Shown here one piece after another: positions 1 through 64,000 of a DNA stretch of 64,000 nucleotides. The notes beneath the pieces were generated by a model. It was not told where the DNA came from. It saw only the letters and a program-made list of their open reading frames with translations, and did no database searches. The position numbers and the translations under genes were made by a program. The stretch is from Nitrospirota bacterium. GTDB lineage: Bacteria; Nitrospirota; UBA9217. Location: contig CAWFSF010000006.1 in NCBI GenBank assembly GCA_963818475.1, positions 864,001 through 928,000 of the forward strand, written 5' to 3'. Positions within the stretch are counted from its first letter, which is position 1, and the number at the start of each line of letters is the position of its first letter.

Positions 1-2
1 AA

Positions 3-395
3 CCCGCCGTCCTTGCGCCGGAGGAGTTCGAGATCATCAAAGGCCATACCACGCTCGGGGCAAAAATGCTCGCGGGCTCGTGTCATGCCGTTATCCGGAT
101 GGCAGAGTCGATCGCCATGAATCATCATGAGCGGTGGGACGGCAAGGGATATCCGAATGGGCTCACGGGAGAGGAAATTCCGATCGAAGGCAGGATCGTC
201 ATGCTCGCCGACCAGTACGACGCCCTGAGAAGCAAACGTCCCTACAAGCCGGAGTTCGATCATGAGAAGTCCTTCAGGATAATTGCGGCAGGCGATGGGA
301 GGACCAGGCCGGAACATTTCGATCCCCGGGTGCTTCAGGCTTTCAAGGACACGCATGCCGAGTTTGAGGAGATTTATGCAAGTCCACAAGACTGA
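3..395 (+). CDS. HD-GYP phosphodiesterase domain protein, C-terminal part (5' end outside window)
   Basis: [11 protein letters not shown] and [18 protein letters not shown] motifs. Confidence 0.9.
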
Positions 396-406
396 GGAGA
401 AGGGTA

Positions 407-472
407 GTGAAGATTGAAGGGAGAAGTTTGAAGTTTGAAGGGGGAAGTTTGAAGGGGGAAGTTTGAAGTTTG
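407..472 (+). repeat. Heptamer tandem array (TGAAGTT/TGAAGGG) upstream of four-helix-bundle gene
   Basis: gaagtttgaagtttgaagggggaagtttgaagggggaagtttgaagtttgaa. Confidence 0.85.
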
Positions 473-495
473 AAAAAAATGAACAGAGATAGAAC

Positions 496-858
496 ATGAA
501 AAGTGATCTGCCGTTGCGGACTTTTGAGTTTGCGAAACAGATCGTGAACTTGTGCCTGCATTTGAACGGTTCACCGGGGGTGTCGCGCACACTGGCGAAC
601 CAGCTTCTGCGCTCGGGGACCTCCATCGGGGCAAATGTTGAGGAAGGACAGGCTTCTCAGAGTGCGGCGGACTTCGTGAGCAAATACAGCATTGCCTGCA
701 AGGAGGCCCGTGAAACGCATTACTGGCTCCGCTTGCTCTCGGCAACCGAACTGCTCGATGCCGCCCGGCTCAAGCCGCACGCTGATGAATGCAATGAACT
801 CATCGCTATTCTCACCAGCATTATAATAAAGATGAGGCGGAAGAAGGAAAAAGGGTGA
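496..858 (+). CDS. Four helix bundle protein (23S rRNA IVS protein / bAvd-like family)
   Basis: QLLRSGTSIGANVEEG, KYSIACKEARETHYWLRLL signature. Confidence 0.92.
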   Translation: MKSDLPLRTFEFAKQIVNLCLHLNGSPGVSRTLANQLLRSGTSIGANVEEGQASQSAADFVSKYSIACKEARETHYWLRLLSATELLDAARLKPHADECNELIAILTSIIIKMRRKKEKG

Positions 859-975
859 AGTTTGAAGGGTGAAGTTTGAAGCGTGAAGGGTGAGGTTAAA
901 CTTACAAAGTTGATTGACAAGTCAAACAGCTGAGCTCATAATCCGAAAGCAATTTGACTTCAAGCTTCAAACTTT
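855..975. repeat. Heptamer array followed by its reverse complement (TGAAGTT ... CTTCAAA)
   Basis: gtgaagtttgaagggtgaagtttgaagcgtgaag ... cttcaagcttcaaacttt. Confidence 0.75.
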
Positions 976-1000
976 AAAAAATGATCAGGAGGCAATCGCC

Positions 1001-1441
1001 ATGAATGGAGACACGCAGGCAGGTGGTGTAACGGTAACTGATAACATGATGGCTTCGATGCGCTCGATAAAACCGTGGACAAAACTTATGGCAATACTGG
1101 GGTTCGCAAGCGTCGGACTTATGGTTCTTTTCAGCGTTGTCTTTATGGTTTTTGCGAACACGTTCCCGCAGCAGAAAAACGCCCCTTCGCCCTACATAGG
1201 ATTTATGTACATCGTGTTTGCAATTCTGTACTTTTTCCCCGCTTTTTACCTGTACAAGTATTCTGCTTCAATTGGCGCTTTCCTCAAAAGCAATGGCTCA
1301 ATAGATCTGGAATCCGCCCTGTCATACCAGAAGTCATTCTGGAAATTCGTGGGCATCGCCGCCTTGGTCGGGATGATTCTAGGCGTTCTCGCAATCGCTG
1401 CCGCCGTCATCATACCGATCTTGACGAAGGCAAGAGTGTGA
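1001..1441 (+). CDS. Membrane protein, DUF5362-like
   Basis: KPWTKLMAILGF, FFPAFYLYKYS, QKSFWKFVGI; three TM segments; RBS aggagg. Confidence 0.7.
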   Translation: MNGDTQAGGVTVTDNMMASMRSIKPWTKLMAILGFASVGLMVLFSVVFMVFANTFPQQKNAPSPYIGFMYIVFAILYFFPAFYLYKYSASIGAFLKSNGSIDLESALSYQKSFWKFVGIAALVGMILGVLAIAAAVIIPILTKARV

Positions 1442-1607
1442 AGTGTGAAGTGTGAAGTGTGAAAGGTGAAGGGTGAAGGTTGAAGCTTGAAGTGTGAAAT
1501 AGTTCGGTAAAGCAGTTGATTTCAAACTTCACTCTTCGAACTTCAAACTTGTAACGTTCTGGCGGAAGCCAATTGATTTCAAACTTCACCCTTCGAACTT
1601 CAAACTT
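1436..1607. repeat. Inverted heptamer arrays with a duplicated 35-bp reverse arm (1516-1550 and 1573-1607)
   Basis: (gtgtgaa)n ... ttgatttcaaacttcac[t/c]cttcgaacttcaaactt twice. Confidence 0.8.
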
Positions 1608-1628
1608 CTAGTAAAGGGAGAGTACACG

Positions 1629-1943
1629 ATGAAAAAACTGGGCTTGGTTATCTTAATTTCTCTCCTGGTCGGCTGCTCTTCAGTGCCGGTCAAAATCCCC
1701 ACCGTTATGGAAAAACAATATGATGTTCTCGGCGAGGGCGAGGGTTCTGGTGTCGGGATCATGCTGTTCAATTTGATACCCATAGGCCAGAATGAGCGTC
1801 TGGAGCGGGCATACAATGAGGCTATTTTCAGTAAAAATGGCGACGCTTTGCTCAATCCGGTCATTTCAGAGCGCTGGTTCTGGGCCTATGTTCTGAATGG
1901 ATACGTAACAACGGTGAAGGGGACCGTGATCAAATATAAGTAG
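1629..1943 (+). CDS. Small lipoprotein
   Basis: Signal peptide with lipobox LVGC; RBS agggag. Confidence 0.8.
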   Translation: MKKLGLVILISLLVGCSSVPVKIPTVMEKQYDVLGEGEGSGVGIMLFNLIPIGQNERLERAYNEAIFSKNGDALLNPVISERWFWAYVLNGYVTTVKGTVIKYK

Positions 1944-2123
1944 TCCTACAAAAGCGGTCTGACGAGTCTTCAAACGTCACTTTTCAAACTTCTAATCGTC
2001 GGTTCCCTGAGTCGGTTCCAAGGCGGGGCTACCGCATTCCTTCCCTTACCAAGGGGAGGTTAGGTGGGGTGATTTGAGGAGAAAGAGGTCCGATCTAATT
2101 CTGGTTGTCCGAGGGGGTATGCC

Positions 2124-2789
2124 ATGCTTAGGGAAGCTTTTGATTTAGTGAATGGGACGCCATGGCCGACGTTGGCGGTGCTTATTGGGTTCATCATGTT
2201 ATCTGTCGGCTTTGGTCTCCGGATCAGTGTTGTTTTTAATGTGGAACAATTGAACAAAACCTATGCAAAAATCATTGGAATCGCACTTCTTATGATCGGG
2301 CTTGCTCCTCACGCGACGAGTCTTTTTTCTGATAACCCTCAAACGCCTCTCACAACCGACCCCTGGCTCATCTATTATGTTTCTTCCATGCTGTTTTTCG
2401 TGGCGCTTTGTTTCTCCATACTGAAGTTTACCGTGACAGAGTCCCAAGCTCGTGCCATGAAAAGCGGTTTCCTGCTGGTCGGAGCACTGGTTTCGCTGGC
2501 TGTTCTGTGGCGGGTCGCCGCCGTTTATTTCTACATAAGTACGCCTGGTAATCACGATGCTCCTTTCGACCTCTATCAAAAGCACAGCTATTTCCCTTAC
2601 TTCGTCATCGTGGGTGCAGGCATCCTCGTGATTCTTTGGATCATACACAGGTTTACCCAAGCGGAATCAAACAACATGAACAGGGTGAGGCTCTACGAGT
2701 ATTTTGCATCCTTGACAGCATATTTGATCTTTTGCAGGTTTGCGTGGGAGCTGGCGGACTTACTAGCGAGAAAGCATATGCCACAGTAG
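2124..2789 (+). CDS. Hypothetical multi-pass membrane protein
   Basis: About six hydrophobic segments; RBS gagggg. Confidence 0.65.
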   Translation: MLREAFDLVNGTPWPTLAVLIGFIMLSVGFGLRISVVFNVEQLNKTYAKIIGIALLMIGLAPHATSLFSDNPQTPLTTDPWLIYYVSSMLFFVALCFSILKFTVTESQARAMKSGFLLVGALVSLAVLWRVAAVYFYISTPGNHDAPFDLYQKHSYFPYFVIVGAGILVILWIIHRFTQAESNNMNRVRLYEYFASLTAYLIFCRFAWELADLLARKHMPQ

Positions 2790-3053
2790 CGATAACGTGA
2801 CGGGATTCGTTGATGATCACGGCAAGAAGGCCAAGGAATTCGATGGAAAACAGCGCATGAAGGTGATGAACATCGATGACAGGAGTGATGCTGACCGAGC
2901 AGCAGAAAGAACAGCTGCTCCGGAACTGGAAGATTCCCGAACGGCAGGGTGGAAACGTCGGTTGTGCGGCCAGACATGGTTCGAGAGTAAGATTGGGGCA
3001 GGAGAGGTTGAGGGATCCCAATGGTCCCCGGCCTTGAGTGATGAACAGTAAGG

Positions 3054-3086
3054 TAGTTCGTCACGTATTAACGTCCCCTAAGTTGT
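3054..3086 (+). repeat. 33-bp direct repeat, copy 1 (Y1-transposase end-like motif)
   Basis: TAGTTCGTCACGTATTAACGTCCCCTAAGTTGT identical at 4037-4069. Confidence 0.9.
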
Positions 3087-3088
3087 TC

Positions 3089-3236
3089 TTGCTCAATCCC
3101 GTCATTTCAGAGCGCTGGTTCTGGGCCTACGTTCTGAATGGATACGTAACAACGGTGAAGGGAACCGTGATCAAATATAAGTAGTCCAACAAAAGTGGTC
3201 TGACGAGTCTTCAAACTTCACTTTTCAAACTTCTAA
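3089..3236 (+). repeat. Duplicate of the lipoprotein 3' end and downstream DNA (1848-1995)
   Basis: 148 bp with 6 mismatches. Confidence 0.9.
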
Positions 3237-3286
3237 CTTCTATGTCGTCAAGACCCTAAGTGCCTCACAAAAGTTCTGTTGAAAGC

Positions 3287-3333
3287 ACCTGTCATTTCTG
3301 ACAGGTGACAGCGAACAAAAAATCGTTTACAAT
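3287..3333 (+). promoter_or_regulatory. lux-box-like palindrome plus -10 (copy 1)
   Basis: ACCTGTCATTTCTGACAGGT, 21 nt, TACAAT. Confidence 0.75.
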
Positions 3334-3523
3334 CCTGAAACAATTTGTCGAGGGCTGTTTAGTTAAGATCATAACGTAAGGTTTCGACAAGATAAAAAGG
3401 AAACACTTGCTTGTCAGGTCAAGTAAAAATAGACGTGGTAGGTATATGGGGACATTAGAGGGATGGAATGCATCAAACAACAAATGCATCACGTCCCGCG
3501 TCGGTCCCGTATGTGAGGGAACA

Positions 3524-3976
3524 ATGAAGTTAGGAGAGCTGATTCAGCAAGCACTCGACAAACAAGGTATTGCAACTCTTAAGGCGGCATCGAAAAAGGC
3601 AGGAGTATCAGCTGAGTGCTTGAGGATGTTTTTAGGCGCCGGTCATCTGCCGAAAGATAACACGCTCATAAAGATTGCGAAAAATCTGGGGCTGGACGAG
3701 AATTCAATCATACTCGCTGCCCACAGAGAAAGACTCTCGGGGGCCGGCGAGGATAATCTTCTTGTTCCCGTAGTCAGCGAGTACGAGAAAAAAAGGATAT
3801 GGCCGATTTCCGAGGAACAGTGGCAGTACCTCGAAAAAATTATGCGCCAGCCGGAAATTCAACTGATCAGAAAATACCGTCAGGTCTCGACGGAAGGCCA
3901 GGTTCAAATAAAAGGTTATGTCGATTTTATGTTCGTGTCGAACCGTAGCAAGCCACCGTCCGAGAGTGCTCCCTGA
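3524..3976 (+). CDS. XRE/Cro-like HTH regulator
   Basis: LKAASKKAGVSAECLRMF..LPKDNTLIKIAKNLGLD. Confidence 0.7.
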   Translation: MKLGELIQQALDKQGIATLKAASKKAGVSAECLRMFLGAGHLPKDNTLIKIAKNLGLDENSIILAAHRERLSGAGEDNLLVPVVSEYEKKRIWPISEEQWQYLEKIMRQPEIQLIRKYRQVSTEGQVQIKGYVDFMFVSNRSKPPSESAP

Positions 3977-4036
3977 TCGCTCTTTGATAGTCTGTCGAGC
4001 CTGACCGGGGGGCGAGAGCATCTTAGGGTCACTAAA

Positions 4037-4069
4037 TAGTTCGTCACGTATTAACGTCCCCTAAGTTGT
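4037..4069 (+). repeat. 33-bp direct repeat, copy 2
   Basis: Identical to 3054-3086. Confidence 0.9.
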
Positions 4070-4096
4070 CGAGGCAGGTAGAATCATCAAGGTGAT

Positions 4097-4145
4097 GGGG
4101 ACAGGTCTTGAAATATAAGAAACTGCCATTTCAAGACGCGACCTC
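4097..4145. repeat. REP-like hairpin
   Basis: ggggacagGTCTTGAAAT ... ATTTCAAGACgcgacc. Confidence 0.6.
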
Positions 4146-4211
4146 AAATGTTTCGAGAAAAGACAGAGAGCGAACCTGCTCCATTCCTGTAAATGAAGGT
4201 GAGAAAATATC

Positions 4212-4436
4212 ATGCATGCGATATTTGAAAAAGCAAATCAAGGCTTACACGTTATAATATTTTTCCTGGTGCTCATTGGCGTCCTGTCCATATCAGCGCG
4301 CTTGATCGTCAGGTACAAGCTGAAAAACAGCAGTAGATCCAGACGAGAGAAAAGGGTCTTTGAGGATTTAGCCGCGGTTGCAGTCGCCGGACTTCTCGGG
4401 ATCGTAATGCTGCAAACGCTTGGCAATATGAAATGA
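4212..4436 (+). CDS. Small two-TM membrane protein
   Basis: Two hydrophobic helices; RBS aaggtgag. Confidence 0.5.
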   Translation: MHAIFEKANQGLHVIIFFLVLIGVLSISARLIVRYKLKNSSRSRREKRVFEDLAAVAVAGLLGIVMLQTLGNMK

Positions 4437-4693
4437 ACGTCCTGGTAGATTCTGAATCAAGGCTGACATAAAAGTAGGCGTGGACCTATGAGGTTGGATA
4501 TGGTTCGAGAGCGCGATGAGGAAGGTGAAGACCGAGTAACGCAACGTAAGTAACAACGTTATATATCAATAAGCGAATAGACAAACCGATCAGTATAGCT
4601 GAAAGAAAATTATTTTATAAGCTAGCAAAAAGAGAAGCCTCCTGCTAAGAATAAGTTTATTCCGAAACTAAATTCTCGCACAGGAGGCCTCTC

Positions 4694-5986
4694 ATGAATG
4701 ATTCAGATGGTATCAGGCTGCAGGAATTTTGTCAATTCAAGAAAGAGATTCGCGGTTCGACGCAGTATTTGGTCGTAGGACTTGATGTCGCCAAGGAACG
4801 GCATAATGCCTTCTTTGGCACCGCGACCGGTAGGACACTGCACAAAGGGATGTTCTTTGATAATACGTACGATGGTTTCCAAAAGCTCCTGATCCAAACG
4901 GACGCGCTCAAGGTGCAGCATGGCCTGCGCAAAGTAGTTTTCGGACTGGAACCCACGGCCAATTATCATAAACCCCTGGGAGAATATCTCATCAAGGGCG
5001 GACACTTGGTTGTTCTGGTATCTGCTGCAGCCACGTCAAAGAACCGTGAGCTTATGGATGGCCGATGGGATAAGCACGACACCAAAGATGCCGCGAATGT
5101 CGCCGACCTAATCTCCCTGGGAAAATGCCTGTACTACGACTGCCCGGGGGAGGATCTGCGGTCCTTGCGGGGGCTGTTGTCCTTAAAGAAACGGCTCAAA
5201 AAAGAGGAGCACGGTCTCCGGGTCCGCATCCGCAATCAGCTTCTGGCCCAGTACTTCCCGGAAATGGACCAGCACTTCGGTTCGGTAGCGAGTCTGAACG
5301 TGGTCCAGCGATGCATGGATCCCTCGCTTATCTCCCTTATGGAATACGACGAGTTCTGCCGGACGGTATCGCCCGGCAAGGTGAATATGGCGCAGCAGCG
5401 GCGGCTTACGCAGATATGGCGGGCTGCCAAGCAGTCCATTGGCTGCATCGTCGGAGAAGCGGTGTCCGTGGAAGCACAGATCATGGTGATGGGACTTCAC
5501 CAAGTCCGGGAGACGATCAAGACCGTTGAGGACAAAATCGAGGACATCTGCCTGAAGTTTCCGGAGTACTCGTTCCTTCTCATGATTCCCGGTTTCGGTC
5601 CGGATGTGTCTTCCAAGGTCCTGGCTGCCATCGGCGATCCCGAACGCTTTACGAACGGTAAGCAGGTCTTGAAGATGGCCGGATTCGATCTGTGCGCGAG
5701 CCGAAGCGGAAAAACGTCAAATAGCGCCACACCGGTCATCTCCAAGCATGGGAAATCCGATCTCCGCTACGCTCTGTATCAGGCGGCGATCATCAGTTCG
5801 CTCAACTATAAAGAGTTCATCGTCTACCACACGAATAAGATAAAGGGACGGGAGCGGGAAAAAGGGATTGGCACCAAGATGCGGGTGAAACTGGCAGCAA
5901 AACTGTTGATCATCGCTTGGACGCTCATGAAGAAAAAAGAAACATTCGACCCGAAATACCTCAGCCAGGGGGGTAGTAAGGCATAG
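4694..5986 (+). CDS. IS110 DEDD recombinase/transposase
   Basis: VGLDVAK, GLEPTANY, KHDTKDA, IPGFG, SRSGK. Confidence 0.95.
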   Translation: MNDSDGIRLQEFCQFKKEIRGSTQYLVVGLDVAKERHNAFFGTATGRTLHKGMFFDNTYDGFQKLLIQTDALKVQHGLRKVVFGLEPTANYHKPLGEYLIKGGHLVVLVSAAATSKNRELMDGRWDKHDTKDAANVADLISLGKCLYYDCPGEDLRSLRGLLSLKKRLKKEEHGLRVRIRNQLLAQYFPEMDQHFGSVASLNVVQRCMDPSLISLMEYDEFCRTVSPGKVNMAQQRRLTQIWRAAKQSIGCIVGEAVSVEAQIMVMGLHQVRETIKTVEDKIEDICLKFPEYSFLLMIPGFGPDVSSKVLAAIGDPERFTNGKQVLKMAGFDLCASRSGKTSNSATPVISKHGKSDLRYALYQAAIISSLNYKEFIVYHTNKIKGREREKGIGTKMRVKLAAKLLIIAWTLMKKKETFDPKYLSQGGSKA

Positions 5987-6009
5987 GCCGGACTGAAAAT
6001 TGAATTTCG

Positions 6010-6200
6010 ACGTAGAGAGCCCGGGACACAACGTTGAGGCGAATGACCTCGTGAGGGACAATACAGGGCCTCTCATAGAACTTGAGAATCTGGATAAGGG
6101 ATGCTTGGCGGCAACGGCACGCCGGATATTTATAACGCTTAGAGAGCAAGTTCGCTTTACGTGAGAAAGTCGTCGAAGAAAATGCTGATGTCCAAACAGG
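6010..6200 (+). ncRNA. Predicted bridge/seek RNA in IS110-1 right end (boundaries approximate)
   Basis: Conserved with IS110-2 right end; ACAACGT and GGGAC match the target, GGATG and TATAAC match the donor ends. Confidence 0.7.
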
Positions 6201-6304
6201 ACGCATAGGTGAAGTGCGTCTTCAAGAAAAACCGTCAGTTATCGTATTGGAATTTCAGCGAAAGCAAGTTGCACTTGACAAGGGGGCTATAGGATGTCCC
6301 CGAG

Positions 6305-7254
6305 TCGGTTCTGACTACTTAGTATTTGACGAAAAAAATATCGAACATGCGCGAAAACTAATTATTCCACGTGAAAGCAATATGGAGCTTGCCAAAAATA
6401 GGCTAAACAATTTTGCAAATCATACCGGCCTAAAAACGATTTCGGCAAATAATAATGTAAATGTTACTGAACTATTGAACAGATATTTTAGTTGTAGCCC
6501 GCCGTTCGCCGAATCTGGGCAAAAGAAAAATGAGTTTCCCGATGCTATCGCATTAATGACACTAGAAGACTGGGCAAAGCAAAAGAACGTAAAAATTATA
6601 GCTGTTTCTTTAGATAAAGATTGGCACGATTTCGGAAAAGCATCTGAATATATAGACGTTACATCTGATTTAGCTGAAGCAATATCCATCTTCCAGCCTC
6701 ACAATACTGCTTTTGCATTTTGTATCAAACTAGCGAGCGATTTGATGACAACAGCGGGCGAAAAAATACGAGACCCCTTAGAATCGTATTTACGAAATTA
6801 TGTGGAAAATATGGATGTTTATGCCGAAGGAAGTTCTGCGTACTATTTTGAATCTGATTATGTGGAAACAAAATATAATACCTTTGAATTTTTAGTTAAC
6901 CATGAAGACAAGGCACAACTACGGCCGGTACAAATACAGGAAAATACGATTGTTGTAGAGTCTGAACTTACAATAAAGGCAGAAGCATCATCTGATTTTA
7001 CTTTTTCAGTTCATGATTCAATCGATAATGATGATATGAAAATTGGCGATGCAGAGGCTACACGCGACTTCGAATTCGACTCAAAGGTACTTATTACCTT
7101 AACGGGCGATTTCGATAAAGGACTCGATTTTGTAAAGGTAATAGCATTCGAGGTTTTATCTTCGCCAAAGTATGTAGATTTTGGAGAAATCGGCCCTGAG
7201 TGGGGTTACCATGAATTAGGTTATAATGAACTAGGTTATAATGAGTCGCAGTAA
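6305..7254 (+). CDS. PIN-domain (DUF4935-like) protein, probably 5'-truncated
   Basis: PPFAESGQKKNEFPDAIAL and VSLDKDW motifs; no N-terminal DT motif; AT-rich. Confidence 0.65.
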
Positions 7255-7343
7255 GTGCTGCATATAGGTCGATTGTCATCAAATGAGATTTTACCGCCGT
7301 GCTCTCCGCAAGGTGTCGCAGCACGTCAAAAAAGGAGGATAGC

Positions 7344-8360
7344 TTGCACATATTCAATAAACCGAGGGTCTTCTTATCTCATTCAGCAAAGGACAAGACT
7401 TTTATCGAAAGGCTATCGACAGACCTCCATAAATGTCAAATTGAACCGTGGTTGGATACTGAGGAAATCAGGGATGGTAAGTCCTGGCTAAAAGTTATAT
7501 TTGAAGACGGTATCCCGACCTGTGACAGTATCATGGTCTATTTTACCGAGAATTCTATTAATTCGAAAATGGTTGGGAAAGAAATTGACTCATCGCTTAT
7601 CACTCAATTAAGTGATAGTGGTATCGGGATTATTCCGTATGTCCAAAAAGCCGAACTGAGAAAGAAATTAAGGGTTGATTTGCAAACGCTGCATTGCCGT
7701 GAGTGGAATGATGCAAACTACCAAGATCTATTGCCATCTGTAGTTGCAGAGATATGGCATAGTTATATGGAAAGAACTGTAAGTACGGCTGTAGCTCAGG
7801 AGAGAAATAGGCGATTGGAATTGGAACTTGAAATTATTAAGCAACAAGAAAGATACGAATCGTCACCATTTACACCTTCAGAAGAAGCAGATTATAAATA
7901 TATCTATGATTCCCTAGGCCAAACGATTGACATTTGCTTCGGTTTATATGTCAAACACAACTCTTCATCTCTTGAAAAGCGTAAAGACGTCTTCCAATTT
8001 ACCTATCTCGACCTAGTGTTACTCAGTTTACAAAATGGTCAGGTGTATTGTGATTGGGACGAAATTAGGTACAGCTTAATAGGAATATTAAAAGAGCACG
8101 GATATCCGGAAGCTACTGAAGAAGACAGCAGGTATATTAATTCTAAAGACAACATGGGAGCGACATTCGTAGTTAACATAAGAACAATTGGACTAACGAA
8201 GAGAGTGCAGGCGGATGATGGTTTTGGATACCTTAAGCCGCAAGATGAATATTCTGAAAAAGCATTCAGATTTAATTATTGGCTAGGTTTTAATAACAAA
8301 TTGAAGAAAGAACTCACCTTTAAATATACTAAAGGTGAAGAATTGAAAATGAAGTTCTAA
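7344..8360 (+). CDS. TIR-domain protein
   Basis: VFLSHSAKDK..PWLDTEEI..SKMVGKEI; GGAGG RBS before TTG. Confidence 0.85.
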   Translation: MHIFNKPRVFLSHSAKDKTFIERLSTDLHKCQIEPWLDTEEIRDGKSWLKVIFEDGIPTCDSIMVYFTENSINSKMVGKEIDSSLITQLSDSGIGIIPYVQKAELRKKLRVDLQTLHCREWNDANYQDLLPSVVAEIWHSYMERTVSTAVAQERNRRLELELEIIKQQERYESSPFTPSEEADYKYIYDSLGQTIDICFGLYVKHNSSSLEKRKDVFQFTYLDLVLLSLQNGQVYCDWDEIRYSLIGILKEHGYPEATEEDSRYINSKDNMGATFVVNIRTIGLTKRVQADDGFGYLKPQDEYSEKAFRFNYWLGFNNKLKKELTFKYTKGEELKMKF

Positions 8361-8705
8361 GTGAACTTTTTTGTCGAAGAAAAGCAAAGTTAAAACAATA
8401 TTACCATAGTGTCTCAAAGTGTTTATCATTTGAAGGCACTCCAAATATACTAAAACTTAAAAAGGAAATGATGAAAACTCTTTTTGAAATTGAGAATTTT
8501 GGAACAATCGATACCGACAGGGGACTATTGGGGGACTATTGGGGTCAGACTTTAAAATTGACATTCTGGCTTTTCTCGGGGAGCTACGGAGATCTATATA
8601 GGGTCGGTCTGCTTTCTTACCATTCGGACTCTTTAGAAAATGGACTTTAATTGGGATGGATGCTTTGCACTCTGAATCCTCGCCCACCAGGAAAGGACCG
8701 CTGTC

Positions 8706-9245
8706 ATGTCCTTTGAATTCTGGCTCCTCTACGCAGTCACCGTGTTCCTCGCCTCGATCAGCCCCGGTCCCAGCATGCTGCTTGCACTGACGCACGGCAT
8801 GAAGTACGGGGCGCGGCGGACCATGACGACGGCGTCGGGCAACGTCGTCGCTTCGCTGCTCCAGGCGGCGGTATCTATCGCAGGTCTGGGCGCAATCCTT
8901 ACCCTGTCGGAAGGCGTGTTCTTGGTCATCCGGTGGCTGGGGGCAGGGTACCTCATCTACCTCGGCATCGTCACGTGGCGATCATCCTCGCTCTTGCAGG
9001 CAGGAGAGGAGGGCGGCGCGCCCGGTCCCGAGCTTTCGCTTCGGGGCATGTTCCTCCGGTCGTTCTTCGTTGCAGCGGGGAACCCGAAGGCGCTCATCGC
9101 CTTCTTGTGCTTCATGCTCTATGCAACGGCGGGTCAGCGCATCCTTGCGCTCTTCTCTCGGCAGGCCGCCGGCAGAAACCTGAACCGGATCGCCGGCGGC
9201 GCCTTTATCGGGGCCGGTATCGGGCTCGCTGTAAGCAGGCGATGA
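8706..9245 (+). pseudogene. LysE/RhtB translocator copy with 30-aa in-frame deletion
   Basis: Near-identical to 10619-11248 but GNPKA is joined to LIAFL. Confidence 0.8.
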
Positions 9246-9436
9246 GGGGTGGAAGGGGCAGGGTTCAGGGTTCAGATCTCTCATCAAGACCGCCCCTCGC
9301 CCTAGCCCTCTAACTCTAGGGGGAGGGAAAAGGGGAGAGGGTGCTTGGTTATTGAGAATCTTCAGGGTCGGGTCTACTTTCTTTTTCTCATTCCTTCCGC
9401 ATATCGACATCACAGCCTTCCCTCGGAGACCTAGAA

Positions 9437-9910
9437 CTACTTGGCGGACAGAACAATGTCCCCCTTGGTGCCTTCCACAATGGCAATGAGCTCACTCTGC
9501 TCCTTTGGAGGGACCTTGAACTTATTCAGGCTCTTCTTGAAGTCAACCACCATTGCCTGCCACTCTGTCTCGGTGATGTCAAGATGACTGTGAGCATCCT
9601 TCATGGAGCGCCCCGTGTACTGGCAGGGGCCGCCGGTCACCTGGCAGACCAGGGCGGTCACCTGAAATTTCAGTCCGGCTTTGGGTACCCGCTGTCTTGC
9701 TTTGTTGATTTTCGGATTTGCGTTCAGCGTCTTGTTGATCAACAGCCGTTCAATAAAGTCGTCCACGAGGGTCGCGATGCTGTAAACGCCCCCAAGCCGA
9801 TCATGCAGCGACGGCTCCTGCTTCTCCTGAGCGCCGGCGGGGACAGCATTCCCCAGGACGGTCAGGACGACCAGGAATGAAAAAGCCATTACCATACTGA
9901 GTTTCTTCAT
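9437..9910 (-). CDS. Group 1 truncated hemoglobin with signal peptide
   Basis: SLHDRLGG, TGGPCQYTGRSMKDAHSHLDIT; N-terminal signal ending AGA. Confidence 0.88.
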   Translation of the reverse strand: MKKLSMVMAFSFLVVLTVLGNAVPAGAQEKQEPSLHDRLGGVYSIATLVDDFIERLLINKTLNANPKINKARQRVPKAGLKFQVTALVCQVTGGPCQYTGRSMKDAHSHLDITETEWQAMVVDFKKSLNKFKVPPKEQSELIAIVEGTKGDIVLSAK

Positions 9911-10064
9911 AGGTTCCACAACTCCTTTCTTGGTGAAAAAAACTTTTTCTCCCCCCTCGCTTTCCATCCAGAAAGGACGGGCCATCGGAGAATTTTTCTA
10001 AAGTATATCCCTGCCCTCCGAATTGTCAAGCCGGCATACTGCGCCTTAAATGCCCTCATACGCC

Positions 10065-10111
10065 ACCTGTCGGTTTTGACAGGTGACACACGTTGAAAAT
10101 ATTCATATAAT
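10065..10111 (+). promoter_or_regulatory. lux-box-like palindrome plus -10 (copy 2)
   Basis: ACCTGTCGGTTTTGACAGGT, 21 nt, TATAAT. Confidence 0.8.
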
Positions 10112-10122
10112 AAACCATTACC

Positions 10123-10190
10123 TCGCTCTTCCCCCAGATCGTCGGCGGCGCCTTTATCGGGGCCGGTATCGGGCTCGCCGTAAGCAGGCG
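10123..10190 (+). pseudogene. Third, heavily deleted lysE fragment
   Basis: gctcttcccccagatcgtcggc fused to ggcgcctttatcggggccggtatcgggctcgccgtaagcaggcg. Confidence 0.75.
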
Positions 10191-10402
10191 CTGAGCAGCC
10201 ATCGTCCTTCCTTCCTGCTCTCTAAATTAATGAACTTCACCTGTGCTATAATTAAAAAGCGATCATCCAAGAAACAGTAGTACTGTGATTTACAATGGTT
10301 GTGAAAGAAAGATATAAATGGATATTTAGTGAATCTTTTTGATGTCTGAACGATGATCGCGAGCCGTGATTTGAAATCAAAAAGGCCGGGAGAACATACA
10401 CC

Positions 10403-10588
10403 ATGGGATTATGGTCAAAAATAAAAAATGCCGTTAAGAAGGCCGTTACGGTTGTTGTCAATATCGTTAAAGGCATTGTACGTGACCTGTTGTGTACTAC
10501 AAGGGGACGTAGTTGCACCCGTTGCGTAGCGGACAATGATGCAGTGACCGCAGTCGACTTTATTTGGGATGGAGACATCGCACTCTGA
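10403..10588 (+). CDS. Small protein with cationic amphipathic N-terminus
   Basis: MGLWSKIKNAVKKAVTVVVNIVKGIV; RBS gggag. Confidence 0.45.
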   Translation: MGLWSKIKNAVKKAVTVVVNIVKGIVRDLLCTTRGRSCTRCVADNDAVTAVDFIWDGDIAL

Positions 10589-10618
10589 ATCCTCGCCCAC
10601 CAGGAAAGGACCGCGACC

Positions 10619-11248
10619 GTGTCCCTTGAATTCTGGCTCCTCTACGCAGTCACCGTCTTCCTCGCCTCGATCAGCCCCGGTCCCAGCATGCTGCTTGCCC
10701 TGACGCACGGCATGAAGTACGGTACGCGGCGGACCATGACGACGGCGGCGGGCAACGTCGTCGCTTCGCTGCTCCAGGCGGCGGTTTCCATCGCAGGTCT
10801 GGGCGCAGTCCTGACCCTGTCAGAGGGCGTGTTCTCGGTCGTCCGGTGGCTGGGGGCGGGGTATCTCATCTACCTTGGCATCGTCACGTGGCAGTCTTCA
10901 TCGCTCTTGCAGGCAGGAGAGGAGGGCGGCGCGCCCAGTCCCGCGCTGACGCTTCGCAGCATGTTCCTCCGGTCGTTCTTCGTTGCAGCGGGGAACCCGA
11001 AGGCGATCATCTTCTTTACGGCGCTCTTCCCCCAGATCGTCGGCAGCGGCGTGCGGCGGCTCTCCGAAGTCTCGATCCTGCTTGCGACGCTGGCGCTCAT
11101 CGCCTTCTTGTGCTTCATGCTCTATGCAACGGCTGGTCAGCGCATCCTTGCGCTCTTCTCCCGGCAGGCCGCCGGCAGACACCTGAACCGGATCGCCGGC
11201 GGCGCTTTTATCGGGGCCGGTATCGGGCTCGCCGTAAGCAGGCGATGA
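10619..11248 (+). CDS. LysE/RhtB family translocator
   Basis: ISPGPSML, GAGYLIYLG, GNPKAIIFFTALFPQ. Confidence 0.92.
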   Translation: MSLEFWLLYAVTVFLASISPGPSMLLALTHGMKYGTRRTMTTAAGNVVASLLQAAVSIAGLGAVLTLSEGVFSVVRWLGAGYLIYLGIVTWQSSSLLQAGEEGGAPSPALTLRSMFLRSFFVAAGNPKAIIFFTALFPQIVGSGVRRLSEVSILLATLALIAFLCFMLYATAGQRILALFSRQAAGRHLNRIAGGAFIGAGIGLAVSRR

Positions 11249-11471
11249 GAGACATGAATATCTTCCGGATTGCCCTTCTTATTTCAGTTCACTGAAAAAA
11301 CCCTCTTGTCTCAGTAGACAGCAATTCTTGCACCCTCCCCTTAGTTCCCTCCCATCGAAGGAAGAGGAGCGTTAATCTTGCTGCGGGGTAGCTCATCATG
11401 AGCCTGTTCCGTTGCGATCCTTGTTCTGGGTCCCGGCCGCATTGCCGGTAATGGCCTTGTTGCGTGCGATC

Positions 11472-11533
11472 GCTACCAGGGAAAAATTCCGGAAAATTAG
11501 GGATTCCCCGGTTGTCATCCGGTCGGAAAGCTG
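11472..11533 (+). promoter_or_regulatory. Upstream motif shared with the luxR promoter
   Basis: AAAATTAGGGATTCCCCGGTTG identical at 22307-22328. Confidence 0.65.
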
Positions 11534-11623
11534 TTACAGATATGCATAGAGGGTGAATATAAAGAAAAGACCTTCTTATCGTATCCGGTCATACCTGAGA
11601 CTGGAATAATCGAGGATATCTCC

Positions 11624-12022
11624 ATGGATGGTGTGCAAGAAAAAGTCGTTCCTGATTCTGAACGCCGACGGGAACAACGAAATCCGGTCTCGTTCCCCCC
11701 TGATTATCAGCGCTATATCAACTGCGAAGTAAAAATGGACGATGTCTTCGTTTCCGTCATTCTTCACAACTTCAGCGAAAGCGGTGTTCTCTTCGAAAGC
11801 CGCGTGCCGTTCGAAATAAAATCGTATGCCGACTGCGTCATTTCGATATCCCAGTCGCTTTCAAGAAAAATCGCTTTCGCTATTCGAGTAAAACACTGTC
11901 AGAAAAAAAATAATGCCTATTTTGTCGGTGCGGTGATCGAGACGCCTGTCGATGCAACCTGGTTTAATATCTTTCGAGCAGTTGCCGATTTTATCAGGAA
12001 GCGGCAGGGCGATATATATTGA
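11624..12022 (+). CDS. PilZ domain protein
   Basis: RREQR and NFSESG motifs. Confidence 0.8.
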   Translation: MDGVQEKVVPDSERRREQRNPVSFPPDYQRYINCEVKMDDVFVSVILHNFSESGVLFESRVPFEIKSYADCVISISQSLSRKIAFAIRVKHCQKKNNAYFVGAVIETPVDATWFNIFRAVADFIRKRQGDIY

Positions 12023-12113
12023 AAAGGGCGTAGCACAACGGCATTGGACCAGACATATTCAGGACCATCTGACGTCTTGCCTGAAATTCCTCTTTGAATT
12101 CCTTATATAAGCC

Positions 12114-12160
12114 ACCTGTCAGTTTTGACAGGTGACAAACGTTAAAAATATTCATATAAT
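12114..12160 (+). promoter_or_regulatory. lux-box-like palindrome plus -10 (copy 3)
   Basis: ACCTGTCAGTTTTGACAGGT, 21 nt, TATAAT. Confidence 0.8.
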
Positions 12161-12203
12161 TATTTTTAGGTAGTTGCCAAACATCCCACCAGGAGGCAGA
12201 AGA

Positions 12204-14069
12204 ATGCAAAACTTCAGACAGATCCTGAAAAAAGACAAGGCGCTCCGGGAAGAGGTCGAGCATCTGGTCGAAAGCGGGAGAAACCTGCCCATAGCCAGGC
12301 GGCAAGGCGTCAATTCTTCCACCATCAAAAAAGCTATGATCGGGCCGCACAACGAGCTGCCAAGGGCAGAGGCAATGGTCCAGCGGCATCTACGGCCAGC
12401 CCTGCTGATCCGGAACAACAAGATCGAAACCCCGGAGTCTCTGGAAATCCGCAAGCGTCTGCTTCCGTACATCGGGAAAGTGGAGAGCAGGGTTCCTTCC
12501 GTGGGCAGGATCGAGTTCGAGAAGATCGGCCGGCCCTTCGGCGGTACCGGTTGGATGATCAGCGAGGATGTCATCGTCACGAACAGGCACGTTGCCGCGC
12601 TCATGGCGACGAAAAAGGGAAACACCATAACCTTCATTAAGAACCAGATGGGCGAGACGGTCCAGGCATGCATTGATTTCAAGGAGGAGTTTCTCGGAAA
12701 TAATCTCGCTACTCCCGAATTCGAGATCCCCATCGAGAAAGTGCTGTTCATGACGGACAACATCAATACCCAGCCCGATATCGCCTTTGTCAAGATACGG
12801 AAGCATCCCCGGTTGCCCCAGCCCATCCCCATCAGCGATACTCCTCTTACAAAAGATCAGTTCGTCTCCGTGATAGGATATCCCGCGTACGATCCCGACG
12901 GGATCATCAGCCCCGGTGCAGCAACGGATGTGTTTCACGACATCTACGGTGTGAAGCGGTGCTCGCCGGGCGAGATCATGGAGTACGACAAGAACGGCTG
13001 GTATTTCTTCCATGACTGCACGACCCTGGGCGGGAACTCCGGCTCCGTGGTGCTGGACAATTCGACCGGGTATGCGGTCGGTCTCCATTTCATGGGAGAA
13101 GTGAAAAAGGAAAATTACGCCGTGAAAAGCACGGAGATCATCAAGTACCTCCGCAAGATAAAAACGTCCGTGTACATCAGATCGGTCCCCGGTGAAGTGA
13201 GGGCCAAGGAACGGGCCGGTGGTCCGGAACCGGAAGCGGCTCCGGAAAGTTACGACGACCGCAAGGGTTACCAGGTAGATTTCCTGGATCCCAGGTTTCC
13301 CGTGCCCCTCCCCGTCGTCTCCCGGAACAAACAGCAGGTGCTCACTTTCGGCAGCAACCGCAAAGGAGCGTCGGAGCTGAAATACCATCACTTCAGCGTT
13401 GTGATGAACAAGGAACGTCGCATGTGCTTCTTCAGCATCTGCAACATCGACGGGAAGCAGAGCAAGCGGGGTGTAGCGAGGACAGGCTGGAAATGGGACC
13501 CCCGGCTCCTGAAAAAGTACCAGATCAAGGACGAATGTTACGGCAATCCTCCCCACTTTGCCCGCGGTCACATGACCCGCAAGGAGGACCCCATCTGGGG
13601 AAGCCTGCAAACGGCGCGTGCTGCCTGCTCGGACACCTTTCACGTCACCAACGCAACTCCCCAGATGCAACCGTTCAATGCCCCGGTCTGGCTCGCGCTC
13701 GAAGATTATGCGCTCGAGAACGCCCGCCAGGATGATATGAAAATCACGGTGATCACGGGCCCCATCTTTCATGATGAGGATCCGGTCAGGTTCGATGTGC
13801 AGGTCCCTGTCGAGTTTTTCAAGATCATCGCGTTCATCCATGACGAGACCGGCAAATTATGCGCCACAGCCTACACCGTCTCGCAGGCGGATTATCTGAC
13901 CAACGAAGAGTTCGTATACGGGGAATTCAAGACGTACCAGGTCTCGATCAAGTCGATCGAAAACAAAACAGGGATCGATTTCGGCAAGCTTGCAACGGCA
14001 GATCCGAAAAAAGGGGAAGAGGCGCTTTCCACGGCGCTTATGAACGTCGAGGATATTGTTTTCAATTAA
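12204..14069 (+). CDS. Trypsin-like serine protease fused to DNA/RNA non-specific endonuclease
   Basis: TNRH, PDIA, GGNSGS; ARGH, TNATPQ, FNAPVWLALE. Confidence 0.9.
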   Translation: MQNFRQILKKDKALREEVEHLVESGRNLPIARRQGVNSSTIKKAMIGPHNELPRAEAMVQRHLRPALLIRNNKIETPESLEIRKRLLPYIGKVESRVPSVGRIEFEKIGRPFGGTGWMISEDVIVTNRHVAALMATKKGNTITFIKNQMGETVQACIDFKEEFLGNNLATPEFEIPIEKVLFMTDNINTQPDIAFVKIRKHPRLPQPIPISDTPLTKDQFVSVIGYPAYDPDGIISPGAATDVFHDIYGVKRCSPGEIMEYDKNGWYFFHDCTTLGGNSGSVVLDNSTGYAVGLHFMGEVKKENYAVKSTEIIKYLRKIKTSVYIRSVPGEVRAKERAGGPEPEAAPESYDDRKGYQVDFLDPRFPVPLPVVSRNKQQVLTFGSNRKGASELKYHHFSVVMNKERRMCFFSICNIDGKQSKRGVARTGWKWDPRLLKKYQIKDECYGNPPHFARGHMTRKEDPIWGSLQTARAACSDTFHVTNATPQMQPFNAPVWLALEDYALENARQDDMKITVITGPIFHDEDPVRFDVQVPVEFFKIIAFIHDETGKLCATAYTVSQADYLTNEEFVYGEFKTYQVSIKSIENKTGIDFGKLATADPKKGEEALSTALMNVEDIVFN

Positions 14070-14156
14070 AATGAGCCTGCCTGTTGTAACGGCACTTTGG
14101 CCAGAAACTTTGATCCGCTGTTGTAACGAGGACATTCAACACCTAAAGTGCATATA

Positions 14157-14204
14157 GGGTCACTTCTTACCCTTGTCATAATTGTCCCACAAAGAAGTGA
14201 CCCC
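14157..14204. repeat. REP-like hairpin; empty equivalent of the intron insertion site
   Basis: GGGTCACTTCTT ... AAGAAGTGACCCC; second copy at 16781-16829. Confidence 0.85.
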
Positions 14205-14325
14205 AATTGTCCTTATGATGAGTGAGGTTTAAATGGCTGAAACACTTTAAATCAGGTGCAATATATCGGAAGCAACAATAACCCAGAGCAATTCCAGAAT
14301 TCAATTCTTGACAAGGAGGAGTTCT

Positions 14326-16659
14326 ATGAAGACCAAATTTTTCGTTGTGGCGATGCGCAAGGGCATCGTACTGGAAAGTCTAGTCGTTCTGCTTTTTTTG
14401 ATTGGATTGGCTTCTCAAAGTTCTGCCACTCCGCCGACGCCGCCGGCGCAAATCGTACTCCCTGAAGGACTGCTTGAAGAAGTCACTCTCACCGGAAAGG
14501 TTTTGCCGATACAGATCAAAATGAATGAAGAAATCATCGAGCTGCAAGTAGTTGCTACGCAACAGAAGCTGGTCCGCGGCAAAGGTGCTTTTGAACAGCC
14601 TGCGCCCGAAGTACTCATGGAAAAGAGCCAAAAGGCGATAAAAGAGAAGAAAGAAGATCATGAAGTTCCCTTAAAACTGGAACAGCCGGGAAATTATCTT
14701 ATCGATATCCGGATAAAGGGAAAAACCGCGAAAGGCGTAGGTTTTTCGGACCGACTCAACCGTTACGTTGTCATCAAAGAAAACGGCGTGGCAACGATGA
14801 TCAGCCCCGCAGAATTTCAGAGGCGTAACGAGAAGGCGCGAGAAAAGCTTTTTATGAATGAAAACGAGAAAAATACGAATAATCATCCCATTCGAGTACT
14901 TTTTGAGGACACAGTAAAGGTTCCGGAAGGCGTAAGAAAAACGATAAAGCCTTATGATGTTCCGAAAGACCGTCGCCTGGAAGTGCGTCCTGAGGGACCC
15001 TCTGAATTTTTACGCAAACATAGTATCGATCACAGTGCGACCAGCTGGACTTCAAAAGATCCAATCACGGTTAGTGGACGCCTAGTATTTCAGGACATCG
15101 ATGGCGTGGGGAAGCCGCTGGTGAACGTCGGCGTCTACCTCTGGGATTCAGATGTTTTCAGCGACGAATACCTGGGCGCTGTCGCCACCGATTGGGATGG
15201 CCGCTGGTCATTCACGGTGAACAACGATGACGGCTGGCTACAAGATGGCCGGGATATATATTATACGTTCAAACTCGAAAATACCCGTCTCAGTACGGGG
15301 AGTTGCGGCGGCGGGGCTTACGAGTGGAAATCGGCAGTTCATGACGACCTCTCTGAGGGGACGGTGTTAGATTTCGGAGACGAAACGGCCAGCACCAGCA
15401 TGGAGGCGCTACAGGTATGGAGTACGCTTAATCTGGCATGGAACCACGCCGCCGCAGTGGGTGGCTGGGACCCGGGGAGGATCGATTCGTGCTATCCTTC
15501 CTCCGGCACGTTTTATAACGGGACGGTAAACGTGCTCGGCTCCGACAATGATGGCCCCGATTCAATTACCCACGAATACGGTCATGGCCTCATGGCGCAT
15601 GCATATACGGACGGCGATCCTTCCCCGGGCGGGGCGCATGGTTTCGGCGATTGCAATCAGAATCGATCACTGTCGTGGTCTGAAGGGTGGGCGACCGCCT
15701 TTATGCTCTCCGTCCGGCCCGATAATCGCTATAACTGGCACGAAGGGGACGGAGGGCAGGAACTCGAATCGTTCCAGTCAACCTGTCACACGGGGGAGAC
15801 CAGCGAAGGATGGGTCGTCGCCGCGCTGCTCGATATGATGGACTCGAACGACGACGACAACGGCGGCAATCTGAATCGCGGTCGCAACGGCGCGCGGGAT
15901 CATAATACCGGCAACGAGGTTGCACTCGCAACAATCCTGCGGGACACCATGGTCGGCAGTAGTCATCACAACGACGTCCTGGAGTTTTGGAGCAGCCTAT
16001 CGGGAGAACTCGACGCTACCCATCGAAATCTGGCGCAGGAAATAATGAACTATGAATGGATGAGTGTTTTGATGCCTTCTTCATGCGTAGCGACGAAAGT
16101 TGCGACGGCGCGCGAAGCAAACCGGGAACCGATGCTTGCCGGACTGCGCAAATTTCGGGATCTCGCCCTCAAAAACTGGTCGCATGGACGCGAGCTGATC
16201 AATATGTACTATCGTAACAGTCCGGAAATAGCGATAACTCTCTTGAGCAATCCAAAGTTGATTCCGGCAGCGTTGAGCGTCATGAGGCATTTTTCAGAAA
16301 TCGGCACTACCGTTAGCAACCATCGCGCATATACTAAGAAGATGGTACAAAATCCGGAAGTGCTTCCTGGAGAAGTGATTGCATCTATCGAGGCCATTAC
16401 TCAGGTATTGTATAAGAACGGGAGTGCCGAATTGAAGGCCGACATAGATCGCGTGCGCAAGGATGTCGATGGTCTCAAGGGCGTGAGACTGCAGGAATTA
16501 CAGGAGCGCGTTACAAAGTTGAAAGCCGGGGAGCAAGGCAAAGGGCTTACCGCTATCAAGCAAAACAGCTTGACGCCAGCAAGCCAGAAAGCCTTAAAAG
16601 AATTGAAATTACAGACAATCATAAAGCAAGGGTTGCCGGAGATAAAGCCGGCACCGTAG
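14326..16659 (+). CDS. Secreted putative zinc metalloprotease with CFI-box-CTERM-like C-terminal region
   Basis: Signal peptide; ITHEYGH and WSEGWA; CVAT..LRKFRD..YYRNSP. Confidence 0.7.
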   Translation: MKTKFFVVAMRKGIVLESLVVLLFLIGLASQSSATPPTPPAQIVLPEGLLEEVTLTGKVLPIQIKMNEEIIELQVVATQQKLVRGKGAFEQPAPEVLMEKSQKAIKEKKEDHEVPLKLEQPGNYLIDIRIKGKTAKGVGFSDRLNRYVVIKENGVATMISPAEFQRRNEKAREKLFMNENEKNTNNHPIRVLFEDTVKVPEGVRKTIKPYDVPKDRRLEVRPEGPSEFLRKHSIDHSATSWTSKDPITVSGRLVFQDIDGVGKPLVNVGVYLWDSDVFSDEYLGAVATDWDGRWSFTVNNDDGWLQDGRDIYYTFKLENTRLSTGSCGGGAYEWKSAVHDDLSEGTVLDFGDETASTSMEALQVWSTLNLAWNHAAAVGGWDPGRIDSCYPSSGTFYNGTVNVLGSDNDGPDSITHEYGHGLMAHAYTDGDPSPGGAHGFGDCNQNRSLSWSEGWATAFMLSVRPDNRYNWHEGDGGQELESFQSTCHTGETSEGWVVAALLDMMDSNDDDNGGNLNRGRNGARDHNTGNEVALATILRDTMVGSSHHNDVLEFWSSLSGELDATHRNLAQEIMNYEWMSVLMPSSCVATKVATAREANREPMLAGLRKFRDLALKNWSHGRELINMYYRNSPEIAITLLSNPKLIPAALSVMRHFSEIGTTVSNHRAYTKKMVQNPEVLPGEVIASIEAITQVLYKNGSAELKADIDRVRKDVDGLKGVRLQELQERVTKLKAGEQGKGLTAIKQNSLTPASQKALKELKLQTIIKQGLPEIKPAP

Positions 16660-16829
16660 TTTCAATAATAGATATGAAGGCCAATGTATCAGACGTTTAT
16701 CATTCGAGATTTTGACTCTTGCCTTCCAATACAAATGGGCTTCGTAGCTACGTCTTTTGAGGGAGAACCGGTGTCATATAGGGTCACTTCTTTATCATTG
16801 TCATCATTGTCAAGATCAAAGAAGTGACC

Positions 16830-18742
16830 GTTCGCAGTAACAACTGATTATCTCGCGGGTTCAAGTCCCGCCCAAGGAGTTGTCCGTACACCTTGGTAGC
16901 ACGAGGGAGCGGCGTCTGAGCAATCAGAGGTCGTGAGTTCCCAAACGGCAAAGCTACAGGCCGCAGCGAAAGCGAACCTACACGTAGCCTCGTAACTTAT
17001 TCGGAGATGCCGACCTTGTGGTCAAATGGGGAAGGCCGATGCGCGCTGATTCAGACAACGGAATCGATCTGTGCGATCTCCCGGGGTAGCAGGGGCGGCA
17101 TGCAGCGGAAGATAAGCAGTCCAGTGCTGGAGACCCCATACAGTGATGTTAGAGGAACATCAACCGGTGCGTATAAGGAAACGAAAACGCACTGGGCTGT
17201 ATCGGGAGTCGGAGGGGTCCATAGTATCGTTTGAAGGTATGGGACAACATAACCCTGCCCGAGAAAAGGGACCCTGCTTTGTTCACGCAACCGAAGGAGA
17301 GAGGATGAGGGGATTGCAGAGATGCTAACAACCCCAGATACAATCAGGACACTCCAGAGGAAGCTCTACCGTAAGGCCAAGCAAGAACCGGCCTACCGCT
17401 TTTACGCGCTCTACGACAAGATACACCGGGCCGACATCCTCAGTCACGCCTACCATCTTGTCAGGGCCAACAAAGGAAGCGCCGGCATCGACGGCGTCAC
17501 CTTCGAGGCCATAGAGACCGGAGAAGGGGTAATCGCCTTTTTGGCGGAGCTGCAAGAAGCACTGAAGAGCAAGACCTATGCACCAAACCCTGTAAAGCGC
17601 GTCATGATCCCCAAAGGAGACGGCACAGAGCGTCCCTTGGGAATCCCGACCATTAGGGACAGGGTGGCCCAGATGGCCGTAAAACTGGTCATCGAACCGA
17701 TATTTGAAGCGGATTTTATAGACACCTCATACGGATTCAGACCCAAGAAGTCGGCCCATGATGCAATCGAAGACATATCGTATGCCCTTAACTGCGGTTA
17801 TACGGAAGTCATCGACGCCGATGTGTCCAGGTACTTCGACACCATTCCCCATGCCAAACTCATGGCCGTGGTCGCCGAGCGCATCGTTGACAGTGCGATT
17901 CTGCACATTATCCAGATGTGGCTCAAGGCCCCGGTTATGGAAGTGGACAAGGACGGAACGAAGCGCAACATCGGCGGCGGCAAGGCAAACACCAAAGGAA
18001 CACCGCAGGGCGGTGTCATCTCGCCGCTCCTGGCCAATCTCTATCTGCACCTGTTAGATAGGATATGGCATAAGAAGAAGCTTCAGTATAGGCTCGAAGC
18101 GCGTCTTGTCCGGTATGCCGACGATTTTGTCGTGCTGTGCAGAAAGGGAACTGAGCAGCCGATGGCGGTTGTGCGCCGGGTGCTCGAACGACTGGGACTT
18201 GTACTCAATGAGAACAAGACCCGCATGGTGAACGCCAAGCAAGAAGGCTTCAACTTCCTTGGATTTGAACTTCGTATGGGGAAAAGTCGGAGAACGGGCA
18301 ACCTTTACCCCCTTATACAACCGTCACGAAAAGCCCTGAAGAAGATCAAAGACAGCGTTACCGCTCTTACACACAGGCGGATGACGCCGAAGCCGCTTAC
18401 TATGATAATCGAAGATATCAATACCGCCCTCCGGGGCTGGGTCGGGTACTTTCATTACCGCAATAGCAGCAAGGCGTTCAATCGTCTCAAGTTTCATGTG
18501 GAAGCGCGAGTGCGCACGCATCTGCGAAAGCGGCATAAGATCAAAAGCAGGGCAGCGGGGTTTACCAGGTTCACCAACAGGTCTTTGTACGAGAAGTATG
18601 GGCTCTATAAAGTGCCGACGACAGCGGGCTGGCTGAAGGCGCATGCCTTGCGGTGAAGAACATCGGAAAGCCGTGTGCGGGAAAACTGCATGCACGGTTT
18701 GATGAGGGAGGGCTGGTCAATACGACCAGCTCTCTACTCTAC
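16830..18742 (+). mobile_element. Group II intron inserted at GTGACC/CC of a REP-like hairpin
   Basis: 5' GTTCG; domain V aagccgtgtgcgggaaaactgcatgcacggtttgatgagg; 3' ctactctAC; flanks rejoin to match 14191-14207. Confidence 0.9.
17322..18656 (+). CDS. ltrA: Group II intron reverse transcriptase/maturase without endonuclease domain
   Basis: RPLGIPTIRDR, GTPQGGVISPLLAN, RYADD, LRGWVGYF. Confidence 0.95.
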   Translation: MLTTPDTIRTLQRKLYRKAKQEPAYRFYALYDKIHRADILSHAYHLVRANKGSAGIDGVTFEAIETGEGVIAFLAELQEALKSKTYAPNPVKRVMIPKGDGTERPLGIPTIRDRVAQMAVKLVIEPIFEADFIDTSYGFRPKKSAHDAIEDISYALNCGYTEVIDADVSRYFDTIPHAKLMAVVAERIVDSAILHIIQMWLKAPVMEVDKDGTKRNIGGGKANTKGTPQGGVISPLLANLYLHLLDRIWHKKKLQYRLEARLVRYADDFVVLCRKGTEQPMAVVRRVLERLGLVLNENKTRMVNAKQEGFNFLGFELRMGKSRRTGNLYPLIQPSRKALKKIKDSVTALTHRRMTPKPLTMIIEDINTALRGWVGYFHYRNSSKAFNRLKFHVEARVRTHLRKRHKIKSRAAGFTRFTNRSLYEKYGLYKVPTTAGWLKAHALR

Positions 18743-19020
18743 CCAATAGTTCCCAAAGTTGGCCCGATGCACAAACTGGTGTTAGTGGGGCGTAGATCAG
18801 GAGAAGGGCAGCTGGAACATTATTTCCCCAGAGTGAACGCCTCATCCAGCTTGACCGAAGGTATCAAGAAATCCACGGATGATTTGCTTTCCAGCTATGC
18901 GATGGGTATTTGGTCAGCCGTACGGGGTCATAACTGTCGGCATGTCCTCCCATTATTCGTCAAACATCGCGTTTCCTCCTTTACCGATCGATGTATCTCC
19001 TTAAAACCCGAAAAAACACC

Positions 19021-19067
19021 ACCTGTCAGTTCTGACAGGTGACAAGTGCTAAAAATATTCATATAAT
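19021..19067 (+). promoter_or_regulatory. lux-box-like palindrome plus -10 (copy 4)
   Basis: ACCTGTCAGTTCTGACAGGT, 21 nt, TATAAT. Confidence 0.8.
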
Positions 19068-19123
19068 ATTTAATATTGCACTAATCATCTTGATCTGTTC
19101 TCGCGGGCCCTCATTCAACGCGT

Positions 19124-19492
19124 ATGCGCACCTTACTCCTGGTAGAAGACAGTGCTCCTCTCCGCAAGACGCTCCAATCCATCCTGGAGGCGTCGGGTTT
19201 TAGCGTCATCGCGTGCAGCGACGGGCAGGTGGCCATCGAACAGGCGAGTCACCGGGACGTCGACGTAATGCTCGTCGATTACCGCATGCCCGGCCCCAGC
19301 GGGGCCGAGGTCACAAAAATCATACGAGAACGCCATCCTCGGGCCTGTATCATCGGGATGAGCCTTGAGGACCGGAAAAACAGCTTTCTTGCCGCAGGCG
19401 CAGACGACTTTTTGTTGAAGCCTTTCGCCATCGGGGATGTCATCAGGATCGCAGAAACCTGTGTTTTTCAACAGGAAGGCATCGGCAAGTAA
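19124..19492 (+). CDS. Single-domain response regulator
   Basis: LLVED, VDYRMP, KPF. Confidence 0.9.
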   Translation: MRTLLLVEDSAPLRKTLQSILEASGFSVIACSDGQVAIEQASHRDVDVMLVDYRMPGPSGAEVTKIIRERHPRACIIGMSLEDRKNSFLAAGADDFLLKPFAIGDVIRIAETCVFQQEGIGK

Positions 19493-19546
19493 TCTTTTGG
19501 CGTGTCATTCACAAGTGATTAACCCTAACCGATAAGGAGGCAAGCC

Positions 19547-20752
19547 ATGGGAAAGAAAATCTTTTGTACGTTCGCCGTTCTGGTACTTGCATTTTGTTTT
19601 GTCCGTAGTTCTTATGGAGAATACACGCTCACATTAAATGTTCCCCTCTACGGACAGGACACGGGATACTATTGCGGTGCGGCAAGTTCGCAGATGATCA
19701 TGATGGGGTACCCGAGTCTTGCAAGCCGACAATGTTATACCCAGGATTTCATTTACAATGCCATTCAGGCAACTAAGCAGGACAACGGGTTTTATACCGA
19801 TCCTGATGGTTTGAGAGACACCCTCATGAATCTTAATCCACCGCCGGCGGCAGGACACTTTAGCCTATTCAGCAATGCAAACCGCGATACAATAATGCAT
19901 GACATGCTTTACTGGATGTCGATACGAAGCTACCCTTCAGCCGCGCTCATTAATGGCGGCGCGCATTGGGTCGTAATTACCGGGTTTCAGACAGACATTA
20001 ATCCGCAAACAGGAAACGCGGTTCTACAGTCCATAGATGTCAACGATCCCGCTCCGGCAGACATCGCCCCGCATGACAACCCCTGTACAACAGCGAATGA
20101 GGGCAATGAGGGTGGGACCATAAGACATGTCACTGGTGCATCCTGGTTCAGCAATGACTGGCAAAATCCCAACGGATACGGCACCAAATGGCTCAATCAG
20201 TATGTTGCCGTCGTAGAGCCGCCCTCGGTGAAAGGAAGCATAACCGCAAAACAGGAGGTAGAAAAAGGCGAGGTCATATCTGCCGAGGAGGCTTTGAAAC
20301 TGTCCCTACGGCATGTAAAAGAACGAAAACTTGCCGAAAGAAAGGAGTTCAGGTACCTCAGCAAGACCAGGCCGACAAGGGCGCTGCTCGTAAACAAACG
20401 ACACAAAGGATACTATATCGTCCCATTCGAGGACGAAAACAGGCGCGCGCCGCTGGCCGTCTTACTGAACGCATATACGGGAGATTTTCAGGAAATCGGC
20501 GCATTTCGCCACCCCATCGAATATCTTTCGCAGCAGGAGGCTGTCGACATCGCTGTGTGTTCCATTCGGAAGAAGCCCGCTCGACGACCTGTCGTGGAAC
20601 TAGAGTATGCCGTTTCGGAACAGATGAAGAGCCGCTATCGGCCGTTGTGGAAGGTGACAATGGCAGAGGAAAAGACCCCGATCATTCGTTACATTTCCCA
20701 GCTTGGAGAGGTATTTACTGAAGTTACTCCGGTACCGATCGGCGGCGACTAG
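19547..20752 (+). CDS. Secreted C39-like (papain-fold) peptidase
   Basis: Signal peptide; QDTGYYCGAAS, AHWVVITG, VNDP. Confidence 0.75.
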   Translation: MGKKIFCTFAVLVLAFCFVRSSYGEYTLTLNVPLYGQDTGYYCGAASSQMIMMGYPSLASRQCYTQDFIYNAIQATKQDNGFYTDPDGLRDTLMNLNPPPAAGHFSLFSNANRDTIMHDMLYWMSIRSYPSAALINGGAHWVVITGFQTDINPQTGNAVLQSIDVNDPAPADIAPHDNPCTTANEGNEGGTIRHVTGASWFSNDWQNPNGYGTKWLNQYVAVVEPPSVKGSITAKQEVEKGEVISAEEALKLSLRHVKERKLAERKEFRYLSKTRPTRALLVNKRHKGYYIVPFEDENRRAPLAVLLNAYTGDFQEIGAFRHPIEYLSQQEAVDIAVCSIRKKPARRPVVELEYAVSEQMKSRYRPLWKVTMAEEKTPIIRYISQLGEVFTEVTPVPIGGD

Positions 20753-20888
20753 CCGGATAACCTCACTCGGGTCGCGGAAAGTAGGTTAGGCTGTCTGGCT
20801 CAGGCTATGTGGACAACCTCCAGATCGTTCTTCCAATCTAATGGACCCCTGTGCCGCCCAGATGCATTTTTTAAACGTGAGGTAAACC

Positions 20889-22121
20889 ATGGTTCCTGAT
20901 GAGAGCGAGAATGGGAGCGGCGTTTTGAACGCGATCGCCGATCCTGTATTGATCATAGACAAGGACTTCAAGCTCGTTTTTGCAAACAATGCGGCGCTCG
21001 ATCTTTGGAGCGTGAGCCGCGACCAGGTCCTCGGCAAAGAATGCCGCGACCTGTCCCCCCGCTGCATCCTGCCCTGTGCGCCGGATAACTGCCCGCATCA
21101 GGAGGTCTTCGCGACGAACAGGCCGCTGCAGGTCAAGCGTACATTCTGCTGCACGGACGGAAATGAGAAGATATTCAGCATGACTGCCTCGCCGTTTACG
21201 GACGCCGACGGCAAGGTCGTCCGGATGATCGAGGTGCTGCGCGATATTACCGAGGCGGAAAATGCGGCGAAGGCCCTGCAAAAGGGCGAGGCGCCCATCA
21301 CGAAAGTACGGATGCTCGAAGAGCAGCTGCTGCATGCCCATAAGATGGCGGCCATGGGCACGCTCGCCGGAGGCATTGCGCATGATTTCAACAATATCCT
21401 GTTCGCGATCATCGGCTATGGCAGCCTCATCCAGATGACGCTGAAGCCCGATGATCCCTCCCTGCCTCATCTGAAGGAAATGCTCGATGCCGGGGAACGG
21501 GCGGCAAGGCTTACGCGGGGGCTTCTTGCGTTCAGCAGGAAAGGGTCGATGGGTCTGAGGGCAGTGAAGGTCACCGACCTCATTGGGGACTTCAGAAATA
21601 TGCTCGAGCGGATCATCGGCGAAGACATCGAGTTTCGCGTCGCAGCCGACCCCGACCCGGGAGAGCTGATCGTTCAGGCCGATACGGGCCAGATCGAACA
21701 GGTGTTGATGAACCTTGCCGCGAACGCACGGGACGCCATGCCGCGCGGAGGGACGCTGACCATAGAAACGGAACGCGTGACCATGGACAGCGGCTTCATC
21801 GCGCTGCACGGCTTCGGCCAGCCGGGCAGCTATGCCGCGATCGTTGTCACGGACACGGGCACGGGAATGGCCGATGCGACCAGGAGGAGGATCTTTGAGC
21901 CCTACTTTACCACCAAGGAACCGGGAAAGGGCACCGGGCTCGGTCTCTCCATAGCGTTCGGCATCGTCAAGCAGCATAGTGGCTTTCTCGAATGTCAAAG
22001 CGAACCGGGGAAGGGGACGACGTTCACGATCTATCTCCCTGTTGCAGCCGCGGCTGAACAATCCTTCTCCCAATCAAAGTTGCGAGACACACGACAAAAG
22101 CGATGTAAAACTCTGATTTGA
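20889..22121 (+). CDS. PAS sensor histidine kinase
   Basis: PAS domain; AHDFNN, NARDA, DTGTG, GTGLGL; no receiver domain. Confidence 0.9.
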   Translation: MVPDESENGSGVLNAIADPVLIIDKDFKLVFANNAALDLWSVSRDQVLGKECRDLSPRCILPCAPDNCPHQEVFATNRPLQVKRTFCCTDGNEKIFSMTASPFTDADGKVVRMIEVLRDITEAENAAKALQKGEAPITKVRMLEEQLLHAHKMAAMGTLAGGIAHDFNNILFAIIGYGSLIQMTLKPDDPSLPHLKEMLDAGERAARLTRGLLAFSRKGSMGLRAVKVTDLIGDFRNMLERIIGEDIEFRVAADPDPGELIVQADTGQIEQVLMNLAANARDAMPRGGTLTIETERVTMDSGFIALHGFGQPGSYAAIVVTDTGTGMADATRRRIFEPYFTTKEPGKGTGLGLSIAFGIVKQHSGFLECQSEPGKGTTFTIYLPVAAAAEQSFSQSKLRDTRQKRCKTLI

Positions 22122-22444
22122 GACGACTATATTTTTAAGGCGTGTGGATAACTTCCGGTTACTCCCTCTGATTTAAAAAAATCCTTCATTTTGTAAACAA
22201 ACATCAACTTATCAATGAATTACGTTGCGATGCCTCATTGGAATCCAGGCTGCATTGCCTATAAATAGGCTTGCTGCGTCTGATAGCTACCGGGGAAAAA
22301 GTGCGAAAAATTAGGGATTCCCCGGTTGCAAAGCGGTTCTAAAGCTGTTATTGATACTAAAGACTGAAAACAGTTTGTTGCAGCGGAGATTCTCAAGCGA
22401 GTTGTTCGAAGCAGCCGAATATCCTTCAAGGGGGCAAATCCGAT

Positions 22445-22951
22445 ATGTACGATCTGTCGAAAAAAGACGCCAACAGCCTGATCGAGATCATTCATGAGAG
22501 CCTGAACTGCAATACTTTGCACGCATTCCACCGGCTTGTCCAAAAACTTCGGCAACTGACGCCGGATAATCTCGGGATCGACTTTTCGCACAATGCGGGA
22601 GAGCATGCATCTAATGAAATCGAGCAAATCTTCCCTGGTAAAAATATCGCTGGTCCCTTCAGCCGGGCCGAAATCATAATGAATTATGCCTTGCCGCATC
22701 TTCGCCAGGCCCTTTCCCGAGTTACTAAGGAAGAAAGTCAAAAACCAACAACGATGCTCTCTTGCAGGGAGAGGGAGGTACTGCGATGGATGAGCGAAGG
22801 GAAGTGCACCTGGGACATATCCCGGATCCTGCGGATCACGGAACGGACCGTATACTATCATAGCCAGAACATCATGCATAAGCTCGAGGCGACAAGCCGT
22901 TCCCACGCGGTTTCCATCGCCCTTAAACGGGGGATCATCGAGCTTCATTGA
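22445..22951 (+). CDS. LuxR-family regulator with shortened autoinducer-binding region
   Basis: LSCREREVLRWMSEGKCTWDISRILRITERTV HTH; only 168 aa. Confidence 0.85.
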   Translation: MYDLSKKDANSLIEIIHESLNCNTLHAFHRLVQKLRQLTPDNLGIDFSHNAGEHASNEIEQIFPGKNIAGPFSRAEIIMNYALPHLRQALSRVTKEESQKPTTMLSCREREVLRWMSEGKCTWDISRILRITERTVYYHSQNIMHKLEATSRSHAVSIALKRGIIELH

Positions 22952-23224
22952 GCAACCAAACGTCAACAGTAGTGGAGCAACAACTGCACGGTCAAATTGA
23001 TCGTGCCTTTATTCGCATTATTATGCATTGGAATGCAATTTTATGATAATACCCTAAAAATACCCTGACAATATTTTTATTCATAAAAACAATGCGTTTA
23101 TCATTATTTCATAGCTGATGCTGTATGAATTTAAAAATTTAGGTTGATAAATATATAAAGTGTTGCTATAGTCGCGCACTAGTACGAAAGTATTAGCAAG
23201 TAGAATACGAATTAGACCTTGTCC

Positions 23225-23306
23225 CATCTTCGCAAGCTCGAGGCAACAAGCCGATCTCACGCAGTTGCCATCGGCCTTCAAGTGGGGGATCATCGAGTCT
23301 CATTGA
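23225..23306 (+). pseudogene. Degenerate duplicate of the luxR 3' end
   Basis: aagctcgaggcaacaagccgatctcacgc..gggatcatcgag..cattga resembles 22880-22951. Confidence 0.75.
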
Positions 23307-23364
23307 AAATTTGATTATTACGTAATAAGCCGCATCGACTTTTGAGCTCTCTAACGGAGGTACT

Positions 23365-24846
23365 ATGGCCTGCAAGCTGTTCCCTTATCCGTCAGCTCGT
23401 TCTGGATCCGCGCTGATCCTGATGACCCTCATTACTGTCTTATTGGTGGCCGCACTATCCGGTTGCAGCGGCGGCAAAGGCGGCTCCATGCCGTCTCCTT
23501 CGAATGTCGGCGGAGGCTTCACGCTTGTTGCTTCCGGCGGTACATTGGATGACGGGTCAGGGGTGAACGGACTTGCGGTACTGGTGACCCTGCGGGACGA
23601 AAGCGGGAACGGACCGGCAATCCCCTGGACTCTTTCGATCACCGGGCCGGGTTTCGCTGCTCCGCTTTCGATATCTTATGATGATGGTTCCCCGTCCAGT
23701 TATATGGCCTGGTGGTGGGACAGCTTTGATCCGCAGCCCGGCAGGTATACAGCTACAGCCACGAACGGTGCCACCGTTCTTACCTATGCTTTTGAGATCA
23801 ACACCACAACCATCAATCTATCGCAGCCCACGCTGAATAAATCCGGCAGTATAATTTCCTGGAACACGGTACCCGGCGCGGGTTCCTATTATTATGAAAT
23901 GACAGACGGATCACACGCGCTTCCGATTACATCCGGTTATTTTGAATCTGACCCTCTTGTCAGCCAATATTCTTTTTCTATCCCGACCTTGGAAAATGGC
24001 AGCTATCTCGTTTCAGTCTATGCCCTGACCAATAACCGTTTTACTCTTTCTTCCGATAGTGCTTCCTGGCCTTCTCTTCCCGTGCAAAACAACGATTCTC
24101 TTGCCACGATCGATTTTGTACAAGGAGGAACGGGCTCGGGCTATGTTCTGGATGCTCGCGGAGGTGTGTTGTATGAAGGTCTGTATTCCGCGGGATCGGA
24201 GACGCCCGCTGATTATTACGGAATTGTAATCTGGACTTCGATCGTTACGACCTCTACGCCGTCGACAGCGCCGGCGGGAGACTGGAATCTGACCGTAACA
24301 GGTCCGGGAATCACGACGGCTCTGACGTTCTCCTATCCGCGGACGGATTCTCACTACATCTGGTGGGATTTCGGCACGATTCCCGCTCCGGGCACCTACA
24401 CGGTCACGGCAACGCCTGCTGCAGGCGGTTCCTCGTTAATCCAAACGTTCACGGTTCCTTCTCCGACAGCAAAATTGCCGGTTGCAACCGGACTGAGCGC
24501 AACCCCCTCAAACGGCGGCGGGGCAGCGCTAAATTGGAATACCGTTGCAGGCGCGAATTCCTATTACGTAAACATTTGGACGTGCGTGGGGACCGGAAGT
24601 GTCAATACTGAGACTGGTTGTACAAATGAGGGAACGTATTCGGAAATTGCCGGCGGCTGGAGCAATTCAACGTCCCTCACGATCTCGAACGGCAGCTTGA
24701 CAAAAGGCCTTGTGTATGACCTGTACGTGACCGCTTCGGAACTCGATATGATGGACATGAATTCCGTGCCGGTTCCCGTCAGCCCCGGATCGCAGGTCAA
24801 TATGTCGGATACCACGTTCACCTATACGACCTTTACCGCGTTATAA
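23365..24846 (+). CDS. Lipoprotein with duplicated beta-rich domain
   Basis: Lipobox LSGC; internal repeat WTLSITGPG/WNLTVTGPG and WNTVPGAGSYY/WNTVAGANSYY. Confidence 0.75.
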   Translation: MACKLFPYPSARSGSALILMTLITVLLVAALSGCSGGKGGSMPSPSNVGGGFTLVASGGTLDDGSGVNGLAVLVTLRDESGNGPAIPWTLSITGPGFAAPLSISYDDGSPSSYMAWWWDSFDPQPGRYTATATNGATVLTYAFEINTTTINLSQPTLNKSGSIISWNTVPGAGSYYYEMTDGSHALPITSGYFESDPLVSQYSFSIPTLENGSYLVSVYALTNNRFTLSSDSASWPSLPVQNNDSLATIDFVQGGTGSGYVLDARGGVLYEGLYSAGSETPADYYGIVIWTSIVTTSTPSTAPAGDWNLTVTGPGITTALTFSYPRTDSHYIWWDFGTIPAPGTYTVTATPAAGGSSLIQTFTVPSPTAKLPVATGLSATPSNGGGAALNWNTVAGANSYYVNIWTCVGTGSVNTETGCTNEGTYSEIAGGWSNSTSLTISNGSLTKGLVYDLYVTASELDMMDMNSVPVPVSPGSQVNMSDTTFTYTTFTAL

Positions 24847-24915
24847 GACTCTTCCCTTCCCCTTCAAAGGAGGGGTTAGGGGAGGGGGCGTACCAAAATT
24901 CAAGGAGGACCCGGA

Positions 24916-26574
24916 ATGAAAGCGTCGATAGCAAAAATACTTCTCCTTCTTCTGCTGGTATCTTTAACAGCGTGCGGAGGCGGAGGAGGCGGGCTTTCTG
25001 GAGGCGGCGGCTCAGAGGATACTATCGCACCTTCTGTTCCCACCGGTTTGGTTGCGACGGCGAATTCCACGAGCCAAATTACCCTTACATGGAACGCCTC
25101 CACTGATGATGTGGGTGTTGCCGGGTATGACGTTGAGAATGGAATCTTCGTTACAAACACGAGCGAGGTACTTACAAATCTTGCGCCCAGTACACAGTAC
25201 TGCTTTAGCGTAAAAGCACGCGACGCTGCTTATAATTATTCCTCCTCCAGCGCACAAGTCTGTGCCAGCACGCTCAATCCCACCGGCTGGAGTCCCGCGA
25301 TCCAACTCGGCGAACGGAGGGATTCCTTGGATTACGACCTTTATTCCCCGCGCGCTGCCTTGAATGACAGTAATGCGGGTATCGCTGTCTGGGATGACAG
25401 CTATAGGTACTTCCCGTACATAGGACGCATAGTAGCGAACGTCTACAGGAATGGAAGCTGGGGAACGCCTGTCATTATTTCCCGTGATCTGCCGAGCTCG
25501 CACACGCCCAGTCTGGCAATGAATGCGAACGGGAATGGCGCGGCTGTCTGGTCGATGGCGACCAGCACTACCACGGACATAGGGATTGGGGCCAGCCTCT
25601 ATACAGCTGCGACAAACTCCTGGTCAGCCCCGGTCAGGATATGCGATCCGTTCACCGGTTATTTTTCAGCCCCCAAAGCTGCCATGGATTCATTAGGCAA
25701 TGTCGTTGCTATCTGGCTGTATGAGGGGGACGTATGGACAAGCCGCTATAGCGGCAGTGCATGGAGCAGCCCCGAGCTGCTGAGCAGCGGGACGAACTAC
25801 GTGTATTCAGCGGAGCTGAAGATCGGCGGCGATAATAATGCATTCGTGGTCTATTCCGAGGAGACCAGCCCCGGCTTATCTAGTTCAAACATTTTTGCAC
25901 GAATTTACACGGCATCAACCGCCACGTGGGGCACGTCTTCGACCCTGATCGGCAAACCTACCGTCACAACCGATGACGCAGCCAATCCCGTTATTTCAGT
26001 CTATGCGAACGGCGATGCGGTCGTGGCATGGGAAATGACTCATTACAACGGTTCCGCCTATGAATACTCCATCGCGGCCAATTTTTACAGCAGCCTTCTC
26101 TCCTGGCAGACAGCGACGAACGTGACGGCCAGTACAACTGCGTACAAGGAGTTTCCCGCTGTTGCCATCGATGGAACGGGCAATGCTTTTGTCGGGTGGC
26201 AGGAGAACTTATTCCCCGACAGGCAGGGATGGATGAGCAGGTATGATTCCGGTGCAAAAACGTGGAGCCCTGCCGAGCGGTTCGATACAGATGACATATA
26301 TTACGATATCTCGGATATCGCGATCGATGTCGACGGAAACGGAAACGCCCTCTTCGCCTATCGCCAGGGACGGGTGCACACGCGCTGGTACATGACAGCA
26401 TCGGGATGGGCTGCTACGGCATGGACACCGGTCCCGTCCGACTTTGATAATGCTCCCGGATTCAGTCTCGATGTCAACAACACGGGCAATGCTCTCGTGG
26501 TTACGCGTGAGATGGTCAGGGACTACGTGGGGACGTCATGGACGCCTTTCGCAAACCATTATACGAAACCGTAA
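24916..26574 (+). CDS. Lipoprotein with fibronectin type III and propeller-like repeats
   Basis: LTAC; DTIAPSVPTGL..WNASTDDVGVAGY..VKARDAA. Confidence 0.8.
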   Translation: MKASIAKILLLLLLVSLTACGGGGGGLSGGGGSEDTIAPSVPTGLVATANSTSQITLTWNASTDDVGVAGYDVENGIFVTNTSEVLTNLAPSTQYCFSVKARDAAYNYSSSSAQVCASTLNPTGWSPAIQLGERRDSLDYDLYSPRAALNDSNAGIAVWDDSYRYFPYIGRIVANVYRNGSWGTPVIISRDLPSSHTPSLAMNANGNGAAVWSMATSTTTDIGIGASLYTAATNSWSAPVRICDPFTGYFSAPKAAMDSLGNVVAIWLYEGDVWTSRYSGSAWSSPELLSSGTNYVYSAELKIGGDNNAFVVYSEETSPGLSSSNIFARIYTASTATWGTSSTLIGKPTVTTDDAANPVISVYANGDAVVAWEMTHYNGSAYEYSIAANFYSSLLSWQTATNVTASTTAYKEFPAVAIDGTGNAFVGWQENLFPDRQGWMSRYDSGAKTWSPAERFDTDDIYYDISDIAIDVDGNGNALFAYRQGRVHTRWYMTASGWAATAWTPVPSDFDNAPGFSLDVNNTGNALVVTREMVRDYVGTSWTPFANHYTKP

Positions 26575-26600
26575 AACGGACCAAACAATTGGAGACCGCC

Positions 26601-28064
26601 ATGCAAACTAACAGATCTCGCTGGATCAAGTGGACGGAATTGTTCTTTGTCATGCTCCTTCTGGCAGCCTGCAGCAGCGGAGGCGGAAGCCAGAGCGCAA
26701 GCGACAGCGGAGGATCGTCAGACAAACTGAGAAGTGACGGCACGTGGACCCAGGTCAGCGGGGCGACTACTGCTGATCAGCTCGGGACCTACGGCACGAA
26801 GAGTGTACCGGCATCCTCCAACATGCCCGGCGCCCGCTTTTCCTCGATGTCGTGGACCGATGGGAGCGGAAATTTGTGGCTCTTCGGCGGCGGATATTTC
26901 GATTCCGAAAGCAAGCTTCACTATCTGAACGACCTCTGGAAATTCGATCGCGGCAGCCGCGAGTGGACATGGGTGAGCGGGTCCGATACCCCGGACCAAT
27001 GGGGGACCTACGGCACAAAGGGCACTGCCACTGTAGACAATGTCCCGGGCGGGCGCTATGCAGCCGTCTCCTGGATCGACGGGACCGGCAACCTTTGGCT
27101 GTTCGGCGGCACCGGGTTCGACGCATCCGGCAACGATGACGCTCTCAACGATCTTTGGAAATTCGATCCGGTCACCCGCAACTGGACCTGGGTGAGCGGT
27201 TCGGACACGGTCGGCCAGATGGGAACCTACGGCGACAAAGGCGTGGCGGCTCCGACGAATGTACCGGGCGCCCGTGACCAGGCAGTCTCCGGGATCGATG
27301 CGAACGGGATTTTCTGGCTCTTCGGCGGTTTCGGCTACGATTCGAGCACGTTCGGCGGGCATCTCAATGACCTCTGGAAGTTCGATCCAACGAGCGGCAA
27401 CTGGACCTGGGTTAACGGAGCAAAGACCGGCGACCAGCGGGGAAATTACGGCACAAAAGGCACGGCGGACAGCGCCAATGTCCCGGGAGGACGTGATGGG
27501 GCCTTCTTCTGGATCGACAGCAGCGGCACTCTGTGGCTTTTCGGCGGGTATGGCCTCGACTCCAGCCCGATCGGCACGCCGGGTCCTCTGAATGACCTTT
27601 GGAAATTTGACGGCACCAACTGGACGTGGGTGAGCGGGGGGAATCTCATCTCGCAATATGGCTCTTACGGATCGAGAGGCTTCTCATCTGCTTCGAATGT
27701 TCCCGGATCGCGCAATGGCGGAGTATCCTGGATCGACGGTAACGGCAGCCTGTGGCTTTTCGGCGGATACGGTTACGCGAGCCGGCCTAGTGGCGGGGCC
27801 CTGAACGATCTGTGGAAATTCAATCCGGTCAGCGGCGAATGGATCTGGGTGAGCGGAGCCAGCTCCGGCAATCAGTCCGGTTCAGGCACGGTGCCCGGAT
27901 CGCGCATGTACACGCCTGCGTCCTGGATCGATGCGAACGGAAACTTATGGCTGTTCGGAGGATATGGTTTCGACTCCGCCGGCACACTTGGCTGCCTTAA
28001 CGATCTGTGGCGCGCTGCTGTCACTACTCACTGGGTGTGGTGGGCCGCTCCTTCCGTCCTTTGA
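26601..28064 (+). CDS. Kelch-like repeat lipoprotein
   Basis: LAAC; six WID.GNLWLFGG...LNDLWKF repeats. Confidence 0.85.
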   Translation: MQTNRSRWIKWTELFFVMLLLAACSSGGGSQSASDSGGSSDKLRSDGTWTQVSGATTADQLGTYGTKSVPASSNMPGARFSSMSWTDGSGNLWLFGGGYFDSESKLHYLNDLWKFDRGSREWTWVSGSDTPDQWGTYGTKGTATVDNVPGGRYAAVSWIDGTGNLWLFGGTGFDASGNDDALNDLWKFDPVTRNWTWVSGSDTVGQMGTYGDKGVAAPTNVPGARDQAVSGIDANGIFWLFGGFGYDSSTFGGHLNDLWKFDPTSGNWTWVNGAKTGDQRGNYGTKGTADSANVPGGRDGAFFWIDSSGTLWLFGGYGLDSSPIGTPGPLNDLWKFDGTNWTWVSGGNLISQYGSYGSRGFSSASNVPGSRNGGVSWIDGNGSLWLFGGYGYASRPSGGALNDLWKFNPVSGEWIWVSGASSGNQSGSGTVPGSRMYTPASWIDANGNLWLFGGYGFDSAGTLGCLNDLWRAAVTTHWVWWAAPSVL

Positions 28065-28175
28065 TCCTATTGAAGTTGCTGAGATCGGTGAGTAGCTAAA
28101 GGAATTTACTAGAAATATTTTTTTTGAATTTTTGAAGAGTTTGGGATGTAACGGGCTACCTTAAGGAGGCAGGCT

Positions 28176-31100
28176 ATGTTCAGGCACGGAAAATCGAGAA
28201 TACTTGCGGTGGCAGCAGTTGCGGTCATGAGCGCGGTAATCTCCGTCACGGTCTTGGGTTCATCACCCTCGCCGGTGACGGTCAAGCTCACGCCTTCCCT
28301 GGTGTCGGTCGACACCTCGGCGTTGGCGCCGAAGCTGGCCCAGGCCGAAATGGACGCAGTCTGGCATCTCTTCGATCGGGACACGGACGCCGCCTACATC
28401 CCGATGGAAACGGCCCGGGTAACGGTAAACCTGCCGCAGTCGTCTGCCCTAAGCCAAGTCCGTGTTTATGGCGCGTCCTCGTATCAACTCAACCTGTACC
28501 GTGATAATAACGGCGCATGGGAGCCTGTGCCCTCCCTGACCGGCGTTGATCTCACGGTTCTGGGTGCGGCCTGGAACAGGTTGAATATCACGGAACCCTT
28601 TTCCACATCCCAGCTTTTGTTCGAATTCGTTCCGCAGGGGAACGTAACCGCCGGCCTGCGTGAGGTCGAGATCTGGGGTCCTGAGGCAGCGTCCGGGGAC
28701 AAGAGTTGGGAGTATGTGACGCTCGAAGGTATCCGTACACCTCAGGACATGGTCAATATACTAGCCCGCCCGGCTTCCCATATTCTGGAGTTCTCGGCCG
28801 CTCCCTCTGAATTGTCCGTACCCGAAGGAGGAACATCAGCCGTCGCCATCGGTCTCATTCAGAATCCCGCGTTGTTCAAACGCGCCTATATCCTCTATGA
28901 CGGCTACAATCTGGTCAGTTCGGTGAGCATCCAGCGCAGGATCAACAGCTTATCGTGGACCGGCGGTTTCGCGATTTCTCAGCCCGCGGACACCGTGCCT
29001 TCCTGGTCCTCTTACCTTGAAGAAATAAACCCGGCCTGGCTCGTTCAAGGAGAAAACAGGATCGAATTCCGGACAGCGAGCGGCACAGCAACCATCCGCG
29101 GTCTCAGGCTCATTGTCGAAACCGACAGCGGATGGAACCTCGTTTCAGCAGTAAGTGCAGCGGCTGTATATGACGGAGACACTTCGACTGCGTATACCAT
29201 TGCCGCGTCAGCAACCGACCCGTCGATTCAACTAAGTTTCGAACGCACGGTCCAGCCTGACATCCTGAAACTTCATAGCGCAGGTCCGATGAATCTGACC
29301 GCAGGACTGCAGTATCTGAACGGAGCAACGTGGCAGGATGTGAAAGCAGGCTGGCAGCTCAATCTTTCTACTCTCAAAGCCGGCTGGAACGATATAACTA
29401 TTCCCGGCAAGGTGACGACGCAGGCCCTTCGGTTGGTGTTTAATACAGCAAGCCTCAAGATAAAGCCCGGTGTGGGCCTCGGTGCGATCAACGAAGTGCG
29501 GGTGTCCGCGGCCCCTGTCGGCCCTGTCCCGGCTACTCCCCGGATCGTGATCAGCTATCCGCGCAACGGAGAATATTTCGGACGGACCGCATATATCCAA
29601 GGCTTTGCAACGCCCGCAGTTGATACGGCCGGTAATTCCGCCCGGTGCAGTGTCGAAGGCAAGGACGGCCAGCGAACGGTGCCGGACGGGTCTTTCAGCC
29701 TCTCCCTTACCAAGGACGAAACGCATTTCTACGACCAGGCGGACAACGATCCGTGGCAGCCGGTGGCGCAGTCGACATACGACGGCCAGATAGGCGCCAT
29801 GCAGAACATAGTCCTGAATAAAAATTCAGGGGTCCAGACAGATCCCGACCCAAACGGCGAGAGCAGGAAAAACGCGCCCTTTACCGATAACAGGGACCAT
29901 CACACGGAAAAAGTATCGCCCGGCCAGGCAAAGAAGATCCAGTACGGGGGCGTGACCCTCGACATTCCGCAGGGCGCAGTTGATCAGGACACGGACATTA
30001 CGATCGTTCCGTTGAATGAAACGGATCTTGCCCATTACGATCCGGGCATGATCAACGTCACCTATCCGGCAGCCGGTTACCGCTTCCTGCCTCACGGCAT
30101 GAAGTTCAAGAAGCCGATCAACATTTCGTTCGGATACGCGAAGCAGCTCTTTGTGGCAGGCCAGACCGACAACGACGTCAACATGTATTATTACGACGAG
30201 ACGCTGCTGCGATGGCAGCAGCTGAACCGCGTAAAAGCAGACCCGGCTACGTCCCAGGTCACGGCCCTGTCCGATCATTTTACCGACATCATCAACTCCA
30301 CCCTCGTGGTGCCCGAGCATCCGCAGGCATTGTCGTTCAACCCGAACTCGATCAAGGACATCAAGGCGGCCGATCCGACCGCCAATGTGAACCTCATCGA
30401 ACCGCCCCAGGCAAACAGCAGAGGCACGGCCAACCTGAGCTACCCCATCGAGGTGCCGCAGGGACGCAATAAGCTTCAGCCCAACCTTGCCGTTCAGTAC
30501 AACTCCTCGGGCGGAAACGGCTGGATGGGCATGGGCTGGGACCTCCCGATGCAGGCGATCACGGTCGATACCCGCTGGGGCGTCCCGCGCTACAGCTCGA
30601 GCAAGGAGACCGAGACCTATACAATCGACGGGGAACAGCTTTCGCCGGCCGCCCACCGCGGGCCCTTTGTAGATCGTGTCCTCGCGCAAAGAATTTTCCA
30701 TACCCGGGTGGAAGGTCAGTTCCGCAAGATCATCCGGCACGGGAGCTCTCCGTCCAGTTACTGGTGGGAGGTCATCGACAAGAACGGCACGCGCTATCTT
30801 TACGGCGGAACGAATGGTCCGACAACTGACGCCACTCTTAGAGACGAAAACGAAAATATTTTTATGTGGACACTCCGTGAAGTCCGGGACACGAACAACA
30901 ACTTCATACGCTATTATTATGCTCACGTGAAAGACCCCGGTTTTCCGGGCGGTCTCCCGGGGGAGAATCTCTACCTCCAGGGCATAACCTATACCGGCAA
31001 CGGGACAAAGGAAGGCCCCTACACCGTCACCTTCACGCGCGACCAGACGCGGATAGACAAACAGAGTGATGCGCGCGGCGGGTTCAAGCGAGTGACCGGC

Positions 31101-34100
31101 GATCTTCTGACCAAGATCGAAATCTATCTCGGCGGCACATACCAGGACGGCGAGGTGAAGGGCGGCAACTTCATCCGGAGCTACGAATTCGACTACAATC
31201 ACAACGCCTATGGCGACGGCAGTGAGGGCACGGCTTTTTATAAAACGCTCCTGACATCGATCAGTCAGTACGGAGCGAAGCACGGTCTCTTCAATAAGCA
31301 CGAGTTCACCTATTATGATGACGCGCGTAAACTCGATGGAACGTACAAGGGTTTTGCATCGACCGGATGGGATGCCAGGGGAAGCGGTACTATCACTGCC
31401 GGAGGGATTCCCGGGACCTGGGGCGCTGCGAGCGCGCTCGGCGGTGACACGAGCAACGGCGGGGGAGGTCATTTTCATCTTGGCCTCGGTATCGATACAG
31501 ACACAAGCACTAAAAATGTGACTATTGGTTTCAAAATCGGCTTCAACCAGACCGAAGGCGATGCGTTGGTCGCGATGGTGGACATAGACGGCGACGGTCT
31601 GCCCGACAAGGTGTACAACAATGGCGGCTATTTTTATCAGAAGAATATGTCCGGTCCGCATGGACCCGGCGCCAAGTTCGGTCCTCCTGTCTCGATCGGA
31701 ATCCCGGGTATCTCCCATCAGAGTGTGACCTCCACGACGTGGGGTGCTGAACTCTATATCTATGTGCCGATGATGTACGATCAGAACAGGGCCGAGACCG
31801 AGAACGATACTTACTTAATGGATGTGAACGGAGATGGACTTATCGACGTGGTGAAGGGGGGCATGGTTTACTTCAATCACATCGTGAATGAAGTTCCCGT
31901 TTTCGAATGGAACAGCGTGGCAACGCCGGTTCCGATCGGCAAAAGCGTGATCGACACAAATGGCCTCCTGCCGGACCGCAGTGCCGAGGAAGCCGAGCGT
32001 GAGGAAAAATTCCCGCTTCTCGATACGGTACGCCGCTGGGTGGCACCTTACGACGGCACCGTGAAAATCGATGCCCCGGTGACTCTTATCAAGGACCCCA
32101 AGAAAAAACCGGACTATAAGGACGATGGCGTACAGGTCGCGATACAGCTGGAAGGAGCGGAATTGTGGTCCACGCAGACGATCTCGGTAGAGCCCACAGA
32201 TCCGAGGTCCGCGCGGATCCTTGCCAACGACTACGATACAGTGCATACGCCGGTCGGGGTGGACAGCGTTCCGGTCCATCGCGGAGACCGGCTCTACTTC
32301 CGGGTGCAATCCGTGTACAACGGCCTCTATGATCAGGTCTCGTGGGACCCCATAATCACCTATCTTGCTGGTGACACGGCCCGCACGGACGCGAACGGTC
32401 TTACCGAGTATGTCTATCAGGCCTCGAAGGAGTTCACGCTTGCAGGCCGCCGGGGCAAGCTCACGATGCCGATTACCGGCACCGTGCACCTGGGCGGAGA
32501 ATTGAAGAAGACTAAAACGACCTCGGATGACGTTTCGATCTCGATCACGCAGAACGGAACAGAAGTGTACAGAAACACTGTCCCCTGGGACGAGACCGGC
32601 ACCTTCAACGTCTCCCAGGATATTAGCGTTAAGCAGAAAGACGAACTCGTGTGGCGCGTCCTGGCCGATTCGCAGGTCGATGCGCAGTTCGATGCCTCGA
32701 ATGTAACATTCAAACCTAGCATGTACTATAGCGCGGCCGACGGATATGATACGGTAACTGATAATGACGGCAAGCCGTTCATCAGTATCGATCCGCCCTA
32801 TGAGATGGACCTCTATCCGGTCAACACGCTTACCGCCCCGCAGGAGTTCCTCGTAACCGCGGCGACCGGGACCCTGATCGCCGTGCCTTCTCTTGAAATT
32901 AATTCCTCAATCGCTGTTCCCAGGGAGGTGGCCTTTACTGCGAAGCGCACAGGTGCATTGCTCGGGAAGGGGATCATCACGATCACCAGGGATGTTGATG
33001 GCAATCTTGTCGTTTCAGCCCCGACGCTTACATTTACTGTCGATCAGGGCGATAAGCTTTTCTTTGATTTCAGCACGCGCGACCTGACCCTTGCCGCCCA
33101 GGTAATATCGAGCAGCGTCGCCGTACATGATGAAAAGGGCAACTTTATTGATGCTCCGAGCGCCTTCCACAGCGCTGCTGCGGAAGATGTTTTCCCGGTT
33201 CCGTTCCGAGGTTGGGGCGTCGTCGGATATAACGGCAACAAGCCGCGCGACACTCAACCGATCGACCAGTCTCTCCTGGTGTTGAACGACTCTTACGATG
33301 TGAACAACGCTCGGGTCTATCCTTTCAGGCCGGTTCCTGTAGACGAAGCCTGGGGCGGGATCGACAAGAGCGCCTGGATCAAGAAAGGTGTGGTCAGCTC
33401 CTCGCGACTGGGCCTCAAAGAGATACCGTTGCTGCATTCCGATAAATTTAGCTCTTCCACAGCACCTTCGCGCATCTCGAAATCCACCAATGATTCCGGG
33501 TCGCTCATTGTCAGCGCCAGCAAAGGCCAGAGCGAAAGCCTGGTCGACTTCCAGGACATGAACGGTGATGCCTACCCCGACGTGATCGGTGGCGGCGGCG
33601 TTCAGTATACAGCGCCGACCGGAGAACTCAACGGCGGCGCGAGCGGAGGGCTCGGCTCTGCCCGGTTAAGCCGCAACGAGAGCTTCAATGTGAGACACCG
33701 ATGCGGCAGGCAACATCGCGACGTCGATTGCTAACGGCAAGGGTAACGTAGCGGCCAGCGGACAAGCCTCTGCGGGCGGCGGCTCGCAGGGCACCGACAT
33801 GCCGAGGATCGGCATGAGCGCCAACAAGGGCAACGGCACCTCAGATACCGAATACGACCTTATCGACGTCAACGGTGACGGTCTGCCGGACAAGGTGTTC
33901 AAGGGCGGCACGGTCATGCTGAACCTGGGTTACCAATTCAAGGGAGACCGGGGAGGCGTGGGAGCCGTCAACAGCGGCAGCACGGACAACGGCGGCGTAA
34001 GCATGGGTTTCCAGACCGACTGGTACAGCATGGGCGGCGGCATGAATGTCGGGCTGGACAACACGGTAAGCAGTGAAACCTACGCCGATATCAACGGCGA

Positions 34101-37100
34101 CGGGCTTCCTGACAAACTTAGTCCGGGCCTCGTGATGCTCAACACTGGCAGCGGATACAAGGCCATAACCTGGCCTGGTCTCGGCGAAGTGGCGCGTGAT
34201 GAGCACGTCTCCTATGGCGGCGGCGTCTACTTCACGTTTGGATTCACCATCTACGACATCATCAAGATCACGTTCAATATCGGCGTGAATATGACGAACA
34301 ATATTGGACGTCCCGAAGTGGCCTTCCGCGACATTGATGGCGACGGATATGTCGATCAACTGACCTCTACTTCAGCCGAACAATTATCAGTGGGTCGAAA
34401 TCAGATCGGCCGCACCAATATCCTTAAAACCGTGAAACGTCCGCTCGGCGGCAGCATCAGCGATCGAATACACGCGCGACGGCAATACCTATGACATGCC
34501 CCAGAGTCAGTGGACCCTTACGAAGTCGACCCTGACCGACGGCAGGAAGAACACGTACGAGACAGAGTTCGCATACAAAAACGGGTACAAGGACCGTTTT
34601 GAACGGGACTTCTACGGCTTCGAGACCGTGATCGAGAAACATGCGCCCGGTAAGTTCGACGTTTATAATAAATCGATCGAGCGCTGGATCGTGCAGACCT
34701 TCAATAATCGCGACTTCTATTTGAAGGGACTTCTGCTGGATTCGAGGACTACCGACAAGAACATGACGCATATCTGGGCCAGGACCGTCAACGAGTATAC
34801 GCTCATGCCTGTAGCGGGCTTCGACTACACTCAGTTCCCCGCCCTTTCCAGGACGGACACTTACTTCTATGACGGCAATGACAGCTCCAGCGCGAAAGAA
34901 GATGGCTTCAAGAAGAGTACCTACCAGAGGTTTGATTATGATCTCTTCGGGAATGTCAGCAAGTTCTGGGATTTCGGGGAGTTTTATCCGACGAACGATA
35001 TAACCGACGATATGCGCGCAGACATTGATTACTACAACGACCCGATCAAATACATCATCAAACCGCGGGAGATCAAGGTCTACGGAACCGCGAACAACAG
35101 ATCTCTTCGCTGGAGAACCTCAGGCTACGATGCAGCGGGCAATATGACAAGTCTCACGCTCCATAATACCGGTACGCCAGCGTCTGTCTCTACCATGTCC
35201 TATGATGATTACGGCAACATTCAGACCATCATAGATCCAGTTAATTACGCACTTACCTACAGCTACGATCAGACGACGTCAACGTATGTAACCGGCATCA
35301 TCGACAACTTTGCGACACCCTATTATTCCTCTGCCTCCTATAACCCGCTTTACGGGCAGATGCAGACGTCCGTTGACCTGAACATGAACATGGAGGCGAG
35401 GGGATACGACGAGTTCGGCAGGCTGATCTGCGTGTACGGACCGTATGATACGGTTCCTGTAGATCCCAACTCGTGCTCAGGCTCTCCGACCATAACCTTT
35501 GCTTACACGGCGCCTTTGGTCGCTTCGGATAATGACCTGAACGCTCCGGTCCATGCGGTTACGGTCAATAAGGCAATCTCGGCTAAGGGCACGAGCCCGA
35601 TCAACATCAAGACTGTCACGTACGCGGACGGCTTGAAACGCATCATTCAGACCAAGAAGGATGCAGATGTGTACGATGTAACGACAGGTCAGCCTGCCTA
35701 CGGTATGACCATCTCTGGTCTCGTCGCCTTCGACGAACTTGGCCGTGTTACGAGCCAGGGCCAGCCTGAATTCGAAGCTGGCTTCAATGAGGCATTCTCG
35801 GAGCTCGCAGCAACGAACCCGACATACTTCTCCTACGATATTCTCGATCGGACAACGCAGCTGCTTACACCTGATGACAAGGGGGACACGGACAGCGCCC
35901 GACCGGGCAAGTTCGCAAAAATAACGACCACGTATACGTTCGACTATTTCAACGGTAACCTCTACGCCAAGAGTGTTGTTGTAGATCCCGAAGGCAACCA
36001 TGTAATGGGCGCAAATTTCAGAGGCACCAAGGAAAGCTACCAGGACGTGGATGACCGGATCGTCGGCGTGGTCGAGTACAACAACGGCCATCTCATCAAC
36101 ACCGCTTACACCTACGATCCGCTTGGTCAGATCACCTCAGTAACGGACAACAAAGGCAATACCACCACAGTTGCCTATGACCAGGTCGGCAACAGGACTG
36201 AGATCAACAACCCGGATGCCGGCAAGACCACATACGGTTATGACGCTAACGGCAACATGACGAGCAAGCAGAACGGAAATAGCCAGAACATAGCGTACAA
36301 GTACACCTTCAACCGGTTAACTGACATAACGTACCCGCAAAGCACGACGGTGCATTATGACTACGGCCAAATGAATGAAGCCTTTAATCGCGCTGCAAGG
36401 ATCAAGCAGGTCACCGACGAGTCAGGCACCGAGTGGCGGTACTACGGCAGACTGGGCGAGACAATTCGTGAAGAGAAGATGGTGAATGCCCATACCCCGG
36501 CCGTGCAGAAGAAGAAGTATACCACTGACTACGTCTTCGACTCCTTCGGCAGAATGTGGGAGATGACCTATCCCGACGGCGAAACGCTGCACTACGCCTA
36601 CGACAAGGGCGGTCTGCTCAAGGCTGCCTGGGGCGAGAAGACGAGCAACAGGTATAACTATGTGAACAATCTCTACTATGACAAGTTTGCCCAGAGGGTC
36701 TATATCGAGTATGGGAACAAGACGAAAACAATCTACACCTACAACGACAAGACCAGAAGACTGGCAACACTCGACACGAATCTCAAGGGCGGGCAGTACA
36801 TACAGAAGCTGGGCTACACCTACGACCTTGTCGGCAACGTCAAAACTCTGCTGAACAACATCGCCATACCCACGAGCACTGCGCTCCCGGCAGGCCCTGT
36901 TCATCAAGAGTTTCTCTATGATGATCTTTACCAGATTACGAATGCAGAGGGTGGCTACACGTACAATGAGCACCCGAGGACTTCTGATGGCAAAACTACT
37001 ATCAGTCCGAATAAGTGGAATAATTATCACAACGATTTCACTTATGACACTATCGGCAACATGACCCAGAAGGTCCAGGTCAACCAGATCATTCAGCCGT

Positions 37101-38659
37101 CGACTACCGCGCTCCTTCCGAAGAAGACGAACTACGTGCTCAACTATGCTTATGATGCGAGCAAGCCGCATGCCGTGATTGACGATGGAGCAAAAACGTA
37201 CTCCTACGATCCGGCAGGCAACATGACCGGCTGGCAGGACAAGAACTCGGGCCAGAAGCGGACGATCAAATGGAACGAAGAGAACAGAGTTAAGGAGATC
37301 GACGACAACGGCAAGGCCACGTACTTCCTTTATGATGACGCCGGTGAACGCGTCGCCAAGAGAGGCCAGTACGGCGAGACGATCTATATCAACCGGTTCT
37401 ATGCAATAAAGAACGGAGAACTCGGAACCAAGCACGTTTTCGCCGGCGAGACGAGAGTGCTTTCGAAGGTGGTAAAGACACCGCCTACGACAACGGCAAA
37501 CAGCTCGACAACTACATCCACAACCTCGAATGTGACTTCAAGCACGACATCGACAATACCCGGCATAAACGGGTTAGACAACGGCAGGGGTAAGAAGCTC
37601 GGTATCATCAAGCGCCTGGGAGACGGTTATGTGTCAGGCATCACCCAGCCAGTCGAGAAAGATGAGTTCTATTACCATACAGACCATCTCGGCTCGAGCA
37701 ACATGATCACTGACGCATATGGCGATGTGTATCAGCATCTCGAGAACTTCCCGTATGGTGAGAGCTGGATCGAGGAAGGTGGCAGCCATGGTGGTAATCT
37801 GCCGGGATACAAGTTCACCGGCAAGGAGCTTGATCCGGAGACTAATCTGTACTATTATGGTGCACGGTACTATGATCCAGTCTTGAGCAAGTGGATTAGT
37901 GCGGATCCGATATTGGGAAAATATCTCAATGGTAAAGGAGAGAACTCGATTTATCAACCCGAAGTCCTGGCCCTCTTTAGTTATGCGCACCTTAACCCTA
38001 TAAAACTGATTGATCCAGATGGCAATGAACCTAATAACGCACAAGCTATTACGTGGCAACAAGCCAGGCAAATTATAATAAGCAATTCGCGAACTACAGG
38101 AAAAACAATAACACTTCAAAATCTTCTATATCTTCAAGGTGCTCGCGGCGGGAAAAAAGTCGGTCCTTTCGGTGGCGATCGCGGTGGTCGGTATGTTTGG
38201 ACTGCAAAACGAGGCTGGATGGATCTCGGTCATTTCTTTCAAGTGGCAGGAAAGGCTCAGGAAAAATTGGGATCAGCTGGGCGATTGACTGCAAAATGGA
38301 CATATCAAGGTAGGGCTGCTTTCGAAGCTGGACTTTTTGCAATGACCAGTTATGCTGAGAACAAGGATAAGGGGACAGCATCTTATAATTCCTATGAAGA
38401 TCGTCCGAGTAATAGAGCGGGAGCTGACTTTTTCTTGGGGTATTATGAGGGTGGACGGGGAAAGGAGTTACTGAAAAATCTGGACAAATTCTTCGAAGAT
38501 GCTGGAGCTGGTAGGCCTCAAGATGCAGCAAATTGGAAAAAGATGCAGGCAAGCCCTCGAACGAAACAATGGTTTGAGCAGAATGATTCGTATACGCCTA
38601 TGCTTAACCCGAGGCGAATGAATCCTCCCGTTTATCCACCAGATAAAGGAGGCCAATAA
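28176..38659 (+). CDS. Giant SpvB/TcdB-like FG-GAP and Rhs toxin (~3,490 aa), split by two +1 frameshifts (~33694, ~34459)
   Basis: Signal peptide, ZU5-like region, SpvB GTANLSYPIEVP..GMGWDL, DxNGDGLPD repeats, YD repeats, YYYGARYYDP, DPDG. Confidence 0.85.
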
Positions 38660-39186
38660 TGAACAAAAAAATTGCAACTGCCATAATTGTAATTATTTCT
38701 TGTAGTCTAGGATTTGTTGCCGGTTACTTCACAAATTCTTTCATTCAGTTTTCTAGATCTTCGGGCATTTCCGAAAAGAGAATGAATGAACTTACTCGCG
38801 GACCATGTGAAGTACGGTTAAGAGGGATAAATGATCCTGTAATTAAATTGTTGCAAAAGGCTTATAATCTGCAAGAGACTGAACACGAAGATCTTGAGAT
38901 TAAGTCGATAAACGAATGCAGGTTTAACTATGTTTTGGAGTCAGATTTCCAAGGCGTTGCTAAAGTAATTTTTTCCCCAAGATCAAAAGGGGTCAATCGA
39001 GTTGAATTTTATAGTCGGAATGACGATTCTTTGTGGACGATGAGCGGGCCTAGTTTTGTTGCTTCCCTCTTTTCTGACGACAAACGGAACTATTTATATG
39101 ACGGATTTCGAGGCCGAATGTACGTAATGGAGAAAAATAATATTTCATCTTTTAAAGAAATCGGACAAGGGGCCCATATTAAGTAA
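38659..39186 (+). CDS. Putative immunity protein with N-terminal membrane anchor
   Basis: Start overlaps the Rhs stop codon; AT-rich. Confidence 0.55.
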   Translation: MNKKIATAIIVIISCSLGFVAGYFTNSFIQFSRSSGISEKRMNELTRGPCEVRLRGINDPVIKLLQKAYNLQETEHEDLEIKSINECRFNYVLESDFQGVAKVIFSPRSKGVNRVEFYSRNDDSLWTMSGPSFVASLFSDDKRNYLYDGFRGRMYVMEKNNISSFKEIGQGAHIK

Positions 39187-39195
39187 GACAATCTT

Positions 39196-39225
39196 GGGGA
39201 CATCCTATAGCCCCCTTGTCAAGTG
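39196..39225 (-). mobile_element. Solo IS110 right-end/target junction
   Basis: 30/30 reverse complement of 6272-6301. Confidence 0.85.
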
Positions 39226-39233
39226 GCAATCTT

Positions 39234-40300
39234 GGGGACGTTGTTACTTACATTGCAAAACACTTGACATCGCCATTAGAAGTCGATAATATTCCTTCAT
39301 GCCGCGTCACGCTCGCTTAGACGCCCCCGGCGCCTTGCACCACATCATGGTCCGGGGGATCGATAAGTCAAACATCTTTCGCGATGCAGAGGACAAAGCC
39401 CGCTTTCTTGAGCGTCTTGGGCAAAACGTTCAGGGCTCCAAATGTTCAATATACGCCTGGGTGCTCATGGACAACCATGTTCACCTGCTATTCCGAAGCG
39501 GCCAAGACGGCATCTCAGCCGTCATGAGAAAACTCCTTACCTGGTACGCCCAATACTTTAACCGCAGGCACGGCCGGAAGGGGCATCTGTTCGAAAACCG
39601 GTACAAATCCATCCTCTGCGACGAAGACAACTATCTCCTTGCCCTTGTCCGCTACATCCATCTTAATCCCGTTCGAGCAAAAATCATCCAGACCATGGCA
39701 GAGATGGACAAATACCCCTGGAGCGGCCATCGTGCCGTGATAGAAAAGGCAAAGTACCCGTGGATGGACACGGCAACAGTATTGTCACAGTTCGGAGGCA
39801 CGAAAAGAAAAGCCAGGAATGAATATCGGCGGTTTATGCAGGAGGGCATGGATCAGGGACACGATCCCCAGTTTTCCGGCGGCGGACTTGTTCGGAGCCT
39901 CGGCGGGTGGTCCAATGTCCTCTCTATGAGACGGAAAGGCCATAAGGAGGAAACGGACGAGCGGATCCTTGGAAGCGGCGATTTCGTACATCAAGTCATA
40001 AAAGAAGCGGAAGAGAAGTCGCTGCGGCAGATGAAACTCAAAAGATCGGGGCTGACCCTGATAAAGATCGTCGAGCAGGAATGTAGAAAAGGGCAGGTCA
40101 GCCGGATGGAACTGGAGAGCGGCAGCCGGCGGTCTAAAGTAAGTCAAGCGCGTGCACAGATCGCACGACGCGGCATGAAAGAGCTCGGCCTTTCGGCCGC
40201 AGAGGTTGCGCGACATCTTGGCGTAGCCACATCAAGCATAACGCGGGCAGTTAATAAAATCGAGATTCGAGATACAATGCAACGTAAGTAACAACGTCCC
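39234..40300 (+). mobile_element. Y1 tyrosine-transposase element with 23-bp terminal inverted repeats
   Basis: gggacgttgttacttacattgca (39235-39257) vs tgcaacgtaagtaacaacgtccc (40278-40300), 22/23. Confidence 0.85.
39299..40291 (+). CDS. RAYT-like HUH/Y1 transposase with C-terminal HTH
   Basis: MPRHAR, HHIMVRG, NHVHLL, GHLFENRYKS, YIHLNP, YPWS. Confidence 0.92.
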   Translation: MPRHARLDAPGALHHIMVRGIDKSNIFRDAEDKARFLERLGQNVQGSKCSIYAWVLMDNHVHLLFRSGQDGISAVMRKLLTWYAQYFNRRHGRKGHLFENRYKSILCDEDNYLLALVRYIHLNPVRAKIIQTMAEMDKYPWSGHRAVIEKAKYPWMDTATVLSQFGGTKRKARNEYRRFMQEGMDQGHDPQFSGGGLVRSLGGWSNVLSMRRKGHKEETDERILGSGDFVHQVIKEAEEKSLRQMKLKRSGLTLIKIVEQECRKGQVSRMELESGSRRSKVSQARAQIARRGMKELGLSAAEVARHLGVATSSITRAVNKIEIRDTMQRK

Positions 40301-40570
40301 GAAAGTTCGCATTGTATGTCGTGTCTATCTGCAGTTAATAATAGAATTTCTAGCTCCGGGGTTTTCTGGCAGCGCTTGGATTCGTAATATCATTGTTTTA
40401 TGTTGGCAGAGCTGCCGAAGCCTTACGGGGCTTTAGTACGTTTCTTTTGTTCGCGTTCCTTGGAATTGCAGTTCTAAGGGCAGTCGGATTGATTTCTGGT
40501 GAGCCAGTTTCGTTCTAGGAAGAAAGAAAAGTAGGGACCCGAACGAGTTCATGCGCCATTCAAGCTACAA

Positions 40571-40593
40571 GGGGTCATTGGGGTCACTTCTTT
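40571..40593 (-). repeat. Hairpin arm AAAGAAGTGACCCC (another empty intron-type site)
   Basis: ggggtcattggggtcacttcttt. Confidence 0.7.
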
Positions 40594-41142
40594 ACGGGTT
40601 GTTGCTCAAATGACTTTTCACAATCGGTTAAGCGCCTTGATGCAAAAAAAGTCTAAGCTAACGATAGGGAAATACCGGTTCTGTCTCTGGGGAAAGCTCA
40701 AACTGAGCGAGCCGGAGGCCTTTACCTCTGTTCTTTGAACAACGAGCTGCCTTGCTGCAGCTGCTTTCTTCGGCTTCGATACATGCGCTATCAGCACTTG
40801 GATATTTTGGATGGCACATTTTACAGTATAGATAAGGAAGCCGATAACGACAACGTATTGAAATTCATTAACACGAAAAGAACAGGATGAAAACGAGGAT
40901 ATGCAAGGAGCGAACTGCGGGATAATGAGACGTTCGCCAGGGCGCAGGGCGGGCGACATGTACGGACCTGGCGGCGGTCCAATGGCAACAGGAAAGGTCA
41001 TAGGTAAAGGACGACGGACTGGAGCCGCGATGTCGACATCGAGTCGCAAACGAGCGGAAGAGAAGTCAGGCGGCACAGGGAACTCGAACAGCGGGGCTGA
41101 CGCGGACAAACTCGACGGAGCGAGGAATGTAGCAAGGCCTCG

Positions 41143-41345
41143 TCAGCCGGCTGCGGGAGGCGAATCCCGACGGTCCAGGTACGTCAGGCCGCTCAGGGAG
41201 CAGACGCTTCTTGAAGGACTCGCATTCGGCCGGCAAAGCCCGCGCCATCGAGCCTTATCAAAACCGTATCGGGTTCCCCTGGCAAAGGAACGCTCCATTA
41301 GATGTTGTCTGGTTTTGATGTCATAACGTGCATTGGCTGATCGAC
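41143..41345 (-). pseudogene. IS1182/IS5-type transposase C-terminal fragment
   Basis: RQHLMERSFARGTRYGFDKARWRGL. Confidence 0.6.
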
Positions 41346-41348
41346 TGA

Positions 41349-42345
41349 TTGCACGCATGCGCTCCAGGACATCCTGCCGGAGATGACGCTAGCGATTCAT
41401 ACCGGTTCCTGGCTTTACTCCGCATCGCACCGTTGTTGGTATCTTCGGTCATTGCTCGCTCGAGTGATACGACTCACTCGGCGGGGGAAAAAACAGTTTG
41501 TGGCGTCTGCAGCACGGTTCACCGGACCTTTTACGATCATAAGATCAAGCGGGTCCGTGATCTTTCTAATGGCGATGCCCGCATCTATCTGGAACTACCG
41601 GTACGACGAGTCCAGTGCCGGAGGTGCGGTAAGGTGAAACAAGAGAAGCTGGCGTTTCTGGCAGACAGTCCGTTTTATACCAAGCGCTTTGCCTTCTATA
41701 TCGGCAAGCGGTGCAGCACCTCAACGATCAAGGATGTTGCCAAAGAGTTTCATCTTGACCGAAGAGCCGTCAAAGAACTCGAAATGCAGTACATGCGGGA
41801 GAAGCTTCGTCGGGCTGGAAACCCCGGACCGAAAGTTATCGGTATCGACGAAATCTCGATCCGCAAGGGCCATACGTACCGGATCGTAGTCAGCGACCTG
41901 GAGCGGCGGCGGCCAATCTGGTTCGGAGGTGAAGACCGCTCGGAAGAAAGCCTAAACTGCTTCTTCGACGAGTTGGGGCCGAAAAAGGCTAGCAAAATAC
42001 GCCTTGCGGTCATGGACATGTGGAAGCCTTTTGAAAAGTCCACACGTCAAGAAAGCTCCGCAGGCAGCCATTCTCTACGACAAGTTCCATATCATAAGGC
42101 ACCTGAACGATGCCTTGGACAAAATTAGAAAGAGCGAATATGCCAGACTGACCGGCAACAGTCGTAAGTTCATCAAGGGTCAGAAATATACGCTTCTCTC
42201 GCATCGCGAGAATCTTACGACGGATGGGAGAAGATCGTTAAAGACGCTTTTGACTGCTAACAAGCGGCTAAACACTGCCTATATCCTTAAAGAGGAGTTC
42301 GGGCAGCTCTGGGACTATCAGTCAGAAGCCTGGGCCAGAAAGTAA
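41349..42345 (+). pseudogene. ISL3 transposase, frameshifted and truncated
   Basis: Zn finger CGVC/CRRC, IGIDEISIRKGHTY, VMDMWKPF, YDKFH. Confidence 0.88.
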
Positions 42346-42751
42346 AATCCTATTTGGTTCGAATCTGAAACGGATCCGTTGGCGTCAGATAACCAAATTA
42401 GGGAGGCAGAAAAACGATTAAAATTAAAATTTTCGATTGAATATGCTCAATTTTTAAAAATTATGGCGGCGGCTATTTTGCATTCGTCAATGTTTTTTCT
42501 GTTGATCCCACCAGTGAGTGGGACATAGTAAAACGTAATTCGAACATCATAGGAAAACCGACTTCCTTGCCATTCCAGACGATGAATCAGGCGGTTATTA
42601 TGGTTTTATAGTAACTAACAATGTTCGTGAATCAAAGATTGTGTACTTCGAATTTGAAGAGGGTAAGGTATTGCGTGAGCCGGTTTATGAAAATTTGTTT
42701 GACTATCTTGTCAAGGTAGGATGTAGAAAAAACGGCGAAACAAAGGAATAA
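42346..42751 (+). pseudogene. SMI1/KNR4 immunity protein remnant
   Basis: IREAEKRLKLKFSIEYAQFLK / YGGGYF..DDESGGYYGF..NLFDYL across frameshifts. Confidence 0.7.
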
Positions 42752-42786
42752 CGTTGGAGGGCTAATGGGGTTGTTTTGGCTCAGCG

Positions 42787-43046
42787 TGAATTGGACTTTC
42801 AGCCGATTTGAGATAAACTATCTCGAACGGAGGAAGGTCCATGCGAAAAAAGCGTCACAATTACACACCCGAGGAGAAGGTTGCGATCCTCAAGCGTCAT
42901 CTGGTCGAACAGGTCCCGATCTCAGACCTATGCGACAAGTATCAGTTGCAACCAACGGTCTTCTGCCACTGGCAGAAGCAGTTCTTTGAAAACGGTGCGG
43001 CAGCCTTCACTCAAGGCAAGGATCCCAAGCGCCAAGAAACCCAGCA
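42787..43046 (+). pseudogene. IS3-family left end and orfA fragment
   Basis: RHNYTPEEKVAILKRHL..WQKQFFENG; cut at caatcttggggac. Confidence 0.75.
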
Positions 43047-43129
43047 CAATCTTGGGGACATACTATATAGCTCCTGTCAAGAGACCCTTTATTTTGCATG
43101 ATTTTCAATAAGATAATTTTCTGCATCAA

Positions 43130-43345
43130 CTAAGAACACAGTTTTCCTTCCGGCATTCCTGCCGCTATCGCTTTATCGGCGAGTCTCTCGCATTCAGGCG
43201 AACGACGGCTTAATCGTTATATCTATCCGGCGTGCATGGCCGCCAAGAATACCTTATCCAGATTCCATCGTTCAAACGAGAGGCACTGTATTGTCCCGCA
43301 CGAGGTCAACTGCCCTCAACGTTGATGCTCGGGCTCTTGCCGAAA
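43130..43345 (-). ncRNA. Predicted bridge/seek RNA of IS110-2 (boundaries approximate)
   Basis: Homologous to 6010-6200; ATCAACGT matches its own target 8/8. Confidence 0.7.
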
Positions 43346-43378
43346 TCGTTTTTGTGCTTCAGGATCATGCCGCTTTTT

Positions 43379-44660
43379 TCAGCGTTTTCGGATCCTCCTG
43401 CTTGAGATATTTTGGATCGAAGATTCTTTCTTCTTCATCAGCGTCCATGCGATGATCAAGAGTTTTGCGGCGAGCTTGACACGCATCTTTGTGCCGATCC
43501 CTTTCTCCCGCCCGGCCTTTGAGCTTGTTCGTAAAGTAGGCGATGAAGTCCTTGTTCTTGGCGAGGCGATAAGCGCCGCCTGATACAGTCCATACCGGAG
43601 GTCGGCCTTACCCTGTTTGGAGATGACCGGTATCGCGCTGTTTGACTTCTTGCCGCTCCGGTTCGCGCAAAGGCCAAGACCGGCCATTTTCAAGACCTGC
43701 TTCGCGTCGTAAACCGCTGAGGATTACCGATGGCCCCCAGGACTTTCGAAGAGATATCCGGCCCGAATCCCGGAATGCTCAGAAGGTACGTATACTCGGG
43801 AAACTCCAGGCAAGCATCCTCGATCTTGTCTTCCACTGACTTGATGCTTTGGCGAAGCTGCTTCAAACTGTCCACCATGACCTGCGCTTCGAAAAAAGGC
43901 CTCTCCATGGTGACAGATGGATCAACCGCGGCCCTCCAGATCTTGCCACCTTGCGGCCCTTGGATAGCTCATTGTGCCCGGCGCGACGGTACGGCAGAAG
44001 TCATCGTATTCCATGCCAGCGATCTCCGACGGATCGAGGCATTCCCTCACTACTGCCAGGGTTTCCGAGGGACCATAGTGTTGGTCCAGCTCGGGAAATA
44101 CTGCGCGAGGAGTTGGTTGCGAATGCACGCGCTTAAGCCGTGTTCCCGTTTCTTCAGCCGCCGTTTAAGCGCGTTGAGTATACGTACGTTCCGCAGCGTC
44201 ATCAGGGGGTATTCGTAAAACAGGCACTTTCCCTGGGAGATGAGATCGGCGACATTTGCAGCGTCTTTAACGTCATGCTTGTCCCAGCGGCCGTCCAGAA
44301 GCGGCCAGTTGTTCTTGACCGCGACGCCTCCCACAAGAACAACCATGTGCCCGCATTTGATCAGATGCTCCGCCAGGGGCTTGTGATAGTTTGCTGTCGG
44401 CTCGATGCCGAAAACGACTACCGTCAGGCTGTATTGAACTTTTATTCGCTCGACATAAGCGAGCAGCTTTTGAAAGCCTTCAAGCGTATTGTCAAAAACC
44501 AGATTCTTAACCAGAGTTTTGCCACGTGCCGTGCCGAAAAAAGCGTTATGTTTTTCCTTAGCCGCATCAATGCCGACGATCAAATGCTTATCCGAACCGC
44601 GAATCTCTTTCTTCAGTTGAAGAAACTGCTCAAGTCTGATATCATCTACATAGTTCTATA
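43379..44660 (-). pseudogene. IS110 transposase with several frameshifts
   Basis: VGIDAAK, GIEPTANYHKPL, IPGFGPD, KMRVKLAAKLL in different frames. Confidence 0.88.
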
Positions 44661-44807
44661 GAAGCCTCCTGTCTCTTGAATTTAGTTCCGTCATAAACTA
44701 ATTCTTAGCAAGAGGTTTCTGTTTTGGGTAGCTTATGAAAAAATATTCTTTCAGCTATACTGCTTGATTCACCTATGCTCTTTCTACTATACTTTCTACT
44801 ATATAAC

Positions 44808-44952
44808 GTTGATACCTAGCAAGCATTTAGCTTGACAAACCCTACCCTATTTAAAATCACCCCATGCCACGCCAAGCGAGACTCGACGTACCCGGAGCCC
44901 TGTGGGGGCATTGGGGTCACTGAGATACAATGCAACATAAGTAACAACGTCC
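44808..44952 (+). mobile_element. Internally deleted (MITE-like) derivative of the Y1-transposase element
   Basis: ATG at 44864 encodes MPRQARLDVPGAL, followed by gagatacaatgcaacataagtaacaacgtcc matching 40269-40299. Confidence 0.8.
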
Positions 44953-45060
44953 GTACGCAGTAACAACTGATTATCTTGCGAGTTCAAGTCCCGTCCGAGG
45001 AATTGTCCGTACACCTCGATAGCACGAGGGAGCGGCATCTGAGCAATCGGGACGTATGGG
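44953..45060 (+). mobile_element. 5' fragment of a second group II intron
   Basis: gtacgcagtaacaactgattatc..gcacgagggagcggc..ctgagcaatc homologous to 16830-16925. Confidence 0.85.
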
Positions 45061-45180
45061 ATTTCCCCAAGGTAACCTATAACGCTGATCGGATCCTGCA
45101 ACTGTTGAGACCCCGCCCCACCATAGCCCTTTCCGAAAAAAAGCTTGCAACAACTCAGTAAAATCAGTAATATACACCTC

Positions 45181-45819
45181 GTGAAAAAAATACAGGATTA
45201 CTTCAAAAAATACTTCATTACCGGGCTGCTCGTGCTCATCCCGATCTGGGCGACCTACTATGTGCTGTCAGGCCTGCTGGGGATCATCGACGGGATGCTG
45301 GGCGATTTGCCGGGATACTTGCTGGGACTGAAGTTCCCGGGGCTCGGCATCATCACGCTGATCCTGTTCGTGCTGTTCATCGGCGTCCTCTCCGCCAACT
45401 ATATCGGCAAGAACCTGGTCAGCTACAGCGATTCCATGATGCAACGAGTCCCGTTGGTGCGCGGTGTCTATTCCACCATGAAGAAGATCATGGATACCTT
45501 TTCCATGAAGCAGAACTTCCATGGCGTCGGACTGGTCGAATATCCCCGGAAGGGCTGTTACAGCGTAGGATTCATCACCGGCGGCCTTCAGGGTGAGGAA
45601 TTGGGTCTCACCGGCAGGTTTATGACGGTCTTTGTTCCTACCACCCCGAACCCCACAGCGGGTTTTCTTCTTCTCCTCCCCGAGACGGAGGTGCACCGGC
45701 TCAATATGTCCGTTGATGAGGGCATGAAGTTCATTGTCTCTCTCGGGCTGGTGTCACTGAGCGAGATTCAGGCCAATAAGCTTAAGAACAACGTTTGCAC
45801 TGAGGCTTCCAAAGTATGA
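45181..45819 (+). CDS. DUF502 domain protein
   Basis: YFITGLLVLIP, VEYPRKG, VFVPTTPNPTAG. Confidence 0.9.
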   Translation: MKKIQDYFKKYFITGLLVLIPIWATYYVLSGLLGIIDGMLGDLPGYLLGLKFPGLGIITLILFVLFIGVLSANYIGKNLVSYSDSMMQRVPLVRGVYSTMKKIMDTFSMKQNFHGVGLVEYPRKGCYSVGFITGGLQGEELGLTGRFMTVFVPTTPNPTAGFLLLLPETEVHRLNMSVDEGMKFIVSLGLVSLSEIQANKLKNNVCTEASKV

Positions 45820-47201
45820 AACCGACCGTGGTGATCCTTGCAGCAGGGCTGGGGACGAGAATGAAGTCCGGCCTTGCCAAAGCCCTGCACCCTCTTGCGG
45901 GACGGCCGCTGATCCAGCATGTTCTGGAGGCTGTTTCGGGGCTCGCTGCTGAACGGACCGTTGTCGTGCTGGGCCACCAGGCCGACCACGTGCGGAAAAT
46001 AGTGGAAGGGTACGGCGCAACCATAGCGCTCCAGGCAGAGCAGCTCGGCACGGGACATGCGGTGATGCAGGCACACGAGGTCATTGCTGCGGCGAAAGGA
46101 CCGGTCCTGATCCTCTGCGCTGATACGCCGCTGCTCACCACGACCACGCTGCGTTCGATCGTAGATCTCCATGCCGCGTCCCGCGCTGCGGTGACGGTCA
46201 TGACGGCCGTGGTCCTGGATCCCTTCGGGTACGGCAGGGTCGTGCGGAGCAAGGGCGGCATCACGCGCATTGTCGAGGAGAAGGACGCCACCACGGCCCA
46301 GAAAAAGATCATTGAAGTGAATGCCGGGATCTACTGTTTTGAACAACGGTTCCTGCTGGAAGCGCTGAAGTCCATCGGAAATAAGAACGCACAGGGTGAA
46401 TACTATCTGCCGGATACGATAACGCTGGCGCGGAAAAAACGACTCGTTGTGGCGGGCCTGGTCTGCGAAGACCCTGATGAGGTCATGGGGGTCAATACGC
46501 GGGTCGACCTGAGCCGCGCGGAACATATCATGCGTTCCCGGATCAACCGCGCCTGGATGCTGGCAGGCGTGACCATGCTCGACCCCGGCGCGACCTTCAT
46601 CGGGAGCGAGGTCACCTTGGGCCGCGACTGTATCCTGTATCCGAACGTCAGACTCGAAGGAAAAACAACGATCGGTCAGGGATGCACGGTCTTTCCAGGC
46701 ACCCGGATCGTGGACAGTACCATCGGCAATGCAGTGACGGTCAAGGACTGCTCCGTGATCGAAGAGAGCGCGATCGACGACAGCGCTTCGGTGGGGCCCT
46801 TCGCTCATCTCCGGCCCGGTTCGGTCATCGGCGCCCGGGCCAGGATCGGCAACTTTGTCGAGATAAAGAAAACATCCATTGGCGAGGGCAGCAAGGCGAA
46901 TCATCTCGCCTATATCGGCGACGCCACCGTGGGAAAAGACGTGAACATCGGCGCCGGCGTGATCACCTGCAATTATGACGGTTTCGATAAATTTGCGACG
47001 ATCATCGAGGACGGAGTATTTGTCGGCAGCGACAGCCAACTGGTGGCGCCGGTCCGGATCGGACGCGGGGCGCTTATCGCCGCAGGAGCCACGATCACGC
47101 GCGATGTCCCGGCTGATGCCCTGGCCATCAGCCGCCCGCCGCAGGACATACGCGAAGGTTTTGCCGGAAGGCGAAGGAAAATGAAGCAAAAAAAGAAGTG
47201 A
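45816..47201 (+). CDS. glmU: Bifunctional UDP-GlcNAc pyrophosphorylase/acetyltransferase
   Basis: LAAGLGTRMKS, QLGTGHA, hexapeptide repeats, NYDG. Confidence 0.97.
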   Translation: MKPTVVILAAGLGTRMKSGLAKALHPLAGRPLIQHVLEAVSGLAAERTVVVLGHQADHVRKIVEGYGATIALQAEQLGTGHAVMQAHEVIAAAKGPVLILCADTPLLTTTTLRSIVDLHAASRAAVTVMTAVVLDPFGYGRVVRSKGGITRIVEEKDATTAQKKIIEVNAGIYCFEQRFLLEALKSIGNKNAQGEYYLPDTITLARKKRLVVAGLVCEDPDEVMGVNTRVDLSRAEHIMRSRINRAWMLAGVTMLDPGATFIGSEVTLGRDCILYPNVRLEGKTTIGQGCTVFPGTRIVDSTIGNAVTVKDCSVIEESAIDDSASVGPFAHLRPGSVIGARARIGNFVEIKKTSIGEGSKANHLAYIGDATVGKDVNIGAGVITCNYDGFDKFATIIEDGVFVGSDSQLVAPVRIGRGALIAAGATITRDVPADALAISRPPQDIREGFAGRRRKMKQKKK

Positions 47202-47202
47202 T

Positions 47203-47375
47203 TTTGATGCATTCGTAAAAAGTCGAGAAGGCCGTCTTTGTGAGGGTCCCTTGCCGTCATTGCGAGCCAAAGGCGAAGCAATCTCGAAGTTGGTATCTGC
47301 CTGGAAAAACGAGATTGCCGCGTCGCTCCGCTCCTCGCAATGACAGCAGTTGGGGACTTCTTACGAGACCATCAA
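47203..47375. repeat. Nested palindromic repeat element between glmU and glmS
   Basis: Outer ttgatg..tcgtaaaaagtc / gacttcttacgagaccatcaa; inner gtcattgcgag..gcaatctc / gagattgc..ctcgcaatgac. Confidence 0.75.
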
Positions 47376-47420
47376 TCTTGCACTTTGCAATTTGTGTTAC
47401 GAACTGAGGTGTTTTGATCT

Positions 47421-49250
47421 ATGTGCGGAATTATCGGCTATATCGGCAAAGAACCTGCAGTCCCGATCCTGATCGAGGGGCTTAAAAAGCTTGAGTACCG
47501 CGGCTATGATTCTTCAGGCGTGGCGGTCATGCAGAATGACAAGATCGAGGTCCGCAGGGCCGTGGGCAAGCTCCAGAACCTGGAGACGCTGCTTCGCAGC
47601 GAATCGCTGAGCGGCAGGATCGGTATCGGACATGTCCGCTGGGCCACGCACGGCCGCCCGTCCGAGGAGAACGCCCATCCGCACCGCGCCGGCAACATCG
47701 TGGTCGTGCACAACGGCATCATCGAAAACTATATTACGCTCAAAAAAGAGCTCGCTGCCAAGGGCCGCACCTTTCTGTCCGAAACTGACACAGAGGTCAT
47801 CGCTCAGTTGATTGACAGCCTTGCCAAAGACGGCGTCAGCCTTGAAACGGCTGTCCGGGAAGCGACCCGCCACCTCGAAGGGGCCTACGCCATAGCGGTC
47901 ATCGACGAGCGTGACCCCGAGGTCGTCATCGGCGCACGGAAGGGCAGTCCGCTGGTTGTCGGTCTCGGCCAGGGTGAGTTTTTCCTGGCTTCGGATATCC
48001 CCGCCATTTTGCACCGCACGCGCGACGTGCTGTTCCTGGACGACGATGAGATGGCCATCCTTTCGGATGTGGGGGTCCGTATTACCGACCTCAAAGGCAA
48101 TGAAGTGACCCGCGAGATCACCCGCGTCCTCTGGAACCCGGTGATGGCGGAAAAGGGCGGTTACCGCCACTTCATGCTGAAGGAGATCTTCGAGCAGCCC
48201 CGGGCGATCATGGACACCATCCGCGGCCGCATTTCCCAGGAAACCGGCGCCATTCATCTGGAAGAGGTCGGCATCGGTCGGGAGCGCCTCAATACGATCA
48301 AGAAGATCTTTATCGTTGCCTGCGGCACGTCATGGCATGCCGGCCTGGCGGGCAAATACATGATCGAAGAGCTCGCGTCGATCCCGACCGAGGTCGACAT
48401 CGCATCGGAGTTCCGGTACCGTAATCCCCTGGTGGGCCCCGACGACCTGTTCATCGCCATTACCCAGTCGGGCGAGACCGCCGATACGCTGGCTGCCATG
48501 CGCGAGGCCAAGAAAAAAGGGGCAACGGTCATTGTTGTCTGCAATGTCGTTGGATCCACGGCGAGCCGCGAGGCCGACGGCGTGGTCTATACCCACGCCG
48601 GACCCGAGATCGGCGTGGCTTCGACCAAAGCCTTTACAGCACAGCTTACGGCGCTCTACCTCTTCGGCCTGTTCTTCGCCGGATTGCGCAAAACGCTTGC
48701 TATTGACGAATTGAAGAAGAAGCTTGCCGACCTGGTGCACATTCCCTCGCTTGTTGAGCGCTGCCTTGAGGACAACGAACGCATCGAGCAGATCGCGAAG
48801 CTTTTCTTCAAGGCCAACGACTTCCTGTACCTCGGCCGGGGGCCGAACTTCCCGGTAGCGCTCGAGGGCGCGCTCAAACTGAAAGAGATCTCATACATCC
48901 ATGCCGAGGGGTATCCGGCTGGAGAAATGAAACACGGTCCGATCGCGCTGATCGACGAGAACCTGCCCGTCGTGGTCCTGGCCGGCAGGAACGGCGTCTA
49001 TGAAAAGATCCTGGCCAATATCGAAGAAGTGAAGGCCCGCGGCGGGATCGTCATCGCGATCACGACCGAGGGAGACACCGAGATCGTCAAGCGGGTGGAC
49101 CACGCGGTCGCGGTGCCGGCGACGAACCAGCTGTTGATGCCGATCCTCCTGTCCATCCCGCTCCAGTTGCTGGCATACCACATTGCCGTGCTGCGCGGCG
49201 CCGATGTTGACCAGCCCCGAAATCTAGCCAAGAGCGTAACGGTGGAGTGA
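47421..49250 (+). CDS. glmS: Glutamine--fructose-6-phosphate aminotransferase
   Basis: MCGIIG, RWATHG, PRNLAKSVTVE. Confidence 0.98.
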   Translation: MCGIIGYIGKEPAVPILIEGLKKLEYRGYDSSGVAVMQNDKIEVRRAVGKLQNLETLLRSESLSGRIGIGHVRWATHGRPSEENAHPHRAGNIVVVHNGIIENYITLKKELAAKGRTFLSETDTEVIAQLIDSLAKDGVSLETAVREATRHLEGAYAIAVIDERDPEVVIGARKGSPLVVGLGQGEFFLASDIPAILHRTRDVLFLDDDEMAILSDVGVRITDLKGNEVTREITRVLWNPVMAEKGGYRHFMLKEIFEQPRAIMDTIRGRISQETGAIHLEEVGIGRERLNTIKKIFIVACGTSWHAGLAGKYMIEELASIPTEVDIASEFRYRNPLVGPDDLFIAITQSGETADTLAAMREAKKKGATVIVVCNVVGSTASREADGVVYTHAGPEIGVASTKAFTAQLTALYLFGLFFAGLRKTLAIDELKKKLADLVHIPSLVERCLEDNERIEQIAKLFFKANDFLYLGRGPNFPVALEGALKLKEISYIHAEGYPAGEMKHGPIALIDENLPVVVLAGRNGVYEKILANIEEVKARGGIVIAITTEGDTEIVKRVDHAVAVPATNQLLMPILLSIPLQLLAYHIAVLRGADVDQPRNLAKSVTVE

Positions 49251-49255
49251 TGCAA

Positions 49256-49328
49256 TTGCGGATTTCGGATTGCGGATTTCGGATTTAAATTCCGTTCATT
49301 CCGCAATTCACATTCCGCAATCCGCAAT
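49256..49328. repeat. Inverted heptamer arrays (TGCGGAT / ATCCGCA)
   Basis: tgcggatttcggattgcggatttcggat ... ttccgcaatccgcaat. Confidence 0.7.
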
Positions 49329-49332
49329 AGTT

Positions 49333-51558
49333 ATGGACTATTTAGAGAATCTCAATCCGCCTCAGCGCGAGGCTGTTCTGTACGGCGACGGGCCGCTCCT
49401 GATCCTGGCCGGCGCGGGCAGCGGCAAAACGCGGGTGATCACCAGCAGGATCGCGCATCTGATCCGCGAGCGGCACGTCGATCCGAGCAACATTCTAGCG
49501 GTCACCTTTACGAACAAGGCGGCCAACGAAATGCGGGAGCGGGTGGAGCGGATGATCAGCATCCCGCTGAACCGGCTCTGGATCAGCACGTTCCATTCGT
49601 CCTGCGTTCGCATCCTGCGCCAGCACATCAATGCGCTGGGGTATCAGAAGCAGTTCGTGATCTATGACGAAACGGACCGGTCCTCGCTCATCAAGGCTTG
49701 CATGGCGGACCTCAGGATCGATGCCGAGCAGTACCAGCCCCGGGCGATCGTAGCGCGCATCAGCGCGCTCAAGAACAACCTGACCGACGCGGAGCAGTTC
49801 GCCAGAACAGGAGGCCGGTTCGGCTTCGAAGAGGCGGTGGCGCGCGTTTATGCCCTCTATAGCGAGAAACTGAAGGAGTCGGGCGGGGTGGACTTCGACG
49901 ATCTGCTCATGCTGACGGTGAGGCTCTTCGAGGGGCACCCGGACGTGCTGGCCTACTACCAGGACCTGTTCAAGCACATTCTGATCGACGAGTACCAGGA
50001 CACGAACCATGCCCAGTACCGTTTTATCAGGCTTTTGACGGCGAAACATAAGAACCTCTGTGTGGTGGGTGATGACGATCAAAGCATTTACCGGTTCCGG
50101 GGCGCCGATATCTCGAACATCCTGAACTTCGAGAAGGACTTCCCCAACGTCAAAGTCATCAAGCTTGAGCAGAACTACCGTTCAACGAGCAATATCCTGG
50201 GCGCGGCAGGTGCTGTGGTCAGCCGCAACCTCGGCAGGAAAAAGAAGGAGCTTTGGACCGAGAAGCGTGGCGGCGAGAAGATCCTGTGCTACAAGGCAAC
50301 GGACGAGAAGGACGAAGCTCGCTATATCTGCAGGACCATCCAGCAGCAGATCGACGAGGGCAGGAGCCTGCGCGAGATCGCGGTGCTGTATCGCACCAAC
50401 GCCCAGTCACGCGCCCTGGAAGATGCACTCCGGGACCGGGGAATCCCGTACCGGATCTTCGGCGGCCTGCGGTTCTATGACCGCAAGGAGATCAAGGACA
50501 TCATCGCCTATCTGCGGGTGCTGCATAATCCCGCTGACGTGGTGAGCCTGCGCAGGATCATTAATGTGCCTGCCCGGGGCATCGGCGATACCACGGTCGA
50601 CAAACTGGAACGTGCTGCAAACCTGGCAGGTACGGGCCTCTATCAGGCGGTTGCCGGCGCAGAGCAGACCGACGTCACCCCTGCGGCAAAGCGGAAGCTT
50701 CGGGACTTTACCGCCATGATGGACCGTTTGCGGGAACTGACGGGCGTGCTGACGATCACGGACCTCGTAAGACGGGTGATCTTCGAAAGCGGTTACGGCA
50801 CTGCACTCGAACAGGAGAAGTCGATCGAATCCCGGATCAGGCTCGAGAACCTTACGGAGCTCATGACCGCTACCGAGGATTTCCTGGAGCAGCACCGGGA
50901 CGCATCGCTCGCCATGTTCCTGGACCAAGTGGCGCTGATGACCGATTCAGAACAGCAGATGTCCGCCGAGAGCAGGCGCGGGAACAATGATTCGGTGACG
51001 CTCATGACGCTTCATAGTGCCAAGGGTCTGGAGTTCGCCGTGGTGTTCCTGGCCGGGATGGAAGAGGGGCTGTTCCCCCATTCCCGGTCTGCTGAAAACG
51101 AGGACGAGCTTGAGGAGGAGCGCAGGCTCTGCTACGTTGGCATGACACGGGCCAAGGAGCGCCTCATCCTGACCCATGCCCGGGAACGCCGGCTCTACGG
51201 GTATCCGCAGGCGAACCTGGTGTCGCGCTTTATCCAGGATATCCCGGACGAAGCGATCGAAATGACTGGCGGTGATTTCGCGGCGGCCATTCAGGTCAGG
51301 GAACCGCAAAGGTGGAACACGGCCATTTCACCACCGGCCAGAAAAGGGCCGCCCGTCATCCATCCTGCGTCACCCAGCCAGAAGGGCGCGGCAGGATCTC
51401 CCTTTTACAACGGCGCGGTGGTGCGTCATGCCAAGTTCGGGCTCGGTACGGTGCAGCGGTCTGAGGGGGCGGGCGATGACCTCAAGATCAGCGTCAGTTT
51501 CCCGGGACACGGAGTGAAGACGCTTGCGGTGAAGTATGCGAATCTGGAGATCATTTAG
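49333..51558 (+). CDS. pcrA: ATP-dependent DNA helicase PcrA/UvrD
   Basis: AGAGSGKT, IDEYQD, VGDDDQSIY, EEERRLCYVGMTRA. Confidence 0.95.
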   Translation: MDYLENLNPPQREAVLYGDGPLLILAGAGSGKTRVITSRIAHLIRERHVDPSNILAVTFTNKAANEMRERVERMISIPLNRLWISTFHSSCVRILRQHINALGYQKQFVIYDETDRSSLIKACMADLRIDAEQYQPRAIVARISALKNNLTDAEQFARTGGRFGFEEAVARVYALYSEKLKESGGVDFDDLLMLTVRLFEGHPDVLAYYQDLFKHILIDEYQDTNHAQYRFIRLLTAKHKNLCVVGDDDQSIYRFRGADISNILNFEKDFPNVKVIKLEQNYRSTSNILGAAGAVVSRNLGRKKKELWTEKRGGEKILCYKATDEKDEARYICRTIQQQIDEGRSLREIAVLYRTNAQSRALEDALRDRGIPYRIFGGLRFYDRKEIKDIIAYLRVLHNPADVVSLRRIINVPARGIGDTTVDKLERAANLAGTGLYQAVAGAEQTDVTPAAKRKLRDFTAMMDRLRELTGVLTITDLVRRVIFESGYGTALEQEKSIESRIRLENLTELMTATEDFLEQHRDASLAMFLDQVALMTDSEQQMSAESRRGNNDSVTLMTLHSAKGLEFAVVFLAGMEEGLFPHSRSAENEDELEEERRLCYVGMTRAKERLILTHARERRLYGYPQANLVSRFIQDIPDEAIEMTGGDFAAAIQVREPQRWNTAISPPARKGPPVIHPASPSQKGAAGSPFYNGAVVRHAKFGLGTVQRSEGAGDDLKISVSFPGHGVKTLAVKYANLEII

Positions 51559-51580
51559 GAGCAACTGCAAGTCGAATTTA

Positions 51581-51660
51581 ACCGCTGAGACGCAGAGGCG
51601 CAGAGAAAATCTTTATTATGTTCAATGCGCCCTCCTCCGCGTCTCCGCGTCTCGGCGGTG
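51581..51660. repeat. Intergenic inverted repeat
   Basis: accgctgagacgcagaggcgcagag ... ctccgcgtctccgcgtctcggcggt. Confidence 0.7.
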
Positions 51661-51705
51661 GATAATGACTTTTTACTGCAATATAGACTTTTACAGGAGT
51701 CCAGA

Positions 51706-51993
51706 ATGAATATCACGAAGCAGGAAGTAGAACATGTTGCCAGGCTTGCCAGGCTGGAGTTGTCGGAGCAGGAAAAGGAAAAATTGACTGAGCAGCTTTC
51801 GGGCATTCTCACGTATGTGGAGAAGCTGAACGAGCTCACAACCACGGGTGTGGAGCCGACGGCGCATGTGCTCGATATCAGCAACGTCATGCGCGACGAT
51901 CTGCCTGCCGAGAGCCTTTCCCAGGAGCGGGCGCTGGCCAATGCGCCGGATAAGGCGGCAGGACATTTCCGCGTGCCGCTCATAATTGAATAA
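51706..51993 (+). CDS. gatC: Asp/Glu-tRNA amidotransferase subunit C
   Basis: VEHVARLARL, GVEPTAH, FRVP. Confidence 0.95.
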   Translation: MNITKQEVEHVARLARLELSEQEKEKLTEQLSGILTYVEKLNELTTTGVEPTAHVLDISNVMRDDLPAESLSQERALANAPDKAAGHFRVPLIIE

Positions 51994-52050
51994 TACGATT
52001 TCGGATTGCGGAATGAAAACAAAGAATCAAGAACGGAAAAAGAGGATATC

Positions 52051-52422
52051 ATGTTTAGATTGATGCTGCGATCAAAGATCCACCGGGCGACCGTAACGGA
52101 CGCAAATCTCGAATACGAGGGTAGCCTGACCGTTGACCCGCTTCTGCTCGAAGCTGCCGATATGCTTCCCTATGAGCAGGTGCGCGTGTCGAACCTGAAC
52201 AACGGCGAACGTTTCGAGACCTATCTCATACCCGGAAAGCGCGGTTCGGGAGACATGTGCCTGAACGGCCCTACGGCGCGCAAAGGAGCCAAGGGCGACA
52301 AGATCATCGTTTTCTGCTATGAGTACTACAACGAGCAGGAGCTGAAAACCTTCAAGCCCAATATTGTTCTCGTCGACGACCGAAACAAGATGGTTTCCGT
52401 GGGCCACGCCATAAAGGAGTAG
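52051..52422 (+). CDS. panD: Aspartate 1-decarboxylase
   Basis: [23 protein letters not shown]. Confidence 0.95.
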
Positions 52423-52424
52423 CG

Positions 52425-53885
52425 ATGGAGTTATACGAGCGGACAATTCATGATTTGCACGATATGCTGAAGAAGGGCGACACCACGTCCGAGGCCCTCA
52501 CGGAATCCGTCCTCGGCAGGATAGCTGCCGTGGACGACAAGGTCAAGGCCTATATCACGGTCACGGCCGATATTGCCCGGCAGCAGGCGAAGGAAGCGGA
52601 CAAGCGGTTGAAGGCCGGAGACAACTCCTCGCCGCTCCTCGGCATACCGCTGGCGATCAAGGACAACATGTGCACCGAGGGCATTGCGACGACCTGCGCC
52701 TCGAAGATCCTGAAGAACTTCATCCCCCCCTATGATGCGACAGTGGTTTCGCGGCTGAAGCAGGCCGGTGCCGTGATCTGCGGCAAACCGAACATGGATG
52801 AGTTCGCCATGGGCTCGTCAACGGAGAATTCCGGATTCTTTGCCACGAAGAACCCCTGGGACCTCAGCCGGATCCCGGGCGGATCGAGCGGCGGGTCGGC
52901 TGCCGCGGTCGCTGCTGACGAATGCATCGGGTCCCTCGGTTCGGACACGGGCGGGTCCATCCGTCAGCCTGCTGCCTGCTGCGGCGTGGTGGGTCTCAAA
53001 CCGACCTACGGCCGGGTGTCGCGGTTCGGTCTGGTGGCTTTTGCATCGTCCCTGGACCAGATCGGCCCCATTACGAAGGACGTAACGGATACGGCGATAA
53101 TAATGAACGCAATCGCCGGACATGATCCCCGGGACTCAACATCGGCGAATATCCCGATGCCCGATTTCACTAAGGCGCTCAAAAAAGACCTGCAGGGCAT
53201 GAAGATCGGTCTGCCCAAGGAGTATTTCATCGAAGGCATGGACCCCGGAGTGGACAAGGCCATGAAAGCCGCTGTCCAGACGCTCAAGGGGCTCGGGGCG
53301 ACGCTGGTGGAGGTCTCGCTGCCGCACACGGACTATGCAGTGGCAACGTACTATATCCTTGCCACGTCCGAGGCAAGTTCCAATCTGGCACGCTATGACG
53401 GCATCAAGTACGGGTTTCGTGCTGAAGGCGCCAAAGATCTGCTCGACCTGTACATGAAGTCGCGCTCCCAGGGGTTCGGCCCCGAGGTCAAGCGGCGCAT
53501 CATGCTCGGCACCTATGCGCTCTCGGCTGGGTACTATGACGCGTACTACAAAAAAGGACAGCAGGCGCGCACGCTGATCAAAAAGGACTTTGATGACGCA
53601 TTCAAGGTCTGCGACGTTATCGCCACGCCAACGGCGCCGACGGCTGCGTTCAAGATCGGCGAGAAATCGTCGGACCCGCTTCAGATGTATCTGTCCGACA
53701 TCTTCACGATCAGCGTGAACCTGGCAGGCATCCCGGGGATATCGATCCCCTGCGGGTTCACGGGCAATGACCTTCCGGTGGGCCTGCAGCTGCTCGGTAA
53801 ACATTTTGACGAGGAGTCGATCCTGAGGGCAGCCTTCGCTTATGAGCAGGCCACGGAGTGGCACAGGAAAAAACCGAAACTGTAA
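52425..53885 (+). CDS. gatA: Asp/Glu-tRNA amidotransferase subunit A
   Basis: [22 protein letters not shown]. Confidence 0.97.
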
Positions 53886-53978
53886 CGACAGTGTCCAGGA
53901 TTCAGGGGCCAGGGTCCAGGTGGGCGCCCCCTGCGTGGCGACTTTATTGCGGATTACCATACGAAGAGGTAGATCATC

Positions 53979-55409
53979 ATGAAATATGAAGCAGTGATCG
54001 GGCTTGAAGTGCATGCCCAGCTCCAGACGAAGACCAAGATATTCTGCGGCTGCGAGACCAAATTCGGCGAAGATGCCAACACGAGGACCTGTCCCGTCTG
54101 CATCGGCATGCCCGGCGTGCTGCCGGTCCTGAACCGGAAGGCCGTCGAGTACATTGTCAAGACCGGCCTGTCCACGCACGGGAAGGTAAGCCCCTCCAGC
54201 CGGTTCGCTCGCAAGAACTATTTCTACCCCGATCTGCCGAAGGGGTATCAGATCTCGCAGTACGAGCTGCCGATCATCGAGGGCGGCCATGTCGAGATCG
54301 TCATCGACGGGAACGTAAAGCGCATCGGCATCACCCGCATCCACCTCGAGGAGGACGCTGGCAAGAACCTGCACCAGTCAGCCGGAAACGCAAGCCTGGT
54401 TGATCTGAACCGGGCTGGGACGCCGCTCATGGAGATCGTGTCGGAACCCGATATCAGGACCGCAGAAGAAGCGTCTGAGTATCTCAAAAAGCTCCGCTCC
54501 ATCCTGCGCTACATCGAGGTGTCGGACGCGGACATGGAAAAGGGCAATTTCCGGTGCGATGCCAATGTCTCGATCCGTCCCGTCGGCGCCAGTGAGTTTG
54601 GCACCCGGGCCGAGATCAAGAACGTGAACTCCTTCAAGTTCGTTCAAAAAGCGATCGAGTATGAGATCAAGCGACAGGCGCAGATCCTTGACGAGGGCGG
54701 CCGGGTCATTCAAGAGACGCGGCTTTTCGATTCGAACAAGGGCGTTACCTTCTCGATGCGGAGCAAAGAAGAGGCGCACGACTACCGGTATTTTCCCGAA
54801 CCGGACCTGGTTCCTGTCAAGATCTCAGCTGAAACGATCGAAGAGATCAGAAAATCCATTCCCGAACTGCCCGACGCGAAGCGTGAGCGGTTTGCCAAGG
54901 ACTATGGCCTTCCCGAATATGATGCCGATATGCTCACCCAGAGCAGGGCCATGGCAGGCTATTTCGAGGATGCGGCGAGGCTTTCGAACCAACCCAAGAC
55001 CGTATCGAACTGGATGATGGGGGAACTGATGCGGCTGCTCAATGCCGACGGCAGGGAGATCGATGACAGCCCGATCAAACCGGACCGTCTTGCGGGTTTG
55101 ATCAAGATGATCGACAGCGGCGTGATCAGCATCAAGATCGCCAAGACCGTGTTCGAGGAGATGTACAAGAACGGAAAGGATGCGGAGACCGTTGTTCAAG
55201 AACAGGGGCTGGTGCAGGTATCGGATACAGGAGCCATTGAAACGATCATCGACGAGGTTATCAAAGCGAATCCCGGTCAGGCTGCTGAGTACAGGGCGGG
55301 CAAGGACAAGCTGTTCGGATTTTTTGTGGGCCAGGTTATGAAAGCGAGCAAGGGCAAGGCGAACCCGGATGTGGTTAACCAGCTTCTGAAACAGAAATTG
55401 AGCGAATAG
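53979..55409 (+). CDS. gatB: Asp/Glu-tRNA amidotransferase subunit B
   Basis: [32 protein letters not shown]. Confidence 0.98.
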
Positions 55410-55463
55410 CAGTCTCAGGCAACAGCGAAGCGAAAATTCAAACAATCGGTAGGGGGACAAGCA

Positions 55464-56159
55464 ATGCTGAAACAAGTGCACAAACATATGAACTGGCTTA
55501 TGTGGGGCATCGTCATCCTGATCACGGTCACGTTCCTGTTCTTCGGGATCTATCCGTCCAGTACGACCGGCAACACGGTGGCCAACGTGAACGGCGACGT
55601 TATCACCGGTGAGGACCTGAACCGGGTGTACCGGAACCTGTACGATACGTATAAACAGATATTCAAGGACCAGTTCAACGAGGCTATGACGAAGACCCTC
55701 AGAACACAGGCTTTGCGCGAGCTGGTGCAGAACAGGCTCCTGGTCCAGGAAGCAGGCCGCATGGGCCTCAGGATCAGCGATGACGAGCTCCGGGGCGCTA
55801 TCCTGAAGATCCCCGCCTTCAGCCCGCAGGGCAAATTCGACCAGAAGACCTATGAATACTATCTGCAGCGCGAGAATATAACCCCGGCTGTGTTCGAAAC
55901 AGAACAGCGGGAGTTCATGCTGAGGAAGAAGCTGGAGAGCCTGATCGAGGACAGCGTGGATGTGACCGATGCGGAACTTGCAGCGGCATATGCATTGTCG
56001 AACCCGAAGGCCAAAGCCGGCGACCTCGAGAAGAACAAGGAGTCTTTCAAGAAGGGGCAGTTGCAGAAGAAGCGGAGCGAGGCGCGAGACGCTTTTGTCC
56101 GCGGGCTGGAGAGCAAGGGCAAGGTGGTCCTGAACGATAAGGCATTGGCAGCGAGCTGA
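55464..56159 (+). CDS. SurA N-terminal domain (PpiD-like) chaperone
   Basis: TM anchor, VANVNGDVIT, LLVQEAGRMGLRISDDEL. Confidence 0.8.
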   Translation: MLKQVHKHMNWLMWGIVILITVTFLFFGIYPSSTTGNTVANVNGDVITGEDLNRVYRNLYDTYKQIFKDQFNEAMTKTLRTQALRELVQNRLLVQEAGRMGLRISDDELRGAILKIPAFSPQGKFDQKTYEYYLQRENITPAVFETEQREFMLRKKLESLIEDSVDVTDAELAAAYALSNPKAKAGDLEKNKESFKKGQLQKKRSEARDAFVRGLESKGKVVLNDKALAAS

Positions 56160-56508
56160 TCAGATCGTCGCTTCCCACGCAAGATCGCCGATCATCTCCC
56201 CTTGAACGAATTTCCTGATCTGCAGTCAGGACCGCGTCAGGCTGGTCTATAAGCGGAGCCCCTGTGGGCTCCGCTTCCACTCGCACTTATCAGACGTTAG
56301 TCCGATAATCCTAAAAACATCCTTTGACACTGATCAAATCGGATAAGAGTCGGATAACGGCGGATTTTTTCCTGATACATGGTTCACCCAATAAGTGAGT
56401 GCGTTGTTTACGATTTATCCGCTTTTATCCGTTGTTAATCCGCTCCTTCCGTGTCCAAATGCTTTTTTCAGGATAATTCCGTGTCAAGTGCTTTTTAGGG
56501 TGACGGGC

Positions 56509-57909
56509 TTATGGCGCCAATCGCTCCTCCAACGCTCCGAAGAGATGGATGACGCTGCGGCATGCCCGCTCCCAATCCTCGATCAGCAGGCTTTCGTTCA
56601 CGGAATGCGTTGCGGAGTAGGGGTCGCTGACGCTGAAAAGCAGGGCCGGAACGCCGCCGAGCGCATCAGTGATCGTCTGCACGAATGGAATGGATCCGCC
56701 GGCCCCGATGACCACGGGCTTTCTGCCATAACCCTGCTCCAAAGCATGCAGAGCTGCTTCGAAGGCCGGTCCGCTGGTATCGGTCTTCCACCAGGGCGAA
56801 GACGATTCCGGATCGATTGTCACGGTTACTCCCCAGGGAGCATGAGCGCGCAGATAGCGGGTGAGCAGGTCCAGGGTCTCCTGCGGATCCATGTCCGGAA
56901 CGATCCTGATGCCGACACGGGCCCACGCCGCGTCGTTGATGATGTTTGCCGCCTGCTTTCTGCTGCTGGCTTCAACGGCGTTCACGGCGATGGAGGGGCG
57001 GTGCCACATCTTTTCGTAGACCGAGCCTGCGCCGCCGGTGATCCGCACGCTCTCCAGCAGGGTGGACTGCTTCCGGTACAGGGCTTCGCGGAACGGGAGC
57101 GCATCGAGCGCGGCCTTTTCCTCAGGGGAAAGGGGATGCACCTTGTCGCACAAACCGGGTATGGCCGGCCGGCCCTGATCATCCACCAGCGCTGCCAGCA
57201 TTTTTGAGAGTGCCAGGACGGGGTCCGGCAGAGGTCCGCCCCAGGTGCCTGAATGGACGCTTGAAGCCAGGGAACGGACCTCGACGTTCACGGTCACCGT
57301 GCCGCGGAGCGAAGCCGTAAGGGTCGGCACGTTGCTGTCGAAATGCTCGCTGTCCGCGATCAGCACCACATCGGCTGCGAAGAGCTCGCGATGCTGCTCC
57401 AGCAGCTTGTACAGATTGGTCGATCCGATCTCCTCTTCGCCCTCGATCAGGACCTTGACATTGATCGGCAGCCGGCCGGATGTGGCCAGGTACGACCGGA
57501 TCGCAGCAGCGTGCATGACCGCGCCGCCCTTGTCATCGGCGGTTCCCCGTCCGTAAAGCCTGCCGTTCCGAACGATTGGTTCAAAGGGCGGCGTTGTCCA
57601 GAGCGCCTCGCGCCCTGTCGGCTGGACATCGTGGTGGGCGTACAGAAGAATGGTCGGCTTTCCGGGCGCCTCAGTCCATTGCCCGAAGACCGCAGGATGC
57701 CCCTGGCCGGGATCAAGGATGCGGACATCCGTGAGCCCGCTTGCAGCGAGCATGCGGGAGGTGAACTCCGCACTCTGCCTGACCGGTGCCGGGTCAAACC
57801 CGGGGAAACTGATGCTGGGGATCCGGACCAGTTCTTTCAGATCGTCGAGATAGGATGATCGCGCTTTGTCGAAGTGCGCAAGGGCTGAGGCAAGATGGCT
57901 GCTGTTCAT
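56509..57909 (-). CDS. M20 family metallo-dipeptidase
   Basis: HHDVQP, GRGTADDKG, EGEEEIGS. Confidence 0.92.
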   Translation of the reverse strand: MNSSHLASALAHFDKARSSYLDDLKELVRIPSISFPGFDPAPVRQSAEFTSRMLAASGLTDVRILDPGQGHPAVFGQWTEAPGKPTILLYAHHDVQPTGREALWTTPPFEPIVRNGRLYGRGTADDKGGAVMHAAAIRSYLATSGRLPINVKVLIEGEEEIGSTNLYKLLEQHRELFAADVVLIADSEHFDSNVPTLTASLRGTVTVNVEVRSLASSVHSGTWGGPLPDPVLALSKMLAALVDDQGRPAIPGLCDKVHPLSPEEKAALDALPFREALYRKQSTLLESVRITGGAGSVYEKMWHRPSIAVNAVEASSRKQAANIINDAAWARVGIRIVPDMDPQETLDLLTRYLRAHAPWGVTVTIDPESSSPWWKTDTSGPAFEAALHALEQGYGRKPVVIGAGGSIPFVQTITDALGGVPALLFSVSDPYSATHSVNESLLIEDWERACRSVIHLFGALEERLAP

Positions 57910-58093
57910 GGAGGGCTCCTTCGTGAGTTATCGTATCGGAAATTATACGTGAGATAATCCGGTTGTCAACTCGTACATTCTATTCATGTTGAGGCTGATA
58001 CCCATGGTCCTATTCTTTAGAGTCTTCAGCCTTCAGTCCGTCGACCTGAATTGTGAGTATTCATTCTAAGCCGCAACAGTACTACCTTCCCCG

Positions 58094-58657
58094 TCACTTC
58101 CTGGAATGGGCCTTCTTGTACTCGATCGGTCTTTCGGTCAGCCCCTTCGGTCCCCAGATGCCCGAACGGTTCTCCCGCGCCGCATATTGTGCTTTTTTCA
58201 GACGGTCCATATGCTTGCTGTTGGGCTGGATCGTGAACAGGACGGCGTAGCCGTCTTTGAGCATCAGCTCATTGATCAAGGTCCTGTCGTCCAGCCAGAG
58301 ATAGGCTAGAAGACGGTCATATTTGTCGTACTTCGTTATGTCCGTTTCCACATGGACCATTCCGCCTGATGCTTTTATAATCTCACGCAGATGCTTCTTT
58401 GCCTTCCTTCCCCAGGGTTTCTGGCCCATTTCGGGAGCATCGATGCCGATAAGCCTGGTCCGGTATGTTTTGCCTTCCATGCGCATGACCACCGTATCGC
58501 CGTCGTTCACGTCGATGATCCTGGCCCCCGGCAATTCGCTGCCCGCCCGGACCGGTGACGCGAGAACGGACAGGCAGAACATGATCGCGGCAAGATGCAG
58601 GGCATATCGCCTGCTGATCCGGTACGTGACCATACGTCTATTGTTCATCCAGAACAT
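58094..58657 (-). CDS. Thermonuclease (SNase) family protein
   Basis: DGDT, RLIGIDAPE, DKYDRLLAY. Confidence 0.92.
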   Translation of the reverse strand: MFWMNNRRMVTYRISRRYALHLAAIMFCLSVLASPVRAGSELPGARIIDVNDGDTVVMRMEGKTYRTRLIGIDAPEMGQKPWGRKAKKHLREIIKASGGMVHVETDITKYDKYDRLLAYLWLDDRTLINELMLKDGYAVLFTIQPNSKHMDRLKKAQYAARENRSGIWGPKGLTERPIEYKKAHSRK

Positions 58658-58748
58658 GGCCGGCTCTCCTTTGTTTATGAACAGTGAGCTTGCTGCAGTG
58701 TTCAACTATCTCATACCGTACTCCTGAAAACAAGCGAAAAATACCGTA

Positions 58749-58800
58749 TTGACATCGAGCAGCAACGTGATCTATAATGTAAGTGAACATTTACTTACAT
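58749..58800 (+). promoter_or_regulatory. Sigma70 promoter with overlapping TetR operator palindrome
   Basis: TTGACA-18-TATAAT; ATGTAAGTgaacattTACTTACAT. Confidence 0.75.
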
Positions 58801-58809
58801 TAGAAGGAC

Positions 58810-59442
58810 GTGAGCCTGATGCGAAAAACAACGATCAAGATGCGGAGTGAAGTGCGGCGGGAGCAGGTGGTCCAGGCCGCACTGAAGATCGTGGGGAAAA
58901 AAGGCGTGGGCGGCTTGACGACCTCAGCCATCGCGCGCGCGGTCGGTGTTTCCGAGGCCAACCTCTACCGCCATTTCAAGAACAAGGAAGAGATTTTGTT
59001 CGAGACTGGAAAGGGCATCGGAGCCGCCATCAGGAAAAACCTTGAGGTCGTTCTTGCCACTCCCGTGAGGCCGGTCCTCAAGCTCAAACGAGTTTTTCTT
59101 TTGCATCTTGAGTTTATCGAAAAGAACGAAGGGATTCCCCGCCTTGGCTTTTCCGAGGAGATGCACATCAATAATAAAAGGTTGAAAAAGGAATTTTTAA
59201 AGAACATTGAGCTGTATGCTTCTGGCCTGGAAGCACTTTTCCGTGACGCACAGCGCATTGGCTCTATTCGCCGGGATGTCGACCGCAAGGCGCTGGCGGC
59301 CATGCTTATCGGCATGGTGCAAGTCCTGGTCATGCGATGGTCCTTGAGCGGATTCTCGTTCTCTCTCACGTCAGAGGGTGCGAAACTCTGGAAAAACTAC
59401 GAGAAGTGCATTACGCCCGGTGAAAAAGTGAGGAGACAGTGA
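58810..59442 (+). CDS. TetR family regulator
   Basis: TTSAIARAVGVSEANLYRHFKNKEEI. Confidence 0.92.
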   Translation: MSLMRKTTIKMRSEVRREQVVQAALKIVGKKGVGGLTTSAIARAVGVSEANLYRHFKNKEEILFETGKGIGAAIRKNLEVVLATPVRPVLKLKRVFLLHLEFIEKNEGIPRLGFSEEMHINNKRLKKEFLKNIELYASGLEALFRDAQRIGSIRRDVDRKALAAMLIGMVQVLVMRWSLSGFSFSLTSEGAKLWKNYEKCITPGEKVRRQ

Positions 59443-59443
59443 A

Positions 59444-60274
59444 ATGAAAAAAAGAGTGTTTGTCGTGGGGATTCTTCTCGCAGCGGGCATTGCCACCACA
59501 GTGGTCTATCGCTTCGCAAATTCTCCGGAGCAAGACGCCTTGGTATTGTCGGGAAACGTGGAGGTGACCGAGGTGAATGTGGGCTTCAAGCTTCCGGGGA
59601 GAGTTCAGACATTGTTTGCCGATGAAGGGCGATCAGTGAAAAAAGGCGACAAGCTTGCCGTGCTCGATGGAGCGGAATATGAGGCTCAGGTGGCACAGAG
59701 CAGGGCTGCGCTTCAGAATGTGAATGCACAGCTCGATAAAGCGAAGAGAGACTATGACCGGGCGGAGAAGCTCAATAAAGAAGAAGCCATTTCCCAACAG
59801 CAGATGGATGGCGCGAGAACTGCATACGATATGACGCTTGCGCAGGTACAGCAAGCGAGGGCAACGCTCAAGAATGCCGATGTAAAATTAAGCGATACCG
59901 TAATTTATGCCCCCATTTCGGGCATCGTGCTCAAAAAAAATGTGGAGGAGGGTGAAACCGTGTCCTCGGGCACCTCTATCGTGACGATCGGAGATCTGGA
60001 AAAGCCGTGGGTAAAAGTTTACCTGAAAGAGGACAAACTCGGATTCGTGAAGCTGGGACAGAAGGTCGAGGTCACAACTGACACCTATCCGGGTAAAAGG
60101 TATTCGGGTTCGGTCACGTTCATTTCATCGGAAGCGGAATTCACTCCGAAAGCAGTGCAAACTCAGGAAGAACGGGTGAAACTCGTCTTCGGCGTAAAGG
60201 TCAGCGTTGAAAATCAAGATGATGAACTGAAGCCAGGCATGCCGGCTGACGTGGAGATTCTTTTAAAATACTAG
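59444..60274 (+). CDS. HlyD-family periplasmic adaptor (YbhG-like)
   Basis: LSGNVEVTEV, AEFTPK, LKPGMPADV. Confidence 0.9.
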   Translation: MKKRVFVVGILLAAGIATTVVYRFANSPEQDALVLSGNVEVTEVNVGFKLPGRVQTLFADEGRSVKKGDKLAVLDGAEYEAQVAQSRAALQNVNAQLDKAKRDYDRAEKLNKEEAISQQQMDGARTAYDMTLAQVQQARATLKNADVKLSDTVIYAPISGIVLKKNVEEGETVSSGTSIVTIGDLEKPWVKVYLKEDKLGFVKLGQKVEVTTDTYPGKRYSGSVTFISSEAEFTPKAVQTQEERVKLVFGVKVSVENQDDELKPGMPADVEILLKY

Positions 60275-60302
60275 CTTGGATTTTGCCCAAAGGGTTGAAT
60301 TA

Positions 60303-61220
60303 ATGAGTGAAGGGATAATCAAAACAGTAAATCTCACCAAATCGTTTGGTGGCAATACAGCTGTTGATCGCCTGAATCTCGACATCCGAAAAGGTGAGCT
60401 CTACGGACTTGTGGGGCCGGACGGAGCGGGGAAGACGACGACGATGAGGCTTCTCACGGCCATCATGGACACGACGTCGGGCGACGCTTCGGTTGCGGGG
60501 CACTCAATTCTCTCGGAAGGCGAGTTGATCAAGGAAAAGATCGGGTATATGTCCCAGCGGTTCGGCCTGTACGAAGACCTGACCGTCATGGAGAACATCA
60601 TCTTCTATGCCGATATTTATGAGGTGCCCGGGAAAGAACGGCCTGCCCGGATAGAGCGGCTGCTCGGGTTCAGCAACCTGACGCCGTTCAAGGATAGACT
60701 GGCCGGCAAGCTCTCGGGCGGGATGAAACAGAAGCTCGGCCTCGCCTGCGCGCTGATCCATACTCCCGAGGTCCTGTTCCTTGATGAACCGACAAACGGC
60801 GTTGACCCGGTTTCTCGCAGGGACTTCTGGAAGATACTGTACGGTCTTCTCAAGGAGGGAGTGACGATCATGGTGTCGACAGCCTATCTTGATGAGGCTG
60901 AGCGGTGCACCAGGATCGGCTTGATGCACAAAGGAAAGATACTGATCGAGGACGTTCCGAAGAACGTCAGAAGCTCTCTCCATCAGCCCATGATCGAGGT
61001 GTGGTCGGACAATGCGCGTTCATCCATCGATCTGGTGAAAAATCTGGGAGGGGTGACCAGTGTGAGCTTGTATGGGGATCGGCTGCATATTACGGTTGAG
61101 AAAAAAGTGCCGGCTGCCGAGATCATCGCCAACCTGAAACGCCTCGATATAGACGTAAAGGATTATCGGGAGATTCTTCCATCACTGGAGGACGTATTTA
61201 TTACGATGGTGGAGAAGTAA
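60303..61220 (+). CDS. ABC transporter ATP-binding protein
   Basis: GPDGAGKTT, LSGGMKQK, LDEP. Confidence 0.95.
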   Translation: MSEGIIKTVNLTKSFGGNTAVDRLNLDIRKGELYGLVGPDGAGKTTTMRLLTAIMDTTSGDASVAGHSILSEGELIKEKIGYMSQRFGLYEDLTVMENIIFYADIYEVPGKERPARIERLLGFSNLTPFKDRLAGKLSGGMKQKLGLACALIHTPEVLFLDEPTNGVDPVSRRDFWKILYGLLKEGVTIMVSTAYLDEAERCTRIGLMHKGKILIEDVPKNVRSSLHQPMIEVWSDNARSSIDLVKNLGGVTSVSLYGDRLHITVEKKVPAAEIIANLKRLDIDVKDYREILPSLEDVFITMVEK

Positions 61221-61255
61221 GTATTGTGGATTTCGGATCGCGGATTTAAAAAAAC

Positions 61256-62188
61256 ATGACAAATATTCAAGACAACATCGCCGTTAAGGTTGGAGGCCTC
61301 ACGCGCACGTTCGGTGATTTCACGGCAGTTGATGACATCGATCTGGATGTGGCGAAAGGGGAGATCTTCGGATTCCTCGGACCGAACGGCGCCGGCAAGT
61401 CTACAACGATCCGCATGCTCTGCGGACTGATACTGCCTACGTCCGGGACCGGGATTGTGGGCGGTTTCGACATCATTACCCAGTCCGAGGAGATCAAGCA
61501 GAACATCGGCTACATGTCGCAGAAATTCTCTCTCTACGACGATCTGACGGTCGAGGAAAATATCAACTTTTATAGCGGCATCTACAGCGTTCCTGAACTG
61601 AAGAAAACGGAGCGCAAGGAATGGATCCTGGGAATGGCGGGGCTTCAGGACAAGAGGAGCACCATCACGCGGACCTTGCCGGGCGGTTTCAAACAGCGGC
61701 TCGCCCTTGGCTGCGCCATTCTGCACGAGCCGTCGATACTGTTCCTTGATGAGCCCACTTCGGGCGTAGACCCGATATCGCGCAGGAACTTTTGGAATCT
61801 GATCCATGAGATGGCAAAAGGCGGGACCACGATATTCGTCACGACACACTACATGGATGAGGCTGACTATTGCGACCGGCTTGCACTCATTTACCGGGGC
61901 AAGATCATCGCTGAAGGGACGCCGAATCAGCTGCGCAAGGAGTACATGTCGCGCGACGTTCTCGAGATAGATGCGGAACCGCTCGTCGCAGCCATGGAAG
62001 CCCTTGATCAACAGGGGATCGAGACCGCGATATTCGGCAGCGTGCTCCATGCTACGGTGGAGAACGCGAAAAACGCCATACCACGTATTTGGAAGATCCT
62101 GGGCGAAGCTCATGTAGCGGTAAGCAGGATCGAAAAGATCGTTCCCTCGCTGGAAGATGTGTTTGTGACGCTGATTGAAGTGTCATGA
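61256..62188 (+). CDS. ABC transporter ATP-binding protein
   Basis: GPNGAGKST, LDEPTSGVDP, TTHYMDEA. Confidence 0.95.
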   Translation: MTNIQDNIAVKVGGLTRTFGDFTAVDDIDLDVAKGEIFGFLGPNGAGKSTTIRMLCGLILPTSGTGIVGGFDIITQSEEIKQNIGYMSQKFSLYDDLTVEENINFYSGIYSVPELKKTERKEWILGMAGLQDKRSTITRTLPGGFKQRLALGCAILHEPSILFLDEPTSGVDPISRRNFWNLIHEMAKGGTTIFVTTHYMDEADYCDRLALIYRGKIIAEGTPNQLRKEYMSRDVLEIDAEPLVAAMEALDQQGIETAIFGSVLHATVENAKNAIPRIWKILGEAHVAVSRIEKIVPSLEDVFVTLIEVS

Positions 62189-62361
62189 TATTTGTTCATT
62201 GGAGATTATCAGAGGAACGCTTTAAAAAGCCTGGACACAGATAAGGGCTGATTTATTATGATTCAAACAGATAAATCTTCTAAAAATCATATCGTTTCAG
62301 TGTAAATCTGTGTCAAGGTTTGGCCTGTAAGTCTCCGTGTCTCCATGAAAAAGGTTGTCTT

Positions 62362-63472
62362 ATGAAGTTTCTAAGAGTCAAAGCCATTGCGAAAAAAGAA
62401 ATGCTCCAGATCCGGCGCGATCCGTTGAGCCTTGCCATGGCGTTTCTGATGCCCGCTCTTCTTCTTATCATCTTCGGATACGCCATCACCCTCGACGTGA
62501 ATAATCTCACGACTATCGTCTACGACCGCGACCGGAGCAGCATGAGCCGGGAATTCATAGCTGAACTTACCGCTTCCGGGTATTTTACCATCGTCCGACA
62601 GCGCCGAGACGCCGCAAGAGATCGACAGCTATCTCGATAAGGGCAAGGCTCGCGTCGCTATCTCCATTCCTGATGATTTTTCACGGGACATACATGCCGA
62701 ACGCACGGCGCAGCTGCAGATCATTGTGGACGGGAGCGACTCGAATACCGCCACCATCGCCCTCGGTTATCTTACTGCGCTTACGGAACGCTATTCTCTG
62801 AAGTTGAGTGGAGGCAAGGCCGCGCCAGTCATCGATATCCGTATCCGGGTATGGTACAATCCGGAACTCAAGTCCAGGAACTTCATCATCCCCGGCCTCA
62901 TCGCGGTGATCATGGTGGTGATCGCGGCGCTTCTCACGTCGCTTACGGTGGCGCGTGAGTGGGAGCGAGGGACCATGGAGCAGCTTATCGCCACGCCCGT
63001 TAAGCCGCCGGAGCTGGTCCTCGGAAAGCTCATCCCGTATTTTCTCATCGGTTATCTGGACATGGCGATCACGGTGGTCATGGCGGTGTTCCTGTTTGAG
63101 GTCCCGCTCCGGGGGAATGTAGCACTTCTTGCCGTGATCTCGGCGGTGTTTCTCTTCGGCGGGCTCGGCCTCGGGATCCTCATTTCCATCGTAACAAAAA
63201 ACCAGCTTGTAGCGAGTCAGATCTCGATGGTTGCGACCTTTCTTCCGGCTTTTCTGCTCTCGGGGTTCATGTTTGCCATATCGAACATGCCGCCGGTGCT
63301 CCAGGCGGTAACGCGGATCGTACCCGCACGATATTTTGTCGCTGTACTGAAAGGCATCTTTCTCAAAGGCAACCCGTTGCGGCTCCTTTTGCCGAACGCG
63401 ATATTTCTGCTCATTTTCGGGCTGCTTACGTTCGTTGCAGCGAACCGGAAGTTTAAAAAGAAAATAGAATAA
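62362..63472 (+). CDS. ABC-2 permease (YbhS-like) with +1 frameshift near 62597
   Basis: KEMLQIRRDP..FGYAITLD, then VWYNPEL, REWERGTMEQL. Confidence 0.85.
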
Positions 63473-63523
63473 ATAAGACAGGGTTCAGGGGACAGGGCAC
63501 AGGGGGCAGGAGCTTCAGAGCTT

Positions 63524-64000
63524 ATGCGAAAAAGTATTGAACGCATAAAACAGATGGTGATCAAGGAATTCATCCAGATATTCCGGGACAAGAGGATGAA
63601 GGCCATCGTCTTCTTCGTCCCCATCATGCAGACGCTTGTGTTCGGCTATGCGGTGACCACTGACGTGAATAATGTCCCGACCGCTGTCTACGACCTTGAT
63701 CAGTCATCGGAAAGCCGCGAACTCATCAGACGGTTTTCCGCTTCCGGTTATTTCAATATTCAAATAAGCGCCGATTCCACTTCTCAATTGCAGGACGCGC
63801 TCGACCGCGGCACCGTCATCCTGGCCCTCCAGATCAACAGGGGCTTCTCATCAGATCTGAAGAAACGCGGACCTGCGGCCATCCAGGTCCTGGTGGACGG
63901 GACCGATTCAAACACCGCCATGGTTGCCGTGGATTACGTCAACCGGATCGTTCAGAAATACGGGCGGGACCTGTCCGTCGCAACCGTTCCCCAGCGGCTT
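63524..64000 (+). CDS. ABC-2 permease (YbhR-like), runs off window end
   Basis: KEFIQIFRD, VFGYAVTTDV, VDGTDSNTA. Confidence 0.88.
   Translation, partial: MRKSIERIKQMVIKEFIQIFRDKRMKAIVFFVPIMQTLVFGYAVTTDVNNVPTAVYDLDQSSESRELIRRFSASGYFNIQISADSTSQLQDALDRGTVILALQINRGFSSDLKKRGPAAIQVLVDGTDSNTAMVAVDYVNRIVQKYGRDLSVATVPQRL

Follow-up and report, generated by a model that had tools for sequence, protein, structure and literature searches.

Four promoters in the 64-kb window (the whole stretch of DNA analysed, 64,000 bases) each carry a lux-box-like palindrome exactly 21 nt upstream of a -10 hexamer. On balance, we think it probable that these elements are copies of one promoter cassette and form a regulon bound by a LuxR-family dimer, independently of autoinducer and with feedback through box 4. 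The likeliest regulator would be P0001, a short LuxR-family protein whose gene lies downstream of that box.

The initial annotation had reported four such boxes with the same spacing, and both points were confirmed. Over 64,000 bases and both strands, the pattern ACCTGTCNNTTYTGACAGGT gave exactly four matches, and all copies of ACCTGTCnnTTyTGACAGGT were on the + strand (Table 1). In 100 dinucleotide-preserving shuffles the pattern was never matched (0 expected vs 4 observed). The conserved unit is longer than the 20-mer originally described, being the 25-mer CACCTGTCnnTTyTGACAGGTGACA, and site 4 is a perfect 22-bp palindrome (19020-19041). The extended half-site CACCTGTC occurs eight times in the window, each time within one of the four boxes, compared to 1.39 expected copies. 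The outer 14 bases of the box (ACCTGTC-N6-GACAGGT) are invariant, while the flanks of site 1 differ from those of the other sites. A relaxed search allowing up to three mismatches in the 14 outer bases gave five additional matches, with 1.92 expected in all; the only one near the regulon, at 19457, has no -10 hexamer at +21.

The geometry is equally regular. At 4/4 sites the box is followed by GACA, 17 nt, and then TATAAT or TACAAT, and its two final bases, together with the GACA, make up a -35-like GTGACA located 17 nt from the -10 hexamer. The resulting core promoters score 11/12 against the sigma-70 consensus at sites 2, 3 and 4 and 10/12 at site 1, and each of them faces a downstream gene on the + strand. 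With the -10 hexamers as the sole reference, the box is expected to occupy about -53 to -34 (centre near -43.5), abutting the -35-like TGACA, and transcription from cassette 1 is predicted to start near 3340. The lux box of Vibrio fischeri is centred at -42.5, and its native promoter has the same 21-nt gap. The predicted location of the window boxes would fit that of a class II LuxR-type activator, the position used at lux-type promoters. A sequence model, built solely from 24 similar promoters of other genomes, recovered precisely these four sites from the 64 kb, on the + strand and over model positions 2-59; its best match beyond them was unrelated (E=3).

By its sequence, the identification as a lux box also stands. 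Each site is a 20-bp inverted repeat in which C3/T4 and A17/G18 lie 12 nt apart, in agreement with the definition (a palindrome of ~20 bp with a CT-N12-AG core) given in the available part of a LuxR-solo survey (PMC4338825). The palindrome is thus a candidate binding site for a dimeric LuxR-family regulator with a GerE-type helix-turn-helix. As far as the excerpts of PMC4444344 and PMC5655343 describe it, the V. fischeri lux box ACCTGTAGGATCGTACAGGT has the 20-bp inverted repeat, the outer bases ACCTGT...ACAGGT, and the CT-N12-AG core in common with the window boxes. At the V. fischeri luxI promoter, where LuxR works jointly with RNA polymerase (excerpt of PMC5655343), the box is likewise upstream of the -10 hexamer, and in neither case is there an independent upstream activator site. 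What differs here is the host, a member of the Nitrospirota rather than a gammaproteobacterium, the good -35-like TGACA after the box, the lack of a nearby luxI, and the regulator itself, since P0001 is without the ligand-binding core.

A relative from the same phylum is the NspR1/NspI box of Nitrospira, ACCTGGCGGTTCCGCCAGGT, which shares ACCTG...GTTC...CAGGT with the window boxes, although its inner half-site reads GGC rather than GTC (available text of PMC8553950, here and for the following). NspR1 binds this box between divergent genes and acts both ways, whereas the window boxes are one-directional; one NspR1 target is a second-messenger (GGDEF/EAL) gene.

Table 1. Promoter cassettes, genes and gene remnants of the proposed regulon (window coordinates)
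Feature	Position	Strand	Details
Promoter cassette 1	3286..3333	+	Box 3287-3306 (ACCTGTCATTTCTGACAGGT), GTGACA 3305-3310, TACAAT 3328-3333; model 38.8 bits, E 4.7e-11
Small helix-turn-helix regulator, 150 aa	3524..3976	+	ATG 3524, GAGGGA 4 nt upstream; longest ORF from 3407
Promoter cassette 2	10064..10111	+	Box 10065-10084, GTGACA 10083-10088, TATAAT 10106-10111; model 32.7 bits, E 3.7e-09
LysE gene 3'-end remnant	10118..10195	+	Directly after promoter 2; two fragments of the intact copy, brought together by an internal deletion
Intact LysE/RhtB-family exporter, 209 aa	10619..11248	+	Pfam LysE 91.5 bits
Promoter cassette 3	12113..12160	+	Box 12114-12133, GTGACA 12132-12137, TATAAT 12155-12160; model 40.0 bits, E 1.9e-11
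Trypsin-like protease + DNA/RNA non-specific endonuclease fusion	12204..14069	+	ATG 12204, AGGAGG 12191-12196
783-aa protein	14308..16659	+	Hydrophobic N-terminus and HEYGH motif, both by eye
Promoter cassette 4	19020..19067	+	Box 19021-19040, GTGACA 19039-19044, TATAAT 19062-19067; model 46.1 bits, E 2.3e-13
Stand-alone response-regulator receiver domain, 122 aa	19124..19492	+	Pfam Response_reg 79.1 bits
401-aa protein, hydrophobic stretch N-terminal	19547..20752	+	No family match
Cytoplasmic PAS histidine kinase, 410 aa	20889..22121	+	Pfam PAS_9, HisKA, HATPase_c
LuxR-family regulator P0001, 168 aa	22445..22951	+	GerE 69.8 bits, no Autoind_bind; downstream of box 4
Frameshifted C-terminus remnant, second copy of LuxR-family gene	23216..23306	+	82-83% to 22880-22951

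A genome scan for the same box yielded 72 loci, of which 22, from 16 assemblies, were classed as Nitrospirota-like; these 22 are not independent, as three of the assemblies contributed four, three and two loci, respectively. Three loci (L003, L023 and L035) carry a nearly identical cassette, and because the scan pattern contained the GACA extension, one flank is favoured in the foreign set. In the Nitrospirota-like loci, TAnnnT was present exactly 21 nt past the box on 25/44 sides, with 6/44 at the next best offset, compared to 0/28 sides in Pseudomonas loci and 4/76 in the remaining loci. This geometry is kept across the 16 assemblies despite otherwise different flanking sequence. Nine of the 24 Nitrospirota box orientations belong to two-sided cassettes, which are mirrored by the two-way NspR1 box (excerpt of PMC8553950).

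The neighbouring genes, surveyed at 60 of the 72 loci (225 ORFs), bear out the proposed link of the box with LuxR and LuxI. The box adjoins Autoind_synth genes at two loci (L006, from a Nitrospiraceae assembly, and L071) and Autoind_bind+GerE genes at L029, L037 and L071. With the 250-aa LuxR of L006 (523-1275), whose close relatives carry PF03472+PF00196, full LuxR genes stand beside the box at four loci. GerE proteins of any kind account for 8/225 ORFs near boxes, a count made without a control set, and the 2 kb around most boxes of other genomes are free of LuxR/LuxI genes. At L002, a box with TATCTT at +21 lies directly ahead of a GerE protein consisting of the helix-turn-helix alone. Taken together, the recurring box-21 nt-TAnnnT arrangement, the LuxI and LuxR neighbours elsewhere, and the lux box of Nitrospira point to a lux-type box regulon in this Nitrospirota genome. 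Elsewhere in the phylum the box precedes large secreted or toxin-like proteins (transglutaminase-like, RHS and SpvB-type). PilZ, receiver and HD-GYP genes are found near boxes both in the window and in L013.

Descriptions of the downstream genes in the initial annotation survive in part. The trypsin-endonuclease after box 3 was supported in Pfam for both its parts, by Trypsin_2 (59.5 bits) and by Endonuclease_NS (146 bits), and a PHROG nuclease family also matched (E 1.4e-11). The 783-aa protein that follows, probably encoded by the second gene of unit 3, matched no Pfam, PADLOC or PHROG family, and its CFI-box-CTERM score of 37.1 bits is sub-threshold (cut-off 40). For an XRE regulator after box 1 there is modest support: Pfam HTH_19 falls under its cut-off (16.5 bits, E 0.0081), residues 1-76 match phrog_638, 'transcriptional regulator' (E 1.1e-7), a repressor PHROG family matches more weakly, and PDB gave no significant match. 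After box 4 the receiver was correctly named, but the 'secreted peptidase' was not recovered, as the 401-aa protein has no match in Pfam, NCBIfam, PADLOC, PHROGs or PDB.

Behind promoter 2, a 'cationic peptide/LysE exporter' had been described, and the exporter alone held up. It is the first intact gene after the promoter, ~500 nt away, and its best NCBIfam family is 'homoserine/homoserine lactone efflux protein' (117.8 bits, under the cut-off of 209). In the LysE remnant that precedes it, 10118-10150 matches 11016-11048 at 91% and 10134-10195 matches 11188-11249. The 'cationic peptide' ORF (10083-10280) is not credible because its start, at the GTG of the -35-like hexamer, lies upstream of any transcript from promoter 2; the frame also crosses the out-of-frame LysE remnants. 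The region is rich in mobile elements, and an IS200-like Y1 transposase gene is present in the window at 39299-40291.

The gene for P0001, overlooked in the initial annotation, is the only LuxR-family gene of the window. The C-terminal GerE-type helix-turn-helix (PF00196) is present at residues 104-159, while PF03472 (Autoind_bind) was detected at E 0.01 neither in P0001 nor in any of 14 aligned family members. BLASTP against the full LuxR of L006 gave two segments (residues 4-56 against 7-59, and 47-167 against 128-249), and the alignment agrees in placing a central gap of roughly 70-100 residues in the autoinducer-binding domain. The N-terminal 55 residues, the linker and the helix-turn-helix align to the LuxR proteins of L006 and L037 and to P0014 (256 aa, PF03472+PF00196, 49% identity). 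The best PDB matches are quorum-sensing receptors, CviR (E 2.7e-17) followed by RhlR, SdiA and LasR. By these alignments, P0001 belongs to the lineage of autoinducer-binding LuxR proteins of Nitrospirota. Given the missing PF03472 and the central gap, we therefore class it as a derivative of the receptor lineage, not as a receptor. Nor is it a response regulator of the NarL/FixJ type, since it has no Response_reg domain and the receiver (19124-19492) is a separate protein.

Homologues of the short form are 114-210 aa long with 58-81% identity. At least seven distinct 50%-identity clusters (163-213 aa) align with the profile from end to end, and Autoind_bind is absent from 6/7 of them but present in 3/3 full-length controls. 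Judged by this clustering, the short form is a conserved family rather than a one-off. Like LuxR solos, it is a LuxR-family regulator without a linked luxI, and the survey, in its available part, reports two solos in Nitrospirae as well as 20-bp palindromes upstream of solo transcription units (PMC4338825). However, a solo by definition keeps the autoinducer-binding domain, and the truncated LuxR forms of that survey are the opposite of P0001, having kept the binding domain and lost the DNA-binding domain (PMC4338825). NspR1 differs as well: this receptor is full-length, depends on C8-HSL and has a cognate synthase (PMC8553950).

Engineered LuxR provides a parallel for how such a protein could work. 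According to the available text of PMC2845093, N-terminal deletions that remove the ligand part turn LuxR into a constitutive activator of a lux-box promoter, and when such a LuxR is itself expressed from that promoter, the result is a self-amplifying switch that takes its input from one- or two-component sensors. We propose the same kind of circuit here, made up of box 4, the kinase, the receiver and P0001. The published one is synthetic, and P0001 keeps its first ~55 residues, with the middle alone deleted. With most of its N-terminal domain gone, P0001 might dimerise less well.

We favour the reading in which an autoinducer-independent LuxR derivative acts in a feedback loop. P0001, descended from an autoinducer-binding LuxR and deprived of the core of its ligand pocket, would be the most likely binder of the boxes and would activate without autoinducer. 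Under box control would be the small helix-turn-helix regulator (unit 1), the LysE/RhtB exporter, reached through the gene remnant (unit 2), the protease-nuclease fusion and the large HExxH protein (unit 3), and the receiver, the 401-aa protein and the PAS kinase (unit 4). The gene for P0001 has no box of its own and lies 3.4 kb from box 4; the 323-nt gap before it carries another, different conserved element. Between the kinase gene and the P0001 gene there are no terminator-like sites on the + strand, and read-through from unit 4 into P0001 is probable. Box 4 would then give positive feedback, and the input to the switch would be the expression level of P0001 or the co-encoded two-component proteins. 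The nuclease-protease, the exporter, the small regulator and the signalling operon would probably constitute one regulon.

The suggestion that the promoter has spread by duplication was supported. Sites 2, 3 and 4 have 71 nt in common at 77-80% identity, with the similarity ending right after the -10 hexamer, which is consistent with duplication. The site-1 cassette is 90.6% identical over 64 nt to L046, from another assembly, where the DNA downstream is unrelated. Mobile or propagated promoters likewise place homologous promoter sequence ahead of unrelated genes, as seen here within the window and between genomes. The difference is that the unit copied here bears a recognisable regulator site, so that copying would recruit genes into the regulon.

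A more conventional reading is possible, though we consider it rather unlikely: classical acyl-homoserine-lactone quorum sensing, in which a chromosomal full-length LuxR and LuxI drive the four boxes by cell density and P0001 has an accessory part, be it as competitor, amplifier or decaying paralogue. A complete pair does exist in the phylum, since the L006 LuxR gene (523-1275) is convergent with a LuxI-type gene (1196-2002) that has a box just upstream, and NspR1/NspI of Nitrospira has been demonstrated experimentally (excerpt of PMC8553950). Families of LuxI-type (101 matches) and LuxR (284 matches) proteins occur in Nitrospirae, Thermodesulfovibrionia and Geobacteraceae records, and the RhtB-like exporter among the targets has homoserine/homoserine lactone efflux as its best family name, albeit under cut-off. 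A full-length LuxR elsewhere in the genome, outside the 64-kb window, may be the true binder of the boxes. Against this, neither Autoind_synth nor Autoind_bind was found in any of the 56 window ORFs, as the initial annotation had stated for luxI. Since the window encodes neither a LuxI nor an intact LuxR, a dependence on autoinducer finds no support. Of the LuxI-type homologues (101) and the LuxR homologues listed (120 of 284), none could be placed on the window's contig, which is weak evidence given that the search was word-filtered and concerns that contig only. In addition, these LuxI-like proteins go by the name of N-acyl amino acid synthases of exosortase systems in some sources, making the signal chemistry uncertain even where the gene exists.

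Binding by a repressor is improbable, yet it would account for one feature of the promoters. The near-consensus core promoters (11/12; GTGACA-17-TATAAT) are uncommon among activator-dependent promoters and would be in keeping with repression, with the box, which overlaps the -35-like hexamer by two bases, serving as an operator that shuts four strong constitutive promoters. The repressor would be the small helix-turn-helix protein after box 1, autoregulated and phage-repressor-like, or a LuxR repressor of the EsaR kind; the PHROG matches of the box-1 protein, including the weaker repressor one, and the abundance of mobile elements in the region agree with the former. But L046, with the same cassette, has no such gene after it, and among the 225 box-near ORFs an XRE-type helix-turn-helix occurs once (L030) vs eight GerE and two LuxI-type proteins. 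Ten Nitrospirota loci have no -35-like hexamer on the box's other flank (TCTTTTTT or TTTTTTTG), and 9/10 keep TAnnnT at +21, as expected of activator-dependent promoters; the fit of the box to the lux-box definition argues in the same direction. We give very little credence to repeats without a regulator, whether hairpins (terminators, or REP-like elements with the Y1 transposase) or a mobile promoter with a passenger palindrome. If transcribed, the palindromes would fold into stable hairpins (-14.2 to -18.6 kcal/mol), and site 4 on the - strand is followed by a T run and was flagged as terminator-like. However, a T run is present in just one of eight strand versions, short of the GC-rich hairpin plus U run of an intrinsic terminator. 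Three copies share 71 nt and so look like recent duplicates, and both L034 and L007 have an IS200-like Y1 transposase gene no more than ~1 kb from a box, but no box flanks the one in the window. Also against passive repeats are the shared orientation of all four copies to the downstream gene, the -10 hexamer at a fixed 21 nt, the invariance of the 14 outer bases next to differing flanks (site 1 against the others), and the persistence of the arrangement in 16 assemblies.

To our knowledge, almost nothing is known about the regulons of uncultured anaerobic Nitrospirota. The four-promoter circuit is of an ordinary type in an unusual host: known principles are not overturned but extended, the host being new and the regulator a variant one. 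One short motif ties together genes of otherwise unrelated function and is suited to a heterologous reporter, and the box-21 nt--10 rule is a simple search key for LuxR-type regulons across Nitrospirota. More tentatively, and with considerable doubt, a Nitrospirota LuxR lineage may have shed its pocket stepwise (from ~250 to ~200 to 168 aa, with a form reduced to the helix-turn-helix behind the box elsewhere) while keeping its lux-box regulon. Here, rewiring would have turned that regulon into a self-amplifying switch with two-component input, one that works without a diffusible signal, controls the protease-nuclease, the exporter and a second regulator, and grows by means of a portable 50-70-bp cassette. 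The copied cassette would illustrate one way for genes to be recruited into a regulon, and the eroded LuxR family would represent a natural case of a signal receptor turning signal-independent.

The pattern ACCTGTCNNTTYTGACAGGT matched the 64-kb window exactly four times, always on the + strand and at the four positions for which lux boxes had been claimed; 100 dinucleotide-preserving shuffles yielded no match. The conserved unit is a 25-mer, CACCTGTCnnTTyTGACAGGTGACA (repeat family D9 in the self-comparison of the window), which at box 4 forms a perfect palindrome of 22 bp. An extended half-site, CACCTGTC, was present eight times in the window compared with 1.39 expected, and all eight copies lay inside the four boxes. 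The spacing was also as described, with the -10 hexamer exactly 21 nt after each box. The final two bases of the box together with GACA make up a -35-like hexamer, GTGACA, located 17 nt from the -10, and a consensus scan of 20 kb placed the four sites among the five best sigma-70-like promoters (11/12, 11/12, 11/12, and 10/12). Sites 2, 3, and 4, which had been said to have a common spacer, are alike over 71 nt (77-80% identity), and the similarity stops directly after the -10. At gathering thresholds, Rfam matched only a group II intron in the window and none of the boxes, and a literature search for the exact box strings did not find them in print.

The boxes have the outer ACCTGT/ACAGGT in common with the V. 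fischeri lux box, and they fit the CT-N12-AG rule as stated in PMC4338825. Boxes of this kind were found in other genomes by scanning 185,579 species genomes with ACCTGTC-N6-GACAGGTGACA, which gave 72 loci versus ~17 estimated by chance, a set that is biased because the scan pattern carried the GACA extension. Twenty-two loci from 16 assemblies were grouped as Nitrospirota or close to it, as named in their records (L057, whose record gives no phylum, was added by judgement). At an offset of exactly 21 nt, TAnnnT stood on 25 of their 44 sides, against 6 at the next best offset (23), although these loci are not independent, since four, three, and two of them share single assemblies and three (L003, L023, and L035) have nearly one cassette in common. 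Elsewhere, offset 21 was seen on none of 28 sides at 14 Pseudomonas loci and on 4 of 76 sides at the remaining loci.

When oriented by the GACA flank, the sites carried a -10 on 16 of 24 GACA sides and on 10 of 24 opposite sides, with both sides occupied in nine. The non-GACA flank was TCTTTTTT or TTTTTTTG in ten loci, nine of which are two-sided promoter modules whose conservation stops ~5 bases into the transcript (~+5) on either side. This two-sided cassette, TAnnnT (mostly TATACT)-N21-box-GACA-N17-TAnnnT, stands before unrelated genes in other Nitrospirota assemblies (L001, L003, L004, L013, L023, L025, L035, L048, and L069). Genes for transglutaminase-like giants repeatedly adjoin boxes, at L025 and L035 and also at L010, which lacks the two-sided cassette.

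A sequence-only model built from 24 distinct foreign promoters and run on the window with filters off recovered the four + strand sites over model positions 2-59 (E 2.3e-13 to 3.7e-09). Its - strand matches covered the palindrome only, and no other match fell below E=3. A fifth candidate site, with three mismatches, was dismissed because a -10 is lacking at +21, because the site lies within the end of the receiver gene, and because it was absent from the matches of this model across the window. Over 64 nt, the cassettes of site 1 and L046 are 90.6% identical; the DNA downstream in L046 is unrelated. A tblastx comparison with all 72 loci linked the window to them only through the LuxR-type helix-turn-helix, an HD-GYP gene, RHS repeats, a Y1 transposase, and weak receiver and kinase matches; orthology of the regulated genes between genomes was rejected. 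A stretch including box 4 and six upstream flanking bases (19015-19045) is identical over 31 nt to L041 (1995-2025, a Thiohalomonadaceae assembly), where the stretch adjoins a gene for a 641-aa GerE protein; this identity may be a chance match.

To survey the genes beside these foreign boxes, 225 ORFs were scanned against Pfam. They came from 60 loci of the 72 (all except L016, L021, L028, L047, L050-L054, L056, L061, and L067); for one part of the set, an ORF had to encode at least 80 aa and lie no more than 1.4 kb from the box. A LuxI-type synthase gene is next to the box in each of two assemblies, one of Nitrospiraceae (L006) and one of Moraxellaceae (L071, gene order luxI, DUF4902, luxR), and full LuxR genes (Autoind_bind plus GerE) adjoin it in L029 and L037 (Syntrophorhabdus) and in L071. 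At L006, a gene for a 250-aa LuxR is convergent with the luxI-type gene; both PF03472 and PF00196 are present in relatives that are 79-97% identical to this protein. Of the 225 ORFs, 8 encode a GerE protein of one type or another, a raw, uncontrolled count. The LuxI-type synthase domain is rare, and so the two synthase matches are more telling than the GerE count. In L002 (Nitrospirota), a gene for an HTH-only GerE protein (2001-2215) comes directly after a box that has TATCTT at +21; another HTH-only GerE protein of this size class, ~85-100 aa, is encoded directly behind the box in L044 (2005-2430, Pseudomonas mandelii). The boxes fit the LexA-type SOS pattern CTGT-N8-ACAG too, a reading that we dropped because they co-occur with LuxI/LuxR genes. 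According to PMC8553950, the Nitrospira LuxR homologue NspR1 binds ACCTGGCGGTTCCGCCAGGT, a box from which its synthase gene and a GGDEF/EAL gene diverge and which works in both directions.

Within the window, which is chromosomal DNA, all four boxes lie in the variable part, the first 45 kb, which is rich in mobile and accessory DNA: IS110, group II intron, IS200-like, ISL3, and broken IS110 genes, a low-GC PIN/TIR pair, and a Tc-like SpvB/TcdB/RHS cluster. The right third is housekeeping (glmS, a UvrD-type helicase gene, panD, and gatAB), and its GlmS and GatA cluster at 90% identity with those found in 'Nitrospirae bacterium GWC2_56_14' proteins. The TIR_2 protein weakly matches TIR defence families, and it and its PIN_12 neighbor are possibly a defence gene pair. 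The group II intron, which is complete, lies just upstream of box 4, and its reverse transcriptase falls in a 90% cluster that has 109 members. IS200-like Y1 transposase genes lie within ~1 kb of a box in L034 (1137-2003) and L007 (1148-1606). Those in L034 and in the window encode long forms (288-330 aa), the one in the window also having a C-terminal helix-turn-helix; their link to the box is probably a coincidence. The LuxR-family gene is directly followed by genes for large secreted-looking proteins (fn3/BNR, Kelch) and the Tc-like SpvB/TcdB-mid/RHS cluster, in which the foreign-promoter model, run on the whole window, found no box. In other genomes, SpvB or RHS genes do occur near boxes (L009, L040, L044, and L060), at L060 directly behind the box.

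Positions in the window of boxes, genes, and repeats
Feature	Position	Detail
7-nt tandem repeat arrays	402-484, 829-911, 1426-1522	+; TGAAGTT/TGAAGGG
7-nt tandem repeat arrays	1513-1610, 1961-2001, 3202-3242	complement
Four small genes, each flanked by 7-nt arrays	496-858, 914-1441, 1629-1943, 2124-2789	first: 23S_rRNA_IVP
33-nt direct repeat	3054-3086, 4037-4069	perfect, sharp edges
Copied segment	3089-3236	96% copy of 1848-1995
Box 1	3287	-10 TACAAT
Helix-turn-helix gene	ATG 3524	150 aa
PIN_12 and TIR_2 genes	6214-8360	39.8% GC
LysE/RhtB gene, third copy	8706-9245	internally deleted
Box 2	10065	-10 TATAAT
Rejected cationic peptide ORF	10083-10280	
LysE gene 3' remnant	10118-10195	recombined
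LysE/RhtB gene	10619-11248	intact
~135-nt element	11410-11545, 22225-22360	roughly 80% identical
PilZ gene	11624	
Box 3	12114	-10 TATAAT
Protease-endonuclease gene	ATG 12204	AGGAGG 7 nt upstream
Group II intron	16862-18742	
Reverse transcriptase/maturase gene	17322-18656	
Box 4	19021	-10 TATAAT; palindrome 19020-19041
Rejected fifth site	19457-19476	
LuxR-family gene (P0001)	22445-22951	168 aa
Second P0001-type gene copy	23216-23306	frameshifted remnant
Secreted-looking proteins and Tc-like cluster	23365-38659	
Y1 transposase gene	39299-40291	

Site 1 precedes the gene for a helix-turn-helix protein, annotated initially as an XRE regulator. A PHROG transcriptional-regulator family agreed (E 1.1e-7), but Pfam HTH_19 stayed below cut-off. 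The 33-nt repeat brackets box 1 and this gene; together with the copied segment it looks, from the sequence, like an insertion or rearrangement scar. Site 2 leads directly into the LysE remnant, and the LysE exporter expected there is intact 500 nt downstream; with the internally deleted copy, the gene is present three times in differing states of decay. The accompanying 'cationic peptide' was rejected: the GTG that opens its ORF belongs to the -35-like hexamer, and the ORF runs through the LysE remnant in the wrong frame. Behind site 3, the proposed trypsin-endonuclease is indeed a trypsin-like protease/non-specific endonuclease fusion, followed by a gene for a 783-aa protein that matches no known family. 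PADLOC returned only weak protease-domain matches for the protease-nuclease and none for the other regulon proteins. At site 4, a receiver and a secreted peptidase had been predicted; the former is a lone receiver domain, but the 401-aa protein after it matches no known family. A PAS histidine kinase gene comes next and then, after a 323-nt gap in which no terminator-like site was found on the + strand, a GerE/LuxR-family gene that had been missed. The ~135-nt element, which contains the inverted repeat CCGGAAAATTAGGGATTCCCCGG and had no Rfam match, lies upstream of both the PilZ gene and this LuxR-family gene.

The product of the latter, P0001, has a GerE domain (69.8 bits) and no autoinducer-binding domain. 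Its best solved relatives are quorum-sensing receptors rather than response regulators (CviR, E 2.7e-17, then RhlR, SdiA, and LasR); its best NCBIfam match, far below cut-off, was the exosortase-associated regulator EpsA. BLASTP aligned P0001 with the L006 LuxR in two segments (4-56 with 7-59, and 47-167 with 128-249), and a multiple alignment opened a central gap in P0001 relative to P0014 (256 aa, Autoind_bind plus GerE, 49% identical). P0001 thus lacks some 70-100 residues from the core of the ligand-binding domain. It shares 58-81% identity with thirteen homologues of 114-210 aa, and Autoind_bind was detected at E 0.01 in none of the 14 aligned family members. When 1.84 billion representatives were searched with a profile, 22 proteins matched at E up to 1e-30. 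The top ranks went to at least seven distinct short clusters (163-213 aa) that matched end to end; many proteins of ~250 aa ranked below them. Autoind_bind was missing from six of seven short clusters, the other having a sub-threshold C-terminal piece, and was present in all three full-length controls. Judged by these alignments, the short pocket-less form is a family, not an accident.

We consider that the boxes are probably LuxR-family operators of co-regulated promoters. If transcription starts 7 bases after the -10, the box would span -53 to -34, a class II position from which a bound dimer would aid RNA polymerase at the four promoters. As binder we favor P0001, because it is the sole LuxR-family protein in the window, because full-length members of its lineage sit beside identical boxes, and because its gene is the presumed end of the box-4 unit; its role as regulator is nevertheless a tentative assignment, somewhat short of an even chance. 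A repressor working on the boxes would suit promoters so near consensus and the helix-turn-helix gene behind box 1, but L046 has the site-1 cassette without that gene, and nine Nitrospirota loci retain the -10 at +21 on the flank that lacks the -35-like hexamer, leaving repression quite improbable. It is likewise unlikely that the boxes are purely structural or a mobile element: they would fold into stable hairpins (-14.2 to -18.6 kcal/mol), but a T run follows just one strand version out of eight, the boxes keep a fixed orientation and spacing, and the Y1 transposase gene of the window has no box beside it.

Classical quorum sensing, with its genes elsewhere in the genome, is a minority possibility that we rate well below LuxR-family control as such. 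Neither a synthase, as had been noted for luxI, nor a full LuxR receptor was present among the 56 window ORFs scanned. Of 101 Nitrospirota LuxI-type homologues, and of the 120 L006 LuxR homologues listed among 284 matches, none had a longest contig of the length of that carrying the window's proteins (2,354,906 bases), both weak negatives. Some sources name LuxI-like homologues as N-acyl amino acid synthases of exosortase systems, and these names and the EpsA match of P0001 make the signal chemistry of the lineage uncertain; a response of the boxes to acyl-homoserine lactone is doubtful at best. The initial annotation was right in its observation and is supported only in part in its interpretation.

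According to PMC2845093, an engineered LuxR lacking its N-terminal domain is constitutively active at PluxI, and N-terminally deleted LuxR serves as a positive-feedback amplifier fed by one- or two-component sensors; by analogy, the arrangement in the window resembles such a circuit in natural form. We conclude that the window holds a predicted lux-box regulon, a known type of system, in an uncultured Nitrospirota genome, with a pocket-less LuxR and a copied promoter cassette as its putative variant features.

Follow-up and report, generated by a model that had tools for sequence, protein, structure and literature searches.

The question raised by this locus is how IS110-family elements come to be inserted at the ends of another kind of transposon. 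The preliminary description had proposed that two such elements in the window, which is the whole 64,000-nt stretch of DNA that was analysed, find their sites by means of RNA guides. We regard it as very probable that one of them, IS1, is a functional-looking IS110-family insertion sequence guided by an RNA encoded 3' of its gene, that the other, IS2, is a decayed one, and that the cycle proposed below is theirs. Observed for this reading are the anatomy, the catalytic residues, the covariation of the RNA fold and of guides with flanks, and the target context. The bridge or seek RNA mechanism was published in 2024, and IS1 and IS2 are a clear but ordinary example of it.

4558..6297, + strand: IS1, an IS110-family element, complete, with its GT core at each end (GT = 4558-4559 and 6296-6297)
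4560..4693, + strand: non-coding left end of 134 nt, with TATATA (4560-4565) as putative -10 half of a joined-end promoter
4694..5986, + strand: recombinase gene, 430 aa, N-terminal DEDD RuvC-like domain and C-terminal Tnp domain
6275..6280, + strand: TTGACA at 17 nt from the right terminus, putative -35 half of the same joined-end promoter
43058..44807, - strand: IS2, diverged IS1 relative, recombinase gene broken, RNA region intact

The left junction of IS1 reads aACAAC-GT|TATATA and the right one ataGGAT-GT|cccc, while on the minus strand those of IS2 read tATCAAC-GT|TATATA and ataGTAT-GT|cccc. A second full IS1 copy, on contig C2, is 98.6% identical, with homology that stops exactly at the IS1 boundaries. 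GT is present at both junctions of all three copies, and there is a single GT in empty sites. IS1 and IS2 share ~70% identity over ~1580 nt by BLAST and 82% mean column identity by MAFFT over the aligned region with flanks, which makes them diverged relatives and not two copies of the same element; the recombinase gene of IS2 is frameshifted, with pieces in three reading frames. The GT core that had been proposed from these two elements extends to their relatives. All 38/38 right ends that nhmmer aligned through the model's terminal GGATGT finish in GT, and the left end begins GTTATA(T/A) in 46/57 related loci examined, this being the motif by which left ends were found, with the 11/57 loci that do not have it excluded (~4 with flanks too short, the rest odd cases, namely L014, L015, L024, L026, and L053). 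TTGACA stands at the 17-nt spacing from the right terminus in 31/38 distinct right ends. A scan of 4450-6400 finds no sigma-70-like promoter on the + strand of the integrated copy and no terminator.

Assignment of the recombinase to the IS110 family, as first described, is borne out by Pfam matches to DEDD_Tnp_IS110 (PF01548; E = 1.8e-19, 70.5 bits against a cut-off of 29) and Transposase_20 (PF02371; E = 5.9e-16, 59.1 bits against 21.3), and by NCBIfam NF033542, "IS110 family RNA-guided transposase" (152.5 bits, cut-off 140). Residues D31, E86, D129, D132, and S338 are invariant in 12/12 homologues and align to D11, E60, D102, D105, and S241 of IS621, numbered after PMC11208158 with the chain numbering offset by 2. 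The profile of the 12 homologues matches IS621 (8wt6, E = 1e-21) and ISCro4; the direct phmmer match to IS621 is weak, with E = 9e-14 over the C-terminal domain. The alignment of ISEc21 with the IS1 recombinase is confined to the N-terminal 112 residues, at 29% identity. In a tblastn search of plasmids, all 881 matches fall below 60% identity, and among the 30 matches listed identity is at most 38%, with the full-length ones at 20-29%.

The region 3' of the recombinase gene is conserved in 66 loci, and a two-loop RNA can be drawn from it.

6003..6154, + strand: predicted bridge (seek) RNA core, with target and donor loops, both bounded by an outer and an inner stem
6013..6074, + strand: target-binding loop module, outer stem 6013-6022/6066-6074, inner stem 6035-6039/6047-6051 (helices 1 and 2)
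6079..6152, + strand: donor-binding loop module, outer stems 6079-6084/6147-6152 and 6088-6091/6141-6144 (with the inner stem, helices 3-5)
6107-6112 / 6117-6123, + strand: donor-loop inner stem

RNAalifold alone lacked the outer donor-loop stem, and with that stem added by hand and then counted, the five-helix structure has 93.5% of 1738 cells paired versus 87.3±0.4 when shuffled, and no more than 50% when the partners are slid. Changes on both sides are seen in 15/30 pairs, a number reached by 0/500 shuffles. Folding of single sequences is unremarkable (z = +0.26 for IS1, -2.16 for IS2), and Rfam 15 has no family at gathering score over the window, nor at E ≤ 1 over 5950-6300. The stems named in the preliminary description, GAGAGCCC/GGGCCTCTC and GAGG/CCTC, are present, as are all of its guide segments: ACAACGT, ATCAACGT, GGGAC, GGAT(G), and TATAAC (6131-6136).

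6026..6034, + strand: left-target guide ACACAAC+GT, in the same sense as left flank and core (ACAACGT = 6028-6034)
6054..6059, + strand: right-target guide AGGGAC, reverse complement of GT+CCC(T) (GGGAC = 6055-6059)
6099..6103, + strand: left-donor guide GGATG, identical to right-end GGAT followed by the G of the core
6133..6136, + strand: right-donor guide TAAC, reverse complement of GTTA, that is core GT plus left-end TA
43327-43319, - strand: IS2 left-target guide CATCAAC+GT (segment ATCAACGT = 43326-43319)

That guides track the sites of their own elements was asked of 79 related loci from other genomes, with shuffle controls that treat loci as independent and ignore kinship. For the left-target guide, 238/301 non-core positions match the left flank versus 151±7 when shuffled, a value reached in 0/10000 shuffles; in the 43 distinct guide/flank pairs of this test, 7/7 positions match in 7 and 6/7 in 20. 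The right-target guide matches the right flank at 113/155 positions versus 92.8±3.6 (0/10000 shuffles, n = 31), with flank positions +1 to +3 matching in 29-30/31, +4 in 18/31, and +5 in 7/31, and the informative cases being CTTC, ATCT, and CCCG. The left-donor guide has the form G[G/T/C/A]ATG, and its four-state second base equals the right-end base in 38/38 loci. Covariation at these three guides, like that of the fold, is thus a signal far beyond chance, as the preliminary description had expected of homologues. Its right-donor segment TATAAC is upheld as to TAAC, which is conserved; the two extra bases that precede it vary among loci while the left end stays the same, most relatives having CGTAAC or GATAAC together with a left end that is still GTTATA. 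With the left end all but invariant, this guide shows no covariation. The flanks of IS1 match its own left-target guide at 5/7 positions and those of the C2 copy, with an identical RNA, at 4/7, so individual sites are imperfect or drifted. In another locus (L038), the left-target guide is TATGGAC.

Identity of guide segments with flanks is also what a "target copy" at the level of DNA would give, and the conserved right-end region might work as DNA, by binding protein or by serving as such a copy for synapsis, with no RNA guide at all. We hold that to be highly improbable: the five helices are kept paired by compensatory changes, which are expected of RNA and not of a site in duplex DNA; the two target segments differ in strand, the left having the sense of its flank and the right being the reverse complement of its own, just as has been described for bridge RNAs; and homologous recombinases have been solved structurally with such an RNA (PMC11208158). 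Taking an RNA guide as the preferred reading, one can ask whether the element is a member of the IS1111 group in the strict sense rather than of a separate IS110-type lineage with a 3' RNA, and to this we give not quite an even chance. The right non-coding end of IS1 is 311 nt, longer than the left at 134 nt, and the RNA follows the gene, which is the layout reported for IS1111 members (PMC11208160, PMC11187229); the protein, at 430 aa, is long as well. Against IS1111 membership, the subterminal inverted repeats, with arms around GGAT-GT-TA, are 3-7 bp in 25 distinct end pairs (4 bp in 13/25, 7 bp in 2/25) compared with 7-17 bp for IS1111 (PMC11208160), the donor loop is a simple internal loop, and a 3' non-coding region also occurs in some non-IS1111 elements (PMC11187229).

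A further question, with the RNA-guided reading retained, is what the difference between the guides of IS1 and IS2 signifies (A versus T at -7, and G versus T in the donor guide). The co-variation first described between the two elements holds, at one position each in the left-target and left-donor guides, but position -7 is tolerant of mismatch. This tolerance follows from the C2 copy, which with an RNA identical to that of IS1 occupies TGTCAAC-GT-CCCT, a site with T at -7, and across the family -7 matches in just 27/43 pairs. With the recombinase gene of IS2 broken in addition, the difference could have arisen by neutral drift as IS2 decayed rather than by functional retargeting, both elements using one REP-like target family with tolerance of mismatches, which we consider possible though rather doubtful. 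It has to contend with an independent relative in another genome (L027), which has IS2's guide CATCAAC and its GTAT donor pair (GGTATTC with TAGTATGT), so the IS2 state is an inherited, coherent variant, and with family-wide covariation that is strong at -8 and at -6 to -3.

The sites themselves had been ascribed to the terminal repeat of a tyrosine-transposase element, and that ascription is confirmed by the repeats around Y1_Tnp genes.

39299..40291, + strand: RAYT-like Y1 transposase gene, 330 aa (Y1_Tnp, E = 5.9e-13)
39234..39258, - strand: left inverted repeat of the Y1 element, with an empty target ACAACGTCCCC at 39234-39244
40278..40301, + strand: right inverted repeat of the Y1 element, with an empty target ACAACGTCCCG
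44863..44952, + strand: Y1-element remnant, first ~17 codons and right repeat; IS2 is inserted in its left repeat

The complete gene scores 49.4 against a threshold of 23 for Pfam Y1_Tnp, and 68.2 for NCBIfam REP_Tyr_transpos, under the cut-off of 80. Each of the four full-length Y1 genes that the genome has at 65-100% identity lies between inverted repeats bearing CAACGTCCC, ~40 bp outside the gene, and a RAYT-like gene adjoins the element in 10/79 foreign loci. Exact CAACGTCCC sites number 51 in the genome versus ~36 expected by chance, and ~25 of them are in recognisable repeat context, including two gene-less inverted doublets. REP repeats typically have >100 copies per genome, according to PMC2817692; with ~25 in context in this genome, the target repeat does not show dispersal at the high copy number of REPs. 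The preferred natural target, ..ACAAC-GT-CCC.., is within the REP-like inverted repeats of RAYT-like Y1 genes and of gene-less doublets. The initial inference, of a putative GT-core subfamily with a 430-aa recombinase that would parasitise Y1 ends and would have reprogrammed its guides, has survived testing by sequence comparison in each of its elements.

A cycle can be proposed in which circle formation, promoter activity, RNA processing, and the geometry and chemistry of pairing are modelled on the work on IS621 and ISEc11. The element would excise as a circle, with its right and left ends joined over one GT, and this would create a sigma-70 promoter, TTGACA-17 nt-TATATA. From it would be transcribed the DEDD/Ser recombinase gene and then a structured RNA of ~150 nt with two internal loops. 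Pairing with the target would fall to loop 1, whose 5' strand (N7+GT) reads like the left flank and whose 3' strand complements GT together with 3-4 nt of the right flank; loop 2 would pair with the donor junction, GGAT+G on one side and GT+TA on the other. The recombinase would then exchange strands at GT, giving insertion without duplication. The predicted target that the recombinase with the 6003-6154 RNA would join to a right end-GT-left end donor is ACACAACGTCCCTCA.

Among the closest known systems are IS621 of E. coli (IS110 group) and ISCro4, whose DEDD/Ser recombinase aligns with that of IS1 at all five catalytic residues. The bridge RNA of IS621 likewise has target and donor loops, each with a DNA-sense left guide and a complementary right guide, and IS621 also has a 2-nt core at both junctions and a natural target in REP sequences (by the title of Choi 2003, cited in PMC2817692), as well as a promoter across joined ends of the kind predicted for IS1. 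Its RNA, however, is in the left end whereas that of IS1 is in the right end after the gene, its core is CT and not GT, and its protein is 326-341 aa compared with 430 aa. ISEc11 and further IS1111-family members whose seekRNA is 3' do have their guide RNA in the non-coding region after the recombinase gene, their abutted ends in the circle form a -35/-10 promoter such as is proposed for IS1, and they insert without duplication (Siddiquee et al. 2024, PMC11187229); the subterminal repeats of IS1 are short for this family. ISPpu9 and ISPpu10 of Pseudomonas putida are IS110-family elements in REP sequences and REP doublets, with a fixed dinucleotide at both ends and with partial element modules scattered in the genome (PMC12288879). 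The core of ISPpu9 is AG, in contrast to GT here, and repeated end boxes delimit its extra modules, which are mobile as circles (PMC12288879), whereas the right-end relics in the genome studied here have irregular left breakpoints. An IS110/IS1111-type element specific for the terminal repeat of Tn3-family transposons also has another mobile element's terminal repeat as its site, but the host there is a DDE Tn3-family transposon, and here it is a RAYT-like element of the Y1 (HUH) type, whose repeats are REP-like hairpins.

That IS110-family elements insert into REPs, and also into terminal repeats of other transposons, was previously known, and the mechanism, the 3' RNA location, the junction promoter, and REP targeting are already in print (PMC11208160, PMC11187229, and PMC12288879). 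The clade itself may already figure in supplementary tables such as Supplementary Table 5 of PMC11208160. Understanding of the mechanism is unchanged by the IS1/IS2 family. What it offers is a natural family of ~60 distinct RNAs (Nitrospirota, Desulfobacterota, and others) with >30 different left-target guides, whose traits are an RNA 3' of the gene, a simple two-loop shape, and the GT core. It documents, outside Proteobacteria, specialisation on the terminal repeats of elements with a Y1 transposase. It could be drawn on for comparison in the engineering of bridge recombinases and in building an Rfam-type model, the latter of use because Rfam 15 has no match.

The window also holds a fragment of such an element beside the complete Y1 gene.

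39200..39225, - strand: 26-nt relic of an IS1-type right end, GT included, adjoining an intact, unoccupied target

The left breakpoints of the right-end relics in this genome are irregular, with three falling within Y1 genes, and the relics therefore look like deletions. It has also been considered that the lineage is a dedicated hyperparasite of RAYT/REPIN elements whose variants preserve a record of the way in which a bridge recombinase acquires a different core dinucleotide, a view that we think unlikely. Some relatives have a core reading GA. In a metagenomic one (L110), the left-target, right-target, and right-donor guides are all GA and so is the right junction; in the L014/L113 element, the left-target guide, the right-donor guide, and the left junction read GA, but the right-target guide and right junction read GT; L111 has GA in the left-target guide only. 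The L014 and L026 elements are single copies in their own genomes, and relatives in those genomes fix the left boundary at GT|TATATATGGG. An "AT" core for these two was ruled out, as four metagenome loci give the register N7+GA+T. Should the GA/GT variants be genuine intermediates, a donor core could differ from its target core in vivo, and evolution of the core could proceed via heteroduplex junctions, guide segment by guide segment. Some relatives carry a Toprim-domain gene.

IS1 and IS2, the two IS110-family elements of the window, each carry in the right end a putative bridge (seek) RNA, at 6003-6154 in IS1, whose guide segments follow the sequences at the element's own ends and insertion site. 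The observation made in the preliminary description is real and its interpretation right: the IS1/IS2 family is a further lineage of the mechanism published in 2024. The segments that had been quoted as guides all lie where that description put them, and are listed here with the anatomy of the elements.

Features of IS1 and IS2
4558-6297, + strand: IS1, IS110-family element
4558-4559, + strand: left core GT of IS1
134 nt, + strand: left end of IS1, begins TATATA
4694-5986, + strand: recombinase ORF of IS1, 430 aa
311 nt, + strand: non-coding right end of IS1, ending ...TTGACA-agggggctataggat-GT
6028-6034: ACAACGT, left-target guide of IS1
6055-6059: GGGAC, right-target guide of IS1
6099-6103: GGAT(G), left-donor guide of IS1
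6131-6136: TATAAC, segment quoted as right-donor guide of IS1 (two bases too long, see below)
43058-44807, - strand: IS2, layout as in IS1
43326-43319, - strand: ATCAACGT, left-target guide of IS2

IS1 and IS2 are about 70% identical across about 1580 nt (mean column identity 82% when aligned), and the IS2 reading frame is broken into pieces in three frames. The IS1 protein has the DEDD_Tnp_IS110 and Transposase_20 domains and scores 152.5 bits against the NCBIfam equivalog "IS110 family RNA-guided transposase", above its cut-off of 140. A profile of 12 homologues matches the solved structures of the IS621 (E = 1e-21) and ISCro4 (E = 1e-18) recombinases, and D31, E86, D129, D132 and S338, unchanged in 12/12 aligned homologues, align to D11, E60, D102, D105 and S241 of IS621, described as residues proven catalytic (PMC11208158). 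Plasmid-borne relatives number 881, all in the band below 60% identity and at most 38% identical among the 30 matches listed. Immediately to the right of IS1 lies a gene for a PIN_12 domain protein (6214-7254); because its longest ORF starts inside the IS right end, translation probably begins at the ATG near 6382.

Scanning one genome per species with the protein as seed gave 79 related loci, chiefly in Nitrospirota and Desulfobacterota metagenome-assembled genomes, with proteins 47-97% identical. Near-full-length matches to an nhmmer profile built from region 6005-6140 of IS1/IS2 occur in 66 of 88 loci, amounting to 60 distinct sequences. For the fold, 58 sequences were aligned; RNAalifold gave three stems, and the second loop's outer stem was added by inspection. 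The predicted shape is two serial internal loops, each with its own outer and inner closing stems, which is the target-loop and donor-loop layout described for bridge RNAs. Over five helices, 93.5% of 1738 cells hold standard pairs versus 87.3±0.4 after shuffling (0/500 shuffles as high), while shifting the 3' partners by 1-3 columns as a control leaves pairing in 27-50% of cells. Both-sided changes occur in 15/30 pairs, in 130 cells versus 36±10 shuffled. Single-sequence fold energy is not distinctive (z = +0.26 and -2.16), and Rfam 15 has no match to the RNA.

The relation of guides to flanks was measured on left ends located without use of the target guide, by the conserved start GTTATA(T/A) 70-175 nt upstream of the start codon, which is present in 46/57 loci; of the other 11, about four have too little flank and the rest include L014, L015, L024, L026 and L053. 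Over seven non-core positions in 43 distinct guide/flank pairs, the left-target guide equals the flank at 238/301 positions, versus 151±7 (maximum 180) when flanks are re-paired at random, and 0/10000 re-pairings reach 238, a null that ignores relatedness among loci. All seven positions match in 7 pairs and six in 20. The guides are diverse (TGGTTTA, TATGGAC, AATAAGC, TAGAACC, TCACTCC and more), each matching its own flank, and the counts from -9 to -3 are 24, 34, 27, 36, 37, 37 and 43, each out of 43. Position -7 tolerates mismatch, judging by a second IS1 copy in the same genome, and IS1's own site matches its guide at 5/7 positions. On right ends whose nhmmer alignment extends to the terminal GT, the right-target guide, reverse-complemented, equals the five bases 3' of GT at 113/155 positions (n = 31) versus 92.8±3.6 shuffled, again with 0/10000 as high and relatedness ignored; +1 to +3 match in 29-30/31, +4 in 18/31 and +5 in 7/31. 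In the left-donor guide G-N-ATG, N (G, T, C or A) is the counterpart base in the right end TAG-N-ATGT in 38/38 loci, own-genome copies included. The co-variation claimed from the two elements, which within the window comes to a single position per guide in two guides, extends across homologues for the left-target, right-target and left-donor guides. The right-donor guide is invariant: TAAC stands throughout, and the match proposed for TATAAC was two bases too long, because the two preceding bases vary (TA, CG, GA, TG or GG) against a constant GTTATA at the left end.

Several loci depart from the GT core. The left-target guide ends GA-T, not GT, in a sub-branch made up of L014, L026 and the metagenome loci L110, L111 and L113. 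L110 also reads GA in the right-target (GAAATCT) and right-donor (ATATC) guides, with the right junction GGAT|GAAATCT. L014 and L113, which are one element, have GA in the left junction, left-target and right-donor guides and GT in the right junction and right-target guide; L111 has GA solely in the left-target guide and GT elsewhere, and in L053 the left junction reads AT and the right one GT. From these very few loci we infer that unlike cores at the two junctions are the expected leftover of a mismatched core after replication, and the GA and AT loci may be natural intermediates in a switch of core. Six further loci (L038, L040, L042, L043, L046 and L051) hold a conserved gene for a 323-aa DUF3991 plus Toprim_2 protein, placed after the recombinase gene and before the RNA (for example L040:3895-4866), which is natural cargo within an IS110-family element.

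Integrated IS1 has no sigma-70-like site on the + strand. Joining its ends across one GT brings sequence halves together as TTGACA-17 nt-TATATA, a predicted promoter, and junction promoters of this kind are described for IS110 and IS1111 members (PMC11187229; PMC12288879). TTGACA lies at exactly that spacing from the terminus in 31/38 distinct right ends, one base off in 5/38 and with one mismatch in 2/38.

The target is the repeat of a Y1 element. ORF 39299-40291 encodes a Y1_Tnp protein, scoring 68.2 against the NCBIfam REP-associated tyrosine transposase model, under the cut-off of 80, and is bracketed by inverted repeats.

Inverted repeats gcaaYgtaagtaACAAC-GT-CCCC either side of the Y1 ORF
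39234-39258: unoccupied repeat
40278-40301: unoccupied repeat

The right repeat has short inverted arms, ATACAATGC and GCATTGTAT, around the site, which as read from the sequence would place it in a hairpin loop. Such repeats stand about 40 bp off each end in all four full-length Y1 homologues of the genome (65-100% identity), which also holds two gene-less inverted doublets and several single copies; the repeat is low-copy, with about 25 recognisable copies. IS2 occupies the left repeat of a decayed Y1 element, of which about 17 codons and the right repeat are left (44863-44952), a 26-nt IS1 relic adjoins the left repeat of the intact Y1 gene, the IS1 site is a solitary repeat, and a RAYT-like gene directly adjoins the element in 10/79 loci of other genomes. 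The earlier wording that these elements parasitise Y1-element ends is therefore fair. The 39-45 kb region is a cluster of mobile-element remnants, among them an ISL3-family transposase fragment between the Y1 element and IS2 (41349-42128, 259 aa; DDE_Tnp_ISL3, zinc ribbon, HTH). The 5' part of a group II intron (16828-16925; Rfam matches at 16862-17096 and 18666-18742) recurs at 44951-45048 as a 98-nt copy, 91% identical, that begins immediately past the right repeat of the Y1 remnant beside IS2.

Elsewhere in the 4.66-Mb assembly (7 contigs, the window belonging to C6), contig C2 has a second full IS1 copy, 98.6% identical, with the same RNA region, at gtgTCAAC-GT-CCCTgag. Six relics consist of the right end only, all keeping the terminus.

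Right-end relics of IS1
C5:632872-633221: 350 nt
C5:187635-187927: 293 nt
C5:609604-609857: 254 nt
C5:179161-179247: 88 nt
C1:303527-303569: 43 nt
window 39200-39225: 26 nt

The 293-nt relic begins at the first conserved RNA base and consists of precisely the bridge RNA and the right end. Truncated Y1-transposase gene pieces adjoin three of the six, and no similar relic made up of the left end alone was seen for IS1 itself in this genome. Because their left breakpoints are irregular, the relics fit deletions extending from an adjacent Y1 gene into the element, unlike the mobile modules of the ISPpu9 type (PMC12288879).

For the IS1111 group, Durrant et al. (PMC11208160) describe right ends that are longer than the left ones and in 93% of cases hold a predicted bridge RNA, and subterminal inverted repeats of 7-17 bp. 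Siddiquee et al. (PMC11187229) place the ISEc11 seekRNA in the 3' non-coding region, and report such a region also in some elements outside IS1111. Here the donor core GGAT-GT-TA lies between inverted arms of only 3-7 bp (7 bp in 2/25 distinct end pairs), and we therefore file these elements under the IS110 family and do not assign them to the IS1111 group. REP targeting is established in the IS110 family for IS621, ISPpu9 and ISPpu10 (PMC12288879 and reference lists), and, going by a title in a reference list, IS4321/IS5075 insert at terminal repeats that belong to another transposon.

Two other repeat classes occur in the window. GAAGKKT repeats with a 7-nt period form dense arrays on both strands at 400-1610 and 3200-3240, corresponding to repeat families D1 and D12 and inverted repeats I4-I11, and five to six 219-nt (73-codon) tandem repeats at 26740-27980 lie within a 508-aa ORF (26538-28064).

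Follow-up and report, generated by a model that had tools for sequence, protein, structure and literature searches.

A group II intron lodged in a palindromic repeat raises the question of whether the repeat is its target and, if so, how that target is read. The intron lies in the window (the whole stretch of 64,000 nucleotides of Nitrospirota DNA analyzed here), where an earlier note, made from the letters alone, had placed a group II intron with the non-canonical 5' end GTTCG. Both its boundaries and its unusual end were borne out. The full-length intron occupies positions 16830–18742 of the plus strand (1913 nt, 5' GUUCG ... CUCUAC 3'), as delimited by Rfam matches and an empty paralogous site. 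The core of Domain 1 (D1), at 16862–17096 (+), matches RF02005 (group-II-D1D4-6) with 66.1 bits against a cut-off of 49, and model positions 1–225 of 225 are matched. Domains 5 and 6 (D5 and D6), at 18666–18742 (+), match RF00029 with 54.2 bits against a cut-off of 40. According to this match and the alignment of relatives, D5 has a 5-nt loop, GAAAA, within GCGG-GAAAA-CUGC, and in D6 an A is bulged out 7 nt before the intron 3' end. The ORF at 17322–18656 (+) encodes the RT/maturase, a protein of 444 aa with a YADD motif and no endonuclease domain, which was recognized by Pfam (RVT_1, 1.5e-38; GIIM, 3.8e-16) and TIGR04416 (396.8 bits, cut-off 300). The intron RNA minus this ORF measures 578 nt. 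With its D1, D5-D6, RT/maturase, and EBS1–IBS1 pairing, the stretch 16830–18742 has the anatomy of a mobile bacterial group II intron.

The sequence across its two ends is ...aaagaagtgacc|GTTCG...CTCTAC|ccaat, and excision of the intron in silico joins AAAGAAGTGACC to CCAAT, which gives the 17-mer AAAGAAGTGACCCCAAT. Comparison with the empty site sets the boundaries to within one base, a C being present on both sides, and the G...AC consensus resolves this ambiguity. Measured against the standard boundaries, 5' GUGYG ... AY 3', the 3' AC fits, whereas the 5' GUUCG differs. The GTTCG end is identical in all six copies of the intron in the genome, and the 59 relatives carry GTTCG (32), GTACG (25), or GTATG (2), and never GTGYG. 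The non-standard position 3 is a lineage-wide deviation and no error. For the alpha–alpha' kissing pair, a first register (GUUGUC/GACAAC) was rejected, being unconserved in relatives; UCCG/CGGA is a possible alternative pair that is invariant and hence uninformative.

The site of insertion is the foot of a hairpin. The DNA fold of the occupied target at 16781–16829 (+) comprises a 5' arm GGGTCACTTCTTT, a 24-nt loop, and a 3' arm AAAGAAGTGACC, with -13.5 kcal/mol and z = -6.1; the last stem base, a C, now lies at 18743. A paralogous hairpin whose GTGACC|CCAAT site is intact and empty is located 2.6 kb upstream of the intron, at 14157–14207 (+). Its unbroken 17-mer at 14191–14207 equals the joined flanks of the intron, and the stretch 14157–14203 folds as single-stranded DNA with z = -4.1. 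The earlier note had named a REP-like repeated hairpin as the target and had listed two empty sites nearby. The empty paralogue confirms the repeated hairpin and the first of these sites, whereas the second stood only in part: the third 17-mer AAAGAAGTGACCCCAAT, at 40577–40593 on the minus strand and ~290 nt downstream of the Y1 gene at 39299–40291, is unbroken and identical, but it does not fold (z = +1.1) and hence represents a lone arm instead of an empty hairpin. The window holds 7 occurrences of the 12-mer AAAGAAGTGACC, at most one mismatch being allowed, where 0.26 would be expected, and 0 of 100 shuffles reach 7. Three full copies of this hairpin family are present in the genome. A scan for terminator-like sites did not flag the target hairpins, and no T run was found 3' of the insertion.

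The 5' exon is read by EBS1 (GGUCAA, 17020–17025, +), which lies in the terminal loop of an Id3-type hairpin drawn by Rfam; as DNA, GGTCAA is complementary to TGACC, and it pairs with exon positions -1 to -6. This pairing, proposed from one sequence, is upheld by covariation over 59 distinct relatives, in which 329 of 354 EBS1–IBS1 cells are paired versus a mean of 278 and a maximum of 295 in 2000 shuffles, none of which reaches 329. The five inner pairs are all formed in 52/59 relatives and all six in 38/59. Compensatory changes are found at -3:193 and -5:195, the former being A-T in 27 relatives and T-A in 24, and the covarying EBS1/exon combinations include GGUCA/UGACC, GGACA/UGUCC, and GGACG/CGUCC. 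On the other side of the insertion point, +1 is C at 51/54 sites and +2 is C at 32/54. Positions -9 to -11 are A/G-rich, also at sites without a hairpin. For an EBS2–IBS2 contact, exon positions -14 to -1 were compared by mutual information with 500 intron columns, and nothing convincing emerged beyond EBS1. The best intron column for exon -7 to -14 reached an MI of 0.47 with 59% paired, values of an alignment scan only, and the candidate EBS2 internal loop is almost constant while the exons vary.

The choice of target was followed through the copies in this genome and the related loci, the latter mostly from metagenome bins. The six genome copies (1913–1914 nt, 99.95–100% identity by blastn) have different flanks, and the only common element is NGACC|C. 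A strong hairpin is found at three of the six. Of the remaining three, one lies within a terminator-like hairpin that follows a tRNA gene, and the other two interrupt plain ...CTGACC|C sites. All six copies lie on the G-rich strand according to GC skew, a placement that fits insertion into the lagging-strand template and supports it. With its near-identical copies in different flanks and the empty paralogous site, the intron looks active and retromobile. REP-type hairpins, GGGG(T/A)C...G(A/T)CCCC, have as their conserved foot the target motif shared across the lineage, NG(A/T)CC|C(C). The target always reads N-G-(A/T)-C-C|C(C) because EBS1 keeps GG-N-C-N lineage-wide. Aligning the flanks of homologous introns, a check proposed in the earlier note, revealed that the same end, G(A/T)CC|CC, is reused, but most of the sites lack a strong hairpin.

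A stem of 10 bp or more, without gaps and anchored on the insertion point, is present at 14/61 sites of relatives versus 5/1470 control positions, and an MFE test that calls for at least 12/13 foot positions paired upstream is positive at 13/50 sites versus 5/551 controls; in both tests the controls are random flank positions, unmatched for the IBS motif. Roughly a quarter to a third of relatives thus have a strong hairpin and about two thirds do not, with control positions at ~1%. The sole hairpin test matched for the motif is the genome-wide comparison of NGACC|C sites. This genome has 8162 such sites, 51 of them where a hairpin of 10 bp or more has its foot, and the intron occupies 3/51 hairpin-foot sites versus 3/8111 others, a ~160-fold difference. 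The empty hairpin-foot sites (48/51) include 8 copies of another family ending in GGTGACC|C. The consensus of the no-hairpin sites, AGACCTGACCCC, is repeated 17, 4, 1, 6, and 0 times in five genomes, the 17 copies being in G006, against 0, 0, 3, 0, and 0 for its reversed control in the same five genomes.

Hairpins of this kind are linked with Y1 transposase genes. A RAYT-like Y1 (HUH) transposase gene of 330 aa is encoded at 39299–40291 (+); its protein exceeds the cut-off of Pfam Y1_Tnp (49.4 bits, cut-off 23) and stays under that of NCBIfam REP_Tyr_transpos (68.2 bits, cut-off 80). The gene is flanked by two REPs that are inverted partners, CTTGGGGACGTTGTTACTTACATTGC upstream (approximately 39231–39256, +) and GCAACGTAAGTAACAACGTCCC downstream (40279–40300, +), the latter overlapping the stop codon, and this family has 12 matches in the genome with at most one mismatch. 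The repeat flanking this gene, GGGGACGTTGTTAC..., is related to but different from the window's hairpin family, which was not found beside a Y1 gene in this genome. Inverted GGGGACGTTGTT.../...AACAACGTCCCC repeats flank the Y1 paralogues nearest to the window's gene, and TAGGGTCAGG-type repeats flank paralogues that are more distant. Enterobacterial REPs have a GTAG motif, instead of which the foot here has GGGG(T/A)C. A further REP remnant, ATAAGTAACAACGTCC, at 44937–44952 (+), is broken after GTCC and lies beside the 3' remnant of a Y1 gene. A 96-nt 5' fragment of a related intron (44953–45048, +; 90.6% identical by blastn, 5' GTACG) is inserted exactly at ...AACAACGTCC| of this REP, as its flanks reveal.

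Y1 genes flanked by inverted repeat copies are present in this genome and in G002, G003, G004, G005, and G006. Seven of 80 related loci have a Y1 gene within their ~2.5-kb flanks versus ~0.3 expected, an expectation derived from ~1.5 Y1 matches per Mb over 11 genomes. The intron-carrying repeat is itself the Y1-flanking repeat in four cases (L043 in G004, L013 in G005, L004, and L049). In the complete genome G006, 6/10 inspected Y1 loci are bordered by GGGGTCA repeats on one side and by TGACCCC repeats on the other, and some of these Y1-flanking repeats agree with intron target arms from other genomes. Copy numbers per repeat family are low, about 3–17 and not hundreds, and most Y1 proteins are long forms of about 220–330 aa. 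The earlier suggestion of an intron lineage specialized for Y1-associated repeats is supported, since relatives enter Y1-flanking hairpins elsewhere, with the caveats that the window's own family was not found beside a Y1 gene and that 3/6 copies have no strong hairpin.

The best explanation, which we consider probable, is that the intron targets the foot of REP hairpins via EBS1–IBS1 pairing and that RAYT-associated repeats serve as its landing sites. The EBS1 loop (GGUCAA) would pick the target by forming 5–6 bp with the 5' exon (NUGACC), and one further pair would read the first 3' exon base (C). EBS1 would compete with the 5' hairpin arm for the 3' arm because it has the same sequence as the 5' foot. 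Reverse splicing may take place at replication forks, on the lagging-strand template while it is transiently single-stranded, a route that an intron without an endonuclease would need. Opening of the foot would leave the upper stem just upstream of IBS1, as in group IIC targets; recognition of the hairpin structure itself is putative. REP-type repeats scattered between genes would offer many conserved, harmless landing sites, and motif sites without a hairpin are also used, at a far lower rate per site. A broader proposal, evenly poised between acceptance and doubt, is that a lineage outside class C has acquired an EBS1 imitating the 5' foot of the REP hairpins associated with RAYTs, with the repeats as its homing niche in Nitrospirota, Desulfuromonadales/Geobacter, Syntrophales, and Beta- and Gammaproteobacteria.

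The same targets could arise through homing by sequence alone, a rather unlikely reading in which recognition is confined to the 6–7 nt covered by EBS1 and EBS3, possibly along with some protein contacts, and the excess of REPs reflects a foot that contains the motif and the survival of intergenic insertions. It agrees with the half of the copies here and most of the relatives that have no strong hairpin, with the alignment scan, in which no EBS2 or other covarying contact was found, with the A/G-rich -9 to -11 positions even at no-hairpin sites, and with a no-hairpin consensus that is itself a repeated sequence. However, the difference in occupancy in this genome was obtained with the motif held constant, EBS1 keeps GG-N-C-N while its variable positions follow different REP families, and survivorship cannot by itself account for an identical landing position in the foot. 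The association may also be one of shared descent, if hairpin and intron move or duplicate as one DNA unit, for example through the Y1 transposase or recombination. Near-same target arms carry introns in distant taxa (L031/L074, L053/L056, and copy C6:271794/L001), and targets are often part of a tandem cluster of repeats, next to empty copies, as joint movement would predict; nevertheless, we regard it as improbable. In the window's family, loop and flanks are not the same at the two occupied hairpins, yet the introns inside them share 99.95% identity; the same repeats also occur without an intron, and three copies here lie in unrelated sequence. Moreover, EBS1 variants correspond to the REP variants that host them, a match that calls for target choice by pairing.

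An ordinary group IIC (class C) intron inserting after intrinsic terminators or attC sites is the most improbable of these readings. In its favor, the protein has no endonuclease domain, EBS2 was not found in the scan, a hairpin lies upstream of the insertion point, and the solved structures closest to the RT are IIC RTs (7uim, 1.2e-51; 6ar1, 2.5e-49). The lead over a IIB RT in these PDB matches is, however, small (1e-51 vs 3e-44), and the insertion is inside the stem foot, not past the stem, at a site with no T run that is not terminator-like. The IIC EBS1–IBS1 pairing is described as 3–4 bp in the text available of PMC7923331, in contrast to 5–6 covarying bp here, and a 5-nt D5 loop is given as a IIE/IIF trait in the section at hand of PMC3753933. 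The comparison with group IIC drawn in the earlier note holds for behavior only and fails for the RNA traits (5–6 bp EBS1 and 5-nt D5 loop). The RNA is not a typical IIC intron.

The reading of REP hairpin feet as landing sites places the intron between several known systems. As in group IIC, including IIC-attC, there is no endonuclease domain, EBS2 is undetected here, EBS1 reads a 5' exon beside a DNA stem-loop, IBS3–EBS3 serves the 3' exon, several intergenic copies occur per genome, and the target is a structured repeat and no unique homing site (PMC4424553 and PMC7161350, in the parts accessible). Unlike group IIC, five EBS1–IBS1 pairs form in 52/59 relatives and six in 38/59 instead of 3–4, insertion is 1–2 nt inside the 3' stem foot and not downstream of the stem, the hairpins are neither terminators nor attC sites, a strong hairpin is found at 13/50 sites only, the D5 loop has 5 nt, and D1 matches Rfam D1D4-6. 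Class E/F (IIB-like) introns, so far as the sections seen of PMC3753933 and PMC3552965 describe them, share the 5-nt D5 loop, the lack of an endonuclease domain, a long structured D6, an ORF-less RNA of 450–700 nt (578 nt here), and hosts such as Geobacter, Pelobacter, and Nitrosomonadales. They differ in the EBS2–IBS2 drawn there, none having been found in the alignment scan here. For IIB-type introns, according to the portion consulted of PMC7923331, reports of a role for upstream secondary structure were lacking as of 2021.

Repeated extragenic palindromes are also landing sites of ISPpu9, ISPpu10, ISPsy8, IS1397, and other REP-targeting ISs, and of a group II intron of Pseudomonas putida KT2440, which is REP-associated in 2/9 copies (Tobes and Pareja 2006, Table 1; PMC1525189, in the part available). 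Those ISs are mostly DNA transposons, whereas here the target position is fixed in the foot and EBS1 covaries over many genomes; the table row for KT2440 gives the REP association ratio alone (PMC1525189). In the literature covered, outside which most subscription journals lie, no description of group II introns specialized on REP/RAYT repeats was found beyond this P. putida entry. The Y1 genes between inverted palindromic repeats, with their own variant for each paralogue and repeats scattered intergenically, resemble REP/RAYT systems, but the families here are small, the proteins are mostly long, and the window's protein is under the NCBIfam cut-off.

Three types of natural target are distinguished for group II introns in the text at hand of PMC4424553, namely specific homing sites, terminator hairpins, and integron attC sites, and REP hairpins, if this targeting is real, would be a fourth. 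Structure-linked targeting would then exist outside class C, possibly by convergence, and a retroelement would exploit non-autonomous repeats that belong to a single-strand DNA transposase. This would tie together two mobile systems, each of which relies on single-stranded hairpins at the replication fork and acts on them in the lagging-strand template. Entry of the intron may thus disable a repeat, or intron and repeat may spread together between phyla. A compact endonuclease-less intron whose 6-bp EBS1 covaries and which may require a hairpin would be a good test case for the origin of IIC-like target reading, and it may serve retargeting work.

Relatives were also seen outside these genomes. 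The plasmid-borne RTs nearest to the intron RT have at most 50.5% identity, and two of them (Nitrobacter and Mesorhizobium) belong to introns of another D1 family, RF02003. The Nitrobacter hamburgensis plasmid intron (RT 48.9% identical) was rejected as a member of the same lineage on account of this D1. In the contigs of a soil metagenome run that holds 7% of the sampled words, none bridges either of the hairpins, and two carry related introns with the 5' flank ...AACAACGT (loose end at 16828, agreement 0.75), which resembles the Y1 REP, a likeness that counts for little.

The stretch at 16830-18742 (+) of the window is a complete group II intron. The Rfam D1 model RF02005 (group-II-D1D4-6) matches at 16862-17096 (+; 66.1 bits, cut-off 49), and the D5-D6 model RF00029 matches at 18666-18742 (+; 54.2 bits, cut-off 40). 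Between these matches, an ORF at 17322-18656 (+) encodes a 444 amino acid protein with RVT_1 and GIIM domains, which scores 396.8 bits (cut-off 300) on TIGR04416, the group II intron reverse transcriptase (RT)/maturase family. No Pfam family matched past the maturase domain of this protein, which stops ~30 residues further on, indicating an intron protein without an endonuclease domain. The intron is flanked as ...AAAGAAGTGACC/GTTCG...CTCTAC/CCAAT (here and below, a slash marks the insertion point). The boundaries proposed in the earlier note hold: the 3' boundary is the exact end of the RF00029 match (18742), and the joined-flank 17-mer is found uninterrupted at 14191-14207 (+) and 40577-40593 (-). 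The intron has a C on either side, so comparison with the empty site leaves the boundaries uncertain by one base, an ambiguity settled by the G...AC consensus.

Both intact 17-mers had been proposed as empty sites, and they are identical in sequence. The first lies in a true paralogous hairpin, which is empty (14157-14207; single-stranded DNA fold z = -4.1, with z = -6.1 for the occupied hairpin at 16781-16829). The second is a lone arm without a hairpin (z = +1.1), and here the proposal stands for the sequence only. The 12-mer arm, with at most one mismatch, occurs 7 times in the window versus 0.26 expected. A simple scan for terminator-like signals flagged neither hairpin, and no T run follows either. 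The empty hairpin is directly downstream of a 631 amino acid ORF (12174-14069) with a trypsin-like peptidase domain and a non-specific DNA/RNA endonuclease domain. The 783 amino acid ORF that separates this hairpin from the occupied one matches nothing but CFI-box-CTERM, and that weakly.

An RT scan of genome contigs gave 80 related loci (62-97% identity) from Nitrospirota, Geobacter/Desulfuromonadales, Syntrophales, Nitrosomonadales, Rhodocyclales, Methylococcales, and other taxa. A 5' end was assignable for 62 loci. Together with the window copy, the 58 of them that had a 5' flank of 20 nt or more and 500 nt or more of intron sequence made up the 59 distinct sequences compared. The introns start with GTTCG (32), GTACG (25), or GTATG (2), and GTGYG was found in none of the 59; the non-canonical 5' end pointed out earlier is thus a lineage trait. 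The loop previously assigned as EBS1, which pairs with the 5' exon (IBS1), was confirmed by covariation. Intron positions 191-196 covary with exon positions -1 to -6, in combinations that include GGTCA with TGACC, GGACA with TGTCC, GGACG with CGTCC, GGATGA with TCGTCC, and GTAGCG with CGCTAC. Across the 59 sequences, 329 of 354 EBS1-exon cells are paired, a number reached by none of 2000 shuffles, which averaged 278 and peaked at 295. At pair -3:193, 27 sequences have A-T and 24 have T-A, and EBS1-IBS1 forms five pairs in 52/59 and six in 38/59. A mutual-information scan again placed the EBS1 columns as the top partners of exon -3 and -5; it gave no convincing partner for exon -7 to -14, and no EBS2 was seen. 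The 3' exon has C at +1 in 51 of 54 sites and at +2 in 32. These alignments show target choice by 5-6 bp of EBS1-IBS1 pairing together with C at +1. Within domain 6, the region after D5, approximately one relative in two has an additional structured insertion of ~60-80 nt (L005, L007, L011, L013, L017-L020, L025, L027, L033, L039, L066, L072, and others). These insertions are of two or three sequence types, such as ...GGCACCGYCAGACGAAAGGGRCGG..., and all of these relatives keep the 3' end CTACTCTAC.

Terminator and attC hairpins are the known targets of group IIC introns. Among solved structures, the RT is closest to IIC RTs (7uim, 1.2e-51; 6ar1, 2.5e-49), with a IIB RT close behind (6me0, 2.9e-44). 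D5 has a 5-nt loop and the ORF-less RNA is 578 nt long, and PMC3753933 gives such values as IIE/IIF traits. The intron clearly differs from typical IIC introns and probably belongs within or close to class F, a loosely defined class whose RTs served with g1 as the outgroup to class C in PMC4748821. Among plasmid-borne RTs, even the nearest have no more than 50.5% identity, and the two plasmid-borne relatives checked have the D1 family RF02003, unlike the RF02005 of the window intron. In Pseudomonas putida KT2440, an intron is described as REP-associated in 2/9 copies (Tobes and Pareja 2006, PMC1525189), and according to a 2021 paper (PMC7923331), upstream secondary structure had not been reported to play a role for IIB-type introns. 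A literature search with few subscription journals and no supplements found no described lineage tuned to RAYT-associated repeats.

The genome of the window (4.66 Mb, 7 contigs) holds six full copies with 99.95-100% identity and six fragments. NGACC/C is the sole sequence common to the flanks of the six. The window copy and C2:835848 (contig 2) occupy one hairpin family, and they are separate insertions because their loops and outer flanks differ. Copy C6:271794 is at the foot of another hairpin, GTCAAATCTTC...GAAGATTTGAC; one copy is within a terminator-like hairpin 3' of a tRNA gene, and two are at plain ...CTGACC/C sites. The GGGTCACTTCTTT hairpin has just three full copies in the genome, of which two are occupied. 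C6:266833-277945, outside the window, is a local pile-up with three full copies in 7 kb (gaps of 214 and 921 nt), where a 135-nt intron 3' fragment (C6:277811-277945) is preceded by the Y1-type REP motif GCAACATAAGTAACAACG. At C2:626325-626451, an 85-nt 3' part (D5-D6) of an 86%-identical intron, joined off the usual CC/CC position, begins 10 nt beyond the perfect palindrome ATTGGGGTCACCC-gtttaca-GGGGTGACCCCAAT.

In many relatives (for example L009, L015, L016, L043, L050, L053, L056, and L074), the intron is inserted at the 3' foot of a long hairpin with a 5' arm starting in GGGGTCA or GGGGACA. In an ungapped test, 14 of 61 insertion points anchored a stem of 10 bp or more, versus 5 of 1470 random flank positions. 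In rebuilt sites folded by MFE, at least 12 of 13 foot positions were paired upstream in 13/50 sites versus 5/551 controls. The main rival reading is that the hairpin is recognized by its sequence only, not its structure. The controls of both tests were random positions unmatched for the motif; therefore, all NGACC/C sites were counted on both strands of the window's genome with introns removed. Among 8162 such sites, 51 are hairpin-foot sites (stems of 10 bp or more), and 3/51 are occupied versus 3/8111 of the others, ~160-fold per site; at least three of six evenly spread insertions would fall at hairpin feet with a chance of about 5e-6. No intron occupies the remaining 48 hairpin-foot sites, among them 8 copies of another family ending GGTGACC/C. 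The consensus site without a hairpin, AGACCTGACCCC, is itself repeated 17, 4, 1, 6, and 0 times in five genomes (reversed control: 0, 0, 3, 0, 0). A strong preference for the G(A/T)CC/C(C) foot of Y1-associated hairpins is shown.

The repeated hairpin TTGTCACCTTTCTTGCGTGCCCAAGAAAGGTGACC/CAAAGAAG, at 8 places in the genome, has a GTGACC/C site like the window hairpin and is never occupied; its +2 is A, not C (C2:811266, C5:383330, C6:741571, and C6:1919696, for example, in coordinates with the six copies removed). Five tandem copies of AGACCTGACCCC with a 13-nt period lie at C1:226567-226630 of G006, a complete Nitrospirales genome.

Because EBS1 and the hairpin's 5' foot are identical in sequence, EBS1 would have to displace the 5' arm. 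This displacement would leave the remaining stem directly upstream of IBS1, a geometry described for IIC targets in PMC7161350. Introns without an endonuclease need single-stranded DNA and a primer at the replication fork, according to PMC4424553, and the present intron would presumably use both. Cumulative GC skew places all six copies on the G-rich strand (n = 6 only, three clustered), the orientation expected if insertion used the lagging-strand template.

Y1 is a RAYT-like HUH transposase flanked by palindromic REP-type repeats. The Y1 gene of the window (39299-40291; Pfam Y1_Tnp, 49.4 bits; NCBIfam REP_Tyr_transpos, 68.2 bits, under the cut-off of 80) has inverted repeats on each side, CTTGGGGACGTTGTTACTTAC... 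and ...GTAAGTAACAACGTCCC. Three paralogues (~65% identical) have variants of the same repeat, GGGGACGTTGTT... and ...AACAACGTCCCC, and more distant paralogues have TAGGGTCAGG-type repeats. At 44937-45048, a 3' remnant of a Y1 gene with its repeat is cut off precisely at the end of ...AACAACGTCC, where a 5' fragment (96 nt) of an intron with 90.6% identity begins. Y1 homologues were found in all five genomes searched. In G004, the repeat TTGGGGACGC(C/A)CTTAAAATTTCAACTT flanks a Y1 gene and makes the 5' arm of the L043 intron's hairpin. L004 is in an inverted copy of a Y1 gene's upstream repeat, with an empty copy adjoining. Ten Y1 loci were examined in G006: six lie between GGGGTCA... and ...TGACCCC repeats, frequently arrayed in tandem, and at a seventh the motif is present on just one flank. 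Among these repeats are some that agree with target arms of introns in other genomes, for example ATAAGTCAATA(C/A)TCATGCCTGACC and ATTAAATCGAGTCTGACC. The earlier idea of a lineage favouring Y1-associated repeats is strengthened by intron L013 of G005, 55 nt upstream of a Y1 gene inside that gene's own repeat, by the same arrangement in L049, and by Y1 genes in the flanks of 7/80 related loci (one a weak match) versus ~0.3 expected from ~215 kb of non-intron flank and ~67 Y1 matches in ~46 Mb.

A repeat family starting (AACC)TATAGGGTCACCCATTTAAAGGGCACCGTC (C2:850225, C3:271715, C5:167059, and C6:181834, for example) has the start TATAGGGTCAC in common with the window hairpin. Directly upstream of the window's Y1 gene, large ORFs at 28176-38659 (1852, 231, and 1387 amino acids; SpvB, TcdB_toxin_midN, FG-GAP, and RHS-repeat domains) form a Tc/Rhs-type toxin-complex-like cluster. 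Neighbouring ORFs at 6214-8360 with PIN_12 (346 amino acids) and TIR_2 (353 amino acids) domains, possibly a defence pair, adjoin an IS110-family transposase gene (4694-5986).

Follow-up and report, generated by a model that had tools for sequence, protein, structure and literature searches.

The DNA examined here, a single stretch of 64,000 nt (the window), contains an intact Y1 transposase gene lying between inverted repeats, and motifs that resemble the ends of these repeats recur across the surrounding island. The locus raises the question of what the gene and the dispersed ends do together. A sequence-only reading had proposed that the Y1 enzyme works on the ends in the capture, deletion and assembly of one-gene modules, much as in an integron lacking an integrase, and that the ends offer target sites to other mobile elements. 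We consider it very probable that positions 39227–40308 are a TIRtron, a selfish element of 1.08 kb, that the other end motifs of the island have several sources, some being true repeats of this kind and others resulting from targeting by an IS110-family element or a group II intron, and that nested insertions (TIRtrons, IS110, ISL3, IS3 and the intron) have made the island a graveyard and not a cassette array.

The gene (39299–40291, + strand) is intact and encodes a TIRYT-type Y1 (HUH) transposase of 330 aa (Pfam Y1_Tnp, E 5.9e-13). H60-V-H62 and Y119, the latter within YIHLNP, are invariant across 14 aligned sequences, and in a profile search of solved structures these motifs align with the HMH and YIYINP of 4er8_A (E 0.011), though a search of the solved structures with the single sequence gave 0 matches. 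A model of the protein (pLDDT 76; above 85 over most of residues 11–180) was compared with solved structures using Foldseek and the best match was again 4er8_A (E 9.9e-7, TM 0.70 on the target), followed by the TnpA of IS608 and ISDra2; 2vjv_A matched with E 2.5e-4. With an HUH motif, a catalytic Tyr and, as predicted, the IS200/RAYT core fold, the protein belongs to the TnpA-Y1 superfamily. Towards the C-terminus, residues 256–322 are helical in the predicted structure and give weak Pfam matches to HTH_23 (21.1 bits, below the cut-off of 24.6) and Bac_DnaA_C (19.6 bits, below the cut-off of 31.5). A sigma-70-like putative promoter (39264–39292, + strand; TTGACA, 17 nt, TAATAT) that agrees with the consensus at 10 of 12 positions is found in the left end 6 nt before the ATG, and the paralogues in the same genome have comparable TTGACA boxes after their upstream repeat.

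That inverted repeats bound the gene was borne out: the arms, 39232–39257 and 40278–40303, are 26 nt long and 92 % complementary. The left terminal inverted repeat (39227–39257, + strand) has a tip of approximately 5–7 nt outside GGGGAC, then GGGGACGTTGTTACTTACATTGCA, while the right one (40278–40308, − strand) has an outer limit that was placed by symmetry with the left tip and an arm that overlaps the last codons of the gene and its stop codon (40289–40291). In contigs from other metagenomes, similarity begins at 39227–39229, and the sequence before it is unlike. Near-identical units and gene-less doublets with differing flanks were found among these contigs, two of which join 39265 to 40274/40275 over 35–36 other letters and are such doublets. 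Of 16 loci examined in this genome and 10 others, 14 have homologous Y1 genes flanked by ends of the same type. The tip, (C)TT-GGGGACGTTG, is conserved between genomes and the inner part varies among copies and follows the relatedness of the proteins; compared over their inner 16 nt, two arms have an identity of 0.84 if they belong to one element and of 0.50 if they belong to different elements, and inner-repeat identity correlates with protein identity (r = 0.47, a value reached in 1 of 2000 label shuffles). In folding, single arms do not exceed shuffled sequences (z −0.3 to +0.3), whereas the doublets do (z −8.6 and −5.1).

The architecture is that of the TIRYTs, or “TIRtrons”, described in 2013 by Di Nocera, De Gregorio and Rocco together with a GGGGWSAS motif (PMC3733652). 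The shared features are a RAYT-like Y1 gene between long terminal inverted repeats with no REP hairpins, a GGGG-rich start to the repeat, a fixed short distance from repeat to gene, a right repeat lying over the 3′ end of the gene, and the occurrence of the repeats both singly and as dimers in moderate abundance. The differences are that the tip in the window, GGGGACGT, agrees with 6 of the 8 positions of GGGGWSAS, a motif stated for some of the published TIRs, and that the host lineage here, from the names under which the closest homologues are recorded, appears to be Nitrospirota. A second TIRYT subfamily in this genome carries AGGGTCAG. Judged from its sequence, the architecture of the 330-aa protein appears to match TnpA-Y1 subclass 2.1, which has a C-terminal domain like Bac_DnaA_C, HTH_23 or HTH_28 (Quentin, Siguier, Chandler and Fichant 2018, PMC6006769); the putative likeness to the subclass lies in a DnaA_C/HTH_23-like C-terminal extension that here scores below the Pfam cut-offs. 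The Y1 gene and its ends are a further member of a class that is already described and named. It was fair to call TIR-associated Y1 enzymes poorly characterised in the earlier remark, but the class already has its names, TIRYT/TIRtron and subclass 2.1.

The IS200/IS605 elements (IS608 and ISDra2 TnpA) share with the TIRtron the catalytic fold, a small size, a single gene and no evident target duplication. However, the TIRtron has terminal inverted repeats in place of the asymmetric subterminal hairpins found at both ends of IS200/IS605 elements, which have no terminal inverted repeats; it also has a predicted additional C-terminal DNA-binding domain and is without tnpB. The nearest solved fold is that of a RAYT, E. 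coli TnpA-REP (PDB 4ER8), with which the HUH and Tyr motifs align, and the inverted gene-less doublets of the TIRtron fold into long hairpins as REPINs do. In contrast to the RAYT/REPIN system, there are here no GTAG-tagged REP hairpins and no self-folding arm, there are several gene copies and few repeats, and the protein, at 68.2 bits, is below the equivalog cut-off of 80 for NCBIfam NF047646 (REP-associated tyrosine transposase).

The selfish unit would consist of the intact TIRYT-type Y1/HUH gene, its own putative promoter and two terminal inverted repeats of approximately 30 nt. By analogy with TnpA-REP and IS608 TnpA, the enzyme may act as a dimer on single-stranded DNA, with the catalytic core probably reading and cutting the conserved tip and the C-terminal helix-turn-helix reading the copy-specific inner repeat. 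A lone arm does not fold. In single-stranded DNA, both arms of one unit or doublet would instead pair with each other, like those of a REPIN.

A rival reading is a domesticated and vertically kept RAYT-like enzyme that is immobile and only maintains its repeats, as do Group 2/3 RAYTs with their REPINs. The paralogues in this genome share 65–68 % protein identity and are old, REPIN-like folding doublets without a gene exist, and one unit is shared with the congener G003 at the same locus (94 % DNA identity over flank and element), which fits long vertical residence; RAYTs are reported to be mostly single-copy and vertically inherited (PMC5581495). As there is no recent pair of copies in this genome, no recent transposition is demonstrated here. 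When two TIRtrons and three doublets were compared with their flanks to five congeners, the flanks were unconserved or conserved on one side only, and no empty site was found in these five; among public sequencing runs, none contained more than 0.16 of the sampled words. Against domestication, however, this one genome includes four near-full-length copies of the gene, a second subfamily and fragments, and homologues (E ≤ 1e-60) are spread patchily over 13 of 31 related genomes (G000 counted), several at the ends of short contigs. In addition, other metagenomes show the unit between unlike flanks, the number of repeats per genome, about 40, is far below that of REPIN populations, and the gene lies inside the repeats with its own putative promoter, as in an IS. 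We regard a domesticated enzyme as quite unlikely.

To return to the repeats, a weight-matrix scan of the 4.66-Mb genome found 41 matches with a score of at least 16 versus 3 in the reversed-genome control. These approximately 40 repeats make up four units with a gene, doublets without one, and solo copies. The genome-wide density predicts about 0.6 repeats per 64 kb, and the window holds two intact repeats, a degenerate copy at 44954, variants at 3078 and 4061 and two split copies, so that repeat-derived sequences are enriched there about tenfold. The 13-mer that had been seen three times in the window (39189, 39227 and 43047) indeed has only these three copies in the whole genome, and all are repeat tips that adjoin IS110 right ends. 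Shorter words carry little information, as AACGTCCCC and GTGACCCC occur 44 and 71 times in the genome; in the window, GGGGTCAC is found 4 times versus 0.97 expected from the genome density, and GGGGACGT 6 times versus 1.7.

Both the enrichment and the position of repeats exactly at gene truncations (3086/3089, 6296 and 43053/43054) could speak for module shuffling. However, the only inward-facing pairs among the 41 matches of the whole genome are four transposase units of 1067–1081 bp and three gene-less doublets of 66–77 bp, along with two further weak pairs of unlike subtype that are 8.7 and 11.4 kb apart, and none of these pairs encloses a passenger gene. Nor did a comparison with congeners place gene gain or loss at the motifs: the variable segment has its right edge at approximately 45079–45102 (versus three congeners), about 130 nt past the nearest repeat, and its left edge near 22939 (versus G004), where there is no weight-matrix match of 8 or more.

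The individual sites lead to the same conclusion. Of the 11 sites listed as related ends, those at 3070, 4053 and 44945 are true repeats and those at 4551/6296 and 43054 are split repeats, but four belong to other families: 14197 and 16824 are intron hairpins, 40571 is an ISL3 end, and 8520–8550 is another repeat, distinct from the TIRYT ends. The motif at 47911 fits chance and is inside an ORF (47421–49250) with glutamine-amidotransferase and SIS domains. A solo repeat of a second subtype (GGGGACGTTAATACGTGAC...; 3054–3086, − strand) adjoins a 5′-truncated duplicate of the end of ORF 1629–1943, and is 100 % identical over 33 nt to a second solo repeat (4037–4069, − strand); a near-identical repeat flanks the TIRYT genes in loci L021 and L030. 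What remains of an internally deleted TIRtron (44806–44953, + strand) includes the inner left repeat, a promoter-like box, the gene start and the right repeat (44922–44953). The first 13 codons of the TIRYT gene are at 44864–44902 (tblastn, 13 of 13 residues matching two paralogues), and 44922–44952 corresponds to 40269–40299 at 97 %. An ISL3-family remnant (40581–42345, + strand), with the GGGGTCAC word at its left end, is interrupted by a 389-bp insert that carries part of another TIRYT gene (40991–41153), and an IS3 orfA remnant (42841–43053) ends at a split-repeat tip (43047–43059, + strand).

The coincidence of ends with breakpoints is real at 3070/4053, 6296, 39196, 43054 and 44945, but it arises because other mobile elements were inserted one into another; for each breakpoint, the simple insertion of a TIRtron remnant or an IS110 element is a sufficient explanation. 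The likeness to an integron goes no further than short repeats between some genes; there are no attC-like sites around single genes and no array, and no Pfam family of integrases or tyrosine recombinases was detected among the 42 window ORFs scanned (66 to 51555). Cassette shuffling is unsupported, and we hold assembly of modules by the Y1 enzyme to be extremely improbable. The landing-pad part of the proposal is supported, since an IS110-family element is found at one fixed position of the repeat in several genomes and an intron fragment follows the repeat at 44953/44954.

Two repeats in the window are split exactly between ...ACGT and CCCC..., at 4551/6296 and 43054/44806. In the former, the inner part of a TIRYT-type repeat (4533–4559, + strand) is the left flank of IS110-family copy 1 (4560–6295, + strand), and the tip GTCCCC (6296–6301, + strand) follows it and adjoins a 5′-truncated PIN gene that retains only positions 72–172 of the PIN_12 profile. 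Copy 1 encodes a transposase (4694–5986) with DEDD_Tnp_IS110 (PF01548, E 1.8e-19) and Transposase_20 (PF02371, E 5.9e-16) domains, has 134 nt of non-coding sequence at the 5′ side and approximately 309 nt at the 3′ side, and lies in a specific target in fixed orientation, all of which place 4560–6295 in the IS110 family. By eye, no IS1111-type subterminal inverted repeats were seen at its ends. A second full copy (C2:737283–739012) is 98.6 % alike. In the other split repeat, the tip at 43047–43059 precedes IS110 copy 2 (43060–44805, − strand), which is 70 % alike to copy 1 and has its frame in pieces. Eight full IS110 copies from three genomes, five of them in G003 and G016, have identical junctions: the left flank ends ACGT, the right flank starts GTCC, and the rejoined flanks form a TIRYT-type repeat. 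Next to the TIRtron itself, a second copy of the 13-nt tip found in the 13-mer and inverted-repeat searches (39189–39201, + strand) is followed by a 25-nt remnant of an IS110 right end (39202–39226, − strand); 39193–39225 corresponds to 6304–6272 at 97 %, and the arrangement recurs at C1:303527–303561.

GTCCCCAA also comes directly after four other right-end pieces, found in relatives. When other species were scanned, with 80 of at least 120 stretches covered, CCC came after 44 of 81 right-end matches, among the matches listed, versus about 1 in 64 by chance; the 24-letter right-end pattern holds about 31 bits, and some 550 chance matches are expected, so that the evidence is in the following letters only. 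An unrelated cyanobacterial repeat family also appeared among the matches to this pattern.

From its sequence, the IS110 element would insert between ...ACGT and CCCC..., probably steered by a guide RNA that its 3′ non-coding region would supply. There, a stretch before ACGTTGAGG matches the left target over 6–11 nt; in copy 1 the guide-like stretch (6028–6034, + strand) has the same sequence as the final 7 nt of that target. The stretch varies with the target between lineages (ACA/ACA, ACT/ACT, TCA/TCA), and mean identity of the guide to its own flank is 5.2/10 versus 4.2 to other flanks (10 elements), though some of the matched positions are the same in every copy and may be structural. A search of the IS110 non-coding regions against Rfam gave no match. 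IS110/IS1111 elements that target repeats by a guide RNA include ISPa11 and ISPpu9, in REPs, and IS4321/IS5075, in the inverted repeats of Tn21; a seekRNA has been described for IS1111/IS110 elements (PMC11187229). The elements found here resemble these in the DEDD transposase, insertion into a repeated sequence at one position and always in one orientation, the long 3′ non-coding region with a target-matching stretch, and TTGACA near the right end with TATATA at the left end, comparable to the described junction promoters. They differ in that the target is the repeat of a Y1 element, and in that the guide is putative. In the literature searched, no report of an IS110 element targeting a Y1-element repeat was found.

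The right-end piece with GTCCCC could alternatively be a small independent element or part of the repeat family, to which the link with IS110 is secondary. Pieces without a transposase are indeed common, five being present in the genome besides the 25-nt remnant in the window, and among the matches listed, 19 of the 27 that are followed by CCC and have at least 1.8 kb of upstream sequence lack a transposase while 8 have one. There is also a precedent in a Pseudomonas IS110-family element reported to spread its 3′ module alone. But the left limits of the pieces differ, with 25 to 344 nt retained and two pieces adjoining truncated TIRYT genes, which suggests decay by deletion more than a defined module, and the full IS110 elements have the same right junction. 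An independent origin of the piece appears unlikely to us.

Besides the IS110 elements, a group II intron is associated with the repeats. The full intron (approximately 16831–18746) has an ORF with the Pfam domains RVT_1 and GIIM and matches Rfam RF02005 (66.1 bits, cut-off 49) and RF00029 (54.2 bits, cut-off 40), and is a group II intron on these features. It directly follows a hairpin with a 12-bp stem (16781–16830, + strand), of which there is an unoccupied copy (14157–14203, + strand). These hairpins are not Y1 ends and belong to a separate family of three copies. Six full copies of the intron share 99.3–100 % identity, and ...GACC precedes all six. A 5′ fragment (44954–45048, + strand), 91 % alike to 16828–16925, lies directly after the ...ACGTCC of the repeat in the deleted TIRtron. 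An apparent tRNA 3′ half at 16830/44954 was considered as a tRNA attachment site and rejected, as ARAGORN found 0 genes and Rfam and BLAST assigned the sequence to a group II intron, at its 5′ end. The intron, probably highly active, would insert behind hairpins ending ...GACC or ...GTCC. Class C group II introns home behind terminator hairpins, and the intron at 16831–18746 may resemble them.

Taken together, the junctions suggest that a lineage of IS110 elements may have specialised, via a guide RNA, on the TIRYT tip, as a parasite of a parasite. Its guide would have been adjusted to the repeat subtype across genera, and the lineage would have spread, by the evidence of the junctions, to Thermodesulfobacteriota and other phyla, leaving behind tandem duplications of the tip and right-end-only modules, while in two or more distant genomes a group II intron would also insert at this tip, after GTCC. 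For this joint reading, the chances seem to us evenly balanced.

The integron-like idea can be dropped, and the Y1 gene adds a member to a class that has had a name since 2013 and is very large, with more than 7,900 homologues (a lower bound) recovered from the protein collection searched. The conserved tip, together with an inner repeat that tracks the protein, points to a testable split of tasks, with one part falling to the catalytic core and the other to the C-terminal helix-turn-helix. If the joint reading is true, two classes of RNA-guided mobile elements would share TIRYT repeats as a safe-harbour site. They would be a natural, conserved target of IS110-family recombinases with a putative guide RNA, with natural retargeting between subtypes, and the pairs of IS110 and TIRYT would form a ready comparative set for the evolution of the guide.

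The gene at 39299–40291 (forward strand) encodes a protein of 330 aa with an IS200-like Y1 transposase domain at residues 15–121 (Pfam, E 5.9e-13). The HUH histidines H60 and H62 and the tyrosine Y119 of YIHLNP are invariant in an alignment of 14 relatives, and a profile made from this alignment matched the E. coli TnpA-REP structure 4er8 (E 0.011) with both the HUH and Tyr motifs aligned. In an AlphaFold model (mean pLDDT 76), residues 11–187 and about 250–330 are confident and residues 188–238 disordered; the fold most like it is 4er8_A (E 9.9e-7), with those of the IS608 and ISDra2 transposases coming next. The earlier identification of the gene as HUH/Y1 was thus correct and, judged from these residues, the catalytic core is intact. 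Residues 256–322 gave weak helix-turn-helix matches (HTH_23 and Bac_DnaA_C), both under the Pfam cut-offs, and against NCBIfam's REP-associated tyrosine transposase model the protein scored 68.2 bits, below the model's cut-off of 80. The inverted repeats reported to bound the gene are also real, being 26 nt long and 92% complementary (39232–39257 and 40278–40303); the stop codon falls within the right arm. Within the left end, a promoter-like site (TTGACA-17 nt-TAATAT; 39264–39292) stops 6 nt upstream of the ATG, a gap which suggests that the transposase mRNA may be leaderless or nearly so. The left ends of the paralogues include a -10-like hexamer at the same 6-nt distance from the start codon.

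RAYT-like genes with long terminal inverted repeats were named 'TIRYT', and the units 'TIRtrons', by Di Nocera et al. (2013, PMC3733652), who described a GGGGWSAS motif common to the repeats and found these, as singles and dimers, to be moderately abundant. According to Quentin et al. (2018, PMC6006769), most TIRYTs belong to TnpA-Y1 subclass 2.1, which has a C-terminal DnaA_C/HTH domain as its hallmark and is stated there to be of unknown function. A full-text literature search for 'TIRYT' returned no works beyond these two. The unit at 39227–40308 is a member of this already described class, though its tip (the conserved outer end of the repeat), GGGGACGT, agrees with GGGGWSAS at six of eight positions and departs from it at two.

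In the genome that holds the window (G000), there are three further near-full-length paralogues sharing 65–68% protein identity, one of them split over two frames; a second, more distant subfamily (about 40% identity) and several fragments are also present. The inverted repeats of each close paralogue start with GGGGACGTTG, and those of the second subfamily with (A/G)GGGTCAG. The tip is conserved and the inner 16 nt vary from copy to copy, the arms within one unit being 84% alike and those of different units 50%. Repeat likeness tracks protein likeness (r = 0.47, matched by 1 of 2000 label shuffles), a figure that is indicative only, as the 14 loci are related by descent. Single arms fold no better than shuffled sequence, and doublets, in which two inverted repeats enclose no gene, fold as long hairpins (z -8.6 and -5.1). 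By analogy with solved relatives, the transposase would act as a dimer on single-stranded DNA and cut at the conserved tip, the helix-turn-helix would read the inner repeat, and the two arms would pair with one another rather than fold singly.

Of 31 related genomes, with G000 among them, 13 carry homologues (E<=1e-60), several of the matches lying at the ends of short contigs. The gene is between such repeats in 14 of the 16 loci examined, the exceptions being a truncated gene and a split gene whose repeats are nonetheless visible on reading. Contigs from other metagenomes become similar to the window at 39227–39229 and are unlike it before that, which places the left limit of the unit at about this position and the unit itself in different contexts. 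Two such contigs link 39265 to 40274/40275 over 35–36 other letters and are therefore doublets of the element's own repeat type. The age of the paralogues, and one unit shared with the congener G003 at the same place, argue against recent activity in G000.

The sequence-only reading had listed a dozen or so related ends, and only some proved to be repeat-derived. Two identical 33-nt repeats at 3070 and 4053 are of another subtype, seen flanking TIRYT genes at loci L021 and L030 of two further genomes. One of the two repeats lies directly against a duplicate of the end of ORF 1629–1943 that is truncated at its 5' side. The parts at 4551 and 6296 are one repeat split by an IS110-family element (4560–6295; DEDD and Transposase_20 domains, junctions read), and a decayed second copy (43060–44805, reverse strand) splits the repeat with its tip at 43054, the remainder continuing from 44806. 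The stretch from there to 44953 is an internally deleted TIRtron that retains a promoter-like box, the first 13 TIRYT codons and a right repeat 97% alike to that of the intact unit; hence 44945 is a true end and 44911 an internal deletion joint. A 13-mer said to occur three times does so: 39189–39226 consists of a second 13-nt tip copy and a 25-nt remnant of an IS110 right end, accounting for two occurrences, and the third, at 43047, is the tip adjoining the second IS110 copy. The repeat at 8520–8550, unassigned to a family, contains two tip-like units in tandem. The remaining sites are of other kinds: hairpins with 12-bp stems at 14197 and 16824, from a three-copy family of which two directly precede a group II intron; and the left end of an ISL3-family remnant at 40571. 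Another motif, at 47911, is inside ORF 47421–49250 (glutamine-amidotransferase and SIS domains) and fits chance. The ISL3 remnant carries a 389-bp insert (40819–41207) that is missing from the copy at C1:342042–342452. Within the insert, 163 nt resemble the middle part of the TIRYT gene at 75%, and no repeats accompany them.

The proposal that these ends capture, delete and assemble single-gene modules in the manner of an integron found no support. The weight-matrix scan of G000 gave 41 repeats (three in the reversed genome at equal score), arranged as four gene units of 1067–1081 bp, three gene-less doublets of 66–77 bp and solo copies, and among these hits there was no inward-facing pair of single-gene size. 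Genes to the right of about 45079–45102, namely a DUF502 ORF (45145–45819) and a nucleotidyl-transferase/hexapeptide ORF (45816–47201), are common to three congeners, and the sequence upstream differs both from the window and among the congeners. Homology with the congener G004 resumes at about 22939, so that roughly 22.9–45.1 kb is a variable segment that holds an Rhs/SpvB-type toxin cluster and mobile-element remnants. On the right, the segment extends some 130 nt past the nearest repeat; near its left edge there is no repeat hit at score >=8. Some breakpoints do coincide with repeats, as had been noted, and they are ordinary insertion scars of mobile elements.

The toxin genes (28176–39186), cargo of a segment with no counterpart at this place in G004, encode a large SpvB-domain protein of 1852 aa, a TcdB-midN/FG-GAP piece and an RHS-repeat protein of 1387 aa; the small ORF that comes next and overlaps (38659–39186) has no Pfam match and is presumably an immunity gene. 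Further left, 6214–8360 contains a 5'-truncated PIN_12 gene adjoining a TIR-domain gene, and 12174–16659 a fusion (631 aa) of a trypsin-like peptidase with a non-specific endonuclease, together with an ORF of 783 aa that has no Pfam match; both look defence- or toxin-like in content. A LysE-type translocator gene is duplicated (8643–9246 and 10556–11249, 92–97% identity), the first copy being shorter (179 versus 209 aa).

The suggestion that the ends serve as landing pads for other elements is supported, by IS110-family elements and a group II intron. The second full IS110 copy in G000 has junctions identical to those of the first. These junctions recur in five full copies elsewhere, one in G003 and four in G016, whose genus is a different one. 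All have ACGT at the end of the left flank and GTCC at the start of the right, and joining the flanks gives a TIRYT-type repeat, the subtype of which varies; relatives also contain four more right-end pieces, directly after which comes GTCCCCAA. A pattern scan of other species, in which many bare matches are expected by chance, was read for 80 of at least 120 stretches. Of 81 right-end matches there, 44 have CCC directly after them (chance expectation about 1 in 64), and among the matches examined those with CCC are mostly from Thermodesulfobacteriota and Nitrospirota assemblies. Loci L097, L100, L109, L111, L116, L117, L121 and others, which are cyanobacterial, matched the pattern through a conserved repeat unrelated to these ends (CTTGACATA.TGAATATAGTATGT and then ATCGCATAGTCCGCAC); this repeat looks like a promoter of a repeated element.

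IS1111/IS110 elements are described in PMC11187229 as guided by a seekRNA from a downstream non-coding region. The window element fits this picture at the level of sequence: its 3' non-coding region is about 309 nt long and contains, about 45–60 nt past the stop codon, a stretch that ends ACGT-TGAGG and is equal to the end of the left target. The guide-like match is 7 nt in copy 1, 8 nt in copy 2 and 10–11 nt in two of three near-identical G016 copies, the third target having a mismatch within it. The letters preceding ACGT vary by lineage in step with the target, and over ten elements identity of the stretch averaged 5.2 of 10 to the own flank and 4.2 to other flanks, a difference with weak statistics.

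Pieces consisting of the IS110 right end only, 25–344 nt long and each followed by the repeat tip, occur in G000 at C5:632872–633215, 187635–187919, 609604–609849 and 179161–179240 and at C1:303527–303561, and such pieces outnumber full copies in G000 and the scanned loci. In other species, 19 of 27 CCC-followed matches with at least 1.8 kb upstream have no transposase there (same 80 of at least 120 stretches). Two right-end-only pieces adjoin truncated TIRYT genes. The 10–15-nt tip is repeatedly found in tandem duplicate, either beside an IS110 right end or at the IS110 insertion position (window 39189–39239 and 8520–8545, G000 C5:187920–187975, L051 in G003 and L076 in G009).

The group II intron is present in G000 in six copies (window 16831–18746; C6:241297, 266815, 268955 and 271783, grouped within 32 kb; C2:835792), the 99.3–100% identity of which indicates recent activity; all six are preceded by ...GACC, several behind hairpins. 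A 5' fragment of the same intron (44954–45048) begins directly behind the ...ACGTCC of a repeat. In a MAG of another phylum (L131, match 1364–1387), GTCC comes after an IS110 right end and immediately precedes the intron 5' sequence GTACGCAGTAACAA, the same as at 44954, and hence use of the repeat tip by the intron extends to a distant genome. A literature search found no paper connecting IS110-family elements with TIRYT repeats. The junctions indicate that IS110-family elements target the TIRYT repeat.
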